From Phaeosaccion multiseriatum (Eukaryota; Protista; Ochrophyta, other classes): a stretch of DNA of 64,000 nt. The notes beneath the pieces were generated by a model, which saw nothing but the letters and a program-made list of their open reading frames with translations, ran no database searches and had not been told where the DNA came from. The stretch is from NCBI GenBank assembly GCA_965112735.1, contig OZ218953.1, positions 1,178,001 through 1,242,000 of the forward strand. The letters run 5' to 3'. Position numbers and translations under genes: made by a program. This document shows positions 1 through 64,000 of this stretch, one piece after another. The first letter of the stretch is position 1; every line of letters starts with the position of its first letter.

Positions 1-362
1 CGGCCTTCAGTATCAGGTGAGGGGGGATGTTCCCTCGCTACACGCGAAACGGGGGCTGCAAATACCTCACCTGAAGTCACCTGAGGGGGAAACAGACGCA
101 CTTTCTGCGCTGGAAAGAGTTATACCGGAGTGAAATGGAAGCAATGATGGGTTGTGTCGATGCTATTCAGACCTTTTGTGTGCCTGGACAGGGTGCAGGA
201 GAAAGAGGACCTTCGGCCCCTCGACAGACAATCAAGAGCGTGCTGTATTCCCGAGATGTGCGCCTTCCCCGTTTGCTCGCTTCCTCTGCACCCCCTCCCT
301 TACACGCTGTTGATCGACACCCCATTCCATGCCGATGCTCGTTGCTCGCTGTTCCATTCCAG

Positions 363-467
363 TCTTTGCAGAGAGTGGAGAGCGAGCAAATAGTGCTTAT
401 GGAGAAGCTAAGCCACAGCGAGGCGCTGCTGGCCGGAGAAGGCGAGGACACCGCCCCCCACAAATAG
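363..467 (+). CDS. Probable terminal exon of a gene whose upstream part is unresolved (hypothetical protein)
   Basis: Pyrimidine-rich ttccattccAG acceptor (AG at 361-362), then 34 sense codons (SLQRVESEQIVLMEKLSHSEALLAGEGEDTAPHK) and TAG. No family recognised. Confidence 0.35.
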   Translation, partial: SLQRVESEQIVLMEKLSHSEALLAGEGEDTAPHK

Positions 468-1086
468 CAGACACTGCGCATGCACCTGCCTGTAAATCAA
501 TCTAGTTCCCATTATGCTTTTGCCTCCTCCTCGGCGACTCGCCATTCTTTCTCCAGTGTCTCGTATCCGAAGGAAGGAGGCCCTCGGCATCCTCACCTCA
601 ACACCAACAGGCCTTCGTAGCTGCGGGTTCAGGCGAGAGGGAGAGCGACGCACGAGGGCTAACAAGGCCGACCCCGCCCTGACTGAGGCGGGGGAGGAAC
701 AGAGACTGCCTGCGAGCAGACTGCACGCACATAGCTTCCAGCGTCATCCCGTCTGCCTCTGCCCAAAGCTTGCGCCTGACGGGTGCTGCTGCCCGATGTG
801 AATCTGCCGCTACCGCTACTGCCCTTGCGCACAGAGCCGCAGAGTCCGACTTTTTCCGCGCCACACCCCTCACAGAGAGCCCTGGGGGCGCTGTTTGTCG
901 GGCCCACTGGAGCCTGTGCTGGTGCCGGTGCGGTCGTGCGGCTGTTTGTGTTTGGTGGAGGAGGGCGTCCAGTGCTGCAGCGGAGATGGACACTTGCCCA
1001 CAAAAGTTGCACGTATCTTCTTACTACCTCGACATCAGCTCACTGTGCAACCAAAGTTGACGAGTACCACGGGGGGGTCTTCCTGC

Positions 1087-1997
1087 TTACTCAGCTGCAA
1101 TAGAAGCGAAGCGAAGGAGGGTGACCGGGCGAAGAGAGCAGCGTGAGTACGAGCATGGCCCCAGAGCGCGTAAGGGGGGCTGAGGGGCCATGTGTATCGG
1201 GAAGAATCTTGGGCAGATGGAGGGTGGGGTGAATCTTCGCTTCTGCGGCAGTGTCACACCCAATTTCACACTCACATGAACCCACTTGCCCAGCCCCCTG
1301 TAGTGCGAGTTGGCAGTCTTGACCACTACCGTGGAGACAGCTGCTCCGACGACAGACTTGAGCCACCATCCGAGAGGAAGGCAGCCCACGCTCAGCGCCA
1401 GCGCCCCACCCGCCATGGTGCTGCCCCACAGCAGACTGTTGTTAGACGAGATGACGTAGATGGCGTACCGAATCTGATACACCATCGGGTAGGGAGTGAT
1501 TGATGGTTAGTGAGGGAGGCCGCGCGCAAGAGAGGGGTGAAGCACGCACACGGGGCAGAGAGGGTGCAAGAGTGTCTGCTGCGCGGAAGGGAAGGCTACA
1601 AGATTCATTCAATACTCACATTATCTTTGACCCTCTCTCTGTCGAACCTTCGGCGGTGTCGAGAGTAGGCATTGCTCCTGCAGAGCAAATGTGACACAAG
1701 CATAAGACCAACCTTGAGCATTTTCCATATGGTTTCCCGTCTTCGACCAAACCTGAGCATTCTCTACATGTCTATCGCCTCCAGAAAGTGTAGCCGAGGC
1801 ACTACAACCCTGAGGGGGAAGATACGAGGGAGGAAGCGGAGCACTCACCAGAGCGCGCCGCCAAATGCGAAGCAGGCGGCTTTCACGGCAAAGGAGAGAA
1901 AACGATCGGCCCCAAGAGCGTAGCGCAAGTACAGTGCCGCCACGCCCGTCGTGAGCGTCGCCTTCCTCCCCAGGATACTCCCCAGCCCCCCCCCCAT
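1087..1997 (-). CDS. Multi-exon hypothetical, probably membrane, protein; 3' end unresolved
   Basis: ATG at 1997, exon to 1849 ending at a GTGAGT donor (MGGGLGSILGRKATLTTGVAALYLRYALG...FAFGGAL). A further hydrophobic segment lies in ORF 1087-1485 (...GGALALSVGCLPLGWWLKSVVGAAVSTVVV...). Divergent from the gene at 2186. Confidence 0.35.
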
Positions 1998-2185
1998 GTA
2001 AGAGGGAGAATCAAGGAGAATGAAAGAAAGGGAGAAATTGAAACTAAAATTGCTCCGAAGGCGGCCTCCCTGAAACGCCGAGCGAGGGGCCGCCATATAT
2101 ATTGGCGAGCTTGGCTGGGGGAGATGGATGGAGGTTGGGGTGTTTAATCGGTAAAGGGTAGATCTCGGGTGGCGAGGAGGAAGCC

Positions 2186-3750
2186 ATGCCTCAGTCTCTC
2201 TCAGCAGCTGCGAGCTTACATGACAGAAAGGAATGCCGGTGCTTCATGGCGCAGGAGGATCCTTCCCGTCGCCCTCGCTGCATGGGGTCCGACGTGGGGA
2301 AGGAGTCGATTTTCAAGAAGGGAAAGCTCTCTGCTCTGGCCGAGAAGAGGAAGGCGAATGGCTACCCTCAGAGCCAGGTAGAGATGTGTGCCCGTGCCTG
2401 TGTACCCGTCTTGCCGAGACTGGCTTGCACTCCTTGCTAACGCTTCCGCCTCTGTCTTCTTGCCCAGACATACTACTACGACGTTGCACGGCACACATTG
2501 AGAGTGCAAGGTGGCCTACCACAGCTGACGATCACCCGAAATGGGCGACATGGACTTCACAACAGCCCTTCGAGTCCGGTGAAGAGTGTGATCGACTGCG
2601 GCTGCTCCGTCACCTCCGTCAAGAGGAAGCGAGGCAGCAAGTCGAGCCATAGTCACCAGCTCCGGAAGCAGCAGCAGCAGCAGCAGCAGCAGCAGATAAG
2701 CGGGTGGAGGACTAGCCCAACGAAGGGAAGAAGGCCAAGTGATGGGGCGCCGGGCGCGGAGCAGCTACCGAGCTTCAAGGAGGGAAGCATTGCGCCTCAG
2801 AGTCGAGCCTCGCCCCGCAGTTTGAGAGCACTGAGCTCATCCAAGAGCTCGGGGGTGATTGGCGGAGGAGAGGGGGGGTCCAGTGGGGAGGTGGGGAGCA
2901 AGCCATCCGTGCCCTTCTCCCCCTTTCCCTCCTCCTCCTCCTCCTCCTCCTCCTCCAAGAAGCGAGAAAAGAGCAGAGGGTGTGCGGGGGCGGTGAGTAT
3001 GAGTGGCCCTGACTTCAAGTCCGGTCGATGGGAATTCGAAGAAGAAGCTAATGCCACCAGGACCGGAGGCAGTGATGCCTCTCTTCAAAGCGCAACCCTC
3101 GGGCTGTCGGGGGGGGGAGGCAGCGGCGGAGCGGACGCTCTTGGGGGTGACGAAGGTGGAGGTGGGGTGGGCCGTCGTCCTTCCTTCCTCGCCGCCTCAG
3201 AGTCAACAGAGGCAGGAGCACCGCTATCTGCCTCCCACCTTCCTTCCCCCCTTCAGCATCAGGAGACGCAGCTCCAGTTCGACACGTCGGCATCGATGAT
3301 GGGCAGCAGCGGCGGCAGCATCAGCGACATCAGCCCTTCCTTCCACTCCTCCCTACAGCACCAGGAGACGCAGATAGACTTCGGAGCGTCGGTTATAGAC
3401 AGCACCATCGACACCAACCACAACGACAACAACAACAGCCCTCCTTTCCTGTCCTCTCCCCACAGTACTGACTTTGCCCGCACGCCGCTGGACAGCACCT
3501 CCTCCAGCGTGGAGAGCACCTTCGTCTTCGACGACAGCGTCGTCAAGAGGGGGGGGACGTCGGGCGAGGGCAGCGTCGGTTCTCTGTGCTCTTCCATCTC
3601 ATCGCTCGATGTGGACGACTCCTCCTCTCTGGGGGGCTCGTGCGGAGGCTCTCTGTACGGGGACGGGGACGACGCGTCGCTCTATCCTTTGCATGGGGGA
3701 GGCTCAGGTGCGGCTTGTGTGTGTGCGTGCGTGTGAGTGTGTGTGTGTGC

Positions 3751-3781
<31 letters not shown>

Positions 3782-4411
3782 GTGCCGACCCGTGGTCCTG
3801 TCTTCAAGATCCTGACATTGCACGTAATGCGTGACTGTGTGTTTGGATGGACCAAACAGCAATTCTGAGCGAGGCGTCCCAACTACTTTACACAAGCTGG
3901 GAAGTGCTGCCTTGGCAGGCACGTCTGTGCCCAAAAGCATTGGAGGAGAGAGAGAATAAGTAAGTCAGTATGTCAGAAAAGCCAGTCAAATCTGAAACTG
4001 AAGATGCACCAGGGGGGAGAGGCGGCGCAGGGAGCAGAGCAGCCCCCCCACACACATACCACTTACCCCCCTCCTTCCCCGCGTTACCCCTCTTCTGTGG
4101 CTGCTTCGGCACTGCTCCTCGCCCTTGCCGTACACAACTCACTCACACACACTCGTACCACCCCCCGACACACCCGACACGGCGGCCGAACAGGCGTCTC
4201 GGGGAGGCGCTGCGGGAGGAGGCCCAGCGAGAGCGGCAATGGTGCCAGAGGGAGCAGGAAGAGGCAAGGGACACGGCCGAGCGGGAAGAGCAACTCATGC
4301 TGCAGTGGTGGGCTGACCAGCACCGCAGGCTCATCAAGAGGGAGAAGGACAGCCGCATAGGGGCAGGTACGCAACGGGCGGGGGGCGAGGGGCGTGTGTG
4401 TGTGTGTGTGT

Positions 4412-4442
<31 letters not shown>

Positions 4443-4465
4443 CGTGTGTGCGTGTGTGTGCATAT

Positions 4466-4496
<31 letters not shown>

Positions 4497-7400
4497 CGTG
4501 TGTGCGTGTGTGTGTGCATATGTGCGTGTGCGTGTACGTGTGTGTGTGTGTGTGTACGAGGGTGGATTTGTGCGTGAATGCCAAGTGGTAGGGGGCGGTC
4601 TACTCGTTTTGGGTCCAGGGGGGTCCTGCTTCTCTTGGCTCTTGGCTTACGAGCAGTAGGCTCGGAAACCACCGTAACGGCGGTGCTCTCTCCGGCGGCG
4701 GCGGCCTGAGCGACTCGCTGAACTTCCTCCTGGCATTGTTTTGTGCCTACATGAACAAATACACAGGGAGGGTCTTAATAAAGTATAGGAAGCTTCTGAC
4801 TGTCGACGAAGCGGGTCACCTTAAGAAGGTGTTCGAAGAGCGCAGTCACCAACAGGAGCAGCTGGCTGCCAGAGAGGAGGAGGACTTTCGACAACGCTGC
4901 CATGTGCTGCAGCAGCTGTACCAGGAGTTCAGCCAGCGAGACAGCGGCGACGGCTCCGGTCGTACCCCGGGGGGAGGAGCCGAGGAGGACGGCAAGGACG
5001 GCAAGGATGAAGGCAAGGAGGGGGTTGGAGCGACGGACGGGGAGGCAACGAACACTGGTGATAAGGAGGACGCAGATGGAGACGCCGGAGTCACAGACGC
5101 GCGCCGTGCCGAGAGGAGGAGCGCTACCCAGGCCGCTCTCGCGAGCACTCTGGAGAAGGAGGGGAGGAGATCCAGCGGCGCGCAGGATGAGTGTCTGGGG
5201 CTTCTCGCGCTCTGGGCAGAGGAGAGGGGCGCGGGGCTGGCGGAGCAGATGCAGCAAGTCAAGGGGCGGGTAAGTATCAGGCATGTCAGCTGTCAGGTGT
5301 CAGGTGTGGCAGGTATCAAGTGTCAGGTGTGGCAGGTATCAGGTGTCAGGTGTCAGGTGTCAGGTGTCAGGTGTCAGGTATCAGGCATGTCAGCTGTCAG
5401 GTGTCAGGTGTGGCAGGTATCAAGTGTCAGGTGTGGCAGGTATCAGGTGTCAGGTGTCAGGTGTCAGGTGTCAGGTGTCAGGTATCAGGCATGTCAGGTG
5501 TCAGGTGTGGCAGGTATCAAGTGTCAGGCATGTCAGGTGTCAGGTGTGGCAGGTATCAGGTGTCAGGTGTCAGGTGTCAGGTATCAGGTGTCAGGTGTCA
5601 GGTGTCAGGTATCAGGTGTCAGATGTCAGGTATCAGGTGTCAGGTGTCAGATGTCAGGTGTCAGGTGTCAGGTGTCAGGTGTCAGGTGTCAGGTGTCAGG
5701 TGTCAGGTGTGGCAGGTATCAGGTGTCAGGTGTCAGGTGTCAGGTGTCAGGTGTGAGGTGTCAGATGTCAGGTATCAGGTATCAGGTGTCAGGTGTCAGG
5801 TGTCAAATGTCAGATGTCAGATGTCAGGGGCCAATGTCGGGCTTCGTGCGATGGTGGTGCTACGCGCCGCCGCCTCCCTCAGTGCTCGTGCCAAATCCGT
5901 CACCCCTGTCTGGAGGAGGGCCTAGTCCTTCTACACACGCTCTCCCATGGCCAGTCGCCTCCGACCGACTGATGAGACTCTGCGTTTGTCGCCCTCCCCT
6001 CCCCCTCCCATCCCATTCCTCTCCCCTCCTTCGCCCCCTGTGCCCTCCAAGCTCACATCAAAGCCTACCGTACTCGCCCCCTCCCCCCACCCCCATCTCC
6101 CACTCGTGTTGGTCATCCACCCCCCCCCCCATGTCTCACAGGTGAGTGCCCGCTGGGCCCGAGCCCTGCGTATGTACGTGGCGCAGTGTGCGGCGGACAG
6201 GGGCCGCATATACCTCATGCAGAGGGCCGCGCTCGACGTTGTAGACCTCAGGCTCAGGAGGGAGTTCCGCAGGTGAGAGAGACAGAGGTGTATGGGCAGG
6301 CAGATGGAGGTATATGGGCGAGCGGGCGAGGACAGAGGTTAGAGAAGCCTACGGGAGGGGGAAGGGGAGGGAGGAGACAGACACCGACGAAAGGGGCACT
6401 CCTCACTCGACCTCTCCCGACCATAGGAGCGGTGCGCTCAGTGTCCGACACCCAATCATGCCCAATGAGGCCCAATGCTCCAAGAATGACCAATAGCCCA
6501 CGTCCCTCCTGCTGTGCGTGGCTTTGGTGCCGTGTCACGTTAGGGTGGATGAGCGCATCCGAGAGGAGAAGGAAGAGCGCCACCGGGTGCTCACGCTGCA
6601 GAAGAAAGTGGGCAAGAAGGCCCAACGCCACGTTCTTCGCGTCCTGACTGGGCCCGCGCATGGGCAGCAGGTGAGCGCAAGGGGCCGAGGTGTCAGTTGT
6701 TGGGACCCCGTGTTGTAGGTGCTACGACTCCGTATGGCGTGGGTTAGGCTCGGCTGGAGGGGGAGCTTCGCCGCACCCTTCCCCCCCCACAACCCTTCTA
6801 GGGCAAAAGGCGTTTAGTGAGTGTGGGGTCCGGGAGTGGACCACATAAGACATCCGTCGTCTTGATTTTGCCTTCTTTCTGAAACGCCACACGCCCATGC
6901 TTGCCCACCCACCCACCTACCCAGAGGAGCGGCGTGTGGCCGGACAGACAGGCCAACGACATCGAGTTCGCCACCAGAGGGGTAGGCAAGAGATACAAGC
7001 TCATGTCGGTAAGGAAGGAGACGTATAAAGATAAGGCAACGGTCTGGTGGACCATACATGGCGTAGTGAGGGGGGTGAGGGCTTTGGGGGGGGGTGGGGA
7101 AGCAGAGAAAGGGACTAAGAGGTCCACTTTTGAGCGCCTGCGCCCGGCGCCCTCCCTCCCTCCCTCCCTCCCTCCCTCCCTCCCTCCCTCCCTCCCTCCC
7201 TCCCTCCCTCCCTCCCTCCCTCCCTCCCTCCCTCCCTCCCTCCCTCCCTCCCTCCCTCCCTCCCTCCCTCCCTCCCTCCCTCCCTCCCTCCCTCCCTCCC
7301 TCCCTCCCTCCCTCCCTTCCCGCCGTCTAACGACACCCACTACTCACTCCATTCCACCACATTCCTTTCCACTTCCTTAGCTCATGTTCGAGAAGCGGCA

Positions 7401-8445
7401 GCGGCTGGCGGAGCTGCACACGGAAGGCGTCAAGAAGGGCTGGAAAGCCGCCCTCATACAGTGGAGAGCGGCCATGCGCAGGCGGCAGATACGCATCGCA
7501 AGGGAGGAGGTGCGGCGGCAGGACCTCTCGCAGCTCAATGAGGAGCACGACGAGGAGGGAGTTGTGGAGCACATGAGGAGGGGCACGGAGGGGCGTTGGG
7601 AGGCGGCGCAGCGGCTCTGGGAGGAGGTGCATGAGGAGCAGGACAAGCCATCTGTGAGCATCCTCTTTGGAGCACGGGATGGGGTGATGGAGGGCTTTGC
7701 ACGGCATTTGCATTGGCTTGTGGATGCTGTGGATGACGAGGGGCGAAGGAGAGATGCCGTGTGGCGACGGGCGGTGGAGAAGGTGAGAGTCGGAGGGGGT
7801 GGGTGGGGAGGTGGAGGGGAGGAGGAGGGGAAGGGAGGGGAGGGGAGGTGGAGGGGGGGGGGCGAGGGGAGGGGAGGGGAGGGGAGGGGAGGGCGGGGTA
7901 GGGGGTAGGGGGGAAGGTGTGGGAGGGGAGGAGGAGGGAGGGAAGGGAGGCGTGCACGGCTTGCTGGACGCGTGTGCTCTTGCGAGAAGAAGAGAGCGAC
8001 AAGGTCCTCTCCTTTCCTGCCGCCCTACTACTTTTCTTTCAATTTCTTAGGTGATTCCTATGAAGTCAATAAAATCCCTACTGCTTACACTGACCAACAG
8101 CCTGAACTTCTTGAATTCGCCCCTCCCTGCTGCAGGAGGTGCCTGTCTTCGGCACTCAGTTGGCGACGCTGGTGAGCTCCGCGGAGGAGGAGGTGTCTCG
8201 CAAACTCCAAGGCCTCGCCATCGACATGTCCGCTCTGCTGCAGATGCTGCGGCAAGAGCAGCTCGATGCCAGCGGGAAGCGCAACAAGGCCCACGCACAG
8301 GCAGTTGAGGTCATCATCAAGGAGGGGGTGGACGCGGTGAGTACGTGGGGTCGTAGCGACTTCTTGATACACGATATGAAGCCCGATCGACCCGCCTAGA
8401 CCAGTTCTGAAACCGTAATACACCTCCTTGTTGCTTCCTTCTATT

Positions 8446-8492
<47 letters not shown>

Positions 8493-11400
8493 TTCCCTCT
8501 CTCCCATGCTCTCCCTGTCTCGCAAACGTTCCGGACTTCCTCATTCACCTCAGCTCCTGAGCGCCAAGGGGGAGGAGCTCGCGTCTACCGAGGCCACCTC
8601 TCTTCGCCTCAAGGCCACTGCCAGGCTTGAGAAGCTTGCCAAGGAGGACGCGCAGGTGAGAGGGTGGCAAAGCACACAGTACGAGGTGTTGGGCCCGTCC
8701 ATCGTACACTGGTGTCAGGACTCGAACCAACTTGAAGGGATCTGTTGAGCCATTTCTGCCCCGTCCTTTGCCCTCCTTGCTCTTGGCGTGTGTATACGAA
8801 CAGGAGGGTAAGAAGGCCATCGGCGAGGTGGAGAAGAGCCTTGTGGAGCTGGCGCAAGAGGCCAGGCACAATGTGAGTTTCGTGTCGCTGTGACCACTGT
8901 GACGTGTCTGCAGATGAACATACATGATGATGGCTCCATCCCAGCTGTGGGGTCAGGGCAATGCAGTCAAGCAATCTTGGCTTCGGTCATTCCGTGGCAT
9001 CGTGGAAGGAGGGCAGTCAATACGACCACGCGATTCCACTCGAAGCGAAAGAGAGAAGCCCTTGCGAGCGTATATGGCTCTCTCGTGGGTCTCCGCAAAC
9101 GATGACGACTCCAGCTTCAGTTTCATCTCTCGTCCTGTTCACCCCATTTGCGCGCGCTAATGAGACGACTCACCCCCCCCCCACTCCTACCCCGACCCCT
9201 CTACACAACCCTACACAACCCTACACAACCCTACACAACCCTACACAACCCTACGCAACCCTACGCAACCCTACACAACTCTACACAACCCCACGCAACC
9301 CTACACAACCCTACACAACCCTACACAACCCTACACAACCCTACACAACCCTACATCTCTACTCCCCACCCCCACTCCACCGTCTTCGGTCAGTGCCAAG
9401 CTGCGGTGGAGGCTGCCCGAGAGGATCTGTGGGCCGCCGTCGAAGCCCAGCGTAAGAAGGAGGAGGGGCGCGTGGCGGGGGAGGGGGCGCTGCTGGGCAT
9501 GACCACGCAGCGTTGGGTGGGGGAGACGCGTCGAGTGGAGGAGGAGATGAGGAAGGAGCTGGCTGACAAGATGGGGGCCTTAGCCGCCAAGAGTGGGGTG
9601 GCCCAAGAGAGGGAAGACGATGCTTCCGCAGTAGCAACAGCAGAATCAGCAGTTGGTGATGGCGATGGCGATGGTGACGGTGATGCAGCAGCAGCAGCAG
9701 CAGCAGAAGGGGTAGCAGCAGAAGGGGCAGTGGCAGAAGCGGAAGCAGCAGTAGCGGAAGGAGAGGGAGAGCGAGAAGTCGAGGAAGGTGACAAAATGGG
9801 TGGCGAGGAATGGAAAAGGGCGCAAGAAGGGAAGGAAGGGGAGGAGGGGGCAGAGGAAGAGGCAGGGAAGCAGAGCGCAGAAGATGGAGCTGGATGGCAT
9901 GAAGACACCGCGACAAACGCAGCAAGCACTTCCCTCACTACCACACCACCGACCCCCACCCGGCCTGCGAAGGGCCACAGAAAGATGACGGAAGAAGCAC
10001 TGATTGCCAAAGAGAGCCTCCACTCCTTACGGTCCAAGCGCACTCTGGATCTCGTGACAGAAGGGTTCGCGCCCCTCGGGACGGATCTGGTCGCGGCCGA
10101 GAAGCAAGCGAGTGATATGATGGAGCGTCGCGCGGCCCGAGTGGCGGAGGAGAGCGCAAAGCTGAGAGAGGCCCAGCTCGAAAGGCTAAAAGACGCGCTG
10201 TTGCTCGCTCAGGAGAGCATTCAGGCACGTGGGGAAGTAGAGGGGGGGTGGGCGGGCTTGCGAGGAGGGAGCTCGTCTTAGAGGGACCGTGCTGCTGCTG
10301 CTACTGCTGCTGCTGTTGTCCTCGTTGTCCATGTCTTTGTCGTTGCTTGCATGTGATAGTTACTGGTAGTGATGGAGGGGGGTCGATGCTTCATCTCGTA
10401 TCTCGAGTCGATCCCGATCCGTCGCCCACACCCTCATCCTCACCTCGCCCCATCCTGCTATAATACCCCGCCCCTCTTCCATCCTGTAGCTCAGAATGCT
10501 CTACCCACCGCCCCACCCCGGCCACGCCCCTCACTCACGCAAACTCTCTCCACCCCGCCCCGCCCCGCCCCCCCCCCACTGCACTCGACTCGCCCCCGTC
10601 TCTTCCCTCTGCAGACGACCGTGAGCCGCTCCGTGTCGCTCCTTGAGGTTCAGCTCGGAGCCAATCTGCGGCTCTCACGCGAGCTCTACCCACTGCAGAT
10701 GGACGACGTACGGATCGGCCTGCAATGGCTCGCAGACCACAGACACCGCCTGCTGAGAGAGGAGAGACTCATGGAGACAATGTTCGAGGAGGAGCACAGA
10801 AGGCAGCTCACGGTCAGCGCCAAGGTGCCCACAGCGCGTCTCACCAAGTTCCAGGAGGAGTGGCGCAGGGAGGTGGCGCAGCTTATGGAGGATGAGTGGG
10901 CGGAAACCGAGCACTTTTTGAGCGAGTGTAAGACCCGCCTCATCGAAGAGCGCTCGCTGATCCTTGCCGCGAGGATGCAGGGGGGTGGTGGTGGTGGTGG
11001 AGGAGGAGGAGGAGGAGACGGCGCGCAAGAGAGCGAGGCAGCTTCCTGCGTGCAGGAGCAGGAGAGCGGGGCGGCAGCAGCGGCGGGGTCGGAGGGGACA
11101 CCCCCGACGACGCAGCGAAAGAAGAGGTTCAGCACTCAGATGCAGCCCGTCGGAGGTGCTGCTCGCAGGCTCAGCTCTCAGATCATGAGCGAGGTGTCGG
11201 GTGCCATCGGAGCCGTCGGAGGGGCCCTCAATGCCACCAAGGCGGGCATAACGGTGGCCCTGCAGACGGCCACGGGGCACAAGAAGGCCCTCACTGTGGA
11301 GCAGGCCCGAGCGGCGGCCTCCAAGTCGCTCCTCACGGACTTTGCCGACGACAAGCTGCCCAAGGTCCTGGACCGCTGGCATGCGAGGACCGCAGACGGG

Positions 11401-12950
11401 CTCAACGACATGGAGACGGGCTTGCAGAGGCAGGCAGCAGCCTTCATCGCGGACTTCCGCGCCGCACACAAGGCGCTGTGGGAGGTGTGTGGATGGCAGT
11501 GCATGGCAGTGGGGTTCGGGACTCTTGAATTGGTCGATGTGTGTGTGTGTGCGTGTGTTTGCATACATTGCGCTCACACCTGGACGCGGCTCTAACTTCT
11601 GGCCTTGACCATCTTCCTCTTTCTCTCGCTCCTTGCATCTCTCTTTCCTCACTCTCTCCCCTATTCTCTCGCCCTCCCCTCCTCTTTCTCGCGCACTCGC
11701 TCATCGGAGCAGGCGGAAGAGGATCGCTTCAATACGGAAGCTCGAACCGCGGAAGCCGAAACCGACGCGCGGCCGCTGCTCACACTCGTGGAGGACGCGA
11801 GAAAGCGCGAGGAGCAAGAACAAACCCCCTGTGCGCCATCACCCGCGGCTTCTACTGCCAGTTCTACAGAGACTCCTACTGAGACTGCTACTGCTATTAC
11901 TACCTCCACCATAGCTACTACGGCTACTGCTGCTAGTGCAAGCGCCATCACTACAGCCACTGGCAGCGATGAAGATGGATGGGATGTCGTGCGGGGCGCT
12001 GCCGAGGAGCGTCTGCGCGTGTGCCAGGCCCGACAGGAGGACACGTGGAGTGCTCTGCGGGAAGGCATGACTCGAGGCAAGAAGCAGCTCAGGGACGCCA
12101 GCAAGGAGCAAGAGAAGAAGGTGAGAGAGATCTAAGAGAGGGCAGGCAAAGAACCAAAGCACAGCTCAACATGGCAACCAAGCGCTTCGTTCGCAGGAAT
12201 GTGGATGGAAAAAGGCGCTTAACGGCGATAATGGCGTGACCTTCCTTTTCTCCACATCGGCCCGTCTGTGCATGGCTTGGAGCTCTCGTCCTCTTCCTCT
12301 CACCTCACCTCTACCGCCCCTGTCCCCTCGCGTCGCATGCCCTCTCCGCTTGCCTCGCCCGCTTCTCTACCGCTCCTGCTGCTGCTGCTGCTCTGCTGCT
12401 GCTGCCGTGTGTATGATGGGTCCCGCCTGCCAGCTGATGGATCACTTGAAGGCCCTGGTAGCACCCGTGCGATTGGAGGCGGAGAAGGAGCAGAGGGACA
12501 TTCTCGACGCCGCCAGCTCCGCACGTGAGTACATGCGCAGCAACTGCAGCAGTTGGTGATACAGCGCTTCTGCCAAACTTGGTCGAAGTGAACCCCCTTC
12601 GTCACACGACCTCTCGGGCCGTTGTCGCGCTTCCCTACCGTAGGACTTGGGCAACCGACACGCCCGCATGCTTACCGACCATCGCAGGAGCTTTCTTCCT
12701 TGCTTCAACTGTTCTAGTCCCCCCTCACTCACTCACTCACCACTAATGATACGCGCTCCCCGCCACACCTCCACACCCTTGCCCTGCCTTGCCGTGCCGT
12801 ACAGGCGAGACTCTGGCGGGCCGCCTCTCAGCGACGATGGACTCCATCCGTGCGGACCTCCTTGCCATCCGTGAGCTCCAGAAGGAGAAGCGAGGCAGCA
12901 CGGCAGCCGATGCGGCCGAGGAGAACACGCTCAGCGTGGTGGACGGCTAA
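2186..12950 (+). CDS. Large multi-exon hypothetical protein with Ser/Gly-rich N-terminus and long coiled-coil (E/R/A/Q-rich) region
   Basis: Exon 2186-2377 joins in frame to 2468-3707 across a GT..AG intron. Further E/R-rich exons at about 4194-4366, 4660-5269, 6142-6272, 6544-6670, 7381-7781, 8136-8336, 8554-8655, 9394-10228, 10615-11484 and 11711-12120. Last exon ends ...[13 protein letters not shown] at 12950, with AATAAA near 13049. Internal boundaries are approximate. Confidence 0.6.
5275..5828 (+). repeat. Intronic heptamer minisatellite (TGTCAGG/TATCAGG)n
   Basis: Visible tandem array starting just after the GTAAGT donor at 5270; it produces the spurious CQVSGVR ORFs. Confidence 0.95.
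7150..7318. repeat. Intronic (CCCT)n microsatellite
   Basis: About 42 consecutive CCCT units upstream of the acceptor near 7380. Confidence 0.95.
9197..9355. repeat. Intronic decamer array (CCCTACACAA)n
   Basis: About 15-16 tandem copies with few variants. Confidence 0.9.
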
Positions 12951-13188
12951 GGGAGGGTGGGGGAGGGCGCAAACTCATTCATGTGTCCTCCCCTTTCTCT
13001 AGGAAGCAAAACGTGTGAAGTGCTCCAACACTTCGTCTCTTCCATTTTAATAAAAGAATAGCATTCTTTTTTTTGAGAAAACTTGGATTAACTTAAGAAT
13101 GCATGTTTCGCCAATATGGAATACAATTCAATGGGGCCATTGGCTCGACCGTCAAGGAAAGGTTTGTGGGCTTCAAGGTGAGCCCGCT

Positions 13189-14299
13189 TCAGTTACTCCC
13201 GCTGCCGCTGCCGCTGCCGCTGCCGCTCCCACTCGAGGACGAGTACTTCTTGGGGGGAATAACTGGGTCGGAGTAGACAGGCTGCCGAGAGAGAAGGACG
13301 AGGAGGAGGCGGGTTGGTGTGAGGACAGTGACGAGGAGAATGGAGGCAGCACAATAACGAGGACAATGGAGGTCCGACTTCACTCCCTTTCCCTCTTACC
13401 TTGTGATGGATCACCACGGGATACGGCTAAGCAGAAGAAGCGTTGGGAGCAAGTTGAGTGTGTGAAGTAAGAGAACAGAGGAGCATTATAGAGCAAGAGA
13501 GCAGTTTACAAGGATAGAAGCTCACCTTGTAGCGTGTGAACTCGGGGTAGTGTCCACCCTTGGTCTTCTTGTACTTCGAGGCCCCGTAGTAGCCCTTGCC
13601 GTATCCGCCCCAGCCACCATAGCCTCCGCGGCTCCCAGATCCGGATCCGCTGCCTGACGCAGAGCCAGAGCCAGAGCCAGAGCCAGAGCTGGACTTGCCT
13701 CCGTACCACTTGTGGTGATAGACAGGGTAGTGGACTGTCTTGAGGAAGTAGGGGGCGTGCTGGTGAACGACGCCCGGCCCCCCGCCGTAACCGCCAAGCT
13801 GTCGGTGCCCGGAGCCGCTGCCGCTCGAGGAGGAGTACTTCTTGGGGGGAATAACTGGGTCGGAGTAGACAGGCTGCCGAGAGAGAGGGGATGAGGCGGA
13901 GCGGGTTGGTGTGAGTGCGGGGACGACGGTGAGGAGGAGAATGGAGGATAACGAGGGCGATGGAGGTCCGACTTCACTCCCTCTCCCTCTCTTACCTTGT
14001 GATGGATCACCACGGGATACGGCTAGGCAGAAGAAGCGTTGAGCGAGAGGGATCACGGGAGCAAATGACAAGAGAGTGAGGCGAGTGAGTGAAGTAAGAG
14101 AACAGAGGAGCATTATAGGGTAGAAGCTCACACAGAGGCGCATTATAGGGTAGAAGCTCACACCTTGTAGCGTGTGAACTCGGGGTAATGTCCACCCTTG
14201 GTCTTCTTGTACTTCGAGGCCCCGTAGCCCCTGCCGTATCCGCCCCAGCCACCATAGCCTCCGCGGCTCCCAGATCCGGATCCGCTGCCTGACGCAGAG

Positions 14300-14330
<31 letters not shown>

Positions 14331-14535
14331 TGGACTTGCCTCCGTACCACTTATGGTGATAGACAGGGTAGTGGACTGTCTTGAGGAAGTAGGGGGCGTG
14401 CTGGTGAACAACGCCCGGCCCGCCGCCGTACCCGGCGGGCAGCTTACGGGGGACGAGCTTCTGCTCCTCCTGCGCCTCCCCGGCGCAGAGGCCCACGAGG
14501 GCCAGGATGGTGGTGGTGAAGGCGGCGAGCTTCAT
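13189..14535 (-). CDS. A1: secreted two-module Tyr/His/Lys/Ser/Gly-rich protein with RXL motifs (silaffin/cingulin-like), ~288 aa
   Basis: Exons 14535-14164, 14022-13996 (27-bp microexon PYPVVIHHK), 13873-13526, 13426-13400 and 13281-13189, all phase 0 with GT-AG. Signal-like MKLAAFTTTILALVGLCAG, propeptide EAQEEQKLVPRKL, internal HRQL. Confidence 0.85.
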
Positions 14536-14658
14536 GGCTAGATGAAAGTTGTGAGCGTGGGGCTCTCCCTCCCGGGCGTGTCATAGAAGCATGCCCTTGA
14601 CATGCAAAATGAGCTCCTGGAAATGAAGCCCGTTTTGAATCACTATTCAAACTCTCCC

Positions 14659-14666
14659 TTTTTATA
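14659..14666 (-). promoter_or_regulatory. Candidate TATA box of A1
   Basis: TATAAAAA about 125 bp upstream of the ATG, conserved at the equivalent position for A2 (19010-19017, -) and A3 (45457-45464, +). Confidence 0.4.
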
Positions 14667-16237
14667 CTTCGTTGAAGGCGAGAGAACACTTTGTGCTATT
14701 CCCCACGTCATTGGCCCTTTCTTCGTTGGAGAGCAGCAGCCTGCGTGCTGGACAAACCGCCGCCACAGTCCCCACACCTCTTCACCGGCTCACGCCTTGT
14801 AGCGAGAAAGTACAAGCATGCCTGCCACTAGGTTGGAGGTCATCGCTCGGATAGGAGCGACACCGAGGCTGAGCGAGAGCCAAGGGGATCGTCAAGAAGC
14901 CCTTGGGGCGGGCGGGCTGGGTAGACGAATGGTACCACGAGAGGAGGAGTTCGGCAGACGGCATGGCCTACCAATCAAGCTTTCTGTTGGCACGAGGGAC
15001 GTAGAGCAGCCTAGTGGGAAATGCGGAGAGCAGTGCCATCTCTCTATACGGCTTAATGGCGTTCTTCCACTTGTGGTAAAATGTCAATGCAAGACCGACC
15101 AATCCATCGCGACGCGAGCTGCTCCTCCTGTGTCATGCTCTTTCGTCAGACATGCCGCCGCCTGAGGCGGACATTCCAGCCCTACGGGGGGCGATCAACG
15201 GCAGTCTCGGCTTCAATACTTGTATACTCGCGCGAAGTGCCAGTTTTGGGTCTGTGCATTGGTGCTCTCCCCCATCCCCTCAAAAGAGCAGGCTACTATT
15301 CATGCTGCACAGATGGCGAAGTTGAAGAAGAAGGTCCCCCGTCCCGACCCTTGTGCGTCTGACGGAAGGTCGAGTCTCTGCTCCTGATGCAGACTGTTGC
15401 AGACTCTTGCAGGTCCAAGCGCCCCAACGCGAGTCAGCGCCTTGCCCACACACACCTTGCCCACCCACGCCCTGCCTACAGCAGCTTGTGCCTCGCATCC
15501 CCGCAACAGTGCTATGCCGGTGATCCCTTAGAGCAGGAGATGCAACACCTGTCCATGCCCGCCTTTCCCAGCAAGGGGCAGAGCGACTCGACAGAGGGTC
15601 AGGCCGTCATGCCGATGTGCCTCTACGCCTGCTCACGAAGACCTGCCGCATGTGCCTTCTGTGTGGCCCCAAAGAGGCGATCTCTCTTCCAAAACCATAC
15701 TGGAAGTGCTCACTTCTGCAGTGCGCGAAGCCGATGCTAAGAAGCGAGCGAGTGTTGCGTGCAGTCAAGGTGCCGGCAAAAACTCGAGAGCGAAAGCCCA
15801 ACAGCTCTTATCGGGAAACAATGAAGTACCTTCGTTGCTGCAAGGAATTGCTCGCCCCACTCTTCGTCCTGCGCAAAGATCCTCCTCTCCATGGGGGATG
15901 TTCGCCATAGTGCACACTTTCCCCCCTGCAGTGGCACTCCCGCGGTGGACAAGCTTCCTCCGCTTCCTAAGCTGCTACTGCAGCCTGTGGTATGGATGTT
16001 CTCTCTGTTGCCATCATGACGAAGGGGAGCTGCGCAGGGAGAGCGATGCTCGCGGAGAGAGCAGATACCGGGAGGGGAAGTGGGCGTGGAAGAGGCCCAA
16101 TCTGGAGCAGCAAAAAGGGTTCCTTGGAAATGTGCTCTGGTAAATGGCGCTTGACACCTCGCCACACAAGCCCCCTCTCTGCTCACAATCACTCTTCCCC
16201 TGCAAGCAACCACCCCCAAAACCAACCCACACTCAAG

Positions 16238-17011
16238 ATGCAGGTTCTCCAAGTGCTCATGGCCCTCGCAGCCGCCCTCGCTTTTGCCACCAGCGCCAGC
16301 GTGCCCATTACGGACGCCGCCACTGCGGAAGAGACCAACCAACGCGAGCTGTAAGTGGTCCTCAAGGCGCGTCGTTTCTGCTTTTTTGCGTCTCTTAGAA
16401 CCGTGCCGCTCCTCCTTTTCATTGCTGTTGGCCTCGATTCTCACGTTGAGTGCGTCCCTCGCCTTTCGTCCCGTGTCTCATGCTGCACTCGTAGTCACTA
16501 TGGACGCAGCTCATCGGGCTCCAAGTCTTACGGCAGGGGCTGGGGCCGCGGCTACGGCAGGGGCTGGGGCCACGGCTACGGCAGGGGCTGGGGCTCCTCG
16601 CTCTCCTCCTCGGGCTCCAAGTCTTCCTCGGGTGGACGCTTCTATGGCAGGGGCTGGGGCCACGGCTACGGCAGGGGCTGGGGCTCCTCGCTCTCCGCCT
16701 CGGGATCCAAGTCTTCTTCAGGATCCAAGTCCTCGGGTAGTGGACACTTCTACGGCAGGGGCTGGGGCTCCTCCTCCTCCAAGTCTTCCTCGGGTAGCTC
16801 AGGCTCCTCCTCGGGCTCCAAGTCTTCCTCGGGTAGCTCGGGCTCCTCCTCCTCCAAGTCTTCATCCTCCAAGTCTTCCTCGGGATCCTCCTCCTCCAAG
16901 TCTTCCTCGGGTAGCTCAGGCTCCTCCTCGGGCTCCAAATCTTCCTCGGGTAGCTCATCCTCCAAGTCTTCCTCGGGTAGCTCAGGCTCCTCCTCCAAGG
17001 GTGCATGGTAA
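16238..17011 (+). CDS. B1: secreted Trp/Tyr/Arg-Gly repeat plus Ser/Lys-rich protein with REL propeptide, ~209 aa
   Basis: Exon 1 16238-16350 (MQVLQVLMALAAALAFATSASVPITDAATAEETNQREL), GTAAGT..TAG intron, exon 2 16495-17011 (six YGRGWG units, SSKSSSG repeats, ends KGAW*). Confidence 0.85.
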
Positions 17012-17477
17012 AGAGACCAGGACAGGACTACGAGTAAGCGAGCAGCACATGCACCTCGCGTAACGATTGAATGAAACGATTTAAGCCACGCTTCTTCTGC
17101 CCCCCTTCGCAACCTTGTCATATAAACTCTGCGATGCACTCTGCGATGCACCTCCGTCCTTTCGCGTCGTTTGCGATGCTCTCGCAGTTTGAGATGCACC
17201 TTCTCGCTTGCTTCGCGTCAAGCAGCAGCGGTGACTCTCCCTACGTAAGCCCCCGCTCTCCATTCTCTTTAGCAACCAAACCCTTGAGCTTCTCAGGAAG
17301 TCATGGAGTCCTAGACCTTGACGGAAGCCAACAGCGCGTGTGCATGGAAACTTCGTGGTGTGTCAAAATTGTTTCGATTAACTTAAAATGCAAGTTTCGC
17401 CAATATGGAATACAATTCAATGCGGCCATTGGCTCGACCGTCAAGGAAAGGTTTGTGGGCTTCAAGGTGAGCCCGCT

Positions 17478-18005
17478 TCAGTTACTCCCGCTGCCGCTGC
17501 CGCTGTCGCTGCCGCTGCCGCTGTCGCTGCCGCTGTCGCTCCCGCTCGAGGACGAGTACTTCTTGGGGGGAATAACTGGGTCGGAGTAGACAGGCTGCCG
17601 AGAGAGAAGGACGAGGAGGAGGCGGGTTGGTGTGAGGACAGTGACGAGGAGAATGGACGCAGGACAAGAACGAGGACAATGGAGGTCCGACTTCACTCCC
17701 TTTCTATCTCACCTTGTGATGGATCACCACGGGATACGGCTGAGCAGAAGAAGCGTTGAGCGAGAGGGATCACGGGAGCAAGACAAGAGAGTGGGGCGAG
17801 TGAGTGAAGCAAGAGAAAGGAAGGGAGAAGAGAGCAAGAGAGTAGCTAACAAGGGTAGAAGCTCACCTTGTAGCGTGTGAACTCGGGGTAATGTCCACCC
17901 TTGGTCTTCTTGTACTTCGAGGCCCCGTAATAGCCCTTGCCGTATCCGCCCCAGCCGCCATAGCCTCCGCGGCTCCCAGATCCGGATCCGCTGCCTGACG
18001 CAGAG

Positions 18006-18042
<37 letters not shown>

Positions 18043-18881
18043 TGGACTTTCCTCCGTACCACTTGTGGTGATAGACAGGGTAGTGGACTGTCTTGAGGAA
18101 GTAGGGGGCATGCTGGTGAACTACGCCCGGCCCGCCGTATTTCCCGCCAAGCTGTCGGCGCCCGGAGCCGCTGCCGCTCGAGGAGGAGTACTTCTTGGGG
18201 GGGATGACAGGGTCGGAGTAGACAGGCTGGCGAGAGAGAGTGGACGAGGCGGGTGCGAGTTGATGTGGGTACGGGGAGGACAGTGACGAGTGACAATGGA
18301 GGCAGGACAATAACGAGGGCAATGGAGGTCCGACGTCGCTCCCTTTCCCTCTCTTACCTTGTGATGGATCACCACGGGATACGGCTAAGCAGAAGAAGCG
18401 TTGAGCGAGAGGGATCACGGAAGCAAGTGACACAGAGAGTGAGGCGAGTGAGTGAAGTAAGAGAACAGAGGAGCATTATAGAGCAAGAGAGCAGTTTACA
18501 AGGGTAGAAGCTCACCTTGTAGCGTGTGAACTCGGGGTAATGTCCCCCCTTGGTCTTCTTGTACTTCGAGGCCCCGTAGTAGCCCTTGCCGTATCCGCCC
18601 CAGCCACCATAGCCTCCGCGGCTCCCAGATCCGGATCCGCTGCCTGACGCAGAGCCAGAGCCAGAGCCAGAGCCAGAGCTGGACTTTCCTCCGTACCACT
18701 TGTGGTGATAGACAGGGTAGTGGACTGTCTTGAGGAAGTAGGGGGCGTGCTGGTGAACGACGCCCGGCCCGCCGTATTTGCCGCCCAGCTTACGGGGGAC
18801 GAGCTTCTGCTCCTCCTGCGCCTCCCCGGCGCAGAGGCCCACGAGGGCCAGGATGGTGGTGGTGAAGGCGGCGAGCTTCAT
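17478..18881 (-). CDS. A2: paralog of A1, ~298 aa
   Basis: Exons 18881-18516, 18384-18358, 18226-17867, 17739-17713 and 17594-17478; motifs VPRKL and GRRQL. Confidence 0.85.
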
Positions 18882-20615
18882 GGCTAGATGAAAGTTGTGA
18901 GTGTGGGGCTCTCCCTCCCAGGCCGTGTGTCATAGAACCATGCCCTTGACATGCAAAAATGAGCTCCTGGAAAAGGAACCCTTTTTGAATCACTATTCAA
19001 CACTCTCCCTTTTTATACTTCGTTGAAGGCGAGAGAACATCGTTGGCCTTTTCTTCGTTGGAGAGCAGCAGCCTGCGTGCTGGACAAACCGCCGCCACAG
19101 TCCCCACACCTCTTCACCGGCTCACTTGCTTGAGTAGCGTCTGCAGTGGACGACGAAGATCCAAACGAGCTCAGGCCTTGTGGCGAGAAAGTACAAGCAT
19201 GCCTGCCACTAGGTTGGAGGTCATCACTCGGACAGGAGCGGCACCGAGGCTGAGCGAGAGCCAAGGGGATCGTCAAGAAGCCCTTGGGGCGGGCGGGCTG
19301 GGTAGACGCATGGTACCACGAGAGGAGGAGTTCGGCAGACGGCATGTCCTACCAATCGAGCTTTCTGTTGGCACGAGGGACGTAGAGCAGCCGAGTGGGA
19401 AATGCGGAGAGCGGTGCCATCTCTCTATACGGCTTCATGGCGTTCTTCCACTTGTGGTAAAATGTCAATACAAGACCGACCAATCCATCGCGACGCGAGC
19501 TGCTCCTCCTGTGTCATGCTCTTTCGTCAGACATGCCGCCGCCTGAGGCGGACATTCCAGCCCTACGGGGGGCGATCAACGGCAGTCTCGGCTTCAATAC
19601 TTGTATACTCGCGCGAAGTGCCAGTTTTGGGTCTGTGCATTGGTGCTCTCCCCCCCCCCCCTCAAAAGAGCAGGCTACTATTCCTGCTGCACAGATGGCG
19701 AAGTTGAGGAAGAAGGTCCCCCGTCCCGACCCTTGTGCGTCTGACGGAAGGTCGAGCCTCTGCTGCTGATGCAGACTGTTGCAGACTCTTGCACGTCCAA
19801 GCGCCCCAACGCGAGTCAGCGCCTTGCCCACACACACCTTGCCCACCCACGCCCTGCCCACACCAGCTTGTGCCTCGCATCCCCGTGACAGCGCTATGCC
19901 GGTGATCCCTTAGAGCAGGAGATGCAACACATGTCCAAGCCCGCCTTTCCCAGCAAGGGGCAGAGCGACTCGACAGAGGGTCAGGCCGTCATGCCGATGT
20001 GCCTCTGCGCCTGCTCACGAAGACCTGCCGCATGTGCCTTCTGTGTGGCCCCAAAGAGGCGATCTCTCTTCCAAAACCATACTGGAAGTGGCTTCTGCAG
20101 TGCGCGAAGCCGATGCTAAGAAGCGAGCGAGTGTTGCGTGCAGTCAAGGTGCCGGCAAGAACTCGAGAGCGAAAGCCCAACAGCTTATCGGGAAGCAATG
20201 AAGTACCTTCGTTGCTGCAAGGAATTGCTCGCCCCACTCTTCGTCCTGCGCAAAGATCCTCCTCTCCATGGGGGATGTTCGCCATAGTGCACACTTTCCC
20301 CCCTGCAGTGGCACTCCCGCGGTGGACAAGCTTCCTCCGCTTCCTAAGCTACTACTGCAGCCTGTGGTATGGATGTTCTCTCTGTTGCCATCATGACGAA
20401 GGGGAGCTGCGCAAGGACAGCGATGCTCGCGGAGAGAGCAGATACCGGGAGGGGAAGTGGGTGTGGAAGAGGCCCAATCTGGAGCAGCAAAAAGGGTTCC
20501 TTGGAAATGTGCTCTGGTAAAATGGCGCTTGACACCTCGCCACACAAGCCCCCTCTCAGCTCACAATCACTCTTCCCCTGCAAGCAACCACCCCTAAGAC
20601 CAACCCACTCTCAAG

Positions 20616-21295
20616 ATGCAGGTTCTCCAAGTGCTCATGGCCCTCGCAGCCGCCCTCGCTTTTGCCACCAGCGCCAGCGTGCCCATTACGGACGCCGCCA
20701 CTGCGGAAGACACCAACCAACGCGAGCTGTAAGTGGTCCTCAAGGCGCGTCGTTTCTGCTTTTTTGCGTCTCTTAGAACCGTGCCGCTCCTCCTTTCATT
20801 GCTGTTGGCCTCGATTCTCACGTTGAGTGCGTCCCTCGTCTGTCGTCCCGTGTCTCATGCTGCACTCGTAGTCACTATGGACGCAGCTCATCGGGCTCCA
20901 AGTCATACGGCAGGGGCTGGGGCCGCGGCTACGGCAGGGGCTGGGGCCACGGCTACGGCAGGGGCTGGGGCTCCTCGCTCTCCTCCTCGGGCTCCAAGTC
21001 TTCCTCGGGTGGACGCTTCTATGGCAGGGGCTGGGGCCACGGCTACGGCAGGGGCTGGGGCTCCTCGCTCTCCGCCTCGGGATCCAAGTCTTCTTCAGGA
21101 TCCAAGTCCTCGGGTAGTGGACACTTCTACGGCAGGGGCTGGGGCTCCTCCTCCTCCAAGTCTTCCTCGGGTAGCTCAGGCTCCTCCTCGGGCTCCAAGT
21201 CTTCCTCGGGTAGCTCGGGCTCCTCCTCCTCCAAGTCTTCATCCTCCAAGTCTTCCTCGAGTAGCTCGGGCTCCTCCTCCAAGGGTGCATGGTAA
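20616..21295 (+). CDS. B2: paralog of B1 with a shorter Ser/Lys tail, ~178 aa
   Basis: Exons 20616-20728 and 20872-21295, same intron position, ends KGAW-TAA. Confidence 0.85.
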
Positions 21296-21767
21296 AGAGA
21301 CCAGGACAGGACTCCGAGTAAGCGAGCAGCACATGCACCTCGCGTAACGATTCAATGAAACGATCTGCCCCCTCCGCGGCCATGGCCATAGAAGTCCTTT
21401 GCGAGCACCGCCGTCCTTTCGTGTCGTTTGTCGCAGTTTGAGATGCACCTTCTGGCTTGCTTCGCGTCACAAATCAGCAGCGGTTATTCTCCCTACGACG
21501 TGTAAGCCCCCGCTCTCCATTCTCTTGGCAACCAACCCCTTGTGCTTGTGGAGTCCTGACCTTGACGAAGCAGCTGAGCAGACAGAGCATCACGTGGGCC
21601 TGGAGACTTCAAGTGATGAGACTTGCAGCGTGATGTGTCAAAACTGTTTGATTTTAAAGTGACTCGGTTACGTTACTCGGTGGTTGCCTTGCTTGATTAA
21701 GTTACTTGGTGTTTGCCAGTATGTAGTAGCCACTCGCGAGACTTGTGATACGGAAAGGGTGCGGGCT

Positions 21768-22677
21768 TCAGTTTGAGCCACTGTTGGAAGCAGAGCTGCC
21801 GGATGACGAGGACGAGTCGCCGGAAGAAGAGTACTTCTTGGGGGCGATGACGTGGTCACTGTAGACAGGCCAATGATTCACTTGGACTTTGTATGGCTGA
21901 GGGAGGGTGAGAGAGGCCAACAGCGGCGCGTGGGTGTGCGTGCAGAAATCAGAGATCAACCGCAAGCCGAATAGCGGTTCGGATGGAGAGGAACGAGCCG
22001 CCAAAATCAATGAAGAGGAGCAAAGTCAAGCCCTCTCTCACTCTCTTTAGCTCCCCCCCTCACCTTGTAGCGAGTGAACTCAGGGTAGTGCCCGCCTTTC
22101 GTCTTCTTGTAGCGAGTGGCGCCGTACATGCCCCCATAGCCACTGTACCCCGAGCTTGGGCCAGAGCCAGAGGACTTCGAGCCAGAGGAGCTGGAGCCAG
22201 AGGAGCTAGAGCCACTGCTGGACTTTCCTTCATGCCACTTGTGGTGATGGACGGAGAGCATCTATATGAATACAGGGGATCAAAGGTATGCCTCCCTCCG
22301 TTCCTCCCTCGCTACCCCCCTTGACTCACCTTGTAGCGTGTGAACTCAGGGTAGTGCCCTCCCTTCGTCTTCTTGTAGTGAGAGGCGCCATAGCCACCGG
22401 AGCCCTTGGACGAGGACCCGTAGCCCTTGGAGAATCCGCTTCCTCTGCTTGACGAGGAAGAAGCGCTGCTGCCCGAGCTACTGGACTTGCCCCCGCTGTG
22501 CCACTTATGGTAATAGACTGGGTAATGCACTGTCTTGAGGTAGTAGGGGACGTGCTGGTGAACCACGCCGGGCTTGCCGCCAAGCTTGCGCGGCACGAGC
22601 TTCTGCTCCTGCTGCACCTCGCCGGTGCAGAGGCCTACGAGGGCCAGGATGGTGGCGGCAAAGGCGGTGACCTTCAT
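21768..22677 (-). CDS. C1: diverged A-type paralog with an internal ~325-bp deletion; intact via cryptic splicing, or a pseudogene
   Basis: Exon 1 22677-22330 (MKVTAFAATILALVGLCTGEVQQEQKLVPRKL...), exon 2 remnant 22261-22064, exon 3 21896-21768. The normal exon-2 acceptor seen in C2 is missing. Confidence 0.65.
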
Positions 22678-24396
22678 GGCTGGCAAGTATGCAAAAGAAG
22701 TGGTTGTGGCTTCGCCTGCATCTCCCCTCAAGCCGTGTCACCAAATGCTAGAGCCGTGATGTGCAGAACAGACCCCCGTTCCCTCCGAAGAACCCTTTTG
22801 ATCGTACCACCAACAGCTTTTCCCCAGGAAGATCGCTCACCCATAATAACCTCTTCACTGGAAGACTGTGGCCGTACCAGCGTGTGCGGTCGATAACGAA
22901 GATCCATACGAGCTCGGGCCCCGTAGCGACAAAGTACAGGCGCGCCTCGCAACTGTGTTGGAAGCTGAAAAGAGGGAGCTTGCCGCGGCGACAGTACCGA
23001 GGGCTCCCAGAGAGCCAGTCAAGGAAGGCATCAACAGAGGCAGGCGAGCGGAACGCTTGGGGCGGCTAGGGCTGGGTAGACGGTTAGCATCACTAGAAGG
23101 GCGATACACGATCAGAGAAGGGGGTCGGCTGACGAGTCCAGCTATTCTGTGGGCACGAGGACAGTCTGAGGGAGGCGAGTTCTTGGGAGGATTTGGGGGA
23201 TGTGCAGCAGCCGAGCGGGAGATAAGGAGGACGGTGCCATCTCTCGATCGCTCTCACAAGCTCTATTCCACTACTCGTGAAACGTCAATGCAACACATCA
23301 AGGAAACATCGCAATGCGAACTGCTGCTCCTATATTTCACCCTTCGCCAGACATTCCCTGCCTCACTTGGGCATCCCAGCCCTCAGTCCTCAGCTTTCAG
23401 CTAATGAAGTCGCGCGTCTCATGAGTAGCTTGGGCGCAAGGTGCAGTTGTGGGTGTGGCATTTGTGCTCGCTCTCCCTCCAAAGAGCCAGGTTTGCTGTC
23501 CGAGCAACACCGCTTTGGCTGCTGCACGGGCATGTTGAGGGCGGGCGTCCCCCGACCCTTCCCTGTGACGGTAGCCTCAGCCTCGGCTGCTGCTGAGGCT
23601 AATCTTCTCCTACAAATAGAGCTCCACCATTTGGGAATACCAACGGGGGGTGCGCGCCCTGCACGGAACATTCTGGGACGAACTGGCAGGAAGCAAGTCG
23701 CGAGGTGGGCAGAGAGCAGTGGAGGGTTCGCTCTCCCCGCTCCTCAGAGCGCTGGCCACCGCTGTCCCGTCCCTGTAGTCTCCTCCTGGATACACTCCTT
23801 TCTTCCAGCTCGCAGACACGCCCCCCCCCCTCTGAGCTACAGAATGCGCAGATCCACATAGCCTACAACTGTACCGTCGCACCGAGAAGGGCGCGAGTGT
23901 TGCGGTGAGCTGCTGGCGTGTACGCATAACAGCTTCTCGCGTGCAGTAGAGGCCCCTCCAGGGGCGCTGAGCCTTCCAATGTGCCCCCCCAGCACCGCAC
24001 AAGGGCCGGGCCGAAAGAGGGGAGCGGCTGCTGCTGCGGGTATGATGACCACGTGGCGTGGGCTCACAGAGGCTCAACGCCACAGCAGATGGCCGCAACA
24101 CACCACGCGGGGCCATATGCCTCGGAAGGAATGCACGCTGCGTTGTCCGCGTTGCCCAGCAGCCTCAGCGGCCACCTCAACAGCAAAGCTCGCGACGAGG
24201 ACGACGACGACGACAAGGAGGAGGAGGGGGAGGAGGAGGAGGAGGAGGAGGAGGAGGAGGAGGAGGGCAGGACTGACGGGCACGTCCAACCCCCCCTCCT
24301 CACATACCAAGCCCATCACGACCATCCTTGGACCCTCCCTCTCTCTGCACGCCCTCGTCCGCCATTGTCTACATGCAGGTCTATGACGCGCCGAGC

Positions 24397-25494
24397 CTAT
24401 CCGTGCCTACTACCGTAGCTTACTAGTCCTCCCGACTTCTTCCCCCCCCCCCCAGCGCCTCCTCCGCCCCCGCCGTGCGCAGAGGGCACGTTGTGCTTCT
24501 CGATGAGGGCCGCCAGCTTCACGTTGAACAGCTCGCAGCGGATGGGCATCTCCAGCTCATAGAAAGGGTTCTGCAGGGGGGGGGATCGACCAAAAGGGGG
24601 GACGTAGACAAGCAGCAGCAGAGGCAGCACAGCTCACAGTCAGTCGAAACATGTACGTATTTTCAAGTCTACCCAAGTGCATGGGTGCGTGCGTGCCTCC
24701 ACACCTTGAGGACGTAGTCCGAGTACAGATCGTAAATGGCGTGCAGCACGGCAGTCATGTCCGAAGCCGCCATGCCCGCCTCGGCCGTGATGACGAACTT
24801 GATGCCTGTGAGAGACTGGAACGACTGCAGCTTGAGGGTGGCCGTCTCCAGGCGCTCGATGCCCGAGGAGACCACGGGGGCGATCTATAGGACGCACACG
24901 CACACACGAATGCCCGGCAACCCATCCCCGCATGATGTTTGAGAGATGAGATGAAAAGAGAGAAAGAGGAGAGAGAAAGAGGAAGGAGTGTTGGATGGTC
25001 GCAGCTGGAGAAAAGCAGTCGTGAAGGCGTCCACCAATACAGCTATACACAAGTCTCAAGCTCAGGCTTAAGGGAGGGACTTCTTTCTTGTTGAGTGCCT
25101 TCACCTTCCCTCCCCATCCAAGCTCGTTCCTCCTCCTCTCTCCAAGTATGCGTGCACGAACCTGAGAGGCAATGGCGTGCAAGCTGTGGAAGGTTGAGCC
25201 CAGCCTCAGCCAATCGTTCACGGTGAGCTTGGGAGCTGCAGGCGACAGGTCCTGAAGGAGAGCAAATGGGAGGGGGGGGGGGAGAGCTCGATGAGGGTAG
25301 AGGGACAAAGGCTGGCAGGAGGGGAGACCAGGAGATGCAAATGAGAAGCGGACACCAGTAGGGAGGAGAAGGGGACGCCTGCGCGTATAGCGTGGATAGC
25401 GGGACAGGACTCGACGGCCAGGAAAGTGCCAAGTGATCACCTGATTGTATATCAGGCCGCCCGACTTGTTGACAATGAAGAACTGTAGGAACAT
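24397..25494 (-). CDS. TRAPPC4: Trafficking protein particle complex subunit 4 (Trs23/synbindin)
   Basis: Exons 25494-25441, 25251-25162, 24884-24705 and 24570-24397 give the family motifs NKSGGLIY, LRLGSTFHSLHAI, FQSLTGIKF and [22 protein letters not shown]. Confidence 0.93.
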
Positions 25495-25934
25495 GCTTAC
25501 TACTGCTGCTTCTGTTACTACTTCTATTGCTGCTACTGCAACTCCTGCGAAAGTTTTGGTGAGAAGCTGCTACACTGACAAACAAAAACAAAGGATCAAC
25601 AAAGCAAGAGAGAGGAGGGGAACCAGCCCAGCCCTCAGCAGTGTGTTCAGCCCAGCCCCAAGCAGTTTCGTTAGAAAAGGCAGATAATCCCCAACCCGAA
25701 TAACGAGGAGAGGAGAGCGAACCAGTCGCCAGAGGAGGAGCAGCAGCAGTAGAAGTAAAGCAGCAGAAGCAGCGAGAGCGAGAGAGGAGCGAAGAAGGCG
25801 CACACTGGCACTTGGCGGCGGGGTGTTGGCGGGTCTTGGCCCAGCAGAGACAAAGACACATTATTGGCACCTTCCTGGGCTGGAGGACGGGGCCATAGCG
25901 GGGAGAGGAGGGGTTTGAGGGCCGAGGCGCCAAG

Positions 25935-26457
25935 ATGGCGCTCATAGAGGCCGACTGGTGGCTGTACCTCATCTTAATTGTTTCTGCAGTCATCATTCTA
26001 GTCCTGAACTGCTACCTCCTGGTGGTGTGGCAACATCCAGATGACAAGAATACGGTGAGTAAAGACAACAAGGTGGCGAGCGAACCTTGTTCTGTGTCAT
26101 TATCACCTGAATGGCACAGGAAAGCCAACGGTAGCGTTGCAGCAGGCGCAGGCGCAGCGAGCAATGTTCCCTATAGATCTTCCCTCACCAAAAGAAGCAT
26201 CGACCTTGATTGTAAGCTGTTGACGAAGTGTGCACTTGCGCGTCATAGCGACAAGCGTGGCGGTACATGGAGTGGTGCGCCACTTCCTCTCCGTCCACAC
26301 TTGGTGACGCAGGCAGGCTGTCCGTCCTCTTGTGTCTCGGTCTAGTTGGCTAGCTTGTCTATGCTTGAGATCAGCAGCACGACGTAGTAGCCCTTCCTCC
26401 TCTCTTTATTTCTCTGACACGTTTTTGGTCTTGCTCTCATCTCTCAGTCTCTCTCTG

Positions 26458-26520
<63 letters not shown>

Positions 26521-29500
26521 CCTCTCTCTCTCTCTCTCCCTCTCGCGCTCTCTCTCTCTCCCCCCCCCCCCTCCCTCCCTATCTCTCCGCTCTATGTTTT
26601 TGCGGCATGCACGAACTTTACGAAGTCCACACACCTGTGAACTCACCCACGCTCCCACTCACCCTGCGCGCGTTACTCCCCTCTCTCCAGTCCTACCTGG
26701 CCAAGATAATAGTGATCGTCGGCCTCAGCGTATCCGAGGTGACCATCCTGCTGCTTCCTCTGGACGTGTCCAACAACGGCGCGAGCGTGGACTGCGGCGA
26801 GGCGTGGAGTGCGGTGTTCTGCGGGGCGCTCGACATGAAGCTGGCCTGGAGCATACTGATCATGGCCATCTTCGTGCTCGCCTTCTTTGTCATCCCCTTC
26901 ACCATATTCTTCTACGAGGAGGATGATACGCTGGCTCTCACGGGTGAGGGGGCGGGGGGCTTCTTCCCTTCAGTAGCTCACGAGGGAGGGGAGAAGGGAC
27001 GTTGTGAAAGGAAGGGATGTCCTCATACCCCCCCGCTCTCTCCCTCTCTCCGTCTCCCTTTCTCCCTCTCTTGTCTGCTCCCCCAGGCAAGTGGTCACCA
27101 AAAGCGGCGTTGTGCCAGGCCTTCAAGTACATGATCGCCCTGGCCTTCATCGTGGTCCTGACGCTCGCACTCATGTACGTCTTCCTGGGCTTCACGGACA
27201 TTCCCGTCAGAGAGTACGCCATCCCCACCGCCACTGTGCTGGACGCTTCCAACCTCTTCCCCATCTCGAGCGAGGCCGGGCAGACGGCTGACCTCGGATC
27301 TAACTTGCAGACCTTCGGCTTCGAAGAGAGCGACGAAGAGGTGGACCTTAGGGTGGACTTTCCCCTGTACGTGCTCGCCCTCATGGCATTTGTGGGGTGG
27401 TTCTTGTTCGTCATGTTCGGAGGCTTGGGCCTCCCCTCGGTGCCCATTGACGCCGTACGAGGCTTCCTCAACAGGCCCAAGCAGATGGATAGAGCTCAGG
27501 TGTGTGTGTGTGTGTGCTTGTGTGTGCGTGAGTTAGTCTTGGAGGGGGGGGGGGGGTACAGAGCTGTGCGCTGCTGGGGTAGGGAGGGCCAGCACAGTGG
27601 ATGAAGAGTCCTCACAAAGTATCGTATGGCAATCCGAAAGGAAGGTGGGGGAGACCCCTGGTTGGTCAAGCAGAGACAGGGGGGCGCATTTCTGGGCATC
27701 TTTTGCTGATACATCACCCGAGAAAGACAGAACGGGGCGAAGGACACACAGGGGAGGAAAGCAGGTCAATCTACAATGGGACAAACACAGGAAACGAACT
27801 GAAACTGAAACTCCCTTCCTCCCTTGCAGGTGGAGAAGCTGGAGCTGACCATCGCCCGCCGCTGCAACGAGCTCGTGGACGTGGGCACGCTGCTTAAGCA
27901 GACGCGCCTCAGCGATGCCAACGAGACGGGGGGCTTCCTGGAGAGGCGGAGGAGGAAGGGCAAGGAGAAGAGCGAGTTCAAGAAGTTCAAGCAGGTGAGT
28001 GGGTGGCTGTGGGTGGCCGTGGGGCTGTCTATCTCTCTGTCTCTCGAGGCATGGCGTGACGCCCCCCCCCCCCCCCCCCCCCAAGATGGTATACTGTCTA
28101 GAGAAAGACTACGAGGAGATGAAGATCTGCCGCAGCTATACGACCAAGTACAACCCGCTGGTGCCCTACGCCTGGCTGCTTGGGGGCATCCTCGGCGGAG
28201 TGGTGGCCATTCTGTGGGTGCTGCACATTGTATTGTTCATGCTCGTGGATCCACCCGTCACGCCCTTCCTCAATGAGTACTTCATCTTCTTCGACAAGTT
28301 TTTCCCCCTCCTCGGGGTGCTGGGTATCTTCATCATGAGTGTATATATGCTCATTGCCTGTGTCAAGGTAAGCACAACACGTTGTCATGCCGTTCTCTCC
28401 CTCTCCTTGTTTGGTGTCCGAGCCCCCTAGACTAGCAGTCGAGGAGAAGCGCACGCACTCACTCTCTCTCTCTCTCTCATACACAAATGCACACACGCTC
28501 TCGGGTTGTTCCGTCCCACTCCAAGTCCCACTCACCCTCTCCCTCCCTCGCTGCGTGATGTCAATTCCCCTCAGGGCTGCTTCAAGTACGGATTACGCTT
28601 GGGGTTCTTCACCCTCCACCCCATGATACCCAACGAGACGTACATGAACTCCTTCCTCTTCAATGTCGGGTAAGAGTGTAAGAGTGACTGGCGCACCCCG
28701 CCTGCCTTACCTTCCTTCCTCCGGCGAACGGCACTACTGCTGTGGTGTTGGGCGGTGTGGTTGAGTTGTTGCTCCTGTGTGATGATAGTGACGGGGCTAT
28801 GGGCTGTGTAAGAAGGGCCGAGTTTTCCACACACCTACGCGCCCCCCCCCGCCAGCCCCTTGTACGCCTGTATCCCCTGCTGACATACCCCCTCTCTCTC
28901 CTGTGCTTGTTCTGCACTCCTCTATCCTCTTTTTCTCTTCACGTCTCTATCTCTCCCCCACCCCTCTCTTCTCCCTGCCTCCCTCCCCTACCCCCCCCCC
29001 CAGCATTATCCTCATGTGCACGCCTGCCGTGGTGCAGTTCACGGTGCAAGCCTTCAGCGCGTACGCCGTGGATGCAGAGGTGTGTGTGTGGGGGGGGGGC
29101 TAGCACTGCAGCTACTCAGGAGGCAATCTTCGGGAGTAGGGGTGGCCCAGAGCGGGTAGAGGGGGCGAGGAGTGGCAAGGGAGAAAGAAGGGGCGGGAGC
29201 GAGTGAAGCAAGGGAGGAGGAGGAACTGCCCCTGACTGGCACTGACGTGTAGATGTGTGTATGATCCCCTCTACCCCTCTCTCAGGTGAACAATCTCTTC
29301 AACGTGCAAGTGCGTTACTTGCGCTTCTTCCGCTACTTCTACGCCAACAACGTGTTCATCTACGCCCTGCTCATCTTCTCGCTCCTCTCCACTCTGTATC
29401 TGGTGAGTAAACGCACGTACTTCTCTTTTGTTTGCAGTAGCGAGTGGCAGGTATTTGCATTTGCGTGGCGCGCTGGTCACACGTGTGGGTAGCGCCTGCC

Positions 29501-29980
29501 CCCCCCCCCCTCTGCCATGCGGCGACTCTGTGGCCGTTCTTGGACGTGTGGTACCTGCTTGGGGCCGACCTCGATACCTTGCAGCGATGCCCTGCGGCGG
29601 AAAAAGGCCTTCGCCTTCGCCTTTCCTAAGCCCCCTCTCGCTCCTTTCTCGCTCCTCTCTCGCTCCTGCTGGACTGACTGACGCGCCCTCCACGGCACAA
29701 CTCTCTCTCTCTCTCTCTCTCTCTGTCTGTCTGTCTGTCTTTGTGTGACCTCGCAGCTGTGCAAACGCCGTGACGACCCTCTCAGCACCAAAACAATGTG
29801 AGTGCTGACAGAGAAAGATTCATGCTTTCGATCCCCAAAAAATGAAGTACAGCCCTTGCGGGGCTTTGAATCGAAATACTCACTGAAGGAACCAACTGAC
29901 CTCAACCTCCTTCACCCCGTGCTTTACTTTACCCCTTCAGGCGAGAAGCAATCGGCAGGATGGAGGCGGAGGAAGAGTAA
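25935..29980 (+). CDS. LMBR1-domain (LIMR family) multi-pass membrane protein
   Basis: Multi-exon gene with motifs WQHPDDKN, LLPLDVSN, FFVIPFTIFFYEE, VGWFLFVMFGGLGL.SVPID...F.NRP, HPM..NETYMNSFLFNV and VVQF..QAFSAYA. Last exon 29941-29980 ends EAEEE-TAA. Confidence 0.88.
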
Positions 29981-30334
29981 CGCAGGTGCTAGGAGAGAAG
30001 AGAGGAGTGAAGACAAGGGCCAGACCAGCCATGCCACCCTTGGCAGGCAGGCAGAGAGAGCCCTCAGTATAAAACCATTTCTTTTTCTTTTATAGTGTGT
30101 GCTCTGCTTATCAGGGCGGCAGAACTCTTTTTAACACTCGATAGAGATCGGGCGCCAAGGGGGAGTGACTAAATAATGGTCTTGCAGAAACGCTGACAAG
30201 AGACAAGAAGGGAAAGCAGTTGGTGTATGACATGATTCACAGAATTGGCGTTACAGAAATTTCCTCCGGCTTCTCCTTTTCCCTTCTGCTAATTGCTAAC
30301 ATTCTCCTTGAGGAGGCCTAGCAGCAGCAAGGCT

Positions 30335-32289
30335 ATGGCCAAAGGTGTTTCGCCATACGCCCCTGCCTCGCGCAAGAAGAAGTCACGACAGGACAAAGGC
30401 TTGAGGAGGGCGAAACGAAAGGGCCAGAAGGAGGGGAGGGAGGTGGGTGGGGATGGGGGCAAAGCAAATCCCACACTGAGCCAGCAGGGGGGCGAGAGAG
30501 AGGAAGACGGCAACGGCACCACCAGAAAGAGGAGCCGAAGCCCAAGTCTGGACAGGGGCGTGCCTGCCACGTCCGTGGAGGAAAAGAGTAGGCAGAAGCC
30601 TACTACCCTGCCCTCTGTCGGCCAGCCAACGTACCAGCGGTACATCTATGAGAAGCCGGCGACCAGGAAGCGGGGAAGGGGGGATGGCAGCGTTGCATCC
30701 TCGAACGTATCGTTCGCTGGGCGGCGCAGAAGTCGACTGAGCGGCGCCATCGATGACTACTTTTCCCTCCGGTCAACTGCACGCAAAACGCAGCTCCACT
30801 ACCTTGCTCGCGCCGACAAGATGAAGGTGACTAAGCTACTTCACGTACTGGCCGATGCCCTCATGGGGAATAGCAGCACGACTCGAAGGAGGCTGGTGGA
30901 CCTGTTTCCGAAGGTAGGCTGCTGCTGTCGGCTTGGCTCCAACGTGTACAGCCCCTGATGAGCTAGCTGTAAACGCAACACATTTCGACTCTTGACTTGG
31001 AGGTGGAGAGGTGGAGAGGTGGAGAGGTGGAGTGGTGGACTGAAGGACCGCGTTGTTCCACATCCCTTCCCCCCCACCCCCTCTCTTCAGCCTGCAGAGC
31101 TCTCGTTCCCTGCTCTGACTGTGACCTGAATCAAAGACGTGGCATAGGTTTCTCCTCATACCACGCTACCCTACCCTCGTTTCCTCCTCGACTGCTGCTG
31201 CAGGGAGATCGCATCGACAAACACGACCTTACGGCAACGCTGAAGAAGCACGGCGTTGAGACGACCGACAAGCAGCTCGGCCTGCTCATCGCCTTCCTCA
31301 GCCAAGACCGGGACCTGGGAGACCTGGAGACCGAAAGCAGGGGAGCGAGCAGAGTGGGAAGTAGAGCGGGAAGTAGAGCGGGAAGCAGAAGCGGAAGCAG
31401 AGGAGGAAGCAGATCGAACGGTATCACCGTCAGCCGAGCGGAGCTAGGTGAGCAAAATCGATCCGACTCTCTCTCTCCCTCTCTCACACACACATGCACA
31501 CACTCAACCCGAGGATGGCTGATGTCGAAGCTTCGCTCGACTGTCTATGTGCACCCATCTCACCCCACCGCACCCCACCGCACAGGCCGAGCCATCAAGG
31601 TGTTCCGAATGCTGCAGGGCCTGGAGGACGAGGCGGCGCCATTTGCAAGTGCAAGGAGTAGGAAGGGTGGCTCGGGCTGCAGCGGAAAAAGCAGCAGCAG
31701 TGTCGTGTACGCTGCCAGTGAGCTAAGCCTCCTCCCCCACAACCACAGTCACATCCACGGCCGGCAGTGTCAGAGCCAGAGCCAGTGTCAGAGCCAACTG
31801 AAGCCGCTTCACCGCGCGCTACTGCAGCCCATTCTGCTGAGAAGCAGTGCCAAAATGGCAGCCACGGCCACGGCGGTGGCTGCGCACTCGGCCCAAGCTG
31901 CCGCAGAACAAGAGGGACGCCAAATAGGAGGGTTGGAGCAACAGCAGGATAAGCATGAGGAGCAGCAGCAGGGGAAAGATGAGGATTCGCAGAAAAGGCT
32001 CGATACTTCTTCTTCGTCTTCCCGGACACTGAGTGTGGCGCCCTCCACCGACAAGACACTCAAGCTGCAGCCCCACAAAGGCGGCTCCGGCCTCGTGACC
32101 ATGCACAACGGCCGCCGCACCAAGAGCTACGTGCCTGGTCACCTTCTGTATAGGCGGCAGGACCGAGGAGAAGCCTATCGTCACCGGCACCCTTCCTCCG
32201 ACCTTTACGCGCCCCTCTCGCTCACTCCGCGGGAGAGAGACGCCCTCCTCGTCTTTTTCTCCTCCTTGGTATCAAACAGCATAAAGCCC

Positions 32290-32344
<55 letters not shown>

Positions 32345-34392
32345 CTGGAGAAGGTCGAGAGAGGCGTGGCGGAAACCAGGAGGAGGATGAGGAGGGCGAG
32401 GGTGGGGAAGAGGACGGAGCCGGAGTTTTCACTCTGTCGCTGTTTATGGGGGAGCTGCGTGCAATGCTGGCCACAGCAGGGGATGGAGATGGGCAGAGTC
32501 ATGCCGCAGAGAGGGAGGCAGGAAGTGGTGACGGAGGTGGCGGAGGTGGGGGTGGAGAAGGAGGGAAAGCAGCAGCAGCAGCGACAGCAACAGCAACAAA
32601 AGGAGGGAAGCCAGCAGCAGCAACAGCAGCAGCGGGCGAGGGGGATCGGGTGACTCTCGAACGCGCAGCCAAGAAGCTCTGTGAGGCGGTGCACGCGTTG
32701 GAGGTGGCGTGGGGAGGAGGTGACGCGGGGGGCAAGGCGGGTGCATCCAAGGCGAGGAGGAGAGAGGGAACTCCGGGGCAGTGTGGGAGCAGCGGCAGCG
32801 GCAGAACAAGCACAAAGGGGGGGCTGCAGAAAGATGACAAAAAGAGGAAACAATCGCATGGAGAGGCAGGGGAGCTGTATGCCGCCCTGGAGAGACAGCT
32901 ACCGCAGCACCATCGCAAGCCGCTCAAGTCGCCTCTCACGCGGCTCAGCGAAGCCGACATTGACGCCTGCGTGCACGCGCTGTCTGCCGGAGTAACAGCT
33001 CCCTCTGTATCACCAACTGTTGCTGAGGGAAGCTGCTCCATCCGCGTGGGCGACTTTCTGGAGGTGATGGCTCTGTTCAAGCACAGCGCACACCCGTCCT
33101 CCGCCCATCCCAGGCCACGGCGGCAGGGAGGGGCGGGCGAGCTCACCTTGCTGTTACAGCTCGGTCGGCTCATGGTCAGGGAGGGCTGGTCAGGCACCGA
33201 TGTAGTTCGAGAGGCGAGGGGCAGGAAGAGGGGCGGCGTAGGTGGTGGTGACGGCAGCGGCGGACTGTCTGTGCCAGCCAAGTACATGTGGCAATGGCTG
33301 CCGCAAGTCTTACACCCCAGCTTGTCGGCACAGCAGCAGCATACATCCTCATCTTCGTCGTCTTCTCCTCCTTCCTCCTCCTCTCGCTCCCTCGGCCTCT
33401 CCAGGGAGGGTGGTAACAAGGAGGACGGGGGGGGACAACAGGCAGTGCGGCGCGCAGTGGCAGTGATGCACGGGGGAGATGCCTCTCCAGCGGGGGGAGA
33501 GGGGGCTGTGTATCCCTCGCAGGTGGAGAGCGCCATTCGCAAGGCGCGGCTCGTGGCGGGGGACGAGAGGAGAGACGCAGAGCTGGCGGAGAGGCTGCGA
33601 CAGTTGTTGGAGGAGCACCAGCACCAACACCAACAGCACCAGCACAAGCACAACAATAAGCACAAGCACAAGCCCCACGCCCAGCCCAAGCAGCTCAAGC
33701 AATCAAAGCAGCGGCGAGGATCCGCAGGAGTTGGTGATCCAGAAGCAACAGGAGCGGGGCTTGAAAGACAACAGCAGCCCTTCTGCGAGTCGGATGTGGA
33801 GGTCCTGCTTGCCTTCGTTACTGACCCTGCGGGCGCCCACAGCAGCAGCAGCAGCAGCAGCGCCAGCAGCACTACGGTGACGGGTACTGCTCCCCCTCCC
33901 GGTGGTGGGCAGCTGAGCACCGCGCAGGTGCTGGCCAGGGTCAAGGTGTTCCGCCTCTGGACGCAGAGCAGGCCGCGATTCGCGTGGAGTCCATCACCAA
34001 GCACTGGCGTTGCAAACTGCTCCTCCGTCATCACCACCACGGGCGCAGTAGTTGCCGTCACGTGCCCTGCGATACCCGCTCTTCCAGCGGCTCTTCCGGT
34101 GGCTCTTCCGGCGATGTCGGCTGGCCCGGCTCCTGTTACTCCTGCTGCTCCTGCTGCTCCTGCTGCTGCTCGCCCCATTGTTGCCTCGCCGGTCAATGGC
34201 GCCGCTGAGATCCTCGGGAGACTGCAAGACCTCGAAGTCTGGCTCGGGGGGCTCGGCGGGCCTGGGGACTTTGGGAGCGTACAGGGAAAGGGGGTCAGGC
34301 CACTCGGCTTCCTCGACCGGCGCACTCTGCTCGCAGGGCTGAGCGACATACTCAAGCTGCCAGAGGCGCGCCGGCTGAGGAGAGCTATAAAG

Positions 34393-34451
<59 letters not shown>

Positions 34452-37400
34452 CGGGGATGAGGGAAGGGGAGGAGCGGGCGGGGCAAGCGATGACGCCTTA
34501 GGTGGGGAAGATTCTGACGGAGCGTGTTGCAGCACATCCACACATGTGGAGTCAGCAGAGCCCCGCCACTGCCACGGACAAGGAGAGTCGCTCTCGTGTC
34601 TTGCTTGGGTGGGAGCGCGGGAGAAGAAGAGGCCCCGACTGAGAGTCGAGCGCATTATCCGTGACGGGGGCAACGTTGGTGATACAGCACATGTAAGCGA
34701 CGACTCGGACGCGCCTGTCGTGGACGCAATGCCTCTGCAGGCCTTTCTGAAGCATGCCCGGAGCGACATTCGGGCCGTCGCAGCCACTGCAGCCGCCGCA
34801 GCAGCTGATGAGAAAGCCGCGACAAGAACGACACCGAGCAACTGCAGCAGCAACAACAACAACAGGAGGAGTAACCGTAGCAGCCGGTGCAAGGGCGAGG
34901 AGGTGGGGCGAGCGCTGGACTGGACGCTCTGTGCCTTCCTTATGGACCTCACTTGCCTCCAAAGAGCACTGGCCCGCCTCGTGCCTCCCCCCAAGGTGCC
35001 TTTGCGAGTCTATCTGCCCGGTGTGGGGTGGGAGCACCCGCCCATGCGGCCCCACCACACAACGGCTGCGGAGGATTGGGCGGACGGTAAGGGCTGTAAT
35101 GCCGCGCATATGAAGCTCGTGCAGGCCTTCTCCCGGTTGGACTTGACCTTGGCGCAGCGCGGAGGGAGGAGGGTCAGCGACGTACTGCACGCCGTGGAGA
35201 GCAGCCAGGGCCACTACTGCGAGGGTAAGTGTGGCTTTCTACTCTGTCTTTCTTCTCTTCTATCGCACTACGAAGTACTATGCCTTCGAAGAAGTGACTG
35301 CAAATGCCCGAGAGGCAGACTACCACTCTCAGTGCGTAACGTCTGGCCGGCGCCCTGGCGCCCTCCCCGTCTTCGTCTTCACGTCTCTTCAGTTGCTGCA
35401 CGTTAGTCTCTCTGTTGTTTCCTTGTGCTTTTCTTATTAACCCCGCGCTTGTACTTCCTTGCCCCCCTCGCACGCACGCACACATAGATTTACGGAAGGA
35501 GCTACTGAAGCTCACCGCCTCCCCGGGGGGGCGAGGCGGGGCTGAGCCTGACACAGCAGAGGACAGCAGCTTGGGCGGATCGCATGAGGCAGTGCCTGCT
35601 GTTGCTGGCACCACTCCCGAGGGAAGCTACGACTGCTCCTCCTCATCTCTCATCAGCGGTATTCGAAAGGAGGTGCGAGCAAGCGACGCTCCTTGCGTGT
35701 GTCACATCCCTCAAGCACACCTGCACTTGCATACTTACTTACGTACTTAACTTACATGCTTGCTTACTTACTCGTATTTCCGGTCTGTCTCACCTGTCGA
35801 ACGAATGATATGATTCCGCGGTATTGGCTCCTGCCGCAGATGGAGAGTCGCAGTCGGGCTCGGCAGACGGCTGAGCTGACGCTTCAATGGGCGATCAGCC
35901 TGGAAAGAAAGCAGAGTAGTAACATCGGCAGCAGCAGCAGCAGCAACAGCAAGAGCAGCAGTACCACGAGCACACCAGCGGCCAAGTTCCGGGCGGTAGT
36001 AGCTCGAGCCCAGGAGCTCGGGGTGAGGCTGGAGGACATTGCCGCCGAGGCATTGGGGCTAGCCTATATGACTGTGGATGACCTGCAGGAGGAGGAGGGG
36101 AGCCGTCGGTCGGCAGCACTCCAAGAGAAGGTAGGAGGGGTCGGCTCCTCCTCCTCTCTCTCGGACTGTGCGTCCGCCGTGGGCGTTGTGCAAGGCCCGC
36201 AAGGGGAAGGGGGAATGGCAGCAGACGGAGGAGCGCAGCGGTGGCTCGACGCACGGCTGCTGCAGAGGGCTATGAGCAGGAGGCTGCTGCCTCAAAAGGA
36301 GAGGGATGGAAGTGGAGGAGGAGGAGGAGGAGGAGGAGGAGGAGGAGAGCTGGACAGAGGCACCACCGCTGACCAGCAGGACAGAGTCAGGGCACAGGCG
36401 GCGGAGGAGGCGGCCGCAACAAGGGCCAAGAAGCAGTGTGCAAGACACATGCTGGTGCAGAGGGAGATGGCGGAGCGACTGCGCTTCGACCAAATGATGA
36501 GGGTGTGCCACATTGGGGGGGGCAGGGGAGAGGCCCAAGCTGTGATGGAAGGGTTGGCAGCGGCGGCCTACCCGGGGGGGCGGCGGCGGGCAGCGGCAGT
36601 CATGGCCAAGAGGCAAGTAGACGCTGCTGCCATATCACCAACTACTGCGGGTGCTGGAAAGAGGGAAAGAGTGGACATTCTCGCCCTGCTGGGTGTGGGG
36701 ACGGAGGGGGCAGGCGGCGATAACGATGCGCGGGTGGGGGCCCAAGAGCTGCAAGGGGCGCTGCAGCGGGGGCTCGGGCTCCACGTGAGCGTAGGAGCAG
36801 TGGAGCTACTCTACGAAGCGCTGGCATTCTCAGACAGCAGCCCCTCTGCTGCTGCTGTATCACCAATTGCTGTACCACCCACGGCGGCTCAGCTCGACGA
36901 GGCGGTGTACATTTGGGTCCAATTCAGCCCCAAGAGGCAACAGATCAACCTGGAGCGACTCACCCGGCCGCTGCACCATCAATTTGTTGACATGGGACGC
37001 ATCTTCCAGAGCGTAGAGGACAGGTACGACCCCTGCGTTGTGCGTCACCAGTGGAGGCAGCTTGCAGTCCTGCAGCAGCGGCGAGGCAAGGAGGAGGAAA
37101 GAGTGTGCGAGTCTGCAACGGGCAAGGAGGAGGATACACGAGCAGGAGAAGACGCCTCCTCGCTGAGGAAAGATGTGATCCTGACGAAGCAAGGCCTGGA
37201 GGTGGGGCTACTTCGGCTCTGCGGACAGGGGGGGCTCGCCAACCTGACCACTCGGCAGCGAGCGGGCTTGAGGCAGGCGCTGAGTAAGCTCGGTATGTAC
37301 TGCATGTTGGGTCAGCTCACCTCGGAAGGAAGGCTCGAGGCGGCGCTGCGGGCGTGCAATTTCTCACTCAAGGGAATCGAAACGACTTCGATTCCCCGGT

Positions 37401-40400
37401 GGGGGTTGAAGGGGTGGCTGCTGCAGCTGGAAGATCCGGATGGGGTGATCGGAGAGGCAGCTAGGTCCAGTGGGGTGGATAGAGAGGAAGGGGGGGAGGA
37501 GGAGGGGAAGAAGGAGGGGGAGAAAGAGAAGGAGAAGGAGGCGAAGTCGGAGGCGGAGAAGCCAGATGATTGGCTTGTTACGGAGAAAAAGCGTCAGCTG
37601 GAGGTGCGGGAGACTCTATCGAGTCTTCTGCATGAGGAAGAGGACGGCGCGCCTGCAGAGGGCCTTGCCGGCGATAAGGCGAAGGACGGTAGAGCTGGCG
37701 GGGTTGGCGTGGACTGGGTGGTGGAGCCCGAGGAGAAGCAGCGGCAATTGGCGATACAGCACACGCTGACGAACCTCCTGGTGGGTGATGATGTTGATGG
37801 TGATGATGAAAGGAAGGAGGAGGAGGAAGGAGAGGGGAAGGAGGGCAAAGGAATCGGGAAGAAGAAAGCCGCAGCAGAAGCAGCAGCTTGTGCCAGCGAT
37901 GGCAAGAACGACGACAAGGTCAAGGTGCTCAAGGGGAGGAGGAGGTGCAAGGGAGACCAGAGAGACCAGAGACAAGGCCTGCTGCTCACGAGGCTCGAAG
38001 TGCTCCTCATTCTCGGCTCTGTGCGCCGCGCCAGTACCGCGGAGAACAACGCGGCCCTAAACCTGCTCTGTGTGACGGCGTTGTGGGATCGGATGGTCGA
38101 GAGTTGCGAGGCTCTCAAGATGGCAGCGGACGCGTTTGAAACCGCCTCGTGCAAGAGGATGGAGCAGGAGCTGGAGGAGAAGCTGGCGGAGGCTCTGGTG
38201 CACCAACACACCACTGCTTCTACCGTCTCTTCCGTCTCTTCTGTCTCCGCCGTCTCCTCCGTCTGCTACTCCTCTTCTTCCTCCTCCTCCTCCTCCTCTT
38301 CCTCCGCCTCCTCCCCCTCCCGCACGCCACGGGTGTTATCAACACCATCGCTTCACGGCGACTCGAGCGTCGCTCCCGCGGGAGGTGATGACTGGCAGCA
38401 GCGATGGAGGCGAGTAGAAGATGACGCCGCCGTCGCAATTCAGGCCCTGGTGCGGAAGCAGCAAGCCGTGCGCACTTACAAATACATGCAGCAGCACCAG
38501 GACGGGGCGGTCGTCAACGTTCAGAGGCAGGTTCGGGTGCGGGAAGCACGAAGGCCGCTGCAGGGAAAGACGCAACAGGAGGAAGCAGCAGTAGCTATCC
38601 AGGGTATTGTTCGGAAACGGGAGGCACACAAAGTGTTGAAGGAGAAGAGGGAGCAGAAGGACGCGGCAGTGGCCATCCAGGGTATTGCTCGACGCAGGCA
38701 GGCTGGGAAGAATGTGCAGGAGAGGAGGCGACAGAATGATGCGGCAGTCGCTATCCAGGGCATCGCTCGGCACAGGCACGCAAAGAAGGCCCTGGAGCAG
38801 AAGAGGCAGCAGAAGGAAGCGGCTGTGGCCATTCAAGGCATTGCTCGACGAAAATACGCGAAGAAGACTCTGCAGGAGAAGAGGCGGCAGAGGGAAGCGG
38901 CCATGGCTATCCAGGGCATTGTAAGAAAAAGGGCTCGAAACGCGCTGCAGTACAAGGCGGGGAAAGAAAATGACAGAAAGAAGCAGATGCAGCAGCAGCA
39001 GCAGCAAGCGGAGGAGGAGCAGCAGCAAGTGGAAGGGGGTGAGGAGGAAAGGGCGGCTGTGGCTATCCAGGGCATCGCCCGATGCAGGCACGCAAAGAAG
39101 GCTCTGGAGCAAAAGAGGCAGCGGAAAGAAGCGGCTGTGGCCATTCAAGGAATTGCTCGACGAAACCACGCAAAGAAGACTCTGGAGGAGAGGAGGAAGC
39201 AGAGGGAAGCGGCAGTCGCTATCCAGGGCATTGCTCGACGCAAACACGCGCGGAGCGTTGTGCGCGAGCGGAGAAACAAGAGCAATAGAGTTCCCCTAGA
39301 GCAGCAGCGTGCGACGCAGTCAGGCAGCGATATGATTGGGACGAGGGGGGAGGAGGTGGAGGAGAAGGCCGCCGATCCACGTGCCTCTGGGGTGGCGGGC
39401 GTATTCAGTGCCGCAAAGCGATTGAGCAAGGGGGTGGAGCGGACCGCCCTGAAGACCCTCGGGGGCATCCGTCGGCAGAGAGCGAGAGTGGGCGACAGCA
39501 AGGCGGATGCTGCTGATGCTGCTGCTGCTGCTGCCTTTTCAGCGGCTTCAGATGCCCATCCGGGGACCCAATCAAGCGCAGCCACTCGCATTCAGGCCGT
39601 GCAGCGACGCCGGGCGGCACGCCTGAAGACCAACGCGAGAAGGCAGCAGAGGGCGGCTGCCAACCTCCAGCAGAAGACGGCGAGGAAATCAAAGATCATG
39701 GGGGAGATACGCGTTGAGCAGCGCAAGCAAGAGGATCTCCTGGAGGAGGCAAAGGCCTCTGCAGCCGTCCTTATGCAGAAGGGTGAGTGAGTGAGTGAGT
39801 GCGTGCGTGTGAGTGTGTGTGACTGCATGAGTACGTCATGTGAGAGTGCGAGGATACCTGCAAATGCAAATCTCTAAAATGAGGGCCTCTGGGTTGGCTC
39901 CGCACGCTCCGTCAAGCAGTTGAACTGTCGCTAGTAGGCTCCCATATTGGAAGCGATGCCATAGAGATTTGCGGTGTTAGGACAAGCTCATGTCTGCCCC
40001 CCTCATTCCTGTTGTGCTTGGCCTCGAGCCTTTCCCCTCTTGATACCGGCAAGTACTAACGCCAAGTCTTTGGCCCGACTGCACCTCTTGTCGTGTGGAA
40101 ACCGTCTCAGCCTTCCGCGGGCACCGCGAGCGAGTGTCTGCTCCAGCTCGGCGGGAAGCAGTTCGAAAGCGGCGTCTGATGTTTGAGCGAGGTCTGAATG
40201 ATGGTACAATCATCGTTGCAGAAACACCTGGTCAAGAGGAGATACTGATGCTTGGCGAAAAAGCAGGAGAAGGATGGGCCAGAGACGAGAGGCGCGAAGA
40301 TTTCCTCCGAGGTGTGAGAGGGAGCAGGAAGATTCATCGCCAGATTGCACACGAGCAGAGCATGTGGGATGATCGGGACGAAGATAAAAGAGGCGAGAGC

Positions 40401-40409
40401 GGCGCGTAG
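30335..40409 (+). CDS. Giant (~2,960 aa) low-complexity protein with ~12 IQ calmodulin-binding motifs near the C-terminus
   Basis: Exons 30335-30913, 31204-31447, 31586-35224, 35488-35672, 35840-39782 and 40111-40409 join in frame (8,889 nt). AAVAIQGIARR repeats have a 26-aa period at about 38420-39270. Confidence 0.75.
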
Positions 40410-41336
40410 GAGACTTCAGATGACGCTTGGGAGGGTATCACCTCTAAGCGACAAGTCACGGGGGCTCTGGAACCCCATGCCCATGCACGCAAGAAGTGCT
40501 CTTTCGTTTGTGAAGGCAGTTAGCGTGGAGGAGTCTGCGCATCCCAAGGGCAGCAGGAGAGGGGCGGGGGAGGGCGGATGCATTATGTCGGGCGGAAAGG
40601 GGGGGGGGTCTCTCTCATCTGGGAGAAACGTTTTGCTCTATTTACTACAGTAACCAACTAACATGTTGGTCTCACAGGAGCTCTCTGTTTGATAGTGCTA
40701 GTAGTATTTACTTGATCGGTGTTGCATTGACATTTCACAGGTAGTGGAACAGAGCTTGTGAGAGCGATCGAGAGATGGCACCGTCCTCCGCATCTCCCGC
40801 TCGGCTGCTGCACATCCCCCAAATCCTCCCAAGAACTCGCCTCCCTCAGACTGCCCTCGTGCCCACAGAATAGCTGGACTCGTCAGCCGACCCCCTTCTC
40901 TGATCGTGTACCGCCCTTCTAGTGATGCTAACCGTCTACCCAGCCCTAGCCACCCCAAGCGTTCCGCTCGCCTGCCTCTGTTGATGCCCTCCTTGACTGG
41001 CTCTCTGGGAGCCTCGGTACTGTCGCCGCGGCAAGCTCCCTCTTTTCAGCTTCCAACACAGTTGCGAGGCGCGCCTGTACTTTGTCGCTACGGGGCCCGA
41101 GCTCGTATGGATCTTCGTTATCGACCGCACACGCTGGTACGGCCACAGTCTTCCAGTGAAGAGGTTATAATGGGGGGGGGGGGTTCCTGGGGAAAAGCTG
41201 TTGGTGGTACGATCAAAAGGGTTCTTCGGAGGGAATGGGGGTCTGTTCTGCACATCACGGCTCTAGCATGTGGTGACACGGCTTGAGGGGAGATGCACGC
41301 GAAGCCACAATCACTTCTTTTGCATACTTGCCAGCC

Positions 41337-42580
41337 ATGAAGGTCACCGCCTTTGCCGCCACCATCCTGGCCCTCGTAGGCCTCTGCACCGGCGAGGTGC
41401 AGGAGGAGCAGAAGCTCGTGCCGCGCAAGCTTGGCGGCAAGCTCAGCGGGCCCGGCGTGGTTCACCAGCACGCCCCCTACTACCTCAAGACAGTGCATTA
41501 CCCAGTGTATTACCATAAGTGGCACAGCGGGGGCAAGTCCAGTGGCTCGGGCAGCAGCGCGTCTTCCTCGTCAAGCAGAGGAAGCGGATTCTCCAAGGGC
41601 TACGGGTCCTCGTCCAAGGGCTCCAGTGGCTATGGCGCCTCTCACTACAAGAAGACGAAGGGAGGGCACTACCCTGAGTTCACACGCTACAAGGTGAGTC
41701 GAGGGGGGTGGCGAGGGAGGGACGGAGGGAGGCATAGCTTTGATCCCCTGTGTTCATATAGATGCTCTCTGGCTCACGCTGCTGCTCGCCACTGCGTCTT
41801 GCCTCTCTCTTTCTCTCTCTCTTTGTGTCTTTTATCTCTCTCTCTTTGCGTCTCTTTCGTTCTCTTTTTTGTCTCTCTCTCTCTCTCTCTCCCTCGCTCT
41901 CCCTCTCTCTCTCAGCCGTACAAAGTCCAGATAAATCATTGGCCTGTGTACAGTGACCACGTTATCGCTCCGAAGAAGTACTCCTCTTCCAGCGACTCGT
42001 CCTCATCATCCGGCCGCCAGCTTGGCGCCAAGTCCAGCGGACCGGGCATCGTTCACCAACATGCCCCGTACTACCTCAAGACAGTGCATTACCCCGTCTA
42101 TCACCACAAGTGGCATGAAGGAAAGTCCAGCAGTGGCTCTAGCTCCTCTGGCTCGAAGTCCTCCGGCTCTAGCTCCTCTGGCTCTGGCCCAAGCTCGGGG
42201 TACAGTGGCTACGGGGGCATGTACGGCGCCACTCGCTACAAGAAGACGAAAGGCGGGCACTACCCTGAGTTCACTCGCTACAAGGTGAGGGGGGGAGCTA
42301 AAGAGAGTGAGAGAGGGCTTGACTTTGCTCCTCTTCATTGATTTTGGCGGCTCGTTCCTCTCCATCCGAAGCGCTCTTCGGCCTGCGGTTGATCTCTGAT
42401 TTCTGCACGCACACCCACGCGCCACTGTTGGCCTCTCTCACCCTCCCTCAGCCATACAAAGTCCAAGTGAATCATTGGCCTGTCTACAGTGACCACGTCA
42501 TCGCCCCCAAGAAGTACTCTTCTTCCGGCGACTCGTCCTCGTCATCCGGCAGCTCTGCTTCCGACAGTGGCTCAAACTGA
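41337..42580 (+). CDS. C2: intact diverged A-type secreted two-module RXL protein, ~284 aa
   Basis: Exons 41337-41693, 41916-42284 and 42452-42580; motifs VPRKL and SGRQL; ends SGSN*. Confidence 0.85.
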
Positions 42581-43063
42581 AGCCCGCACCCTTTCCGTAT
42601 CACAAGTCTCGCGAGTGGCTATTACATACTGGCAAACACCAAGTAACTTAATCAAGCAAGGCAAACACCGAGTAACGTAACCGAGTCACTTTAAAACCAA
42701 ACAGTTTTGACACATCACGCTGCAAGTCTCATCACTTGAAGTCTCCAGGCATACGTATGCTCTGTCTGCTCAGCTGCTTCGTCAAGGTCCAGGACTCCAC
42801 GTAAGCTCAAGGGGTTGGTTGCCAAGAGAAATGGAGAGCGGGGGCTTACGCGTCGTAGGGAGAATAACCGCTGCTGATTTGTGACGCGAAGCAAGCCAGA
42901 AGGTGCATCTCAAACTGCGAGAGCATCGCAAACGACACGAAAGGACGGCGGTGCTCGCAAAGGACATCTATGGCCATGGCCGCGGAGGGGGCAGATCGTT
43001 TCATTAAATCGTTACGCGAGGTGCATGTGCTGCTCGCTTACTCGTAGTCCTGTCCTGGTCTCT

Positions 43064-43842
43064 TTACCATGCACCCTTGGAGGAGGAGCCCGAGCTACCC
43101 GAGGAAGACTTGGAGGATGAGCTACCCGAGGAAGATTTGGAGCCCGAGGAGGAGCCTGAGCTACCCGAGGAAGACTTGGAGGAGGAGGATCCCGAGGAAG
43201 ACTTGGAGGATGAAGACTTGGAGGAGGAGGAGCCCGAGCTACCCGAGGAAGACTTGGAGCCCGAGGAGGAGAGCGAGGAACCCGAGTAGCCCCAGCCCCT
43301 GCCGTAGAAGTGTCCACTACCCGAGGACTTGGATCCTGAAGAAGACTTGGATCCCGAGGCGGAGAGCGAGGAGCCCCAGCCCCTGCCGTAGCCGTGGCCC
43401 CAGCCCCTGCCGTAGCCGTGGCCCCAGCCCCTGCCATAGAAGCGTCCACCCGAGGAAGACTTGGAGCCCGAGGAGGAGAGCGAGGAACCCCAGCCCCTGC
43501 CGTAGCCGTGGCCCCAGCCCCTGCCGTAGCCGCGGCCCCAGCCCCTGCCGTAAGACTTGGAGCCCGATGAGCTGCGTCCATAGTGACTACGAGTGCAGCA
43601 TGAGACACGGGACGAAAGGCGAGGGACGCACTCAACGTGAGAAATGAGGCCAACAGCAATGAAAGGAGGAGCGGCACGGTTCTAAGAGACGCAAAAAAGG
43701 GGAAACGACGCGCCTTGAGGACTACTTACAGCTCGCGTTGGTTGGCCTCTTCCGCAGTGGCGGCGTCCGTAATGGGAACGCTGGCGCTGGTGGCAAGAGC
43801 GAGGGCGGCTGCGAGGGCCATGAGCACTTGGAGAACCTTCAT
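43064..43842 (-). CDS. B3: B-type secreted protein, ~211 aa
   Basis: Exons 43842-43730 (MKVLQVLMALAAALALATSASVPITDAATAEEANQREL) and 43586-43064. Confidence 0.85.
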
Positions 43843-45587
43843 CTTGAGTGTGGGTTGGTTTTGGGGGTGGTTGCTTGCAGGGGAAGAGTGATTGTGAGCA
43901 GAGAGGGGGCTTGTGTGGCGAGGTGTCAAGCGCCATTTACCAGAGCACATTTCCAAGGAACCCTTTTTGCTGCTCCAGATTGGGCCTCTTCCACGCCCAC
44001 TTTCCCTCCCGGTATCTGCTCTCTCCGCGAGCATCGCTCTCCCTGCGCACCTCCCCTTCGTCATGATGGCAACAGAGAGAACATCCATACCACAGGCTGC
44101 AGTAGCAGCTTAGGAAGCGGAGGAAGCTTGTCCGTGGCGGGAGTGCCACTGCAGGGGGGAAAGTGTGCACTATGGCGAACATCACCCATGGAGAGGAGGA
44201 TCTTTGCGCAGGACGAGAGTGGGGCGAGCAATTCCTTGCAGCAACGAAGGGACTTCATTGTTTCCCGATAAGAGCTGTTCGGCTTTCGCTCTCGAGTTTT
44301 TGCCGGCACCTTGACTGCACGCAACACTCGCTCGCTTCTTAGTATCGGCTTCGCGCACTGCAGAAGCCACTTCCAGTATGGTTTCGGAAGAGACATCGCC
44401 TCTTTGGGGCCACACAGAAGGCACATGCGGCAGGTCTTCGTGAGCAGGCGCAGAGGCACATCGGCATGACGGCCTGACCCTCTGTCGAGTCGCTCTGCCC
44501 CTTGCTGGGAAAGGCGGGCATGGACATGTGTTGCATCTCCTGCTCTAAGGGATCACCGGCATAGCACTGTTGCGGGGATGCGAGGCACAAGCTGCTGTGG
44601 GCAGGGCGTGTGTGGGCGAGGTGTGTGTGGGCAAGGCGCTGACTCGCGTTGGGGCGCTTGGACGTGCAAGAGTCTGCAACAGTCTGCATCAGGAGCAGAG
44701 ACTCGACCTTCCGTCAGACGCACGCACAAGGGTCGGGACGGGGGACCTTCTTCCTCAACTTCGCCATCTGTGCAGCATGAATAGTAGCCTGCTCTTTTGA
44801 GGGGATGGGGGAGAGCACCAATGCACAGACCCAAAACTGGCACTTGGCGCGAGTATATTGAAGCCGAAACTGCCGTTGATCGCCCCCCGTAGGGCTGGAA
44901 TGTCCGCCTCAGGCGGCGGCATGTCTGACGAAAGAGCATGACACAGGAGGAGCAGCTCGCGTCGCGATGTCTTGGTCGGTCTTGCATTGACATTTTACGG
45001 TAAGTGGAAGAACGCCATTAAGCCGTATAGAGAGATGGCACTGCTCTCCGCATTTCCCACTCGGCTGCTCTACGTCCCTCGTGCCAACAGAAAGCTCGAT
45101 TGGTAGGACATGCCGTCTGCCGAACTCCTCCTCTCGTGGTACCATTCGTCTACCCAGCCCGCCCGCCCCAAGCGCTTCTTGACGATCCTCTTGGCTCTCG
45201 CTCAGCCTCGGTGCCGCTCCTGTCCGAGTGACGACCGCCAACCTAGTGGCAGGCATGCTTGTACTTTCTCGCTACAAGGCCTGAGCTCGTTTGGATCTTC
45301 GTCGTCCACTGCAGACGCTACTTCAGCAAGTGAGCCGGTGAAGAGGTGTGGGGACTGTGGCGGCGGTTTGTCCAGCACGCAGGCTGCTGCTCTCCAACGA
45401 AGAAAGGGCCAATGACGTGGGGAAAGGCACAAAGTGTTCTCTCGCCTTCAACGAAGTATAAAAAGGGAGAGTGTTGAATAGTGATTCAAAACGGGCTTCA
45501 TTTCCAGGAGCTCATTTTGCATGTCAAGGGCATGCTTCTATGACACGCCTGGGAGGGAGAGCCCACGCTCACAACTTTCATCTAGCC

Positions 45588-45789
45588 ATGAAGCTCGCTG
45601 CCTTCACCACCACCATCCTGGCCCTCGTGGGCCTCTGCGCCGGGGAGGCGCAGGAGGAGCAGAAGCTCGTCCCCCGTAAGCTGGGCGGCAAATACGGCGG
45701 GCCGGGCGTCGTTCACCAGCACGCCCCCTACTTCCTCAAGACAGTCCACTACCCTGTCTATCACCATAAGTGGTACGGAGGCAAGTCCA

Positions 45790-45826
<37 letters not shown>

Positions 45827-46977
45827 CTCTGCGTCAGGCAGCGGATCCGGATCTGGGAGCCGCGGAGGCTATGGTGGCTGGGGCGGATACGGCAAGGGCT
45901 ACTACGGGGCCTCGAAGTACAAGAAGACCAAGGGTGGACATTACCCCGAGTTCACACGCTACAAGGTGTGAGCTTCTTCTTCTACCCTATAATGCGCCTC
46001 TGTGTGAGCTTCTACCCTATAATGCTCCTCTGTTCTCTTACTTCACTCACTCGCCTCACTCTCTTGTCATTTGCTTCCGTGATCCCTCTCGCTCAACGCT
46101 TCTTCTGCTTAGCCGTATCCCGTGGTGATCCATCACAAGGTAAGAGAGGGAGAGGGAGTGACGTCGGACCTCCATTGCCTTCGTTATTGTCCTGCCTCCA
46201 TTGTCACTCGTCACTGTCCTCCCCGCACTCACATCAACTCGCACCCGCCTCGTCCACTCTCTCTCGCCAGCCTGTCTACTCCGACCCTGTCATCCCCCCC
46301 AAGAAGTACTCCTCCTCGAGCGGCAGCGGCTCCGGGCGCCGACAGCTTGGCGGGAAGGGGCCGGGCGTAGTTCACCAGCATGCCCCCTACTTCCTCAAGA
46401 CAGTCCACTACCCTGTCTATCACCACAAGTGGTACGGAGGAAAGTCCAGTTCTGGCTCTGGCTCTGGCTCTGGCTCTGCGTCAGGCAGCGGATCCGGATC
46501 TGGGAGCGGCGGAGGCTATGGTGGCTGGGGCGGATACGGCAAGGGCTACTACGGGGCCTCGAAGTACAAGAAGACCAAGGGTGGACATTACCCCGAGTTC
46601 ACACGCTACAAGGTGAGCTTCTACCCTTGTTAACTACTCTCTTGCTCTCTTGTCACATCTATTCTCTTGCTTCACTCACTCACCCCACTCTCTTGTATTG
46701 CTCCCGTGATCCCTCTCGCTCAACGCTTCTTCTGCTCAGCCGTATCCCGTGGTGATCCATCACAAGGTAAGAGGGAAAGGGAGTGAAGTCGGACGTCCAT
46801 TGTCCTCGTTATTGTCCTGCCTCCATTCTCCTCGTCACTGTCCTCACACCAACCCGCCTCCTCCTCGTCCTTCTCTCTCGGCAGCCTGTCTACTCCGACC
46901 CAGTGATTCCCCCCAAGAAGTACTCGTCCTCGAGTGGGAGCGACAGCGGCAGCGGCAGCGACAGCGGGAGTAACTGA
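45588..46977 (+). CDS. A3: A-type secreted protein, ~288 aa
   Basis: Exons 45588-45965, 46113-46139, 46271-46612, 46740-46766 and 46885-46977. Confidence 0.85.
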
Positions 46978-47439
46978 AGCGGGCTCACCTTGAAGCCCAC
47001 AAACCTTTCCTGACGGTCGAGCCAATGGCCGCATTGAATTGTATTCCATATTGGCGAAACTTGCATTTTAAGTTAATCAAACAATAATCAAAATATGAAG
47101 TCGCCATGCACACGTGCTCAACTGCTTCCGTCAAGGTCTAGGACTCCATGACTTCCTGAGAAGCTCAAGGGTTTGGTTTGCTAAGAGAATGGAGAGCGGG
47201 GGCTTACGTAGGGAGAGTAACCGCTGCTGCTTGACGCGAAGCAAGCGAGAAGGTGCATCTCAAACTGTGCGAGAGCATCGCAAACGAGAAAGGACGGAGG
47301 TGCATCGCAGAGTGCATCGCAGAGTTTCTATGACAAGGCTGCGAAGGGGGGCAGAAGAAGCGTGGCTTAAATCGTTTCATTAAATCGTTACGCGAGGTGC
47401 ATGTGCTGCTCGCTTACTCGTAGTCCTGTCCTGGTCTCT

Positions 47440-48176
47440 TTACCATGCACCCTTGGAGGAGGAGCCCGAGCTACCCGAGGAAGACTTGGAGGATGAGCTA
47501 CCCGAGGAAGACTTGGAGGAGGAGGATCCCGAGGAAGACTTGGAGGATGAAGACTTGGAGGAGGAGGAGCCCGAGCTACCCGAGGAAGACTTGCCCGAGC
47601 TACCCGAGGAAGACTTGGAGCCCGAGGAGAGCGAGGAACCCGAGTAGCCCCAGCCCCTGCCGTAGAAGTGTCCACTACCCGAGGACTTGGATCCTGAAGA
47701 AGACTTGGATCCCGAGGCGGAGAGCGAGGAGCCCCAGCCCCTGCCGTAGCCGTGGCCCCAGCCCCTGCCATAGAAGCGTCCACCCAAGGAAGACTTGGAG
47801 CCCGAGGAGGAGAGCGAGGAACCCCAGCCCCTGCCGTAGCCGTGGCCCCAGCCCCTGCCGTAGCCGCGGCCCCAGCCCCTGCCGTAAGACTTGGAGCCCG
47901 ATGAGCTGCGTCCATAGTGACTACGAGTGCAGCATGAGACACGGGACGAAAGGCGAGGGACGCACTCAACGTGAGAAATGAGGCCAACAGCAATGAAAGG
48001 AGGAGCGGCACGGTTCTAAGAGACGCAAAAAAGGGGAAACGACGCGCCTTGAGGACTACTTACAGCTCGCGTTGGTTGGCCTCTTCCGCAGTGGCGGCGT
48101 CCGTAATGGGAACGCTGGCGCTGGTGGCAAGAGCGAGGGCGGCTGCGAGGGCCATGAGCACTTGGAGAACCTTCAT
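47440..48176 (-). CDS. B4: B-type secreted protein, ~197 aa
   Basis: Exons 48176-48064 and 47920-47440; ends KGAW-TAA. Confidence 0.85.
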
Positions 48177-49056
48177 CTTGAGTGTGGGTTGGTTTTGGGG
48201 GTGGTTGCTTGCAGGGGAAGAGTGATTGTGAGCAGAGAGGGGGCTTGTGTGGCGAGGTGTCAAGCGCCATTTACCAGAGCACATTTCCAAGGAACCCTTT
48301 TTGCTGCTCCAGATTGGGCCTCTTCCACGCCCACTTCCCCTCCCGGTATCTGCTCTCTCCGCGAGCCTCGCTGTCCTTGCGCACCTCCCCTTCGTCATGA
48401 TGGCAATAGAGAGAATATCCGTACCACAGGCTGCAGTAGCAGCTTAGGAAGCGGAGGAAGCTTGTCCATCGCGGGAGTGCCACTGCAGGGGGGAAAGTGT
48501 GCACTATGGCGAACATCCCCCATGGAGAGGAGGATCTTTGCGCAGGACGAGAGTGGGGCGAGCAATTCCTTGCGGCAACGAAGGTCTCCACACTTTCACG
48601 ACAAGAGCTGTTGGACGTTTTGGACGTTCGCTCTCGAGCTTTTGCCGGCACCTTGACAACAACATCATTGTGCGCCGCCTTTCGCACGTCGTTCGCACGT
48701 ATTTCGCACACTTCGCCTCGTATATGGCTCTGCGTATTGCAGGAGACACTCCCAACACTCGGATTTTTTTCTTCTTCTTGAGAAATAGACACGAGATTTA
48801 ATATTTAATTATCGCTCTCCTCATTCAGTCGTCGCCAAGGCGATGAGGAGTCGACGTTTTTTTTTGTAAGATAAGAGGCGAGCGCGCCTGTCGTGTAAAA
48901 GGAGAAGCAAGACATGCATATCTATACTGCTAACGCTTCCTTCTCCCCTACATATCTGTGATGCCGAGGCTCACAGCCTACGTGTAGAAAAACGGGGGAA
49001 GGAGAACTCCTCCTCTCCTCTTTTCCTGCTACCCTTTTTTTCACTCCCAGCATCTG

Positions 49057-50689
49057 ATGATGATGGCCACAGCAATGGCAATGGGCATGTCGAGAAAGGG
49101 AAGCAGCGGCGGCGACAGCAGCCAAAGTAACTTCGCCGATGAGGCACGGAGGGAGAAGGGGGGCAACCGGCGGAGTAACCCATCGCAATCAATTGGCGAG
49201 CTGGGGGCATCGGCGGACGTCATTGTCCAGCACATCCGCAAAGCTCTTCTCAGGAAAGCTTGGTGAGTGGTAGGGCTGAGTTCACCGGCGCATCCCATTC
49301 TCCTCATTATTCGTCCGTTTTACTTTTCCCCCCCTATCCCCTCTGCTCTCTCCAACCCCTTCATCCTCCTCTTCACCAGGTCTCTCCTCCGACCCCGGTA
49401 CTCAAACGGCGAGGCGGCAAGGCGCTTGCTTGAGAGGCAAGCCAAGCGGCTCGGCGTGAGCGAGGTGCCGGACGTTGCCCACAACGGTCAAGAAAGGGGG
49501 GGGGCACGGCGAGGAGGAGGACCGGGCGAAGACTCTCCTCCCATGCTGTTGGAGTCTGACAGACAGTACTACCCCCCACCTCATAATGAGGATGGGCAGC
49601 AGGCAGACGAAGATGCCCCTACGCCTCGGGCTGGGTGGAGGGGAGGGCAGGTCCAGCAGCACCAGAAGCAGCAGCAGCAGCAGCAGCAGCAGTGGGTGGG
49701 AGGGGCGGGGGGCGGCCGCTTCGATTATCCTCATACCCCGAGTCAGAATGGATGCGGCGGAAGTGCAGCGGCTGAGTCGCTCACTGCAGACGCCGCGGCG
49801 CCCCCACTACCACGGCCGTCAGGACCAGCAGGAGGAGGAGCAGCAGCAGGAGGGAAGTCTCTCGGCATACTAGGCAGCAGTAGAGCAGCAGCTGTGGTTG
49901 CGGCAGCCAAGTCCACCCCTCCCCGCCATCCTCATGTTGTCACCCCGAGCAAGCACCAGCACCAATCCCCTCACCCCCTCCACCAGCATCAGCAGCAGCA
50001 GCAGCAAGCTGAGCCCGATCCTAGTCCTGGCCTGAGGAAGCTGCAGGACCGCCGCAGTCTGGAGGGGCTGTTTAAGGAGGAGCGCGAGGGCTACTTGCGG
50101 GACCTTCAGACAGTGCAGAAGCAACTCCAGAGCCTCAAAGGCGCCAAGGATAAGGCGGGCAAGCAGCACGCAGACGGTGAGGGAGGGAGGGAGAAAGGGA
50201 GGAGGGAGGGAGGGAGGGTGTTTTGTGGATATGCTTTTTTGCTCTCGAGTCAGCGTTCGAATCCTTTCAGTTTCGAGATGGTCTTCACGCATATCGCATT
50301 GATATCCGACTGACAAAAACTTTTCCTCGCCTCCGTCACTTGCGGTTTATGCTTTGCTCCTACTAGTCGTGACTTCATTGAAGCAAGAACTCAGACTGCA
50401 GAGAGCGAGGGTCGGGGAGGTGGAGAGGGAGAGAGACGCGGCTCTCTCCAGCAAGCACCAGAGCGACTCCCAGCTGGCGGCCAGCATCCAGCAGATCGAC
50501 GGTTACAAGGTTCGGGTGCTCCTCCTCTCCTCTCCTCCCCTCCCTCCTTGCCGCCTGTGCCCCTCATGTCCCCAAAGAAGTGACGCCCTCCTTGCCTCAC
50601 TTCTCTCTCTTGTGTATACCCACTCTCTCTGTATCCCTCTGCCTCTCCCCTCCTCTCCCTCTGTCCCTCCCCCCCCCTCTCTTGTCCCC

Positions 50690-50743
<54 letters not shown>

Positions 50744-51118
50744 GTTTATCTCTCTCTCCCCACGTTAGGTGGCTCTGGAAGAGTTGCGGGCTCGGCTCCG
50801 GGCAGAGGCCAAGCTGCACACAGAGCAGCTCCAGGCCGAGCGACGGCAGCAGAAGAGTGAGTGGCATGAGCAGCATGAGCAGCGAGCAGGAAGGATAGGA
50901 GAAGAAGAGGGAGTAGACCACACCTTGCACTTTGTCTCTTCCCGCGTGGCTTCGCGTAAGCTGTACGCCATCATGAGCGGGTACATTGTACATACACCAC
51001 CATTCATTGCTCAAGGTGCCTCTCTTGGCTTGCTGTCTACCATGTGTCTGTCTGTCTTTTATCCATGTGTCTGTGTGTCCGTCTGTGTGTGTGTCTGTCT
51101 GTCTGTCTGTCTTGTCGT

Positions 51119-51160
<42 letters not shown>

Positions 51161-52878
51161 CATGTGTCTGTCTTGTCGTTCTGCCTGTCTGTCTGGTCTG
51201 CAATCTATGTCTGTCGCCACAGTTTTGATGGAGGAGCTGGCAGCTGAGCGAAGCTTGCTAGACCGGCAGGTGCACAGCCTGAAGCAGGAACTACAGACCG
51301 CCAGGAGGGGGTGGGCGAAGGTGAGTGAGTGAGTGAGAGAGTGAGTGAGTGAGTGAGTGAGTGAGTGAGTGAGTGAGTGAGTGAGTGAGTGAGTGATGCA
51401 AACGCTCTGGCAAAGGACGCTCTTTTCAGCTTCAGAAGGAGAGCTCCACCGACCCACTCAGACCCAGCTGCTCGTCCCTCCCTACCCTCTCCTGTGCCTA
51501 TCCCCCATGCCCACTACTCATCCTATGTATCTCCCCCAGCATGTTTGCCCAATTGGGTAGATAGTTCTGACCTCCGTCTCATGCCATCCCCCCCCCCGCG
51601 CGCTCTCTCTCCTCTATCTCTCTATCTCTATCTCCCACTCTCTCTTTTTCTGTCTGTCTCTGTTTCTCTCTCTCTCTTTCTCTCTCTGCCCCCCTCAGGA
51701 GCGGTCGAGCTTCATCGTCGCTGTGCAAGAGGCCAATCAGAGGGCTGAGCTCTTTGCCCAAGAGGCGCTGGAAAACAAGGTGTGTGTGGCTATACGTGGG
51801 AGGGGGGGAACTTACGTGAGTACTTACGTGGGTAGTTGCGTGACTGGGTGTAGTGGTGGCGGTTTGAACAGACATGTGCTCAGTGGCAGCGGTGGAGAGG
51901 GAACGAATGCATCACGCTCATCGCACCATGACAAAGCTTAGTACGTCCTCTTGTCCTCACGCACGCACACACACCGTACACAGACCACCTTAGCGGAAGC
52001 CAACGAGAGACTCGCTTTGTGTCTGGAAAGAGAGGGTGAGCTGGAGGAGGAGGAGGAGGAGGAGGAGGAGGAGGAGCGGGAGAGGCAAGTGAGCTCTGTC
52101 ATTCCCGCTACTCCTACTCTTGCTCCTACTCCTCTTGCTACTCCTGCTGGGACTACTCGTGCTGCAACCACTGCTGCTGCTATAAGGGGAAGCAGGAGCG
52201 GTCGACGCAGGAGGAGCGCGAGGGACATGTCGGGCGGGAGTTTCAGTTTCAGTGCGGCTGCTTCTTCCTCTGGAGGGGCGAAAGTAGCCCCTCCCCTTGG
52301 GATGAGGAGCAACGGTAGTAGTGTCAGCAGCGGCACCAGCTCCGACTTCGCCGGTACCTCTGCTGCGCTCGACGGAGGCCGTTCCGCGGGGGGGTCCTCT
52401 TATGGATCTTCGACGGGCTCTACAGACTTGTACGATGTGAATAGACAGGAGGAGGAGAGGCAAGAGGAGGAGGAGGAGGAGGAGGAGGAGGAGGAGGAGG
52501 AGGAGGACGGAGGGGGCTTTGCAGGAAAGCATAGGGAGACGGGGGAGGACTTCTATTTGCGGCGGATCGACGCGCTCGAGGTGAGGCTGTCGTCTGTTTT
52601 CCGTTCTTTCCTTTTCACCCACTGCAAAGGCGCACACATCCCCGCCCCCCAGCCTCCAACTACTGTGGTATGGTGAAGCCTGCTCTGTCTGTTCACCTCC
52701 AACTACTGTGGTATGGTGAAGCCTGCTCTGTCTGCTCTGTTCACCTCCAACTACTGTGGTATGGTGAAGCCTGCTCTGTCTGCTCTGTTCACCTCCAACT
52801 ACTGTGGCATGGTGAAGCCTGCTCTGTCTGCTCTGTTCACTGCTCACAAAAGAGAGGTGGGATGCTTCTCGTCTCTCT

Positions 52879-52938
<60 letters not shown>

Positions 52939-55056
52939 CCAGGGGCGAGTGAGGGAAGCGGAGGAGGCCACAGTGGCAGCAAGACGCAGGATCGCTGTCC
53001 TCACACGCCAATTAGGCACCTTGTCGGAAGAGGCAGCAGCAAGCAGGCATGGAAAGGAGGAGGAGGAGGATGAAGGGGAACGGGAGAGGGGAGAAGTGCG
53101 CCAATCGCAGCACCCGCAGGCGTTAGAGCGTCAGCAGGCAGAGAACAAGGCGCAGCAGCAGCAGCAGTTGGTGATACAGCACCAGGAGGAGGAGATGGTA
53201 CAGGCCGTCGCCAAGGTAGATGCCATGATGGGAGTCCTCACCGCCTCGCTGCCTCGGGGCATCACGTCGGAAATTGAGACCCAGCTTAGTGATGGTGATC
53301 CAAATGGCGACAACGGAAGCAAGAGCAAGGCTGGCAAGAACCAGCTAGTGAACCACCTCGTGGAGCAGCTGCAGCGTCTGGAAGGGTTGCAGGGGGTCTT
53401 CTCACGTGCCATGATGAGCGAGTGCAACAAAGAGAGGGAGAAGGAAAAGCGGCAGGAAGAGGAGAGCGAGAGGTGGAAAGATGCTGCGGCTGCGGAGGCT
53501 CGAACCCGCGGCAGCCTGGAGCGGCACCTCGAGGCGGAGAGGGCCCTTCGTGAGGAGGACCAGGCTGTCGTGCTTGCGTTCCTCAGGGACTCGGAGGTGC
53601 CGCTACCCTCCTCCCTGACACAACGAAGGAGAAGGAGCAATACTAGCAAGTGCCGCAGTGGCAAGAGCAGTAGCAGCGAGGGCAGCGAAGGAAGCAGTAG
53701 CGGCGACGGCGGGGGTGGCAACAAGACAAAGAGGAAGAAGGAGGAGAAGGAGATGAAGGCACGGCAAGGCGGGGTGGAGGGTGAGGGGGTGACGGCGGAT
53801 GGGAGCAGGGTGGAGGACAGGGACAGGACTAGGGGGGGAGGAGGAGCAGAGGAAGAAGAAGTGGCAGCGCCCCCCGGCTGGAAGGAGCTCGAGGAAGGGC
53901 TGCGGAGAGTGGCGGCCTTCACTAAAGAGGCCAAGAGGGTAAGCGGACCACCTACCGACCGAACCGACCGGGGCGAGGGAGAAAGGAAGGAAGGAGGGAG
54001 GGAGGGAGGGAGAGAGGGAGGGAAGGAAGGAAGGAAGGAAGGAGGGAGGACGGAAGAGAGGGAGGGGATGAAGAAAGGAAGAAAGGCAGGAAAGGAAGTC
54101 CTTGCAATTGCTGCTTGTCTGCCTTGGTTCCTTCCCTCCACTTTCTTCCTTCTTTTCTAGCAACCACACACACCTCACACACACCGCAAATCTCATCGCT
54201 CCCATGACCCGACCCCCCCCCCCCCCTAATCCCCCTCCATCCCACCTATCTTGGTGGTTTGCTTCACGTCCTCCGTGTAACCTGCGTATCTTCGCGCTTC
54301 GTTCCATCCCCCCCCCCCCGCCACCACCACCAGCGCTTGGATGCGAGTGCGTGTGCAGAGCAGCAGCAGCAGTTGGTGATACAACAAGGAGCCGCCGCTG
54401 TAAGAGCTTTGCTTGTGCTGCAAGAGAGGGTGGAGCAGACGGCCTCTAGACTCACGTATGGGATGGTGTGCGCGACGGAGCATGGATCTGACACAATTGA
54501 GATGCTGTTTCCTCCCCACAGCGAGCAAGAGGGTATACAGCAGCAGCAGCAGCAGCGGCGGCGGCGGCAGGGAGGAGGGGAAGGAGGAGGAGGAAGACAA
54601 AGAGACAACAGCGGCACAACAACAGAGGAGGCGAGGCAACGGAAATGCCTCAACGACTTGGAGCTTGTCATGCGCGTTTGTACGCAAGTCAACGAACTGG
54701 CTCTGGACACAAGGAGGACGACAGAGAGGAGGGGGGGGGGGGGGAGACGGAGGAGGAGGAGTGGAGCCCAGAGTAGCAGCGAGAGGGGAAGACCGGATAC
54801 CGAAACCGATAGTGCCGATACGGATGGTACGGAGAGGAACGATGGTACTTCGAGGCGTCTCGGTCCTGTGGAGGGGGTGCTGCCGGCGCTGGTGAAGGAG
54901 AGGGATGAATTAAGAGACGAGGTGCAAAGGGCAGAATTGCAAGTGCAAGTGGCCTCGGAGCAGCTCACTGACTTGCTGCAGAGCATCCGACGACGGGGAG
55001 CAGGAGGGGGGCAGGGGCAGGGGCAGGGGGGGTCAAAGCGCAGCAGCAGCAGCGGC

Positions 55057-55103
<47 letters not shown>

Positions 55104-55379
55104 CAGAAGTAGCAGGAGGGGCAGCAGCAGCAGCGGAGGGCAAGAGACTCGGAGTGCTGAGGGCAGGGCTAATGGCAGCGGTGGCGACGAGTATGGCCGA
55201 GGAGGAGGAGGAGGAGGAGGAGGAAGAGGCCGTGATGGGGTGGGACAAGGCAGCGAAGCTGTATCACCAACTGCTGCATCGTCGTGGGGTCTCTCTGTGG
55301 GCGCCATGGCGGCTGAGGTGCTGCAGGAGTGGACAGCGCTGGCGCAGCAGAGGGACAACCTCGTTGACTTACTGAGCGC

Positions 55380-55421
<42 letters not shown>

Positions 55422-58400
55422 ACGGAAGGACCTAGAGTGGAGAGAGCACAAAGACCAGGAGCGGGCCGCAGCACTGAAAAGCGAGAGCATATCAGGTGGA
55501 GGCACTGAGGACAGAGAGGACAGGGAGGACAGAGAGGACAGGGAGGCAGCGGCGGAGTTCGTGCGCGAGAGAGTGCGGCAGCTGACGAGCACCTTGGAGC
55601 GGGAGAGGGACACAGGTGCGTGGCAGCAGAAGCAGCAGCAGTTGGAGGAGGAGGAGGAGGAGGAGGAGGAGGAGGAGGAGGAGGAGGAGGAGGAGGAGGA
55701 GGAGGAGGAGGAGGAGGAGGAGGGGAGGAGGAGGAGGAGGAGGAGGAGGAGGAGGAGGAGGAGGAGGAGGAGGAGGAGGAGGAGGAGGGGGAGGAGGAGG
55801 CAACTGTCCCCCTCTCTCACCGTCTGTCTCTCTCGCCCCACTTTCCCCTGTGTTTACTTTGGTTTCACTCTGCGCCCCTGCATTCCTAACCCTTCAACCC
55901 TTCAACCCTTCAACCCTTCAACCCTTCAACCCTTCAACCCTTCGCCCTCTTTCTCTTTCTCGCCAACCCCATCTCCCTCCCCATCTCCCTCCCCACTCAC
56001 TGCTCCGCCTGCTCTTTCTATCTTTTGTGCCCCCCTGCCCCCTTCCCTCCTGATGTAACATTATGTAATAGCCCTGCGGGAGGCGGAGAGCAAGGACAAG
56101 AAGTGTCGGGAGGTCACAGGCGCACTCATCGCCCTCAGAGAGAGTAACGCCACTCTCCAAGCTCAGGTGCGTGCGTATGTGTACGTACGAGTTCCGTTTT
56201 TCTGCCTTGTCTGTCTTGTCTGTCTTGTCCGTCTGGCTGTCTGGCTGTCTGGCTGTGTGTGTGTGTGCGTGTGTGTGTGCATGTGTGCTCTTCTCTTCTC
56301 TGCTCTCTTCCACGGGGCAAACGGCGATGATGCGAGGAATAGATGGGGCGATTCTCCTCCTCACAACTGACGCGTTTGCTCTCTGTTCTGCTATCCGTGT
56401 TGGTTGTTCAGCTTGGCGAGGGCCGCTCGACGGCCCAGCGGCTGCAGAGGGAGCTCTCTGTGCAGCAGAGGAGCAGCACCCTACTCAAGGCTGAGGTGAG
56501 TGGGGCTTCAGTGACAGTTTCAGATTATGCCTCTGAGGAGTGGGGCTTCAGTGACAGTTTCAGATTATGCCTCTGAGGAGTGGGGCTTCAGTGACAGTTT
56601 CAGATTAAGCCTCTGAGGAGTGGGGCTTCAGTGACAGTTTCAGATTATGCCTCTGAGGAGTGGGGCTTCAATGACAGTTTCAGAATATGTCTCTGAGGAG
56701 TGGGGCTTCAATGACAGTAAAGTGTCTCACTTGCACGCACGCACGCACGCACACACACGCACACACACACCCACACGCACACACACACAGATCGAAGAGG
56801 CCCGGGCGACGTGTGCTTCTGTGGGAGGCTCTATGGAGGAGCTTGAGCGCTGCAGAGAGGACCTCAGGGAGGCAACAGAGAGACTACACGAGCTCGCACA
56901 GCGGGCCGCCGCCGCAGGTGAGGAGGGGAGGGAGGGAGGGAGGGAGGGAGGGGGGGAGGGAGGGGGGGAGGGTGGAGTCGGGAGGTAAATGGGTTCACGG
57001 GTACCTCCCCTCCACAGCCCCCCCAACCCCTCTTTCTTTGGGCCGGCACCTCTCAACAAGAGGTGACCCGCCCCTGCCTCATTCACACGATCAGTTTCTT
57101 AGGTGATTCCTATTAAGTCAATAAATAGCTCCCCCTCCTCTCCTCTCCTCTCCTCTCCTCTCCTCTCTTCTCCTCTCACCTCCTCTCCTCTCCTCTCTCC
57201 TCTCTCCTCTCTCCTCTTCTCTCCTCTCTCCTCTCTCTTCTTCTCTCCTCCCCTCGCCTCTCCTCCCCGCTCCCCTCCCCTCCTCTCCTCTTTCCTCCCA
57301 TCTTGATACCCTCCCTACTACCCCAAACCACCCCACCCACAGAGGAGGCCTACTCGGAGAGTGAGGAGGAAAGACATGTGCTCCAAGGCCGTGTAGAGGC
57401 GTTGGAGCAGCAGCTCAACAGCACACCGAGAGACATTCTGTTGGCCCTCGCTGAGCAAAGGGTGCTAAGGGGGGAGGTGGAGGAGGGACGGCGACAACTC
57501 CAGGACCTTAACAGAAGCTTTGAGGAGGAGCTGCAGCGAAGGTGAGGGTGTGTGTGTGTTTGGGGGTGTTTGGGGGTGTTGTGGGGTGTGAGGGGGGTGA
57601 GGGGTGTGAGGTGGTGAGGGAGTGAGGGGGGTAATGGGGGTGAGGGGCCTAAGGGTGTGAGGGGGTGAGGGAGTGAGGGAGGTAAGGCGGGTGAGGGGTA
57701 TAAAAGGTGTGAGGGTGTGAGGGAGTGAGGGAGGTAGGGGGGGTGAGGGGCCTAAGGGTGTGGGTAATTGGAGAGGTGAGGGGTGTGTGTTATTGGGGGG
57801 TGAGGGGTGTGAGGGTGTATGGCAAGGTCCCTCGACGCCCCGAGGCCCCACGCGCGCCCAAAGAACCCAACCCCATTTGTGGACCTCCCTCCCACTTCGA
57901 ACTCAAACGTGCACTCCACTCCACTCCACTCGTTGGGACACGACACGCAGGGAGGCCGACATGCAGAGCCTTGTGGCCTCAGCAGGGGGAGACATCGCAA
58001 GGCTCAACACGCAGTTGCACGATCAGAACGTCACCATACATCAGGTGAGGGAGGGACCTTTATTGACTCGTGGGAAGCAACCTAAGAAGGGAGGGAGGGA
58101 GGGAGGGAGGGAGGGAGGGAGGGAGGGAGGGAGGGCGTATGGTAGTAAGTAGTACGGCGATTACGTTCGTTTCCTTCCCTCATACGTAGCTTCCCCTTTC
58201 CTTCCGTCAGGAGGAGGAGGGGAGGAGGGGAGAGGCGTGAGGGCGGAGGAAGGAGGGTGGAGGGGAGAGAGGGGGACACCCCGACCTTCTGCGTTCTGCG
58301 TCCTGCGCGTGTTTGTTGTCCGTCGACGTCCCGTCCCGCTACGCGCCACCCCCTTAGCCTTTCCTTGCCTTGCCTCTCCCTCTTCCTCTCTCACAATGAC

Positions 58401-58933
58401 CCCCCCTCCGCTTTGCCCCTTTGTCGTCCTTTTATCATCCCACCTACACCGCACGCGCGCACGCACGCATCGCTCAGCTGACCATGAGCTGCTTCCAGTC
58501 GCAAGCCCCTCACGTGGCCGATGCCACCCTCCAAGGCGATGCTGCGGCTCACCTCTTCGCTCTGTCAAACTCCTCGTCTTCGTCTCTGCCTGCTTTTTCT
58601 TCTTCTTCTTCTTCTTCTTCTGCTGCTGCTGCTGCTGCTCCTGCTCGACGTGGCTCTGCGCACATTTCGGCCACCGCCACTCCGGCGACGCCACTCACGC
58701 AAGTACGCAGAGGTATCCTCAGTAGTACACGCAGGAGCCGCAGTAGCAGTAGCGGGTGGAGGCGGGAGGTAACCGCCGGTATGAGTGGTATGGGCATCGA
58801 GAGGGCTCCTGGGGCCATGCGAGCACCACCATCAGCAGCAGCAGCAGCAGCAGCACCACCACCACCAACACCAACATCAGCAGCAGCATCAGCAGCAGTA
58901 GGGGGCGTGCCCTGCTTCCGCGGAAGTCGCTGA
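49057..58933 (+). CDS. Large multi-exon coiled-coil/low-complexity hypothetical protein
   Basis: First exon ends at about 49262 (GTGAGT donor). E/Q/R-rich exons at about 49380-50176, 50367-50509, 50769-50836, 51222-51320, 51984-52580, 52943-53938, 54360-55615, 56072-56166, 56412-56495, 56791-56916, 57343-57541 and 57951-58044. Last exon about 58478-58933. Start codon and several boundaries are approximate. Confidence 0.55.
52653..52840. repeat. Intronic 48-bp minisatellite, 4 copies (first copy 43 bp)
   Basis: cctccaactactgtggtatggtgaagcctgctctgtct(gctct)gttca at 52653, 52696, 52744 and 52792. Confidence 0.9.
55888..55943. repeat. Intronic (AACCCTTC)7 array
   Basis: Seven perfect tandem octamers. 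Confidence 0.9.
56491..56718. repeat. 40-bp minisatellite, ~5.7 copies, starting at an exon-intron junction
   Basis: ctgaggagtggggcttcagtgacagtttcagattatgcct at 56491, 56533, 56573, 56613, 56653 and 56693. Confidence 0.9.
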
Positions 58934-59405
58934 GAGGGGGTGATACGAACGAAAGAGTTTGCATTACATTGGATAACAACATCTTCCCTTCCGCCATGCA
59001 GCACAAGTCAACGAGTGTACATGCGGCACCGCGCCACACGGGTAGCACGGCCCCCGGAGGACGGGCGGCGGCACTGATGAGAGGCAAAGAGGCAAGAAAA
59101 ATTGGAGCAAATCAGTACAGAGACCAGAGATTTAAAAAAAAAAAAATTGGGGTACCCGCATTTCGGTAGTAAAATTGGTGGAGCTGAAAGACTGAAATTA
59201 TACACCTTTACCCCTTAAACCCCTTTTTTTGTATTGTGCCGACTTCCCTCTTTTCTCGGCTCACGCTAACAATGGCGCGCATATAGGGGCCGACATTCAG
59301 TGTATCGGGTGAGCATCAAATCTGTTGATAATTAGGCTCGTGGAAAAAGCAAGTACGGCGAGGTGAGGAGGGGTCGAGAAGAAGCATACATGTGTGCGTG
59401 CGTGT

Positions 59406-59660
59406 TCGGCCCTGGACAAGGTTACAGTGTGCGCAGGCCATAATCAGTAATCAGGCCGGCTGGCGCCAATAATCAGTAATCAGGCCGGCTAGCGCCGGTC
59501 ATAATCAGTAATCAGGCCGGCTGGTGCCGGTCATAATCAGTAATCAGACCCGGCTGGCGCCGGCCATAATCAGTAATCAGGCCCGGCTGGCGCCATAATC
59601 AGTAATCAGGCCGGCTGCGCCGGCCGTAATCAGTAATCAGATAACCTTGTCCAGGGCCGA
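59406..59660. mobile_element. MITE-like non-autonomous DNA transposon (255 bp)
   Basis: Perfect 19-bp terminal inverted repeats (TCGGCCCTGGACAAGGTTA 59406-59424; TAACCTTGTCCAGGGCCGA 59642-59660), a 7-bp flanking direct repeat TGCGTGT, and seven internal TAATCAGTAATCAG units. Confidence 0.75.
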
Positions 59661-60080
59661 TGCGTGTGTGCGTGCCGGCAGCCCCTCCGCTCTCCTCCTG
59701 ACTCTCCTCCCTAGTTGCCCACTTACGTAACGAAGTTACGTAACCCTACGCCGATTTTTCCAAAAAAAATCAGGTCCTATCACATTTGATCAAGGGAGCC
59801 CTCTAGCACGCCAACGACACACAAGAGCGGGCAACCAGCATCAGCAGCAGTGGCTACACTGAAGGAAGGAAGGAGGTGGGCGCGTTAGGAGTGCTAATTG
59901 GCGAATTTCGGAAGGGAACGGTGTGGATCCGGGGCGGAACGAGTTGGGGTGCGACAAGGGCCTCGTTAGGTGCCTCAGGCCTCGTTGGGGGGGATGGCTG
60001 GTTGAAGAGATCCCTGCTCGCTTAATGCGGTATCGGCTTGATCTCTGCGGTGCAGCAGCTGCCTGCTGAAAGAGAGGACC

Positions 60081-61463
60081 ATGCCGGCAGCGGGCCGAGG
60101 AGGAGGGGGAGCCCCTGCTGCAAAGGGGGCGGAGAAGGGCGGGGGGGGGAGGGACAGGACTGAGATCTTGACAAGGGCCGCAGAGCACGCGAGGCGGGCA
60201 GCAGAGCGTGTAGTGACATCCCCAGTGCCGACAGGGCCAGGGGCGCGGGGAGCGGACCGGGGCAGCGAGTATCGCTACGAAAGAAAAGGAGAGGAGGGCG
60301 GCTTTGAGTTTAGCACTTCTGTGTCTGATTTTAGCTCAGACGACGAGTCTGTCAACAATCGCGGCGGGAAGGACCCCCTGTCTGCTCTCCCACGCCATCT
60401 GCCGCCTCGCCCTCCGTCCTATTTCACCCACTTTAACAACAGCCAGCGCAACCAGCGCAACCAACAGCAGCAGCAACAGCAACAGAAGCACCAGCAGGAG
60501 CAGCAGCAGCAGCAGGGGGCGTCTTGGGGCGACGAGCCCGCAGGTGGAGGTGGCATGAGCAGCAGCGATGTGTCAACGACGACAAGTGGGGCTTTCACTG
60601 CCCCCTCGGCGGCGCCTGTTCTTGCCCCGCCCACGGCTGCTGCTTCTGCCCACGCTCCGGAGCAGGCCCTCAGCAGCATGAGCGAGGAAGCACCGAGTAA
60701 GCCGCCTTCTGCACGGCGGGGCAGGAGTGGAAGTGGCGGAATCAGGTTTCGGAACGGCCACGCTCCGCCCAATGACGGCAGCGGCAGCAATGTCAGCAGT
60801 GCTGGCAGTAGTGGCAGTCAGGCCAGCGCGGCGCTTTCATTTCGAGCGACCGACTGGGTTGCTGACGCCGGAGGTTCGGAAGGAGGGGCAGGAGGGAGGC
60901 GGGGAGGCAGGATGGCAGCAGATGCTGGCAGACCTGCAGGGGAGGCAGGAGAGTTGGCAGTAGCAGCGGCAGAAGCAAAGAAAGCAAGGAAAGCGAGGAA
61001 GAGGGGCAAGAGCAGCAACGGCAGCAGCAACGGCAGCACCAACAGTAGCAACAGCAGCGCCAGCAACCTGGCTAGGTCGTTGTCCCCTTTCTTTGGCCGC
61101 GGTAGAGGGCGGGCCTTCAACTCCGCCTACGGTAGTGGCGGTGGCAGCGGCGGCAGCAGCAGCAATCCCGCGACGACTATTGCTACTGCTGCTGGTGGTG
61201 CAGCTGCTATGGCTGCTTCTGGGGCACGGTCTTCTTCTCAGGCGTCTTCTCCGTCCCACTCGCGGAACAGTCCCAACCGCAGAGGACGTAGTCGGCAGTC
61301 ACGCGCCTCCTTCCCCAGGCGACGGAGAGCGGGAAGCAGAGACAGAGACAGAGACAGAGAGACAGGCAGGGGGAAGGGAAGAGAAGGGCGCTCCTTCCTC
61401 GTCGCACGGAGGACGGGCAGCAGAGAAAGGGCAGAAAGAGGAGCAGGAGGAGCAGGAGGAGCA

Positions 61464-61501
<38 letters not shown>

Positions 61502-64000
61502 TCCACCAGCAGCAACTGTAGAAGGAGGACGAGGAAGGGGTGGCCCGCCTCCTCGCTCCACCTCTTGGCTGAGGAACAGCCTGGGGCCTTCCTCGTCCAG
61601 GCCCAAGCGGACAATGAGCAGGGCAGAGAGCATGGACTTGAAGTTCGACTGGGACCCTCGAGGCTTGCAGATGCACATCTCTGTGCTACCCACCAAGAAC
61701 GCGGTGCCACCGCCGGGTAGAAGCACGGGCACACGGAGCAGCGTCGCTAGCAGCACCCCACGCAGCATGCTGGAGGATGGCGGCCTGCACAGCAGCAGGA
61801 GCAGTGGCAGCATGAGCGCCCTCCGAGGTCTGGGGAGGTCGAGGAGCAATAGAAGAGAGCGGATCCATAGCGACCACAGCATGGGCAGTAGCAGGGGCAG
61901 CAGGGCCAGCCTCAGCCGAGCCCCTTCCAGCGTGTTTGATGATGAAGAGCAAGATGACGAGGACGACAATGACCAATGGGGGCCAGGGAGACGGCTTGAG
62001 CAGCTGCTTCGCGCCAACGACGGCGATGGCGTCTCTGATGCAGGTTCCACTGGCTTCGAAGACACCACTGCTGCTGGTGCACAAGACGGGACGGAGACGG
62101 GGCTCCTCTCAGCGGTGGGAGCCGGCGCGGACGAACGTGTCTCGCAGCAGCGGCAGCAGGCGCAGTGGGAGGAGGAGTGGGTAGCGCGCGGCTACAACAG
62201 CAGCAGCAGCAGAGTGGGAGATGGGTTCTTTGGTCTCGCGGAGAAGAAAGTAGGGGACGGGGCGGAGAAGAAGGAGGAAGAAGAGGGCTCTGCGTACGGA
62301 CGGCGCGGTTACTCCACAGGGGGGGAGAGCAAGGCGCGACAGATGGAGGAGTGGGAGCGAGGCTTCCAGGCCAGCGCTAGTGCATCGAGGTCTCCTCGTG
62401 AGGTGGGGGGCGGGGGTGGAGGAGACTGGGAGGGGGGGGTGCTCCAGCGACAGCAGCGCCTTGCCTACTTGGAGGGCTGGAAGCACCGCCGAACAGCAGA
62501 GGCAGCGGCGGGTGTACGGGTGGTGCCGCATGAAAGTGAAAGAGAAGCGTTTGGTCTGCCATTCCCTGCCGCTCTCACCACCACTGCCATGTACAAGCCT
62601 AGTGGCATTGGCACTAAGGAAGACTTCAGCTCTCCCACCAGCGGACCCGACACGATGGCGACACTTGCGTCTCCTGTAACAGCCTTCCAACTGCAGCTCA
62701 TCACTTGGCATCAGTACCTCGTCGAGCAAGGAACGGGGACGGCGTCCAAGGTGGCCGAGGGGTCCGAGGCGGCTGCATCTTGGTCTGTGGCTGTAGTGTC
62801 ACCGACAGAGGCAACGGCGGCGCACCAGGAGGAGCATATTGTCGACTCATTAGAGAGAGAGGGCGCACTGTCGGTGGCTCCGACAGGGGTGGTGAGTAGT
62901 TCGGGCAAGAGGAGGTGGGCGCAAGAGGGGGGGCGGCGGGGTGCGAATGAGGAGGAGGTGGACCTGAGCGCGGTGGCAACTTCGCTTGCCGCCGCTGCGC
63001 CCGAGGACGAAGGGGAGCTTTCATGGGAGAGCTTCTTTGGCGTGGTGGCAGAGGAGCAGAGCGAGAGGAAGGCGAAGCAGGAGGCACTGCTGAGGGAGCA
63101 GGCAATGGCCAACGTCAAGGCGGCGAGGAAGAGGCGGAGGGCGAGCGAGGGCAGTGGTGGCACTTGGAAGCGCTTCCGAGGACTGTCCGACACGTTTGGC
63201 GCCCTGAGTGGCAGCTTTGGCAGCTTCAAGGGGCGCTCCTTCTTCTCCAGGAAGAGGGCAAAGCACCAACAAGAGAAGCGGCAGCAGCAGCAGCAGCAAC
63301 AACAAAAGGAGGATGAGCAGCGGCGGTTGTTGATTCGGCAGCGGCTGGAAGAAGAGGAGCAGCAGCAGCGCCAGGAGCAAGAGGAAGAAGACAAGATTTG
63401 GCAGGAAGAGCTGCGTGAGGGGGCAGGGCAGCAGCACGAGCAGCACGAGCAGCGCCGACTCTCAGGGTCAGGGTCGGGGTCAGGGTCAGGGTCTATAGCC
63501 CTGCAGGAGGGATTAAGAGGACGGAGCAGCAGGGTGAGCAGCAGCGGCAGTGAGAACATTTCACTGCCGCCAGATCTCATTGGACCCGAGAGTCTTGGCA
63601 TGGACGTGCACCGGCCCGTGGGTGAGACGCTAAAGGGAGGATGGGGCACAGGCGTTGCCACTACTCCAACTACTGCTGCCACCGTTGCTGCCGCCACTGA
63701 TGCGACGGCTGCGGGTAGTAAGAGTAGCACCCCAGTAGCGGCTGCCGCCGCTGCTGCTCTTGATGACAGTGACAGCGCCCTGTTGGAGGGCGAGGACGAC
63801 GAGGGGCAATTGTTGGCCACGCAGGACGCCAACCACAGCAGCGCAGCAGCGCCCACTAATGGTAGTGTGGCCGCGGCCGGGGCGGGGTTGGCTTCTCTAA
63901 CCCCGGCCCAGCAGCAGCAGCAGCAGCAGCAGCAGATGCAGGAGCTGAGCGAGAAGTACGCGTGGATCCAGAGGTGGGAGGCGAGCAAGAGCAGCGGCCT
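60081..64000 (+). CDS. Long low-complexity (S/G/Q/E-rich) hypothetical protein running off the window
   Basis: ATG at 60081. The frame reads open at every stretch I translated (GFEFSTSVSDFSSDDES, HESEREAFGLPFPAAL, QQQMQELSEKYAWIQRWEASK). It is absent from the ORF track, consistent with no stop before 64000. Confidence 0.6.

Follow-up and report, generated by a model that had tools for sequence, protein, structure and literature searches.

The DNA analysed here, a window of 64,000 nt, raises the question of whether a set of genes for Ser/Gly/Lys-rich, aromatic-rich proteins is real and, if so, what the proteins are for. A first-pass annotation had read them as a paired W-type/Y-type silica-forming system.

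Gene inventory and duplication history

Nine intact multi-exon genes (three of type A, two of type C and four of type B) were found between 13189 and 48176, and in all nine the introns are GT-AG and the spliced frames are open. They occupy the two arms of a segmental duplication:

13086..23400, left duplication arm, with A1(-) B1(+) A2(-) B2(+) C1(-)
14535..13189, - strand, A1, 288 aa; exons 14535-14164, 14022-13996 (27-nt microexon), 13873-13526, 13426-13400 (microexon), 13281-13189
16238..17011, + strand, B1, 209 aa; exons 16238-16350, 16495-17011
18881..17478, - strand, A2, 298 aa, RRQL internally; exons 18881-18516, 18384-18358, 18226-17867, 17739-17713, 17594-17478
20616..21295, + strand, B2, 178 aa; exons 20616-20728, 20872-21295
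22677..21768, - strand, C1, 224 aa as modelled
40700..48700, right duplication arm, a mirror image of the left one, with C2(+) B3(-) A3(+) B4(-)
41337..42580, + strand, C2, 284 aa, GRQL internally; exons 41337-41693, 41916-42284, 42452-42580
43842..43064, - strand, B3, 211 aa; exons 43842-43730, 43586-43064
45588..46977, + strand, A3, 288 aa; exons 45588-45965, 46113-46139, 46271-46612, 46740-46766, 46885-46977
48176..47440, - strand, B4, 197 aa; exons 48176-48064, 47920-47440

The A1 precursor runs from a putative signal peptide through RKL, module 1, a linker with an HRQL end and module 2 to a Ser/Gly tail. Each A gene contains two 27-nt microexons, which the first-pass summary had left out, and C2 follows the same plan except that microexon and linker form a single exon. 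In B1 the intron interrupts the Leu codon of REL, and the mature part consists of YGRGWG blocks in turn with Ser/Lys blocks, followed by a long Ser-rich tail that is shorter in B2.

The copies arose by a 4.38-kb tandem duplication and a large inverted duplication, and are 95-98% identical. The left arm includes two 4.38-kb A+B tandem units, the right arm is 96-98% complementary to it, and about 17 kb of unique genes lie between them. The nine-gene cluster reported earlier is present, with five A/C and four B genes, but it comprises only three types; since the copies stem from tandem and inverted duplication, "nine genes" overstates the diversity. As read from the sequence, these are three previously unseen gene types, recently duplicated to nine copies.

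Comparison of the two C genes revealed that 324-325 bp are missing from C1, which lacks the internal linker with its RQL as well as the first part of module 2, and is in frame only with a cryptic acceptor at 22261. From this comparison, C1 is a deletion derivative of C2. The deletion junction is also found in public contigs (joint 41768 to 42094).

Coding evidence and the shared upstream motif

Low-complexity DNA that was recently amplified could hold frames that are open by chance and belong to no functional gene. Several frames are indeed open throughout the B repeats, which makes the coding evidence weaker for B than for A/C, and the copies are young, with little decay expected. The A and C proteins, however, are about 30% diverged, and the two His/Tyr/Pro boxes of each predicted peptide, with a Ser/Gly spacer between them and each centred on the nine-residue motif x-Y-P-x-x-x-[H/R]-[H/Y]-K, are kept by mostly synonymous change. 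In comparisons of A with C, 6-8 of the codon differences in the N-terminal box (24 codons) are synonymous and 2 are replacements (5-7 and 3 when C1 is compared), and in the C-terminal box (21 codons) 8 are synonymous and 1-2 are replacements. On the strength of these counts, the A/C coding sequence is under selection at the protein level. Among the A genes, exons have diverged by 1.4-3.4% and introns by 7.5-13.4%; in the frame chosen for B, 23 of 88 differences are synonymous, whereas either alternative frame has 7 of 88. All copies moreover retain their splice sites and microexons. Public runs over 41250-47050 covered the intergenic DNA evenly and contained no intron joints that could be seen; they were therefore treated as DNA.

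A further argument against chance is a 12-nt motif, AAAAGGGTTCYT, at a fixed distance from the ATG. It matches seven times in the window, where 0.41 matches are expected and 0 of 100 shuffles reached seven. All seven copies lie 104-126 nt upstream of ATGs of this family, follow the orientation of the gene and precede all three types:

16113..16124, + strand, B1 copy, 125 nt before the ATG
18985-18974, A2 copy
20490-20501, B2 copy
22799-22788, C1 copy
41215-41226, C2 copy
43967-43956, B3 copy
48301-48290, B4 copy

The copy at A1 is degenerate, and that at A3 appears likewise, as judged from an ORF translation. Weighed together, these observations make it most improbable that the frames are fortuitous.

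Precursor architecture and searches for relatives

All nine products begin with a hydrophobic 12-residue core (Kyte-Doolittle mean 2.2-2.7), in agreement with the hydrophobic N-terminus described before. Small residues occupy positions -3 and -1 of the putative signal-peptide site in the spliced sequences, and the signal peptide was called heuristically from hydropathy and these residues. R-x-L is restricted to the predicted boundaries in all nine proteins and occurs nowhere else: in A and C, RKL stands at residues 30-32 and RQL at about 153-159 (lost from C1), and in B, REL stands at residues 36-38. A and C are accordingly laid out as putative two-module polyproteins with the second RQL between the modules, C1 being without RQL. 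The internal RQL may derive from a duplicated RKL-GGK junction and, since it was perhaps inherited in that way, it is not independent evidence.

The propeptide had been described as short, acidic and ending in R-X-L. The ending holds throughout and the B propeptide is truly acidic, but that of A and C is net neutral, with three acidic and three basic residues, and is acidic at its start only. After R-x-L, the proteins have a pI of 9.7-11.4 and a net charge of +9 to +21, and these mature parts are rich in Ser/Gly/Lys/Tyr/Trp/His, as expected from the strongly basic low-complexity region noted in the first pass; the motifs listed there (GGYGGWGGYG, YGRGWG, KYKKTK and SSKSSSG) were all found. The A proteins contain 23-26% Gly, 11-12% Tyr and 6-7% His, and in B the numbers of Tyr and Trp are about the same, at 7-9 each. 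The AlphaFold prediction, with a mean pLDDT of 55, a pTM of 0.14 and no secondary structure, is one of disorder.

Two other identities were considered and rejected. Oomycete RXLR effectors carry RXLR downstream of a signal peptide, in most cases ahead of an acidic dEER stretch; the sites here read RKLG, RQLG and RELH, so that the fourth residue is not Arg, and they precede basic Gly-rich sequence, not acidic dEER. Plastid targeting of B was set aside, given that a possible ALA cleavage site is followed by Phe in B1 and B2 but by Leu in B3 and B4.

The searches for relatives returned blanks or noise. In Pfam, no family reached E 0.01 and relaxing the threshold to E 10 added noise only, the matches among PDB sequences were artificial Gly/Ser linkers only, and a HMMER profile of the A/C module had 0 hits among 1.84 billion protein representatives. 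Word-indexed searches, one with exon 1 of A and one with exon 2 of B, were both overrun by low-complexity words and found no relatives; no relative turned up in the JGI metagenomes or in viral contigs, and the ESM Atlas searches with A and B were likewise blank or noise. Exact-product look-ups with five ORF versions found nothing on record, and no paper came up when the literature was searched for peptide strings from these proteins. The view that this is not a named family is thus upheld, and the homology search advised in the first pass produced no full-length match to a characterised family. Within the same window, an LMBR1 exon had no length-compatible relatives, and its neighbours in the Atlas gave no taxonomic information; the window contained no Rfam or tRNA hits. 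Of the sampled words, 5% occurred in a "plant metagenome" run, a match attributed to a (TCTGGC)n microsatellite that gives no clue to the host.

The closest neighbours in the language-model search are structural proteins that are secreted and of low complexity, among them arthropod cuticle proteins and a Prisilkin-39-like shell matrix protein, with a score of 0.83 that, being below 0.9, makes them a lead only. Plant glycine-/proline-rich wall proteins and animal Gly/Tyr/His-rich proteins (cuticle, shell matrix, adhesive) belong to this class and are likewise secreted, disordered and structural, with short Y-P/V-Y-K-like motifs that could cross-link. With scores <0.9 and no Pfam match, the likeness is a compositional analogy only, and removal of a propeptide at RXL is not known from these plant wall or animal structural families.

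Candidate functions

The reading that we favour, with a probability of about 0.55, is that the genes are real and lineage-specific and that they encode secreted, polycationic matrix proteins that are intrinsically disordered. The products are most likely RXL-processed matrix or cell-covering proteins. The general outline given in the first pass (secreted precursors, an RXL-ended propeptide, basic low-complexity peptides and an unnamed family) fits the sequence, and the blank searches agree with it. We infer the secretion, cleavage, assembly and function of the products as follows. The signal peptide would direct each precursor into the ER, and an RXL-cutting protease, of the kind inferred for diatom biosilica-associated proteins, would take off the propeptide of 13-18 residues and would also part the two modules in A and C. 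This would release basic peptides about 125-170 residues long, with YGRGWG "stickers" in turn with Ser/Lys spacers in B. Outside the cell, these peptides may assemble into a covering such as a wall, scale or cyst, through contacts between aromatic and cationic groups and perhaps through cross-links between Tyr residues. The recent gain of copies would provide high dosage, and the common promoter element would allow co-regulation of the A, B and C types.

A more specific proposal is that the proteins template silica or another mineral, as silaffin- or cingulin-like polycations that pattern silica in scales, cysts or walls. Their grammar is that of Sil1p and the cingulins, with a signal peptide, an N-terminal propeptide, RXL and a basic, repetitive Ser/Lys/Gly-rich part, and a conserved fold is absent. 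RXL cleavage and repeat units with RRIL/RRNL ends are documented for diatom secreted precursors (PMC4557024, PMC5501833), and RXL is reported in Parmales silicanin homologues too (PMC10328945). The RRxL ends of the Sil1p polyprotein units (RRIL/RRNL; PMC4557024) have a counterpart in the RRQL/HRQL ends of the A-type units, and the five Lys within 13 residues in A modules resemble the pentalysine cluster, defined as five Lys within 12-14 residues (PMC5501833). Each A module except A1 module 1 (five of six) has one such cluster, and B and C have none. The likeness to the W- and Y-type cingulins of Thalassiosira pseudonana (secreted, RXL, repetitive, Trp/Tyr regions alternating with Ser/Lys-rich ones) is clearest in B, where aromatic and Ser/Lys blocks alternate. 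The motif that defines silaffin-like proteins and cingulins, however, is KXXK with X = S or G (PMC5501833, PMC4557024), and K[SG][SG]K occurs zero times in every part of all nine proteins. They have the N-terminal signal peptide (by the heuristic call) and the RXL sites of silaffin-like proteins, but not the KXXK motifs repeated 1-6 residues apart that are used in the silaffin-like screen (PMC5501833). In cingulins, it is KXXK-containing regions that alternate with the Trp/Tyr-rich regions (PMC4557024), whereas the Ser/Lys blocks that alternate with YGRGWG in B are without KXXK.

There is no sequence homology to Sil1p or the silaffin-like proteins of Thalassiosira pseudonana, and the A/C module profile had no homology to any diatom protein. 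The propeptide of 13-18 residues compares with one of about 88 in Sil1p of Cylindrotheca fusiformis; silaffins are without conserved His/Tyr/Pro boxes of the A/C kind; and silaffins are diatom proteins, whereas the host of A/B/C is apparently not a diatom. Relative to cingulins, the proteins are far shorter and homology was not detected. The resemblance of the A-type linker to the silaffin R5 peptide extends to composition and the C-terminal RRxL and is not homology. The paired W-type/Y-type system was not borne out: KXXK is absent from all nine proteins, and the division of cingulins into W- and Y-types does not correspond to that between B and A, the label being loose where Trp equals Tyr in B. 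Siliplant1 (Slp1) of sorghum offers another parallel, being secreted, basic and repetitive, with RXL at some repeat ends and with Pro/Tyr/His-rich sub-domains (10.1101/518332); unlike A/B/C, it is a land-plant protein of unrelated sequence whose silica precipitation in silica cells is directly evidenced. Since silica is also precipitated by generic polycations, polylysine and lysozyme among them (PMC4557024), in vitro precipitation would be a weak test. A silica role is at present unsupported, and mineral templating by these proteins appears unlikely.

Disordered, polycationic proteins with a sticker-spacer make-up and, in A, abundant Gly, Tyr and His could also serve as adhesive, mucilage or extrusome cargo, forming a coacervate or glue for attachment comparable to the Gly/Tyr/His-rich marine adhesive and beak proteins. 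The Y-P-...-K motif of A and C is presumably similar to the Tyr/Pro/Lys decapeptides of adhesive proteins and to plant proline-rich wall proteins. This likeness is compositional only, with no Pfam family matched even at E up to 10, and nothing in the window indicates adhesion or extrusomes, so an adhesive use seems improbable. Still less probable is that the precursors are cut into antimicrobial Gly/Arg/Trp-rich peptides for defence or signalling. A polyprotein with propeptides, YGRGWG blocks rich in Arg and Trp, a marked positive charge and a copy number that changes rapidly would suit such peptides, but the released units, at 125-170 residues with long Ser tracts, would be far above typical antimicrobial length, and the AlphaFold prediction shows no amphipathic or Cys-stabilised structure.

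Matrix or cell-covering proteins of this kind would be of interest beyond the locus. Silaffins, cingulins and their kin are known almost only from diatoms and have a common grammar, not a common sequence. Silaffins and cingulins are further characterised by their occurrence with biosilica, by expression that responds to silicon and by Lys-polyamine and phospho-Ser modifications. A well-defined orphan family with silaffin grammar in an apparently non-diatom alga may provide a handle on the age and generality of RXL-dependent matrix-protein processing. It is conceivable, though we regard it as doubtful, that a non-diatom ochrophyte builds its extracellular covering, and perhaps mineralises it, with a large set of RXL-processed proteins, polycationic and disordered, that are encoded throughout its genome, A/B/C being one co-regulated module of that set. 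If so, the "silaffin grammar" and the RXL protease pathway would be ancestral or widespread in ochrophytes and not a diatom invention. Should the proteins be ordinary wall or mucilage components, the result would be a useful annotation of hidden genes only. The upstream motif is a candidate cis-element for co-regulated wall genes, and the A, B and C proteins are new disordered polycationic sequences with possible uses as materials.

Gene models and predicted products

The DNA of the window is eukaryotic and GC-rich (57-64%). Nine explicit gene models of three types (A, B and C) were obtained by six-frame motif mapping and reading of the DNA. None of the nine reading frames is interrupted, and all their introns are of the GT-AG kind. 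The cluster of nine RXL-motif genes proposed by the first-pass annotation is confirmed, with corrections.

Gene models of the cluster (coordinates, strand, description)
14535..13189 (-), A1, type A, five exons
18881..17478 (-), A2, type A, five exons
45588..46977 (+), A3, type A, five exons
22677..21768 (-), C1, type C, plan of A
41337..42580 (+), C2, type C, plan of A
16238..17011 (+), B1, type B, two exons
20616..21295 (+), B2, type B, two exons
43842..43064 (-), B3, type B, two exons
48176..47440 (-), B4, type B, two exons

The first exon of type A codes for a hydrophobic N-terminus, then a propeptide of 13 residues with RKL at its end, then module 1, the first of two modules. Exon 2 is a 27-nt microexon (nine residues), exon 3 carries module 2 behind a Pro/Lys/Ser linker that ends in RRQL (HRQL in A1), exon 4 is a second 27-nt microexon, and exon 5 is a tail terminating in a Ser/Gly run. 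Type C has the same layout, but with the microexon and linker merged in a single exon. The type B intron interrupts the Leu codon of REL, so that exon 1 encodes the signal peptide and acidic propeptide, and exon 2 the entire acid-free mature part.

The properties of the protein parts were computed after the predicted RXL cuts; R-x-L is confined to the predicted boundaries in the nine proteins. The A and C peptides have 123-141 residues and a pI of 9.7-10.0. Those of A contain Gly (23-26%), Ser (16-21%), Tyr (11-12%), Lys (9-10%), His (6-7%) and two Trp, and those of C are richer in Ser (24-26%, with 15% Gly). In the C1 model the deletion of the internal RQL leaves a single part of 192 residues. 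The B peptides (140-173 residues, pI 11.2-11.4) are 44-49% Ser and 25-27% Gly, with 7-9 Tyr and 7-9 Trp. The nine-residue motif x-Y-P-x-x-x-[H/R]-[H/Y]-K occurs three times in the A/C peptides, and one microexon codes for exactly one copy of it. AlphaFold, run on the alignment of the A/C modules, predicted disorder, with a mean pLDDT of 55, a pTM of 0.14 and no secondary structure. Part of the (SG)n spacer of A (13600-13700, 14280-14340 and equivalents) consists of a (TCTGGC)n microsatellite that varies in length by copy, and the part adjoining it uses mixed codons.

Coding evidence and duplication history

Comparison of the copies provides good evidence that A and C are genes. Their modules share about 70% protein identity, and in two invariant boxes the DNA differences lie chiefly at synonymous sites. 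Between A and C2, 6-8 synonymous versus 2 replacement codons were counted among the 24 of the N-terminal box, and 8 versus 1-2 among the 21 of the C-terminal box; comparisons with C1 gave 5-7 versus 3 in the N-terminal box. The A copies diverge by 1.4-3.4% in exons and 7.5-13.4% in introns. For B, the evidence of coding is weaker than for A and C. Its repeats are open in several frames, but the chosen frame is favoured on three counts. It is the only one that joins the signal-peptide exon; differences are synonymous at 23/88 in this frame versus 7/88 in every other; and six different Ser codons are used in it, so that a simple DNA repeat does not account for B.

Counted at first as nine genes, the copies are not independent of one another. 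The A+B unit is in tandem with a period of 4.38 kb, and the left arm of an inverted duplication (about 13.1-23.4 kb) is mirrored by the right arm (about 40.7-48.7 kb) with 96-98% complementarity, the two enclosing about 17 kb of unique genes. The arms form a palindrome around these genes, and a sybindin/TRAPPC4-like gene (-) and an LMBR1-like gene (+) lie at 24640-28430. B1 is nearest to B2 and B3 to B4, the mirror partners being less close, and this pairing suggests gene conversion inside each arm. Relative to C2, C1 has a 324-325-bp deletion (22254-22330 versus 41693-42094) by which it has lost the linker with its RQL and the beginning of module 2; a putative cryptic acceptor would keep the frame. 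The deletion junction is also found in public contigs of three runs, and therefore it is not an assembly error.

The public runs matching the cluster come from one organism. Over 41250-47050 their coverage is as deep between genes as within them and no intron-skipping joints are seen. For these reasons they were treated as DNA runs, which say nothing about expression. A run labelled 'plant metagenome' contained 5% of the sampled A3 words, a match that probably reflects shared microsatellite words and not the source organism.

Shared upstream element

When the upstream regions of A, B and C (600 nt each) were compared, a 12-15-mer common to them emerged, represented here by the 12-nt motif AAAAGGGTTCYT. 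With at most one mismatch, it has seven matches in the 64-kb window versus 0.41 expected, a number reached in 0/100 shuffles. Each of the seven shares the orientation of a family gene and precedes its start codon by 104-126 nt.

Matches to AAAAGGGTTCYT
16113-16124, upstream of B1
18974-18985, upstream of A2
20490-20501, upstream of B2
22788-22799, upstream of C1
41215-41226, upstream of C2
43956-43967, upstream of B3
48290-48301, upstream of B4

A degenerate copy lies upstream of A1, and another is apparent at A3, as judged from ORF translation. Since same-type copies are recent duplicates, the seven matches represent about three observations that are independent. Apart from the motif, B has no relation to A and C, and hence the simplest reading of the motif is a candidate common promoter element that may co-regulate the three types.

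Relatives and comparison with silica-associated proteins

The first impression that these sequences belong to no named family held when homology was searched. No relative was found in Pfam (no family at E up to 0.01, and noise alone up to E 10), among PDB sequences (artificial Gly/Ser linkers only) or by an exhaustive HMMER profile search, which gave 0 hits among 1.84 billion cluster representatives. Two word-indexed searches, both swamped by low-complexity words, revealed no relative; neither did JGI metagenomes and IMG/VR, and exact-product look-ups returned no record. For A, the language-model neighbours belong to the secreted structural proteins rich in Gly and Tyr (arthropod cuticle, Prisilkin-39-like), with scores that serve as a lead only; for B they are meaningless.

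The silaffin precursor Sil1p combines a signal peptide, an acidic part at the N-terminus, RXL and basic repeat units; the units end in RRIL or RRNL, endings that are cut off in the mature peptides, and in cingulins KXXK-containing regions alternate with Trp/Tyr-rich regions (PMC4557024). The likeness to silaffins and cingulins drawn by the first-pass annotation stands for this layout: signal peptide, propeptide, RXL, basic repeats and RRQL at unit ends. It does not extend to homology. The operational screen for silaffin-like proteins calls for a signal peptide with repeated KXXK where X is S or G (PMC5501833), and such KXXK is wholly absent. A pentalysine-like cluster is present in A only. The RXL motif itself is not exclusive to diatoms: it has been reported for silicanin homologues of Parmales (PMC10328945), and its presence in Slp1 of sorghum has been noted (10.1101/518332). 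The family is thus silaffin/cingulin-like in layout and a non-member by their definitions or homology.

The data neither support nor exclude the silica interpretation. Best supported is a reading of the cluster as co-regulated, recently amplified orphan genes, predicted to encode secreted, RXL-processed, disordered polycationic matrix proteins.

Tracts of (TG)n, (CT)n, poly-Q, poly-E, poly-R and poly-S are numerous in frames all across the window. Three further open frames were observed.

35693-39790 (+), 1365 aa, about ten evenly spaced IQ-like repeats AAVAIQGIARR-x-x-AKK, no Pfam family at E up to 0.01
4736-6145 (+), long coding minisatellite with repeats of about QVSGVRC
56343 (+), ATG-started, hydrophobic N-terminus then RLQREL, no obvious kinship to the A/B/C family

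Follow-up and report, generated by a model that had tools for sequence, protein, structure and literature searches.

The A1 gene of Phaeosaccion multiseriatum and its close paralogues appear to have been built by doubling a whole genomic cassette that consists of a large exon, an intron, a 27-bp microexon and a second intron. This origin, proposed in the initial annotation, is supported by the fact that the introns align along with the exons. On balance we consider it probable that A1 and its paralogues form a lineage-restricted family of real protein-coding genes that are spliced, and that their disordered, secreted, two-module product undergoes RXL-type maturation. The window (the whole stretch of 64,000 nucleotides that was analysed) is eukaryotic, with around 59% G+C and short GT..AG introns. 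The two cassettes of A1 can be aligned over their full length, through the introns as well, with identities of 95% in the large exon, 81% in intron 1/3, 100% in the microexon, 87% in intron 2/4 and 88% in the tail. Across the five A genes (A1-A5) the identity between cassette 1 and cassette 2 amounts to 95-98% for the large exon, 76-89% for intron 1/3 and 82-89% for intron 2/4, which confirms the reported homology of these two intron pairs. For the microexon it is 96-100%, with identical copies in four of the five genes and 26 of 27 positions shared in A5. The window contains six exact copies of the 27-mer (two per gene, in three genes), where none would be expected.

The five exons of A1 (Table 1) encode, in this order, a signal peptide, an acidic pro-piece that ends in RKL, module 1, RQL and module 2. 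A large exon, an intron, a microexon and an intron are indeed read twice per gene, and the corresponding five-exon model holds for all five A genes. As claimed earlier, all introns of A1 are in phase 0 (4/4, all GT..AG). The two modules are 127 and 129 amino acids long and near-identical, in agreement with the anticipated 125-130 residues. Modules and exons are out of register: RQL lies 26 codons into exon 3, away from any exon border. Reading through intron 1 leads to an immediate TGA, and reading through introns 2 and 4 shifts the frame. Since the length of intron 2 (122 bp) is not a multiple of three, splicing is needed to hold the conserved PVYSD… frame.

Table 1. Positions of the A genes, of the elements of A1 and of the B genes (window coordinates, unless a locus or contig is given).
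Feature	Position	Strand	Description
A1 gene, ATG to TGA	13189..14535	-	5 exons, 288 codons (sum of per-exon counts)
A1 exon 1	14164..14535	-	372 bp, 124 codons
A1 predicted signal peptide	14479..14535	-	residues 1-19, ending in …CAG before E; sequence and hydropathy scan
A1 acidic pro-piece	14440..14478	-	13 aa, EAQEEQKLVPRKL, RKL end at 14448-14440; conserved in 7/7 copies
A1 intron 1	14023..14163	-	141 bp, GT..AG, phase 0
A1 microexon 1	13996..14022	-	27 bp, PYPVVIHHK
A1 intron 2	13874..13995	-	122 bp, GT..AG, phase 0
A1 exon 3	13526..13873	-	348 bp, 116 codons; module 1 tail, RQL and module 2 core
A1 RQL	13804-13796	-	inside exon 3
A1 intron 3	13427..13525	-	99 bp, GT..AG, phase 0; homologous to intron 1
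A1 microexon 2	13400..13426	-	27 bp, same 27 nt as microexon 1
A1 intron 4	13282..13399	-	118 bp, GT..AG, phase 0; homologous to intron 2
A1 exon 5	13189..13281	-	30 codons and TGA; module 2 tail
A1 cassette 1	13796..14439	-	644 bp; module 1 part of the exon, followed by intron 1, microexon, intron 2 and the tail with H-RQL at its end
A1 cassette 2	13192..13795	-	604 bp; module 2 part of the exon, followed by intron 3, microexon, intron 4 and the tail before the stop codon
A2	17478..18881	-	5-exon paralogue, junction RRQL; gene comparison
A3	45588..46977	+	5-exon paralogue, junction RRQL; gene comparison
A'	41337..42580	+	divergent two-module paralogue, 2 introns only, RKL and RQL kept; gene comparison
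A''	21768..22677	-	A'-like copy, deletion from inside intron 1 to middle of module 2; gene comparison
B gene	16238-17011	+	sequence similarity
B gene	~20616-21400	+	sequence similarity
B gene	~43000-43700	-	sequence similarity
B gene	~47450-47920	-	sequence similarity
Further B-like gene beyond A5	L005:794-913		
B-like gene ~38 kb upstream of window	C4:1139756-1140022		

In an ML tree of the cassettes, the second cassettes of A1-A5 all fall in one clade (100/100), and given this monophyly the internal duplication predates the expansion to five genes. The two cassettes of A' pair with each other in the same tree. Both A and A' have RKL ahead of module 1 and RQL between the modules, i.e. the same K-to-Q difference, and the R and L codons of these motifs show synonymous changes only. 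Considering that this difference is shared although the A' cassettes group together, we favour an ancestor that already had two modules, with concerted evolution afterwards in the A and in the A' lineage; separate duplications in A and in A' seem less likely on these data. The junction codons (C/H/R-CGA-CAG-CTT) are similar to the P-R-K-L codons (CCC-CGT-AAG-CTG), so that the duplicated unit seems to start at the cleavage motif of the pro-piece, and this similarity suggests that RQL is a duplicated copy of the RKL codons. The mirroring of RKL by RQL that had been pointed out before was therefore supported at the level of the DNA, with both motifs also kept in A'.

We propose that the two-module form goes back to a single tandem duplication, in which a genomic cassette of around 600 bp, starting at the P-R-K-L codons, was doubled. 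The doubled unit would have carried the large exon, the intron, the (micro)exon and the tail, and the event would have taken place before the multiplication of the five A genes and probably before the split between A and A'. The extra intron that isolates the 27-bp microexon in the A lineage may have been gained and then spread between the cassettes by gene conversion, or may have been lost in A'. An introner origin of this intron was rejected, as the sequence is not dispersed: intron 2 had matches only in the five A genes, in their 10 cassettes.

On comparative evidence the microexons, predicted by the initial annotation, appear to be genuine coding exons: they form a conserved island between variable introns and have an in-frame, fused counterpart in A'. 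GT and AG delimit 20 of the 20 introns of the five A genes. From A1 to A5, the lengths of the exons differ by multiples of three only (372/366/378/366/396, 348/360/342/342/336 and 93/117/93/99/75 for exons 1, 3 and 5), and those of introns 1 to 4 vary without such a rule (141/131/147/110/111, 122/131/131/128/131, 99/127/127/103/118 and 118/118/118/119/104). Over the 10 cassette copies only 1 of the 27 microexon columns is variable, versus 71% of the columns in intron A and 54% in intron B (Fisher 1e-11 and 3e-7, respectively), and the edges of the conserved island are exactly AG and GT. A microexon is defined as an exon of at most 30 nt that lies between canonical introns and is included in the mRNA; with its 27 nt the candidate lies within this size limit, and it combines AG/GT borders with a fused homologue in A'. 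In the latter, the counterpart PYKVQINHW continues in frame into PVYSDHVIAPKKY…; as A' runs it directly into the next exon, the nine residues are coding. Exon skipping that alters the number of modules, as suggested earlier, is formally possible since every intron is in phase 0; all six intact genes (6/6) possess exactly two modules.

Given how precisely the near-invariant block of 27 nt fits between AG and GT amid introns of such variability, and given the presence of the homologous nine residues within an ordinary exon of A', we consider it very unlikely that the microexons are unused (with exons 1, 3 and 5 joined directly to one another, also in phase 0), or that the A genes are unexpressed recent duplicates. 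It is true that the frame would be preserved if the microexons were skipped and that the A copies are 84-99% identical, so that their conservation may partly reflect youth or gene conversion; indeed, the apparent conservation is inflated by gene conversion among the copies. Against this reading nevertheless stands a dN/dS below 0.4 (0.24-0.39) at a dS of around 1 (0.65-1.0) between A and A', a comparison that shows purifying selection on the two. Within these proteins, A and A' have the YKKTKGGHYPEFTRYK block in identical form, and the GPG(V/I)VHQHAPY(F/Y)LKTVHYPVY block is conserved between them apart from a single V/I and a single F/Y substitution.

The family comprises the seven copies found (A1-A5, A' and A''), located in two clusters on one chromosome (contig 4 only). 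A1-A3 lie in the window, and A4 and A5 around 430 kb away (locus L001). Intron 1 of A' (41694-41915) has a length of 222 bp, a multiple of three, and is free of stop codons, so that a 352-aa open frame passes through it. It is CT-rich, has GT..AG borders and matches intron 1 of the A genes in its position, hence it is clearly intronic, and gene callers that are blind to introns would mis-annotate it. In A'', an AG (…TCATATAG) just before the deletion junction would serve as an in-frame acceptor; the product would then contain around 1.5 modules, without the RQL junction, and a pseudogene is equally possible. Beyond the coding sequence, the five A genes share 97% identity over the 89 nt that follow the stop codon. 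The element TATAAAAA, found at 14660-14668 on the reverse strand, is located 131-136 nt upstream of the ATG in A1-A3 and was not found upstream of A4 and A5 (~160-180 nt examined) or A' (~240 nt).

A Ser-rich B gene adjoins each of the genes A1-A5, with A1 and B1 arranged head-to-head. The B protein has a signal peptide and an acidic piece with an REL end (residues 36-38), of which the Leu codon is split by an intron. The mature part consists for 48% of Ser and for 25% of Gly and contains GRGWG/GHGYG and KSSSGS repeats. The A/B/A'' block (13000-22700) and the A'/B/A/B block (41300-48000) have the layout of a large inverted segmental duplication, with unrelated long ORFs in between (30997-39790). 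One of these (35693-39790, forward strand, 1365 aa) holds 78-bp tandem repeats (38576-39249) that encode IQ-motif-like units (…AIQGIARKRQAKK…); a Pfam search with this ORF gave no matches at 1e-5. Another ORF (56343-56573, forward strand) opens with a signal-peptide-like stretch, shows REL at residues 36-38 and enters a 40-bp tandem repeat (56498-56718; 5.5 copies, 97% identical). It may represent a further secreted repetitive RXL gene.

The modules of A1 are rich in Gly (24-26%), Ser (17-19%), Tyr (11-12%), Lys (around 9%), Pro (8-9%) and His (6-7%; all summed from per-exon counts), and are strongly basic (14-15 K+R versus 2 D+E), without Cys or Met. AlphaFold2, run on the module alignment, yielded a mean pLDDT of 52.8, a pTM of 0.12 and no secondary structure, and the modules are predicted to be intrinsically disordered. 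The N-terminus has a hydrophobic core, small residues ahead of its predicted cut and no acidic residue among the first 18 amino acids, judged by sequence, and from it we infer that the A proteins are secreted. They would function as extracellular structural, matrix or adhesive proteins; the most likely role, we infer, is that of a secreted, disordered matrix or adhesive component that works together with B.

The A family is an orphan, without a relative among the databases searched. In Pfam, each exon taken alone gave nothing above the gathering score, and sub-threshold low-complexity matches to CFAP143 and Serglycin only. A word search with exon 3, scored in its stop-free 307-aa frame so that full-length relatives remained eligible, gave zero matches, the candidate list probably having been filled by Ser-Gly words. 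A profile of 8 module sequences matched none of 1.84 billion representative proteins, and nothing was found in metagenome contigs with patterns derived from the profile and the exact 27-mer. Prokaryote genome contigs contained no relatives and a literature search for the peptide motifs found none. In the ESM Atlas only weak compositional look-alikes were recovered, namely Gly-rich cuticle proteins of arthropods (up to 0.82).

To our knowledge, the RXL-processed matrix proteins known so far all stem from silicifying diatoms. Many diatom biosilica proteins typically carry an RXL domain behind their signal peptide (PMC5525289, PMC5501833). Silaffin precursors undergo RXL processing, and the RRIL and RRNL sequences between their repeats are removed on maturation (PMC4557024); the diatom protease has not yet been identified (PMC5525289). 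By analogy with diatom silaffin and cingulin precursors, the A proteins would be cut by signal peptidase and then by an RXL-type endoprotease of the secretory pathway, which would remove the pro-piece and may also cut the R-R/H-Q-L junction to yield two module peptides. R-x-L occurs in the A1 protein at the RKL and RQL boundaries only, each time just before the conserved GPGVVHQH block. Every copy of A, A' and A'' has RKL at residues 30-32, and the junction reads R-R-Q-L in four of the five A genes (A2-A5) and H-R-Q-L in A1. On the diatom precedent, cleavage after RKL is likely and cleavage after R-(R/H)-Q-L plausible. The polyprotein of the initial annotation, which implies internal cleavage at RQL, is on the same analogy a possibility that we would rate somewhat short of probable.

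An alternative that we also take seriously, if tentatively, is that the product is a structural protein whose two modules always stay joined. Maturation would then be limited to the loss of the signal peptide and perhaps of the RKL pro-piece, RQL would be a relic of the duplication, and the modules would act as one longer disordered chain. The start of the duplicated unit at the P-R-K-L codons accounts for RQL by descent, and since the simplest view of RQL is that the duplication copied it from RKL, the fact that it was kept would be a weak sign of use. The fixed number of two modules fits selection on a bivalent chain. Furthermore, cleavage of the oomycete RXLR and the Plasmodium PEXEL motif takes place in the secretory pathway, directly behind the Leu, and in Phytophthora RXLR cleavage depends on a position close to the signal peptide (PMC11754927). 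This dependence favours the uncut chain and argues against automatic use of an internal site around 160 residues into the protein. The uncut chain is harder to reconcile with the retention of R-Q-L in both A and A' while neighbouring Ser and Gly residues diverged, and with the R-R-Q-L junction of A2-A5, which has the R-R-x-L form found between cleaved silaffin repeats (PMC4557024).

Far less credible is the idea that A belongs to the true biosilica proteins of the silaffin or cingulin type, in a stramenopile that silicifies, and we regard it as extremely unlikely. Such a role is suggested by the succession of signal peptide, acidic pro-piece and RXL, by the basic, Ser/Gly/Lys/Tyr-rich modules and by the R-R-x-L junction (PMC4557024, PMC4220933). 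Silaffin-like proteins have been defined by an ER signal peptide and repeated KXXK motifs with X being S or G (PMC5501833); A1 has the former, by its sequence, and the latter is absent from A1, A' and B1, which contain KYKK and KKTK only. Precursors of biosilica proteins are further expected to carry an RXL stretch after the signal peptide, here present as RKL in A, A' and A'' and as REL in B, and to come from an organism that deposits silica and possesses silicon transporters. A six-frame search of the intron-rich 67-Mb genome for Silic_transp (PF03842), run without a eukaryote positive control, gave zero matches. The profile search, too, brought up no diatom relatives among the 1.84 billion representatives. 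The A proteins may work like silaffin-type precursors, by analogy, but fall outside that class.

Repetitive Pro/Tyr/Lys proteins of walls and adhesives are known from plants (PRPs), mussels (foot proteins) and sandcastle worms (cement). The basic, disordered A modules, rich in Tyr, Lys, Gly, His and Pro, recall these proteins and have P-x-V-Y-K-like motifs, but the resemblance is one of composition only and Pfam finds nothing in A. Oomycetes are stramenopiles. With RXLR and PEXEL proteins, A shares an R-x-L soon after the signal peptide (PMC11754927), but those are host-targeted effectors with an N-terminal motif, whereas the cargo of A is of a low-complexity structural type and its second site is internal. 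Sil1p of Cylindrotheca fusiformis (units R1-R7) likewise has a signal peptide followed by an acidic piece with an RXL end, and its basic Ser/Lys/Gly/Tyr-rich units are parted by R-R-x-L (RRIL/RRNL in Sil1p, PMC4557024; R-R-Q-L in A2-A5). There is no sequence homology between the two, however, and the modules of A measure around 128 aa versus around 19-33 aa for the units of Sil1p. In addition, the A repeat includes introns and a microexon and lacks KXXK, the cleavage that is known for the units of Sil1p has only a candidate site in A, and no silicon transporter was found in the present genome (PF03842, six-frame). The cingulins CinY and CinW and AC3362 of Amphora are secreted, Tyr- or Trp-rich, Lys/Ser-rich low-complexity proteins of the insoluble organic matrix (PMC4220933, PMC5501833). 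The pair formed by A (Y/K/H) and B (GRGWG plus Ser/Lys) echoes their split into a Y-type and a W-type, although A and B have neither homology to these proteins nor a silica context, and are putative matrix proteins. In its very high Ser content, B also resembles the polyphosphoserine component of coacervate cements (PMC4220933 mentions coacervation).

One far-reaching reading, which we offer as rather improbable, is that A and B constitute a two-component extracellular material in a non-silicifying stramenopile, with A as a polycationic Tyr/Lys/His component and B (around 48% Ser) as a polyanionic one if phosphorylated, both matured by the RXL endoprotease of diatom silaffins and cingulins. 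If true, a toolkit of RXL-processed, charge-paired matrix proteins would be older than diatom silica and would have been co-opted for it. If the RXL sites are used, silaffin-style precursor processing would reach beyond the diatoms, and a silica-free system would be at hand for finding the RXL protease (PMC5525289). As a pair, the basic Tyr/Lys protein and its Ser-rich partner are candidates for components of a natural adhesive or matrix. As to the genes themselves, the family offers a clean and datable case in which a protein module was doubled by copying genomic DNA together with its introns, and in which, between sister paralogues, a 27-bp microexon either came into being with the gain of an intron or vanished with the loss of one. 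This makes the A/A' pair useful for studies of microexon recognition and intron turnover in stramenopiles.
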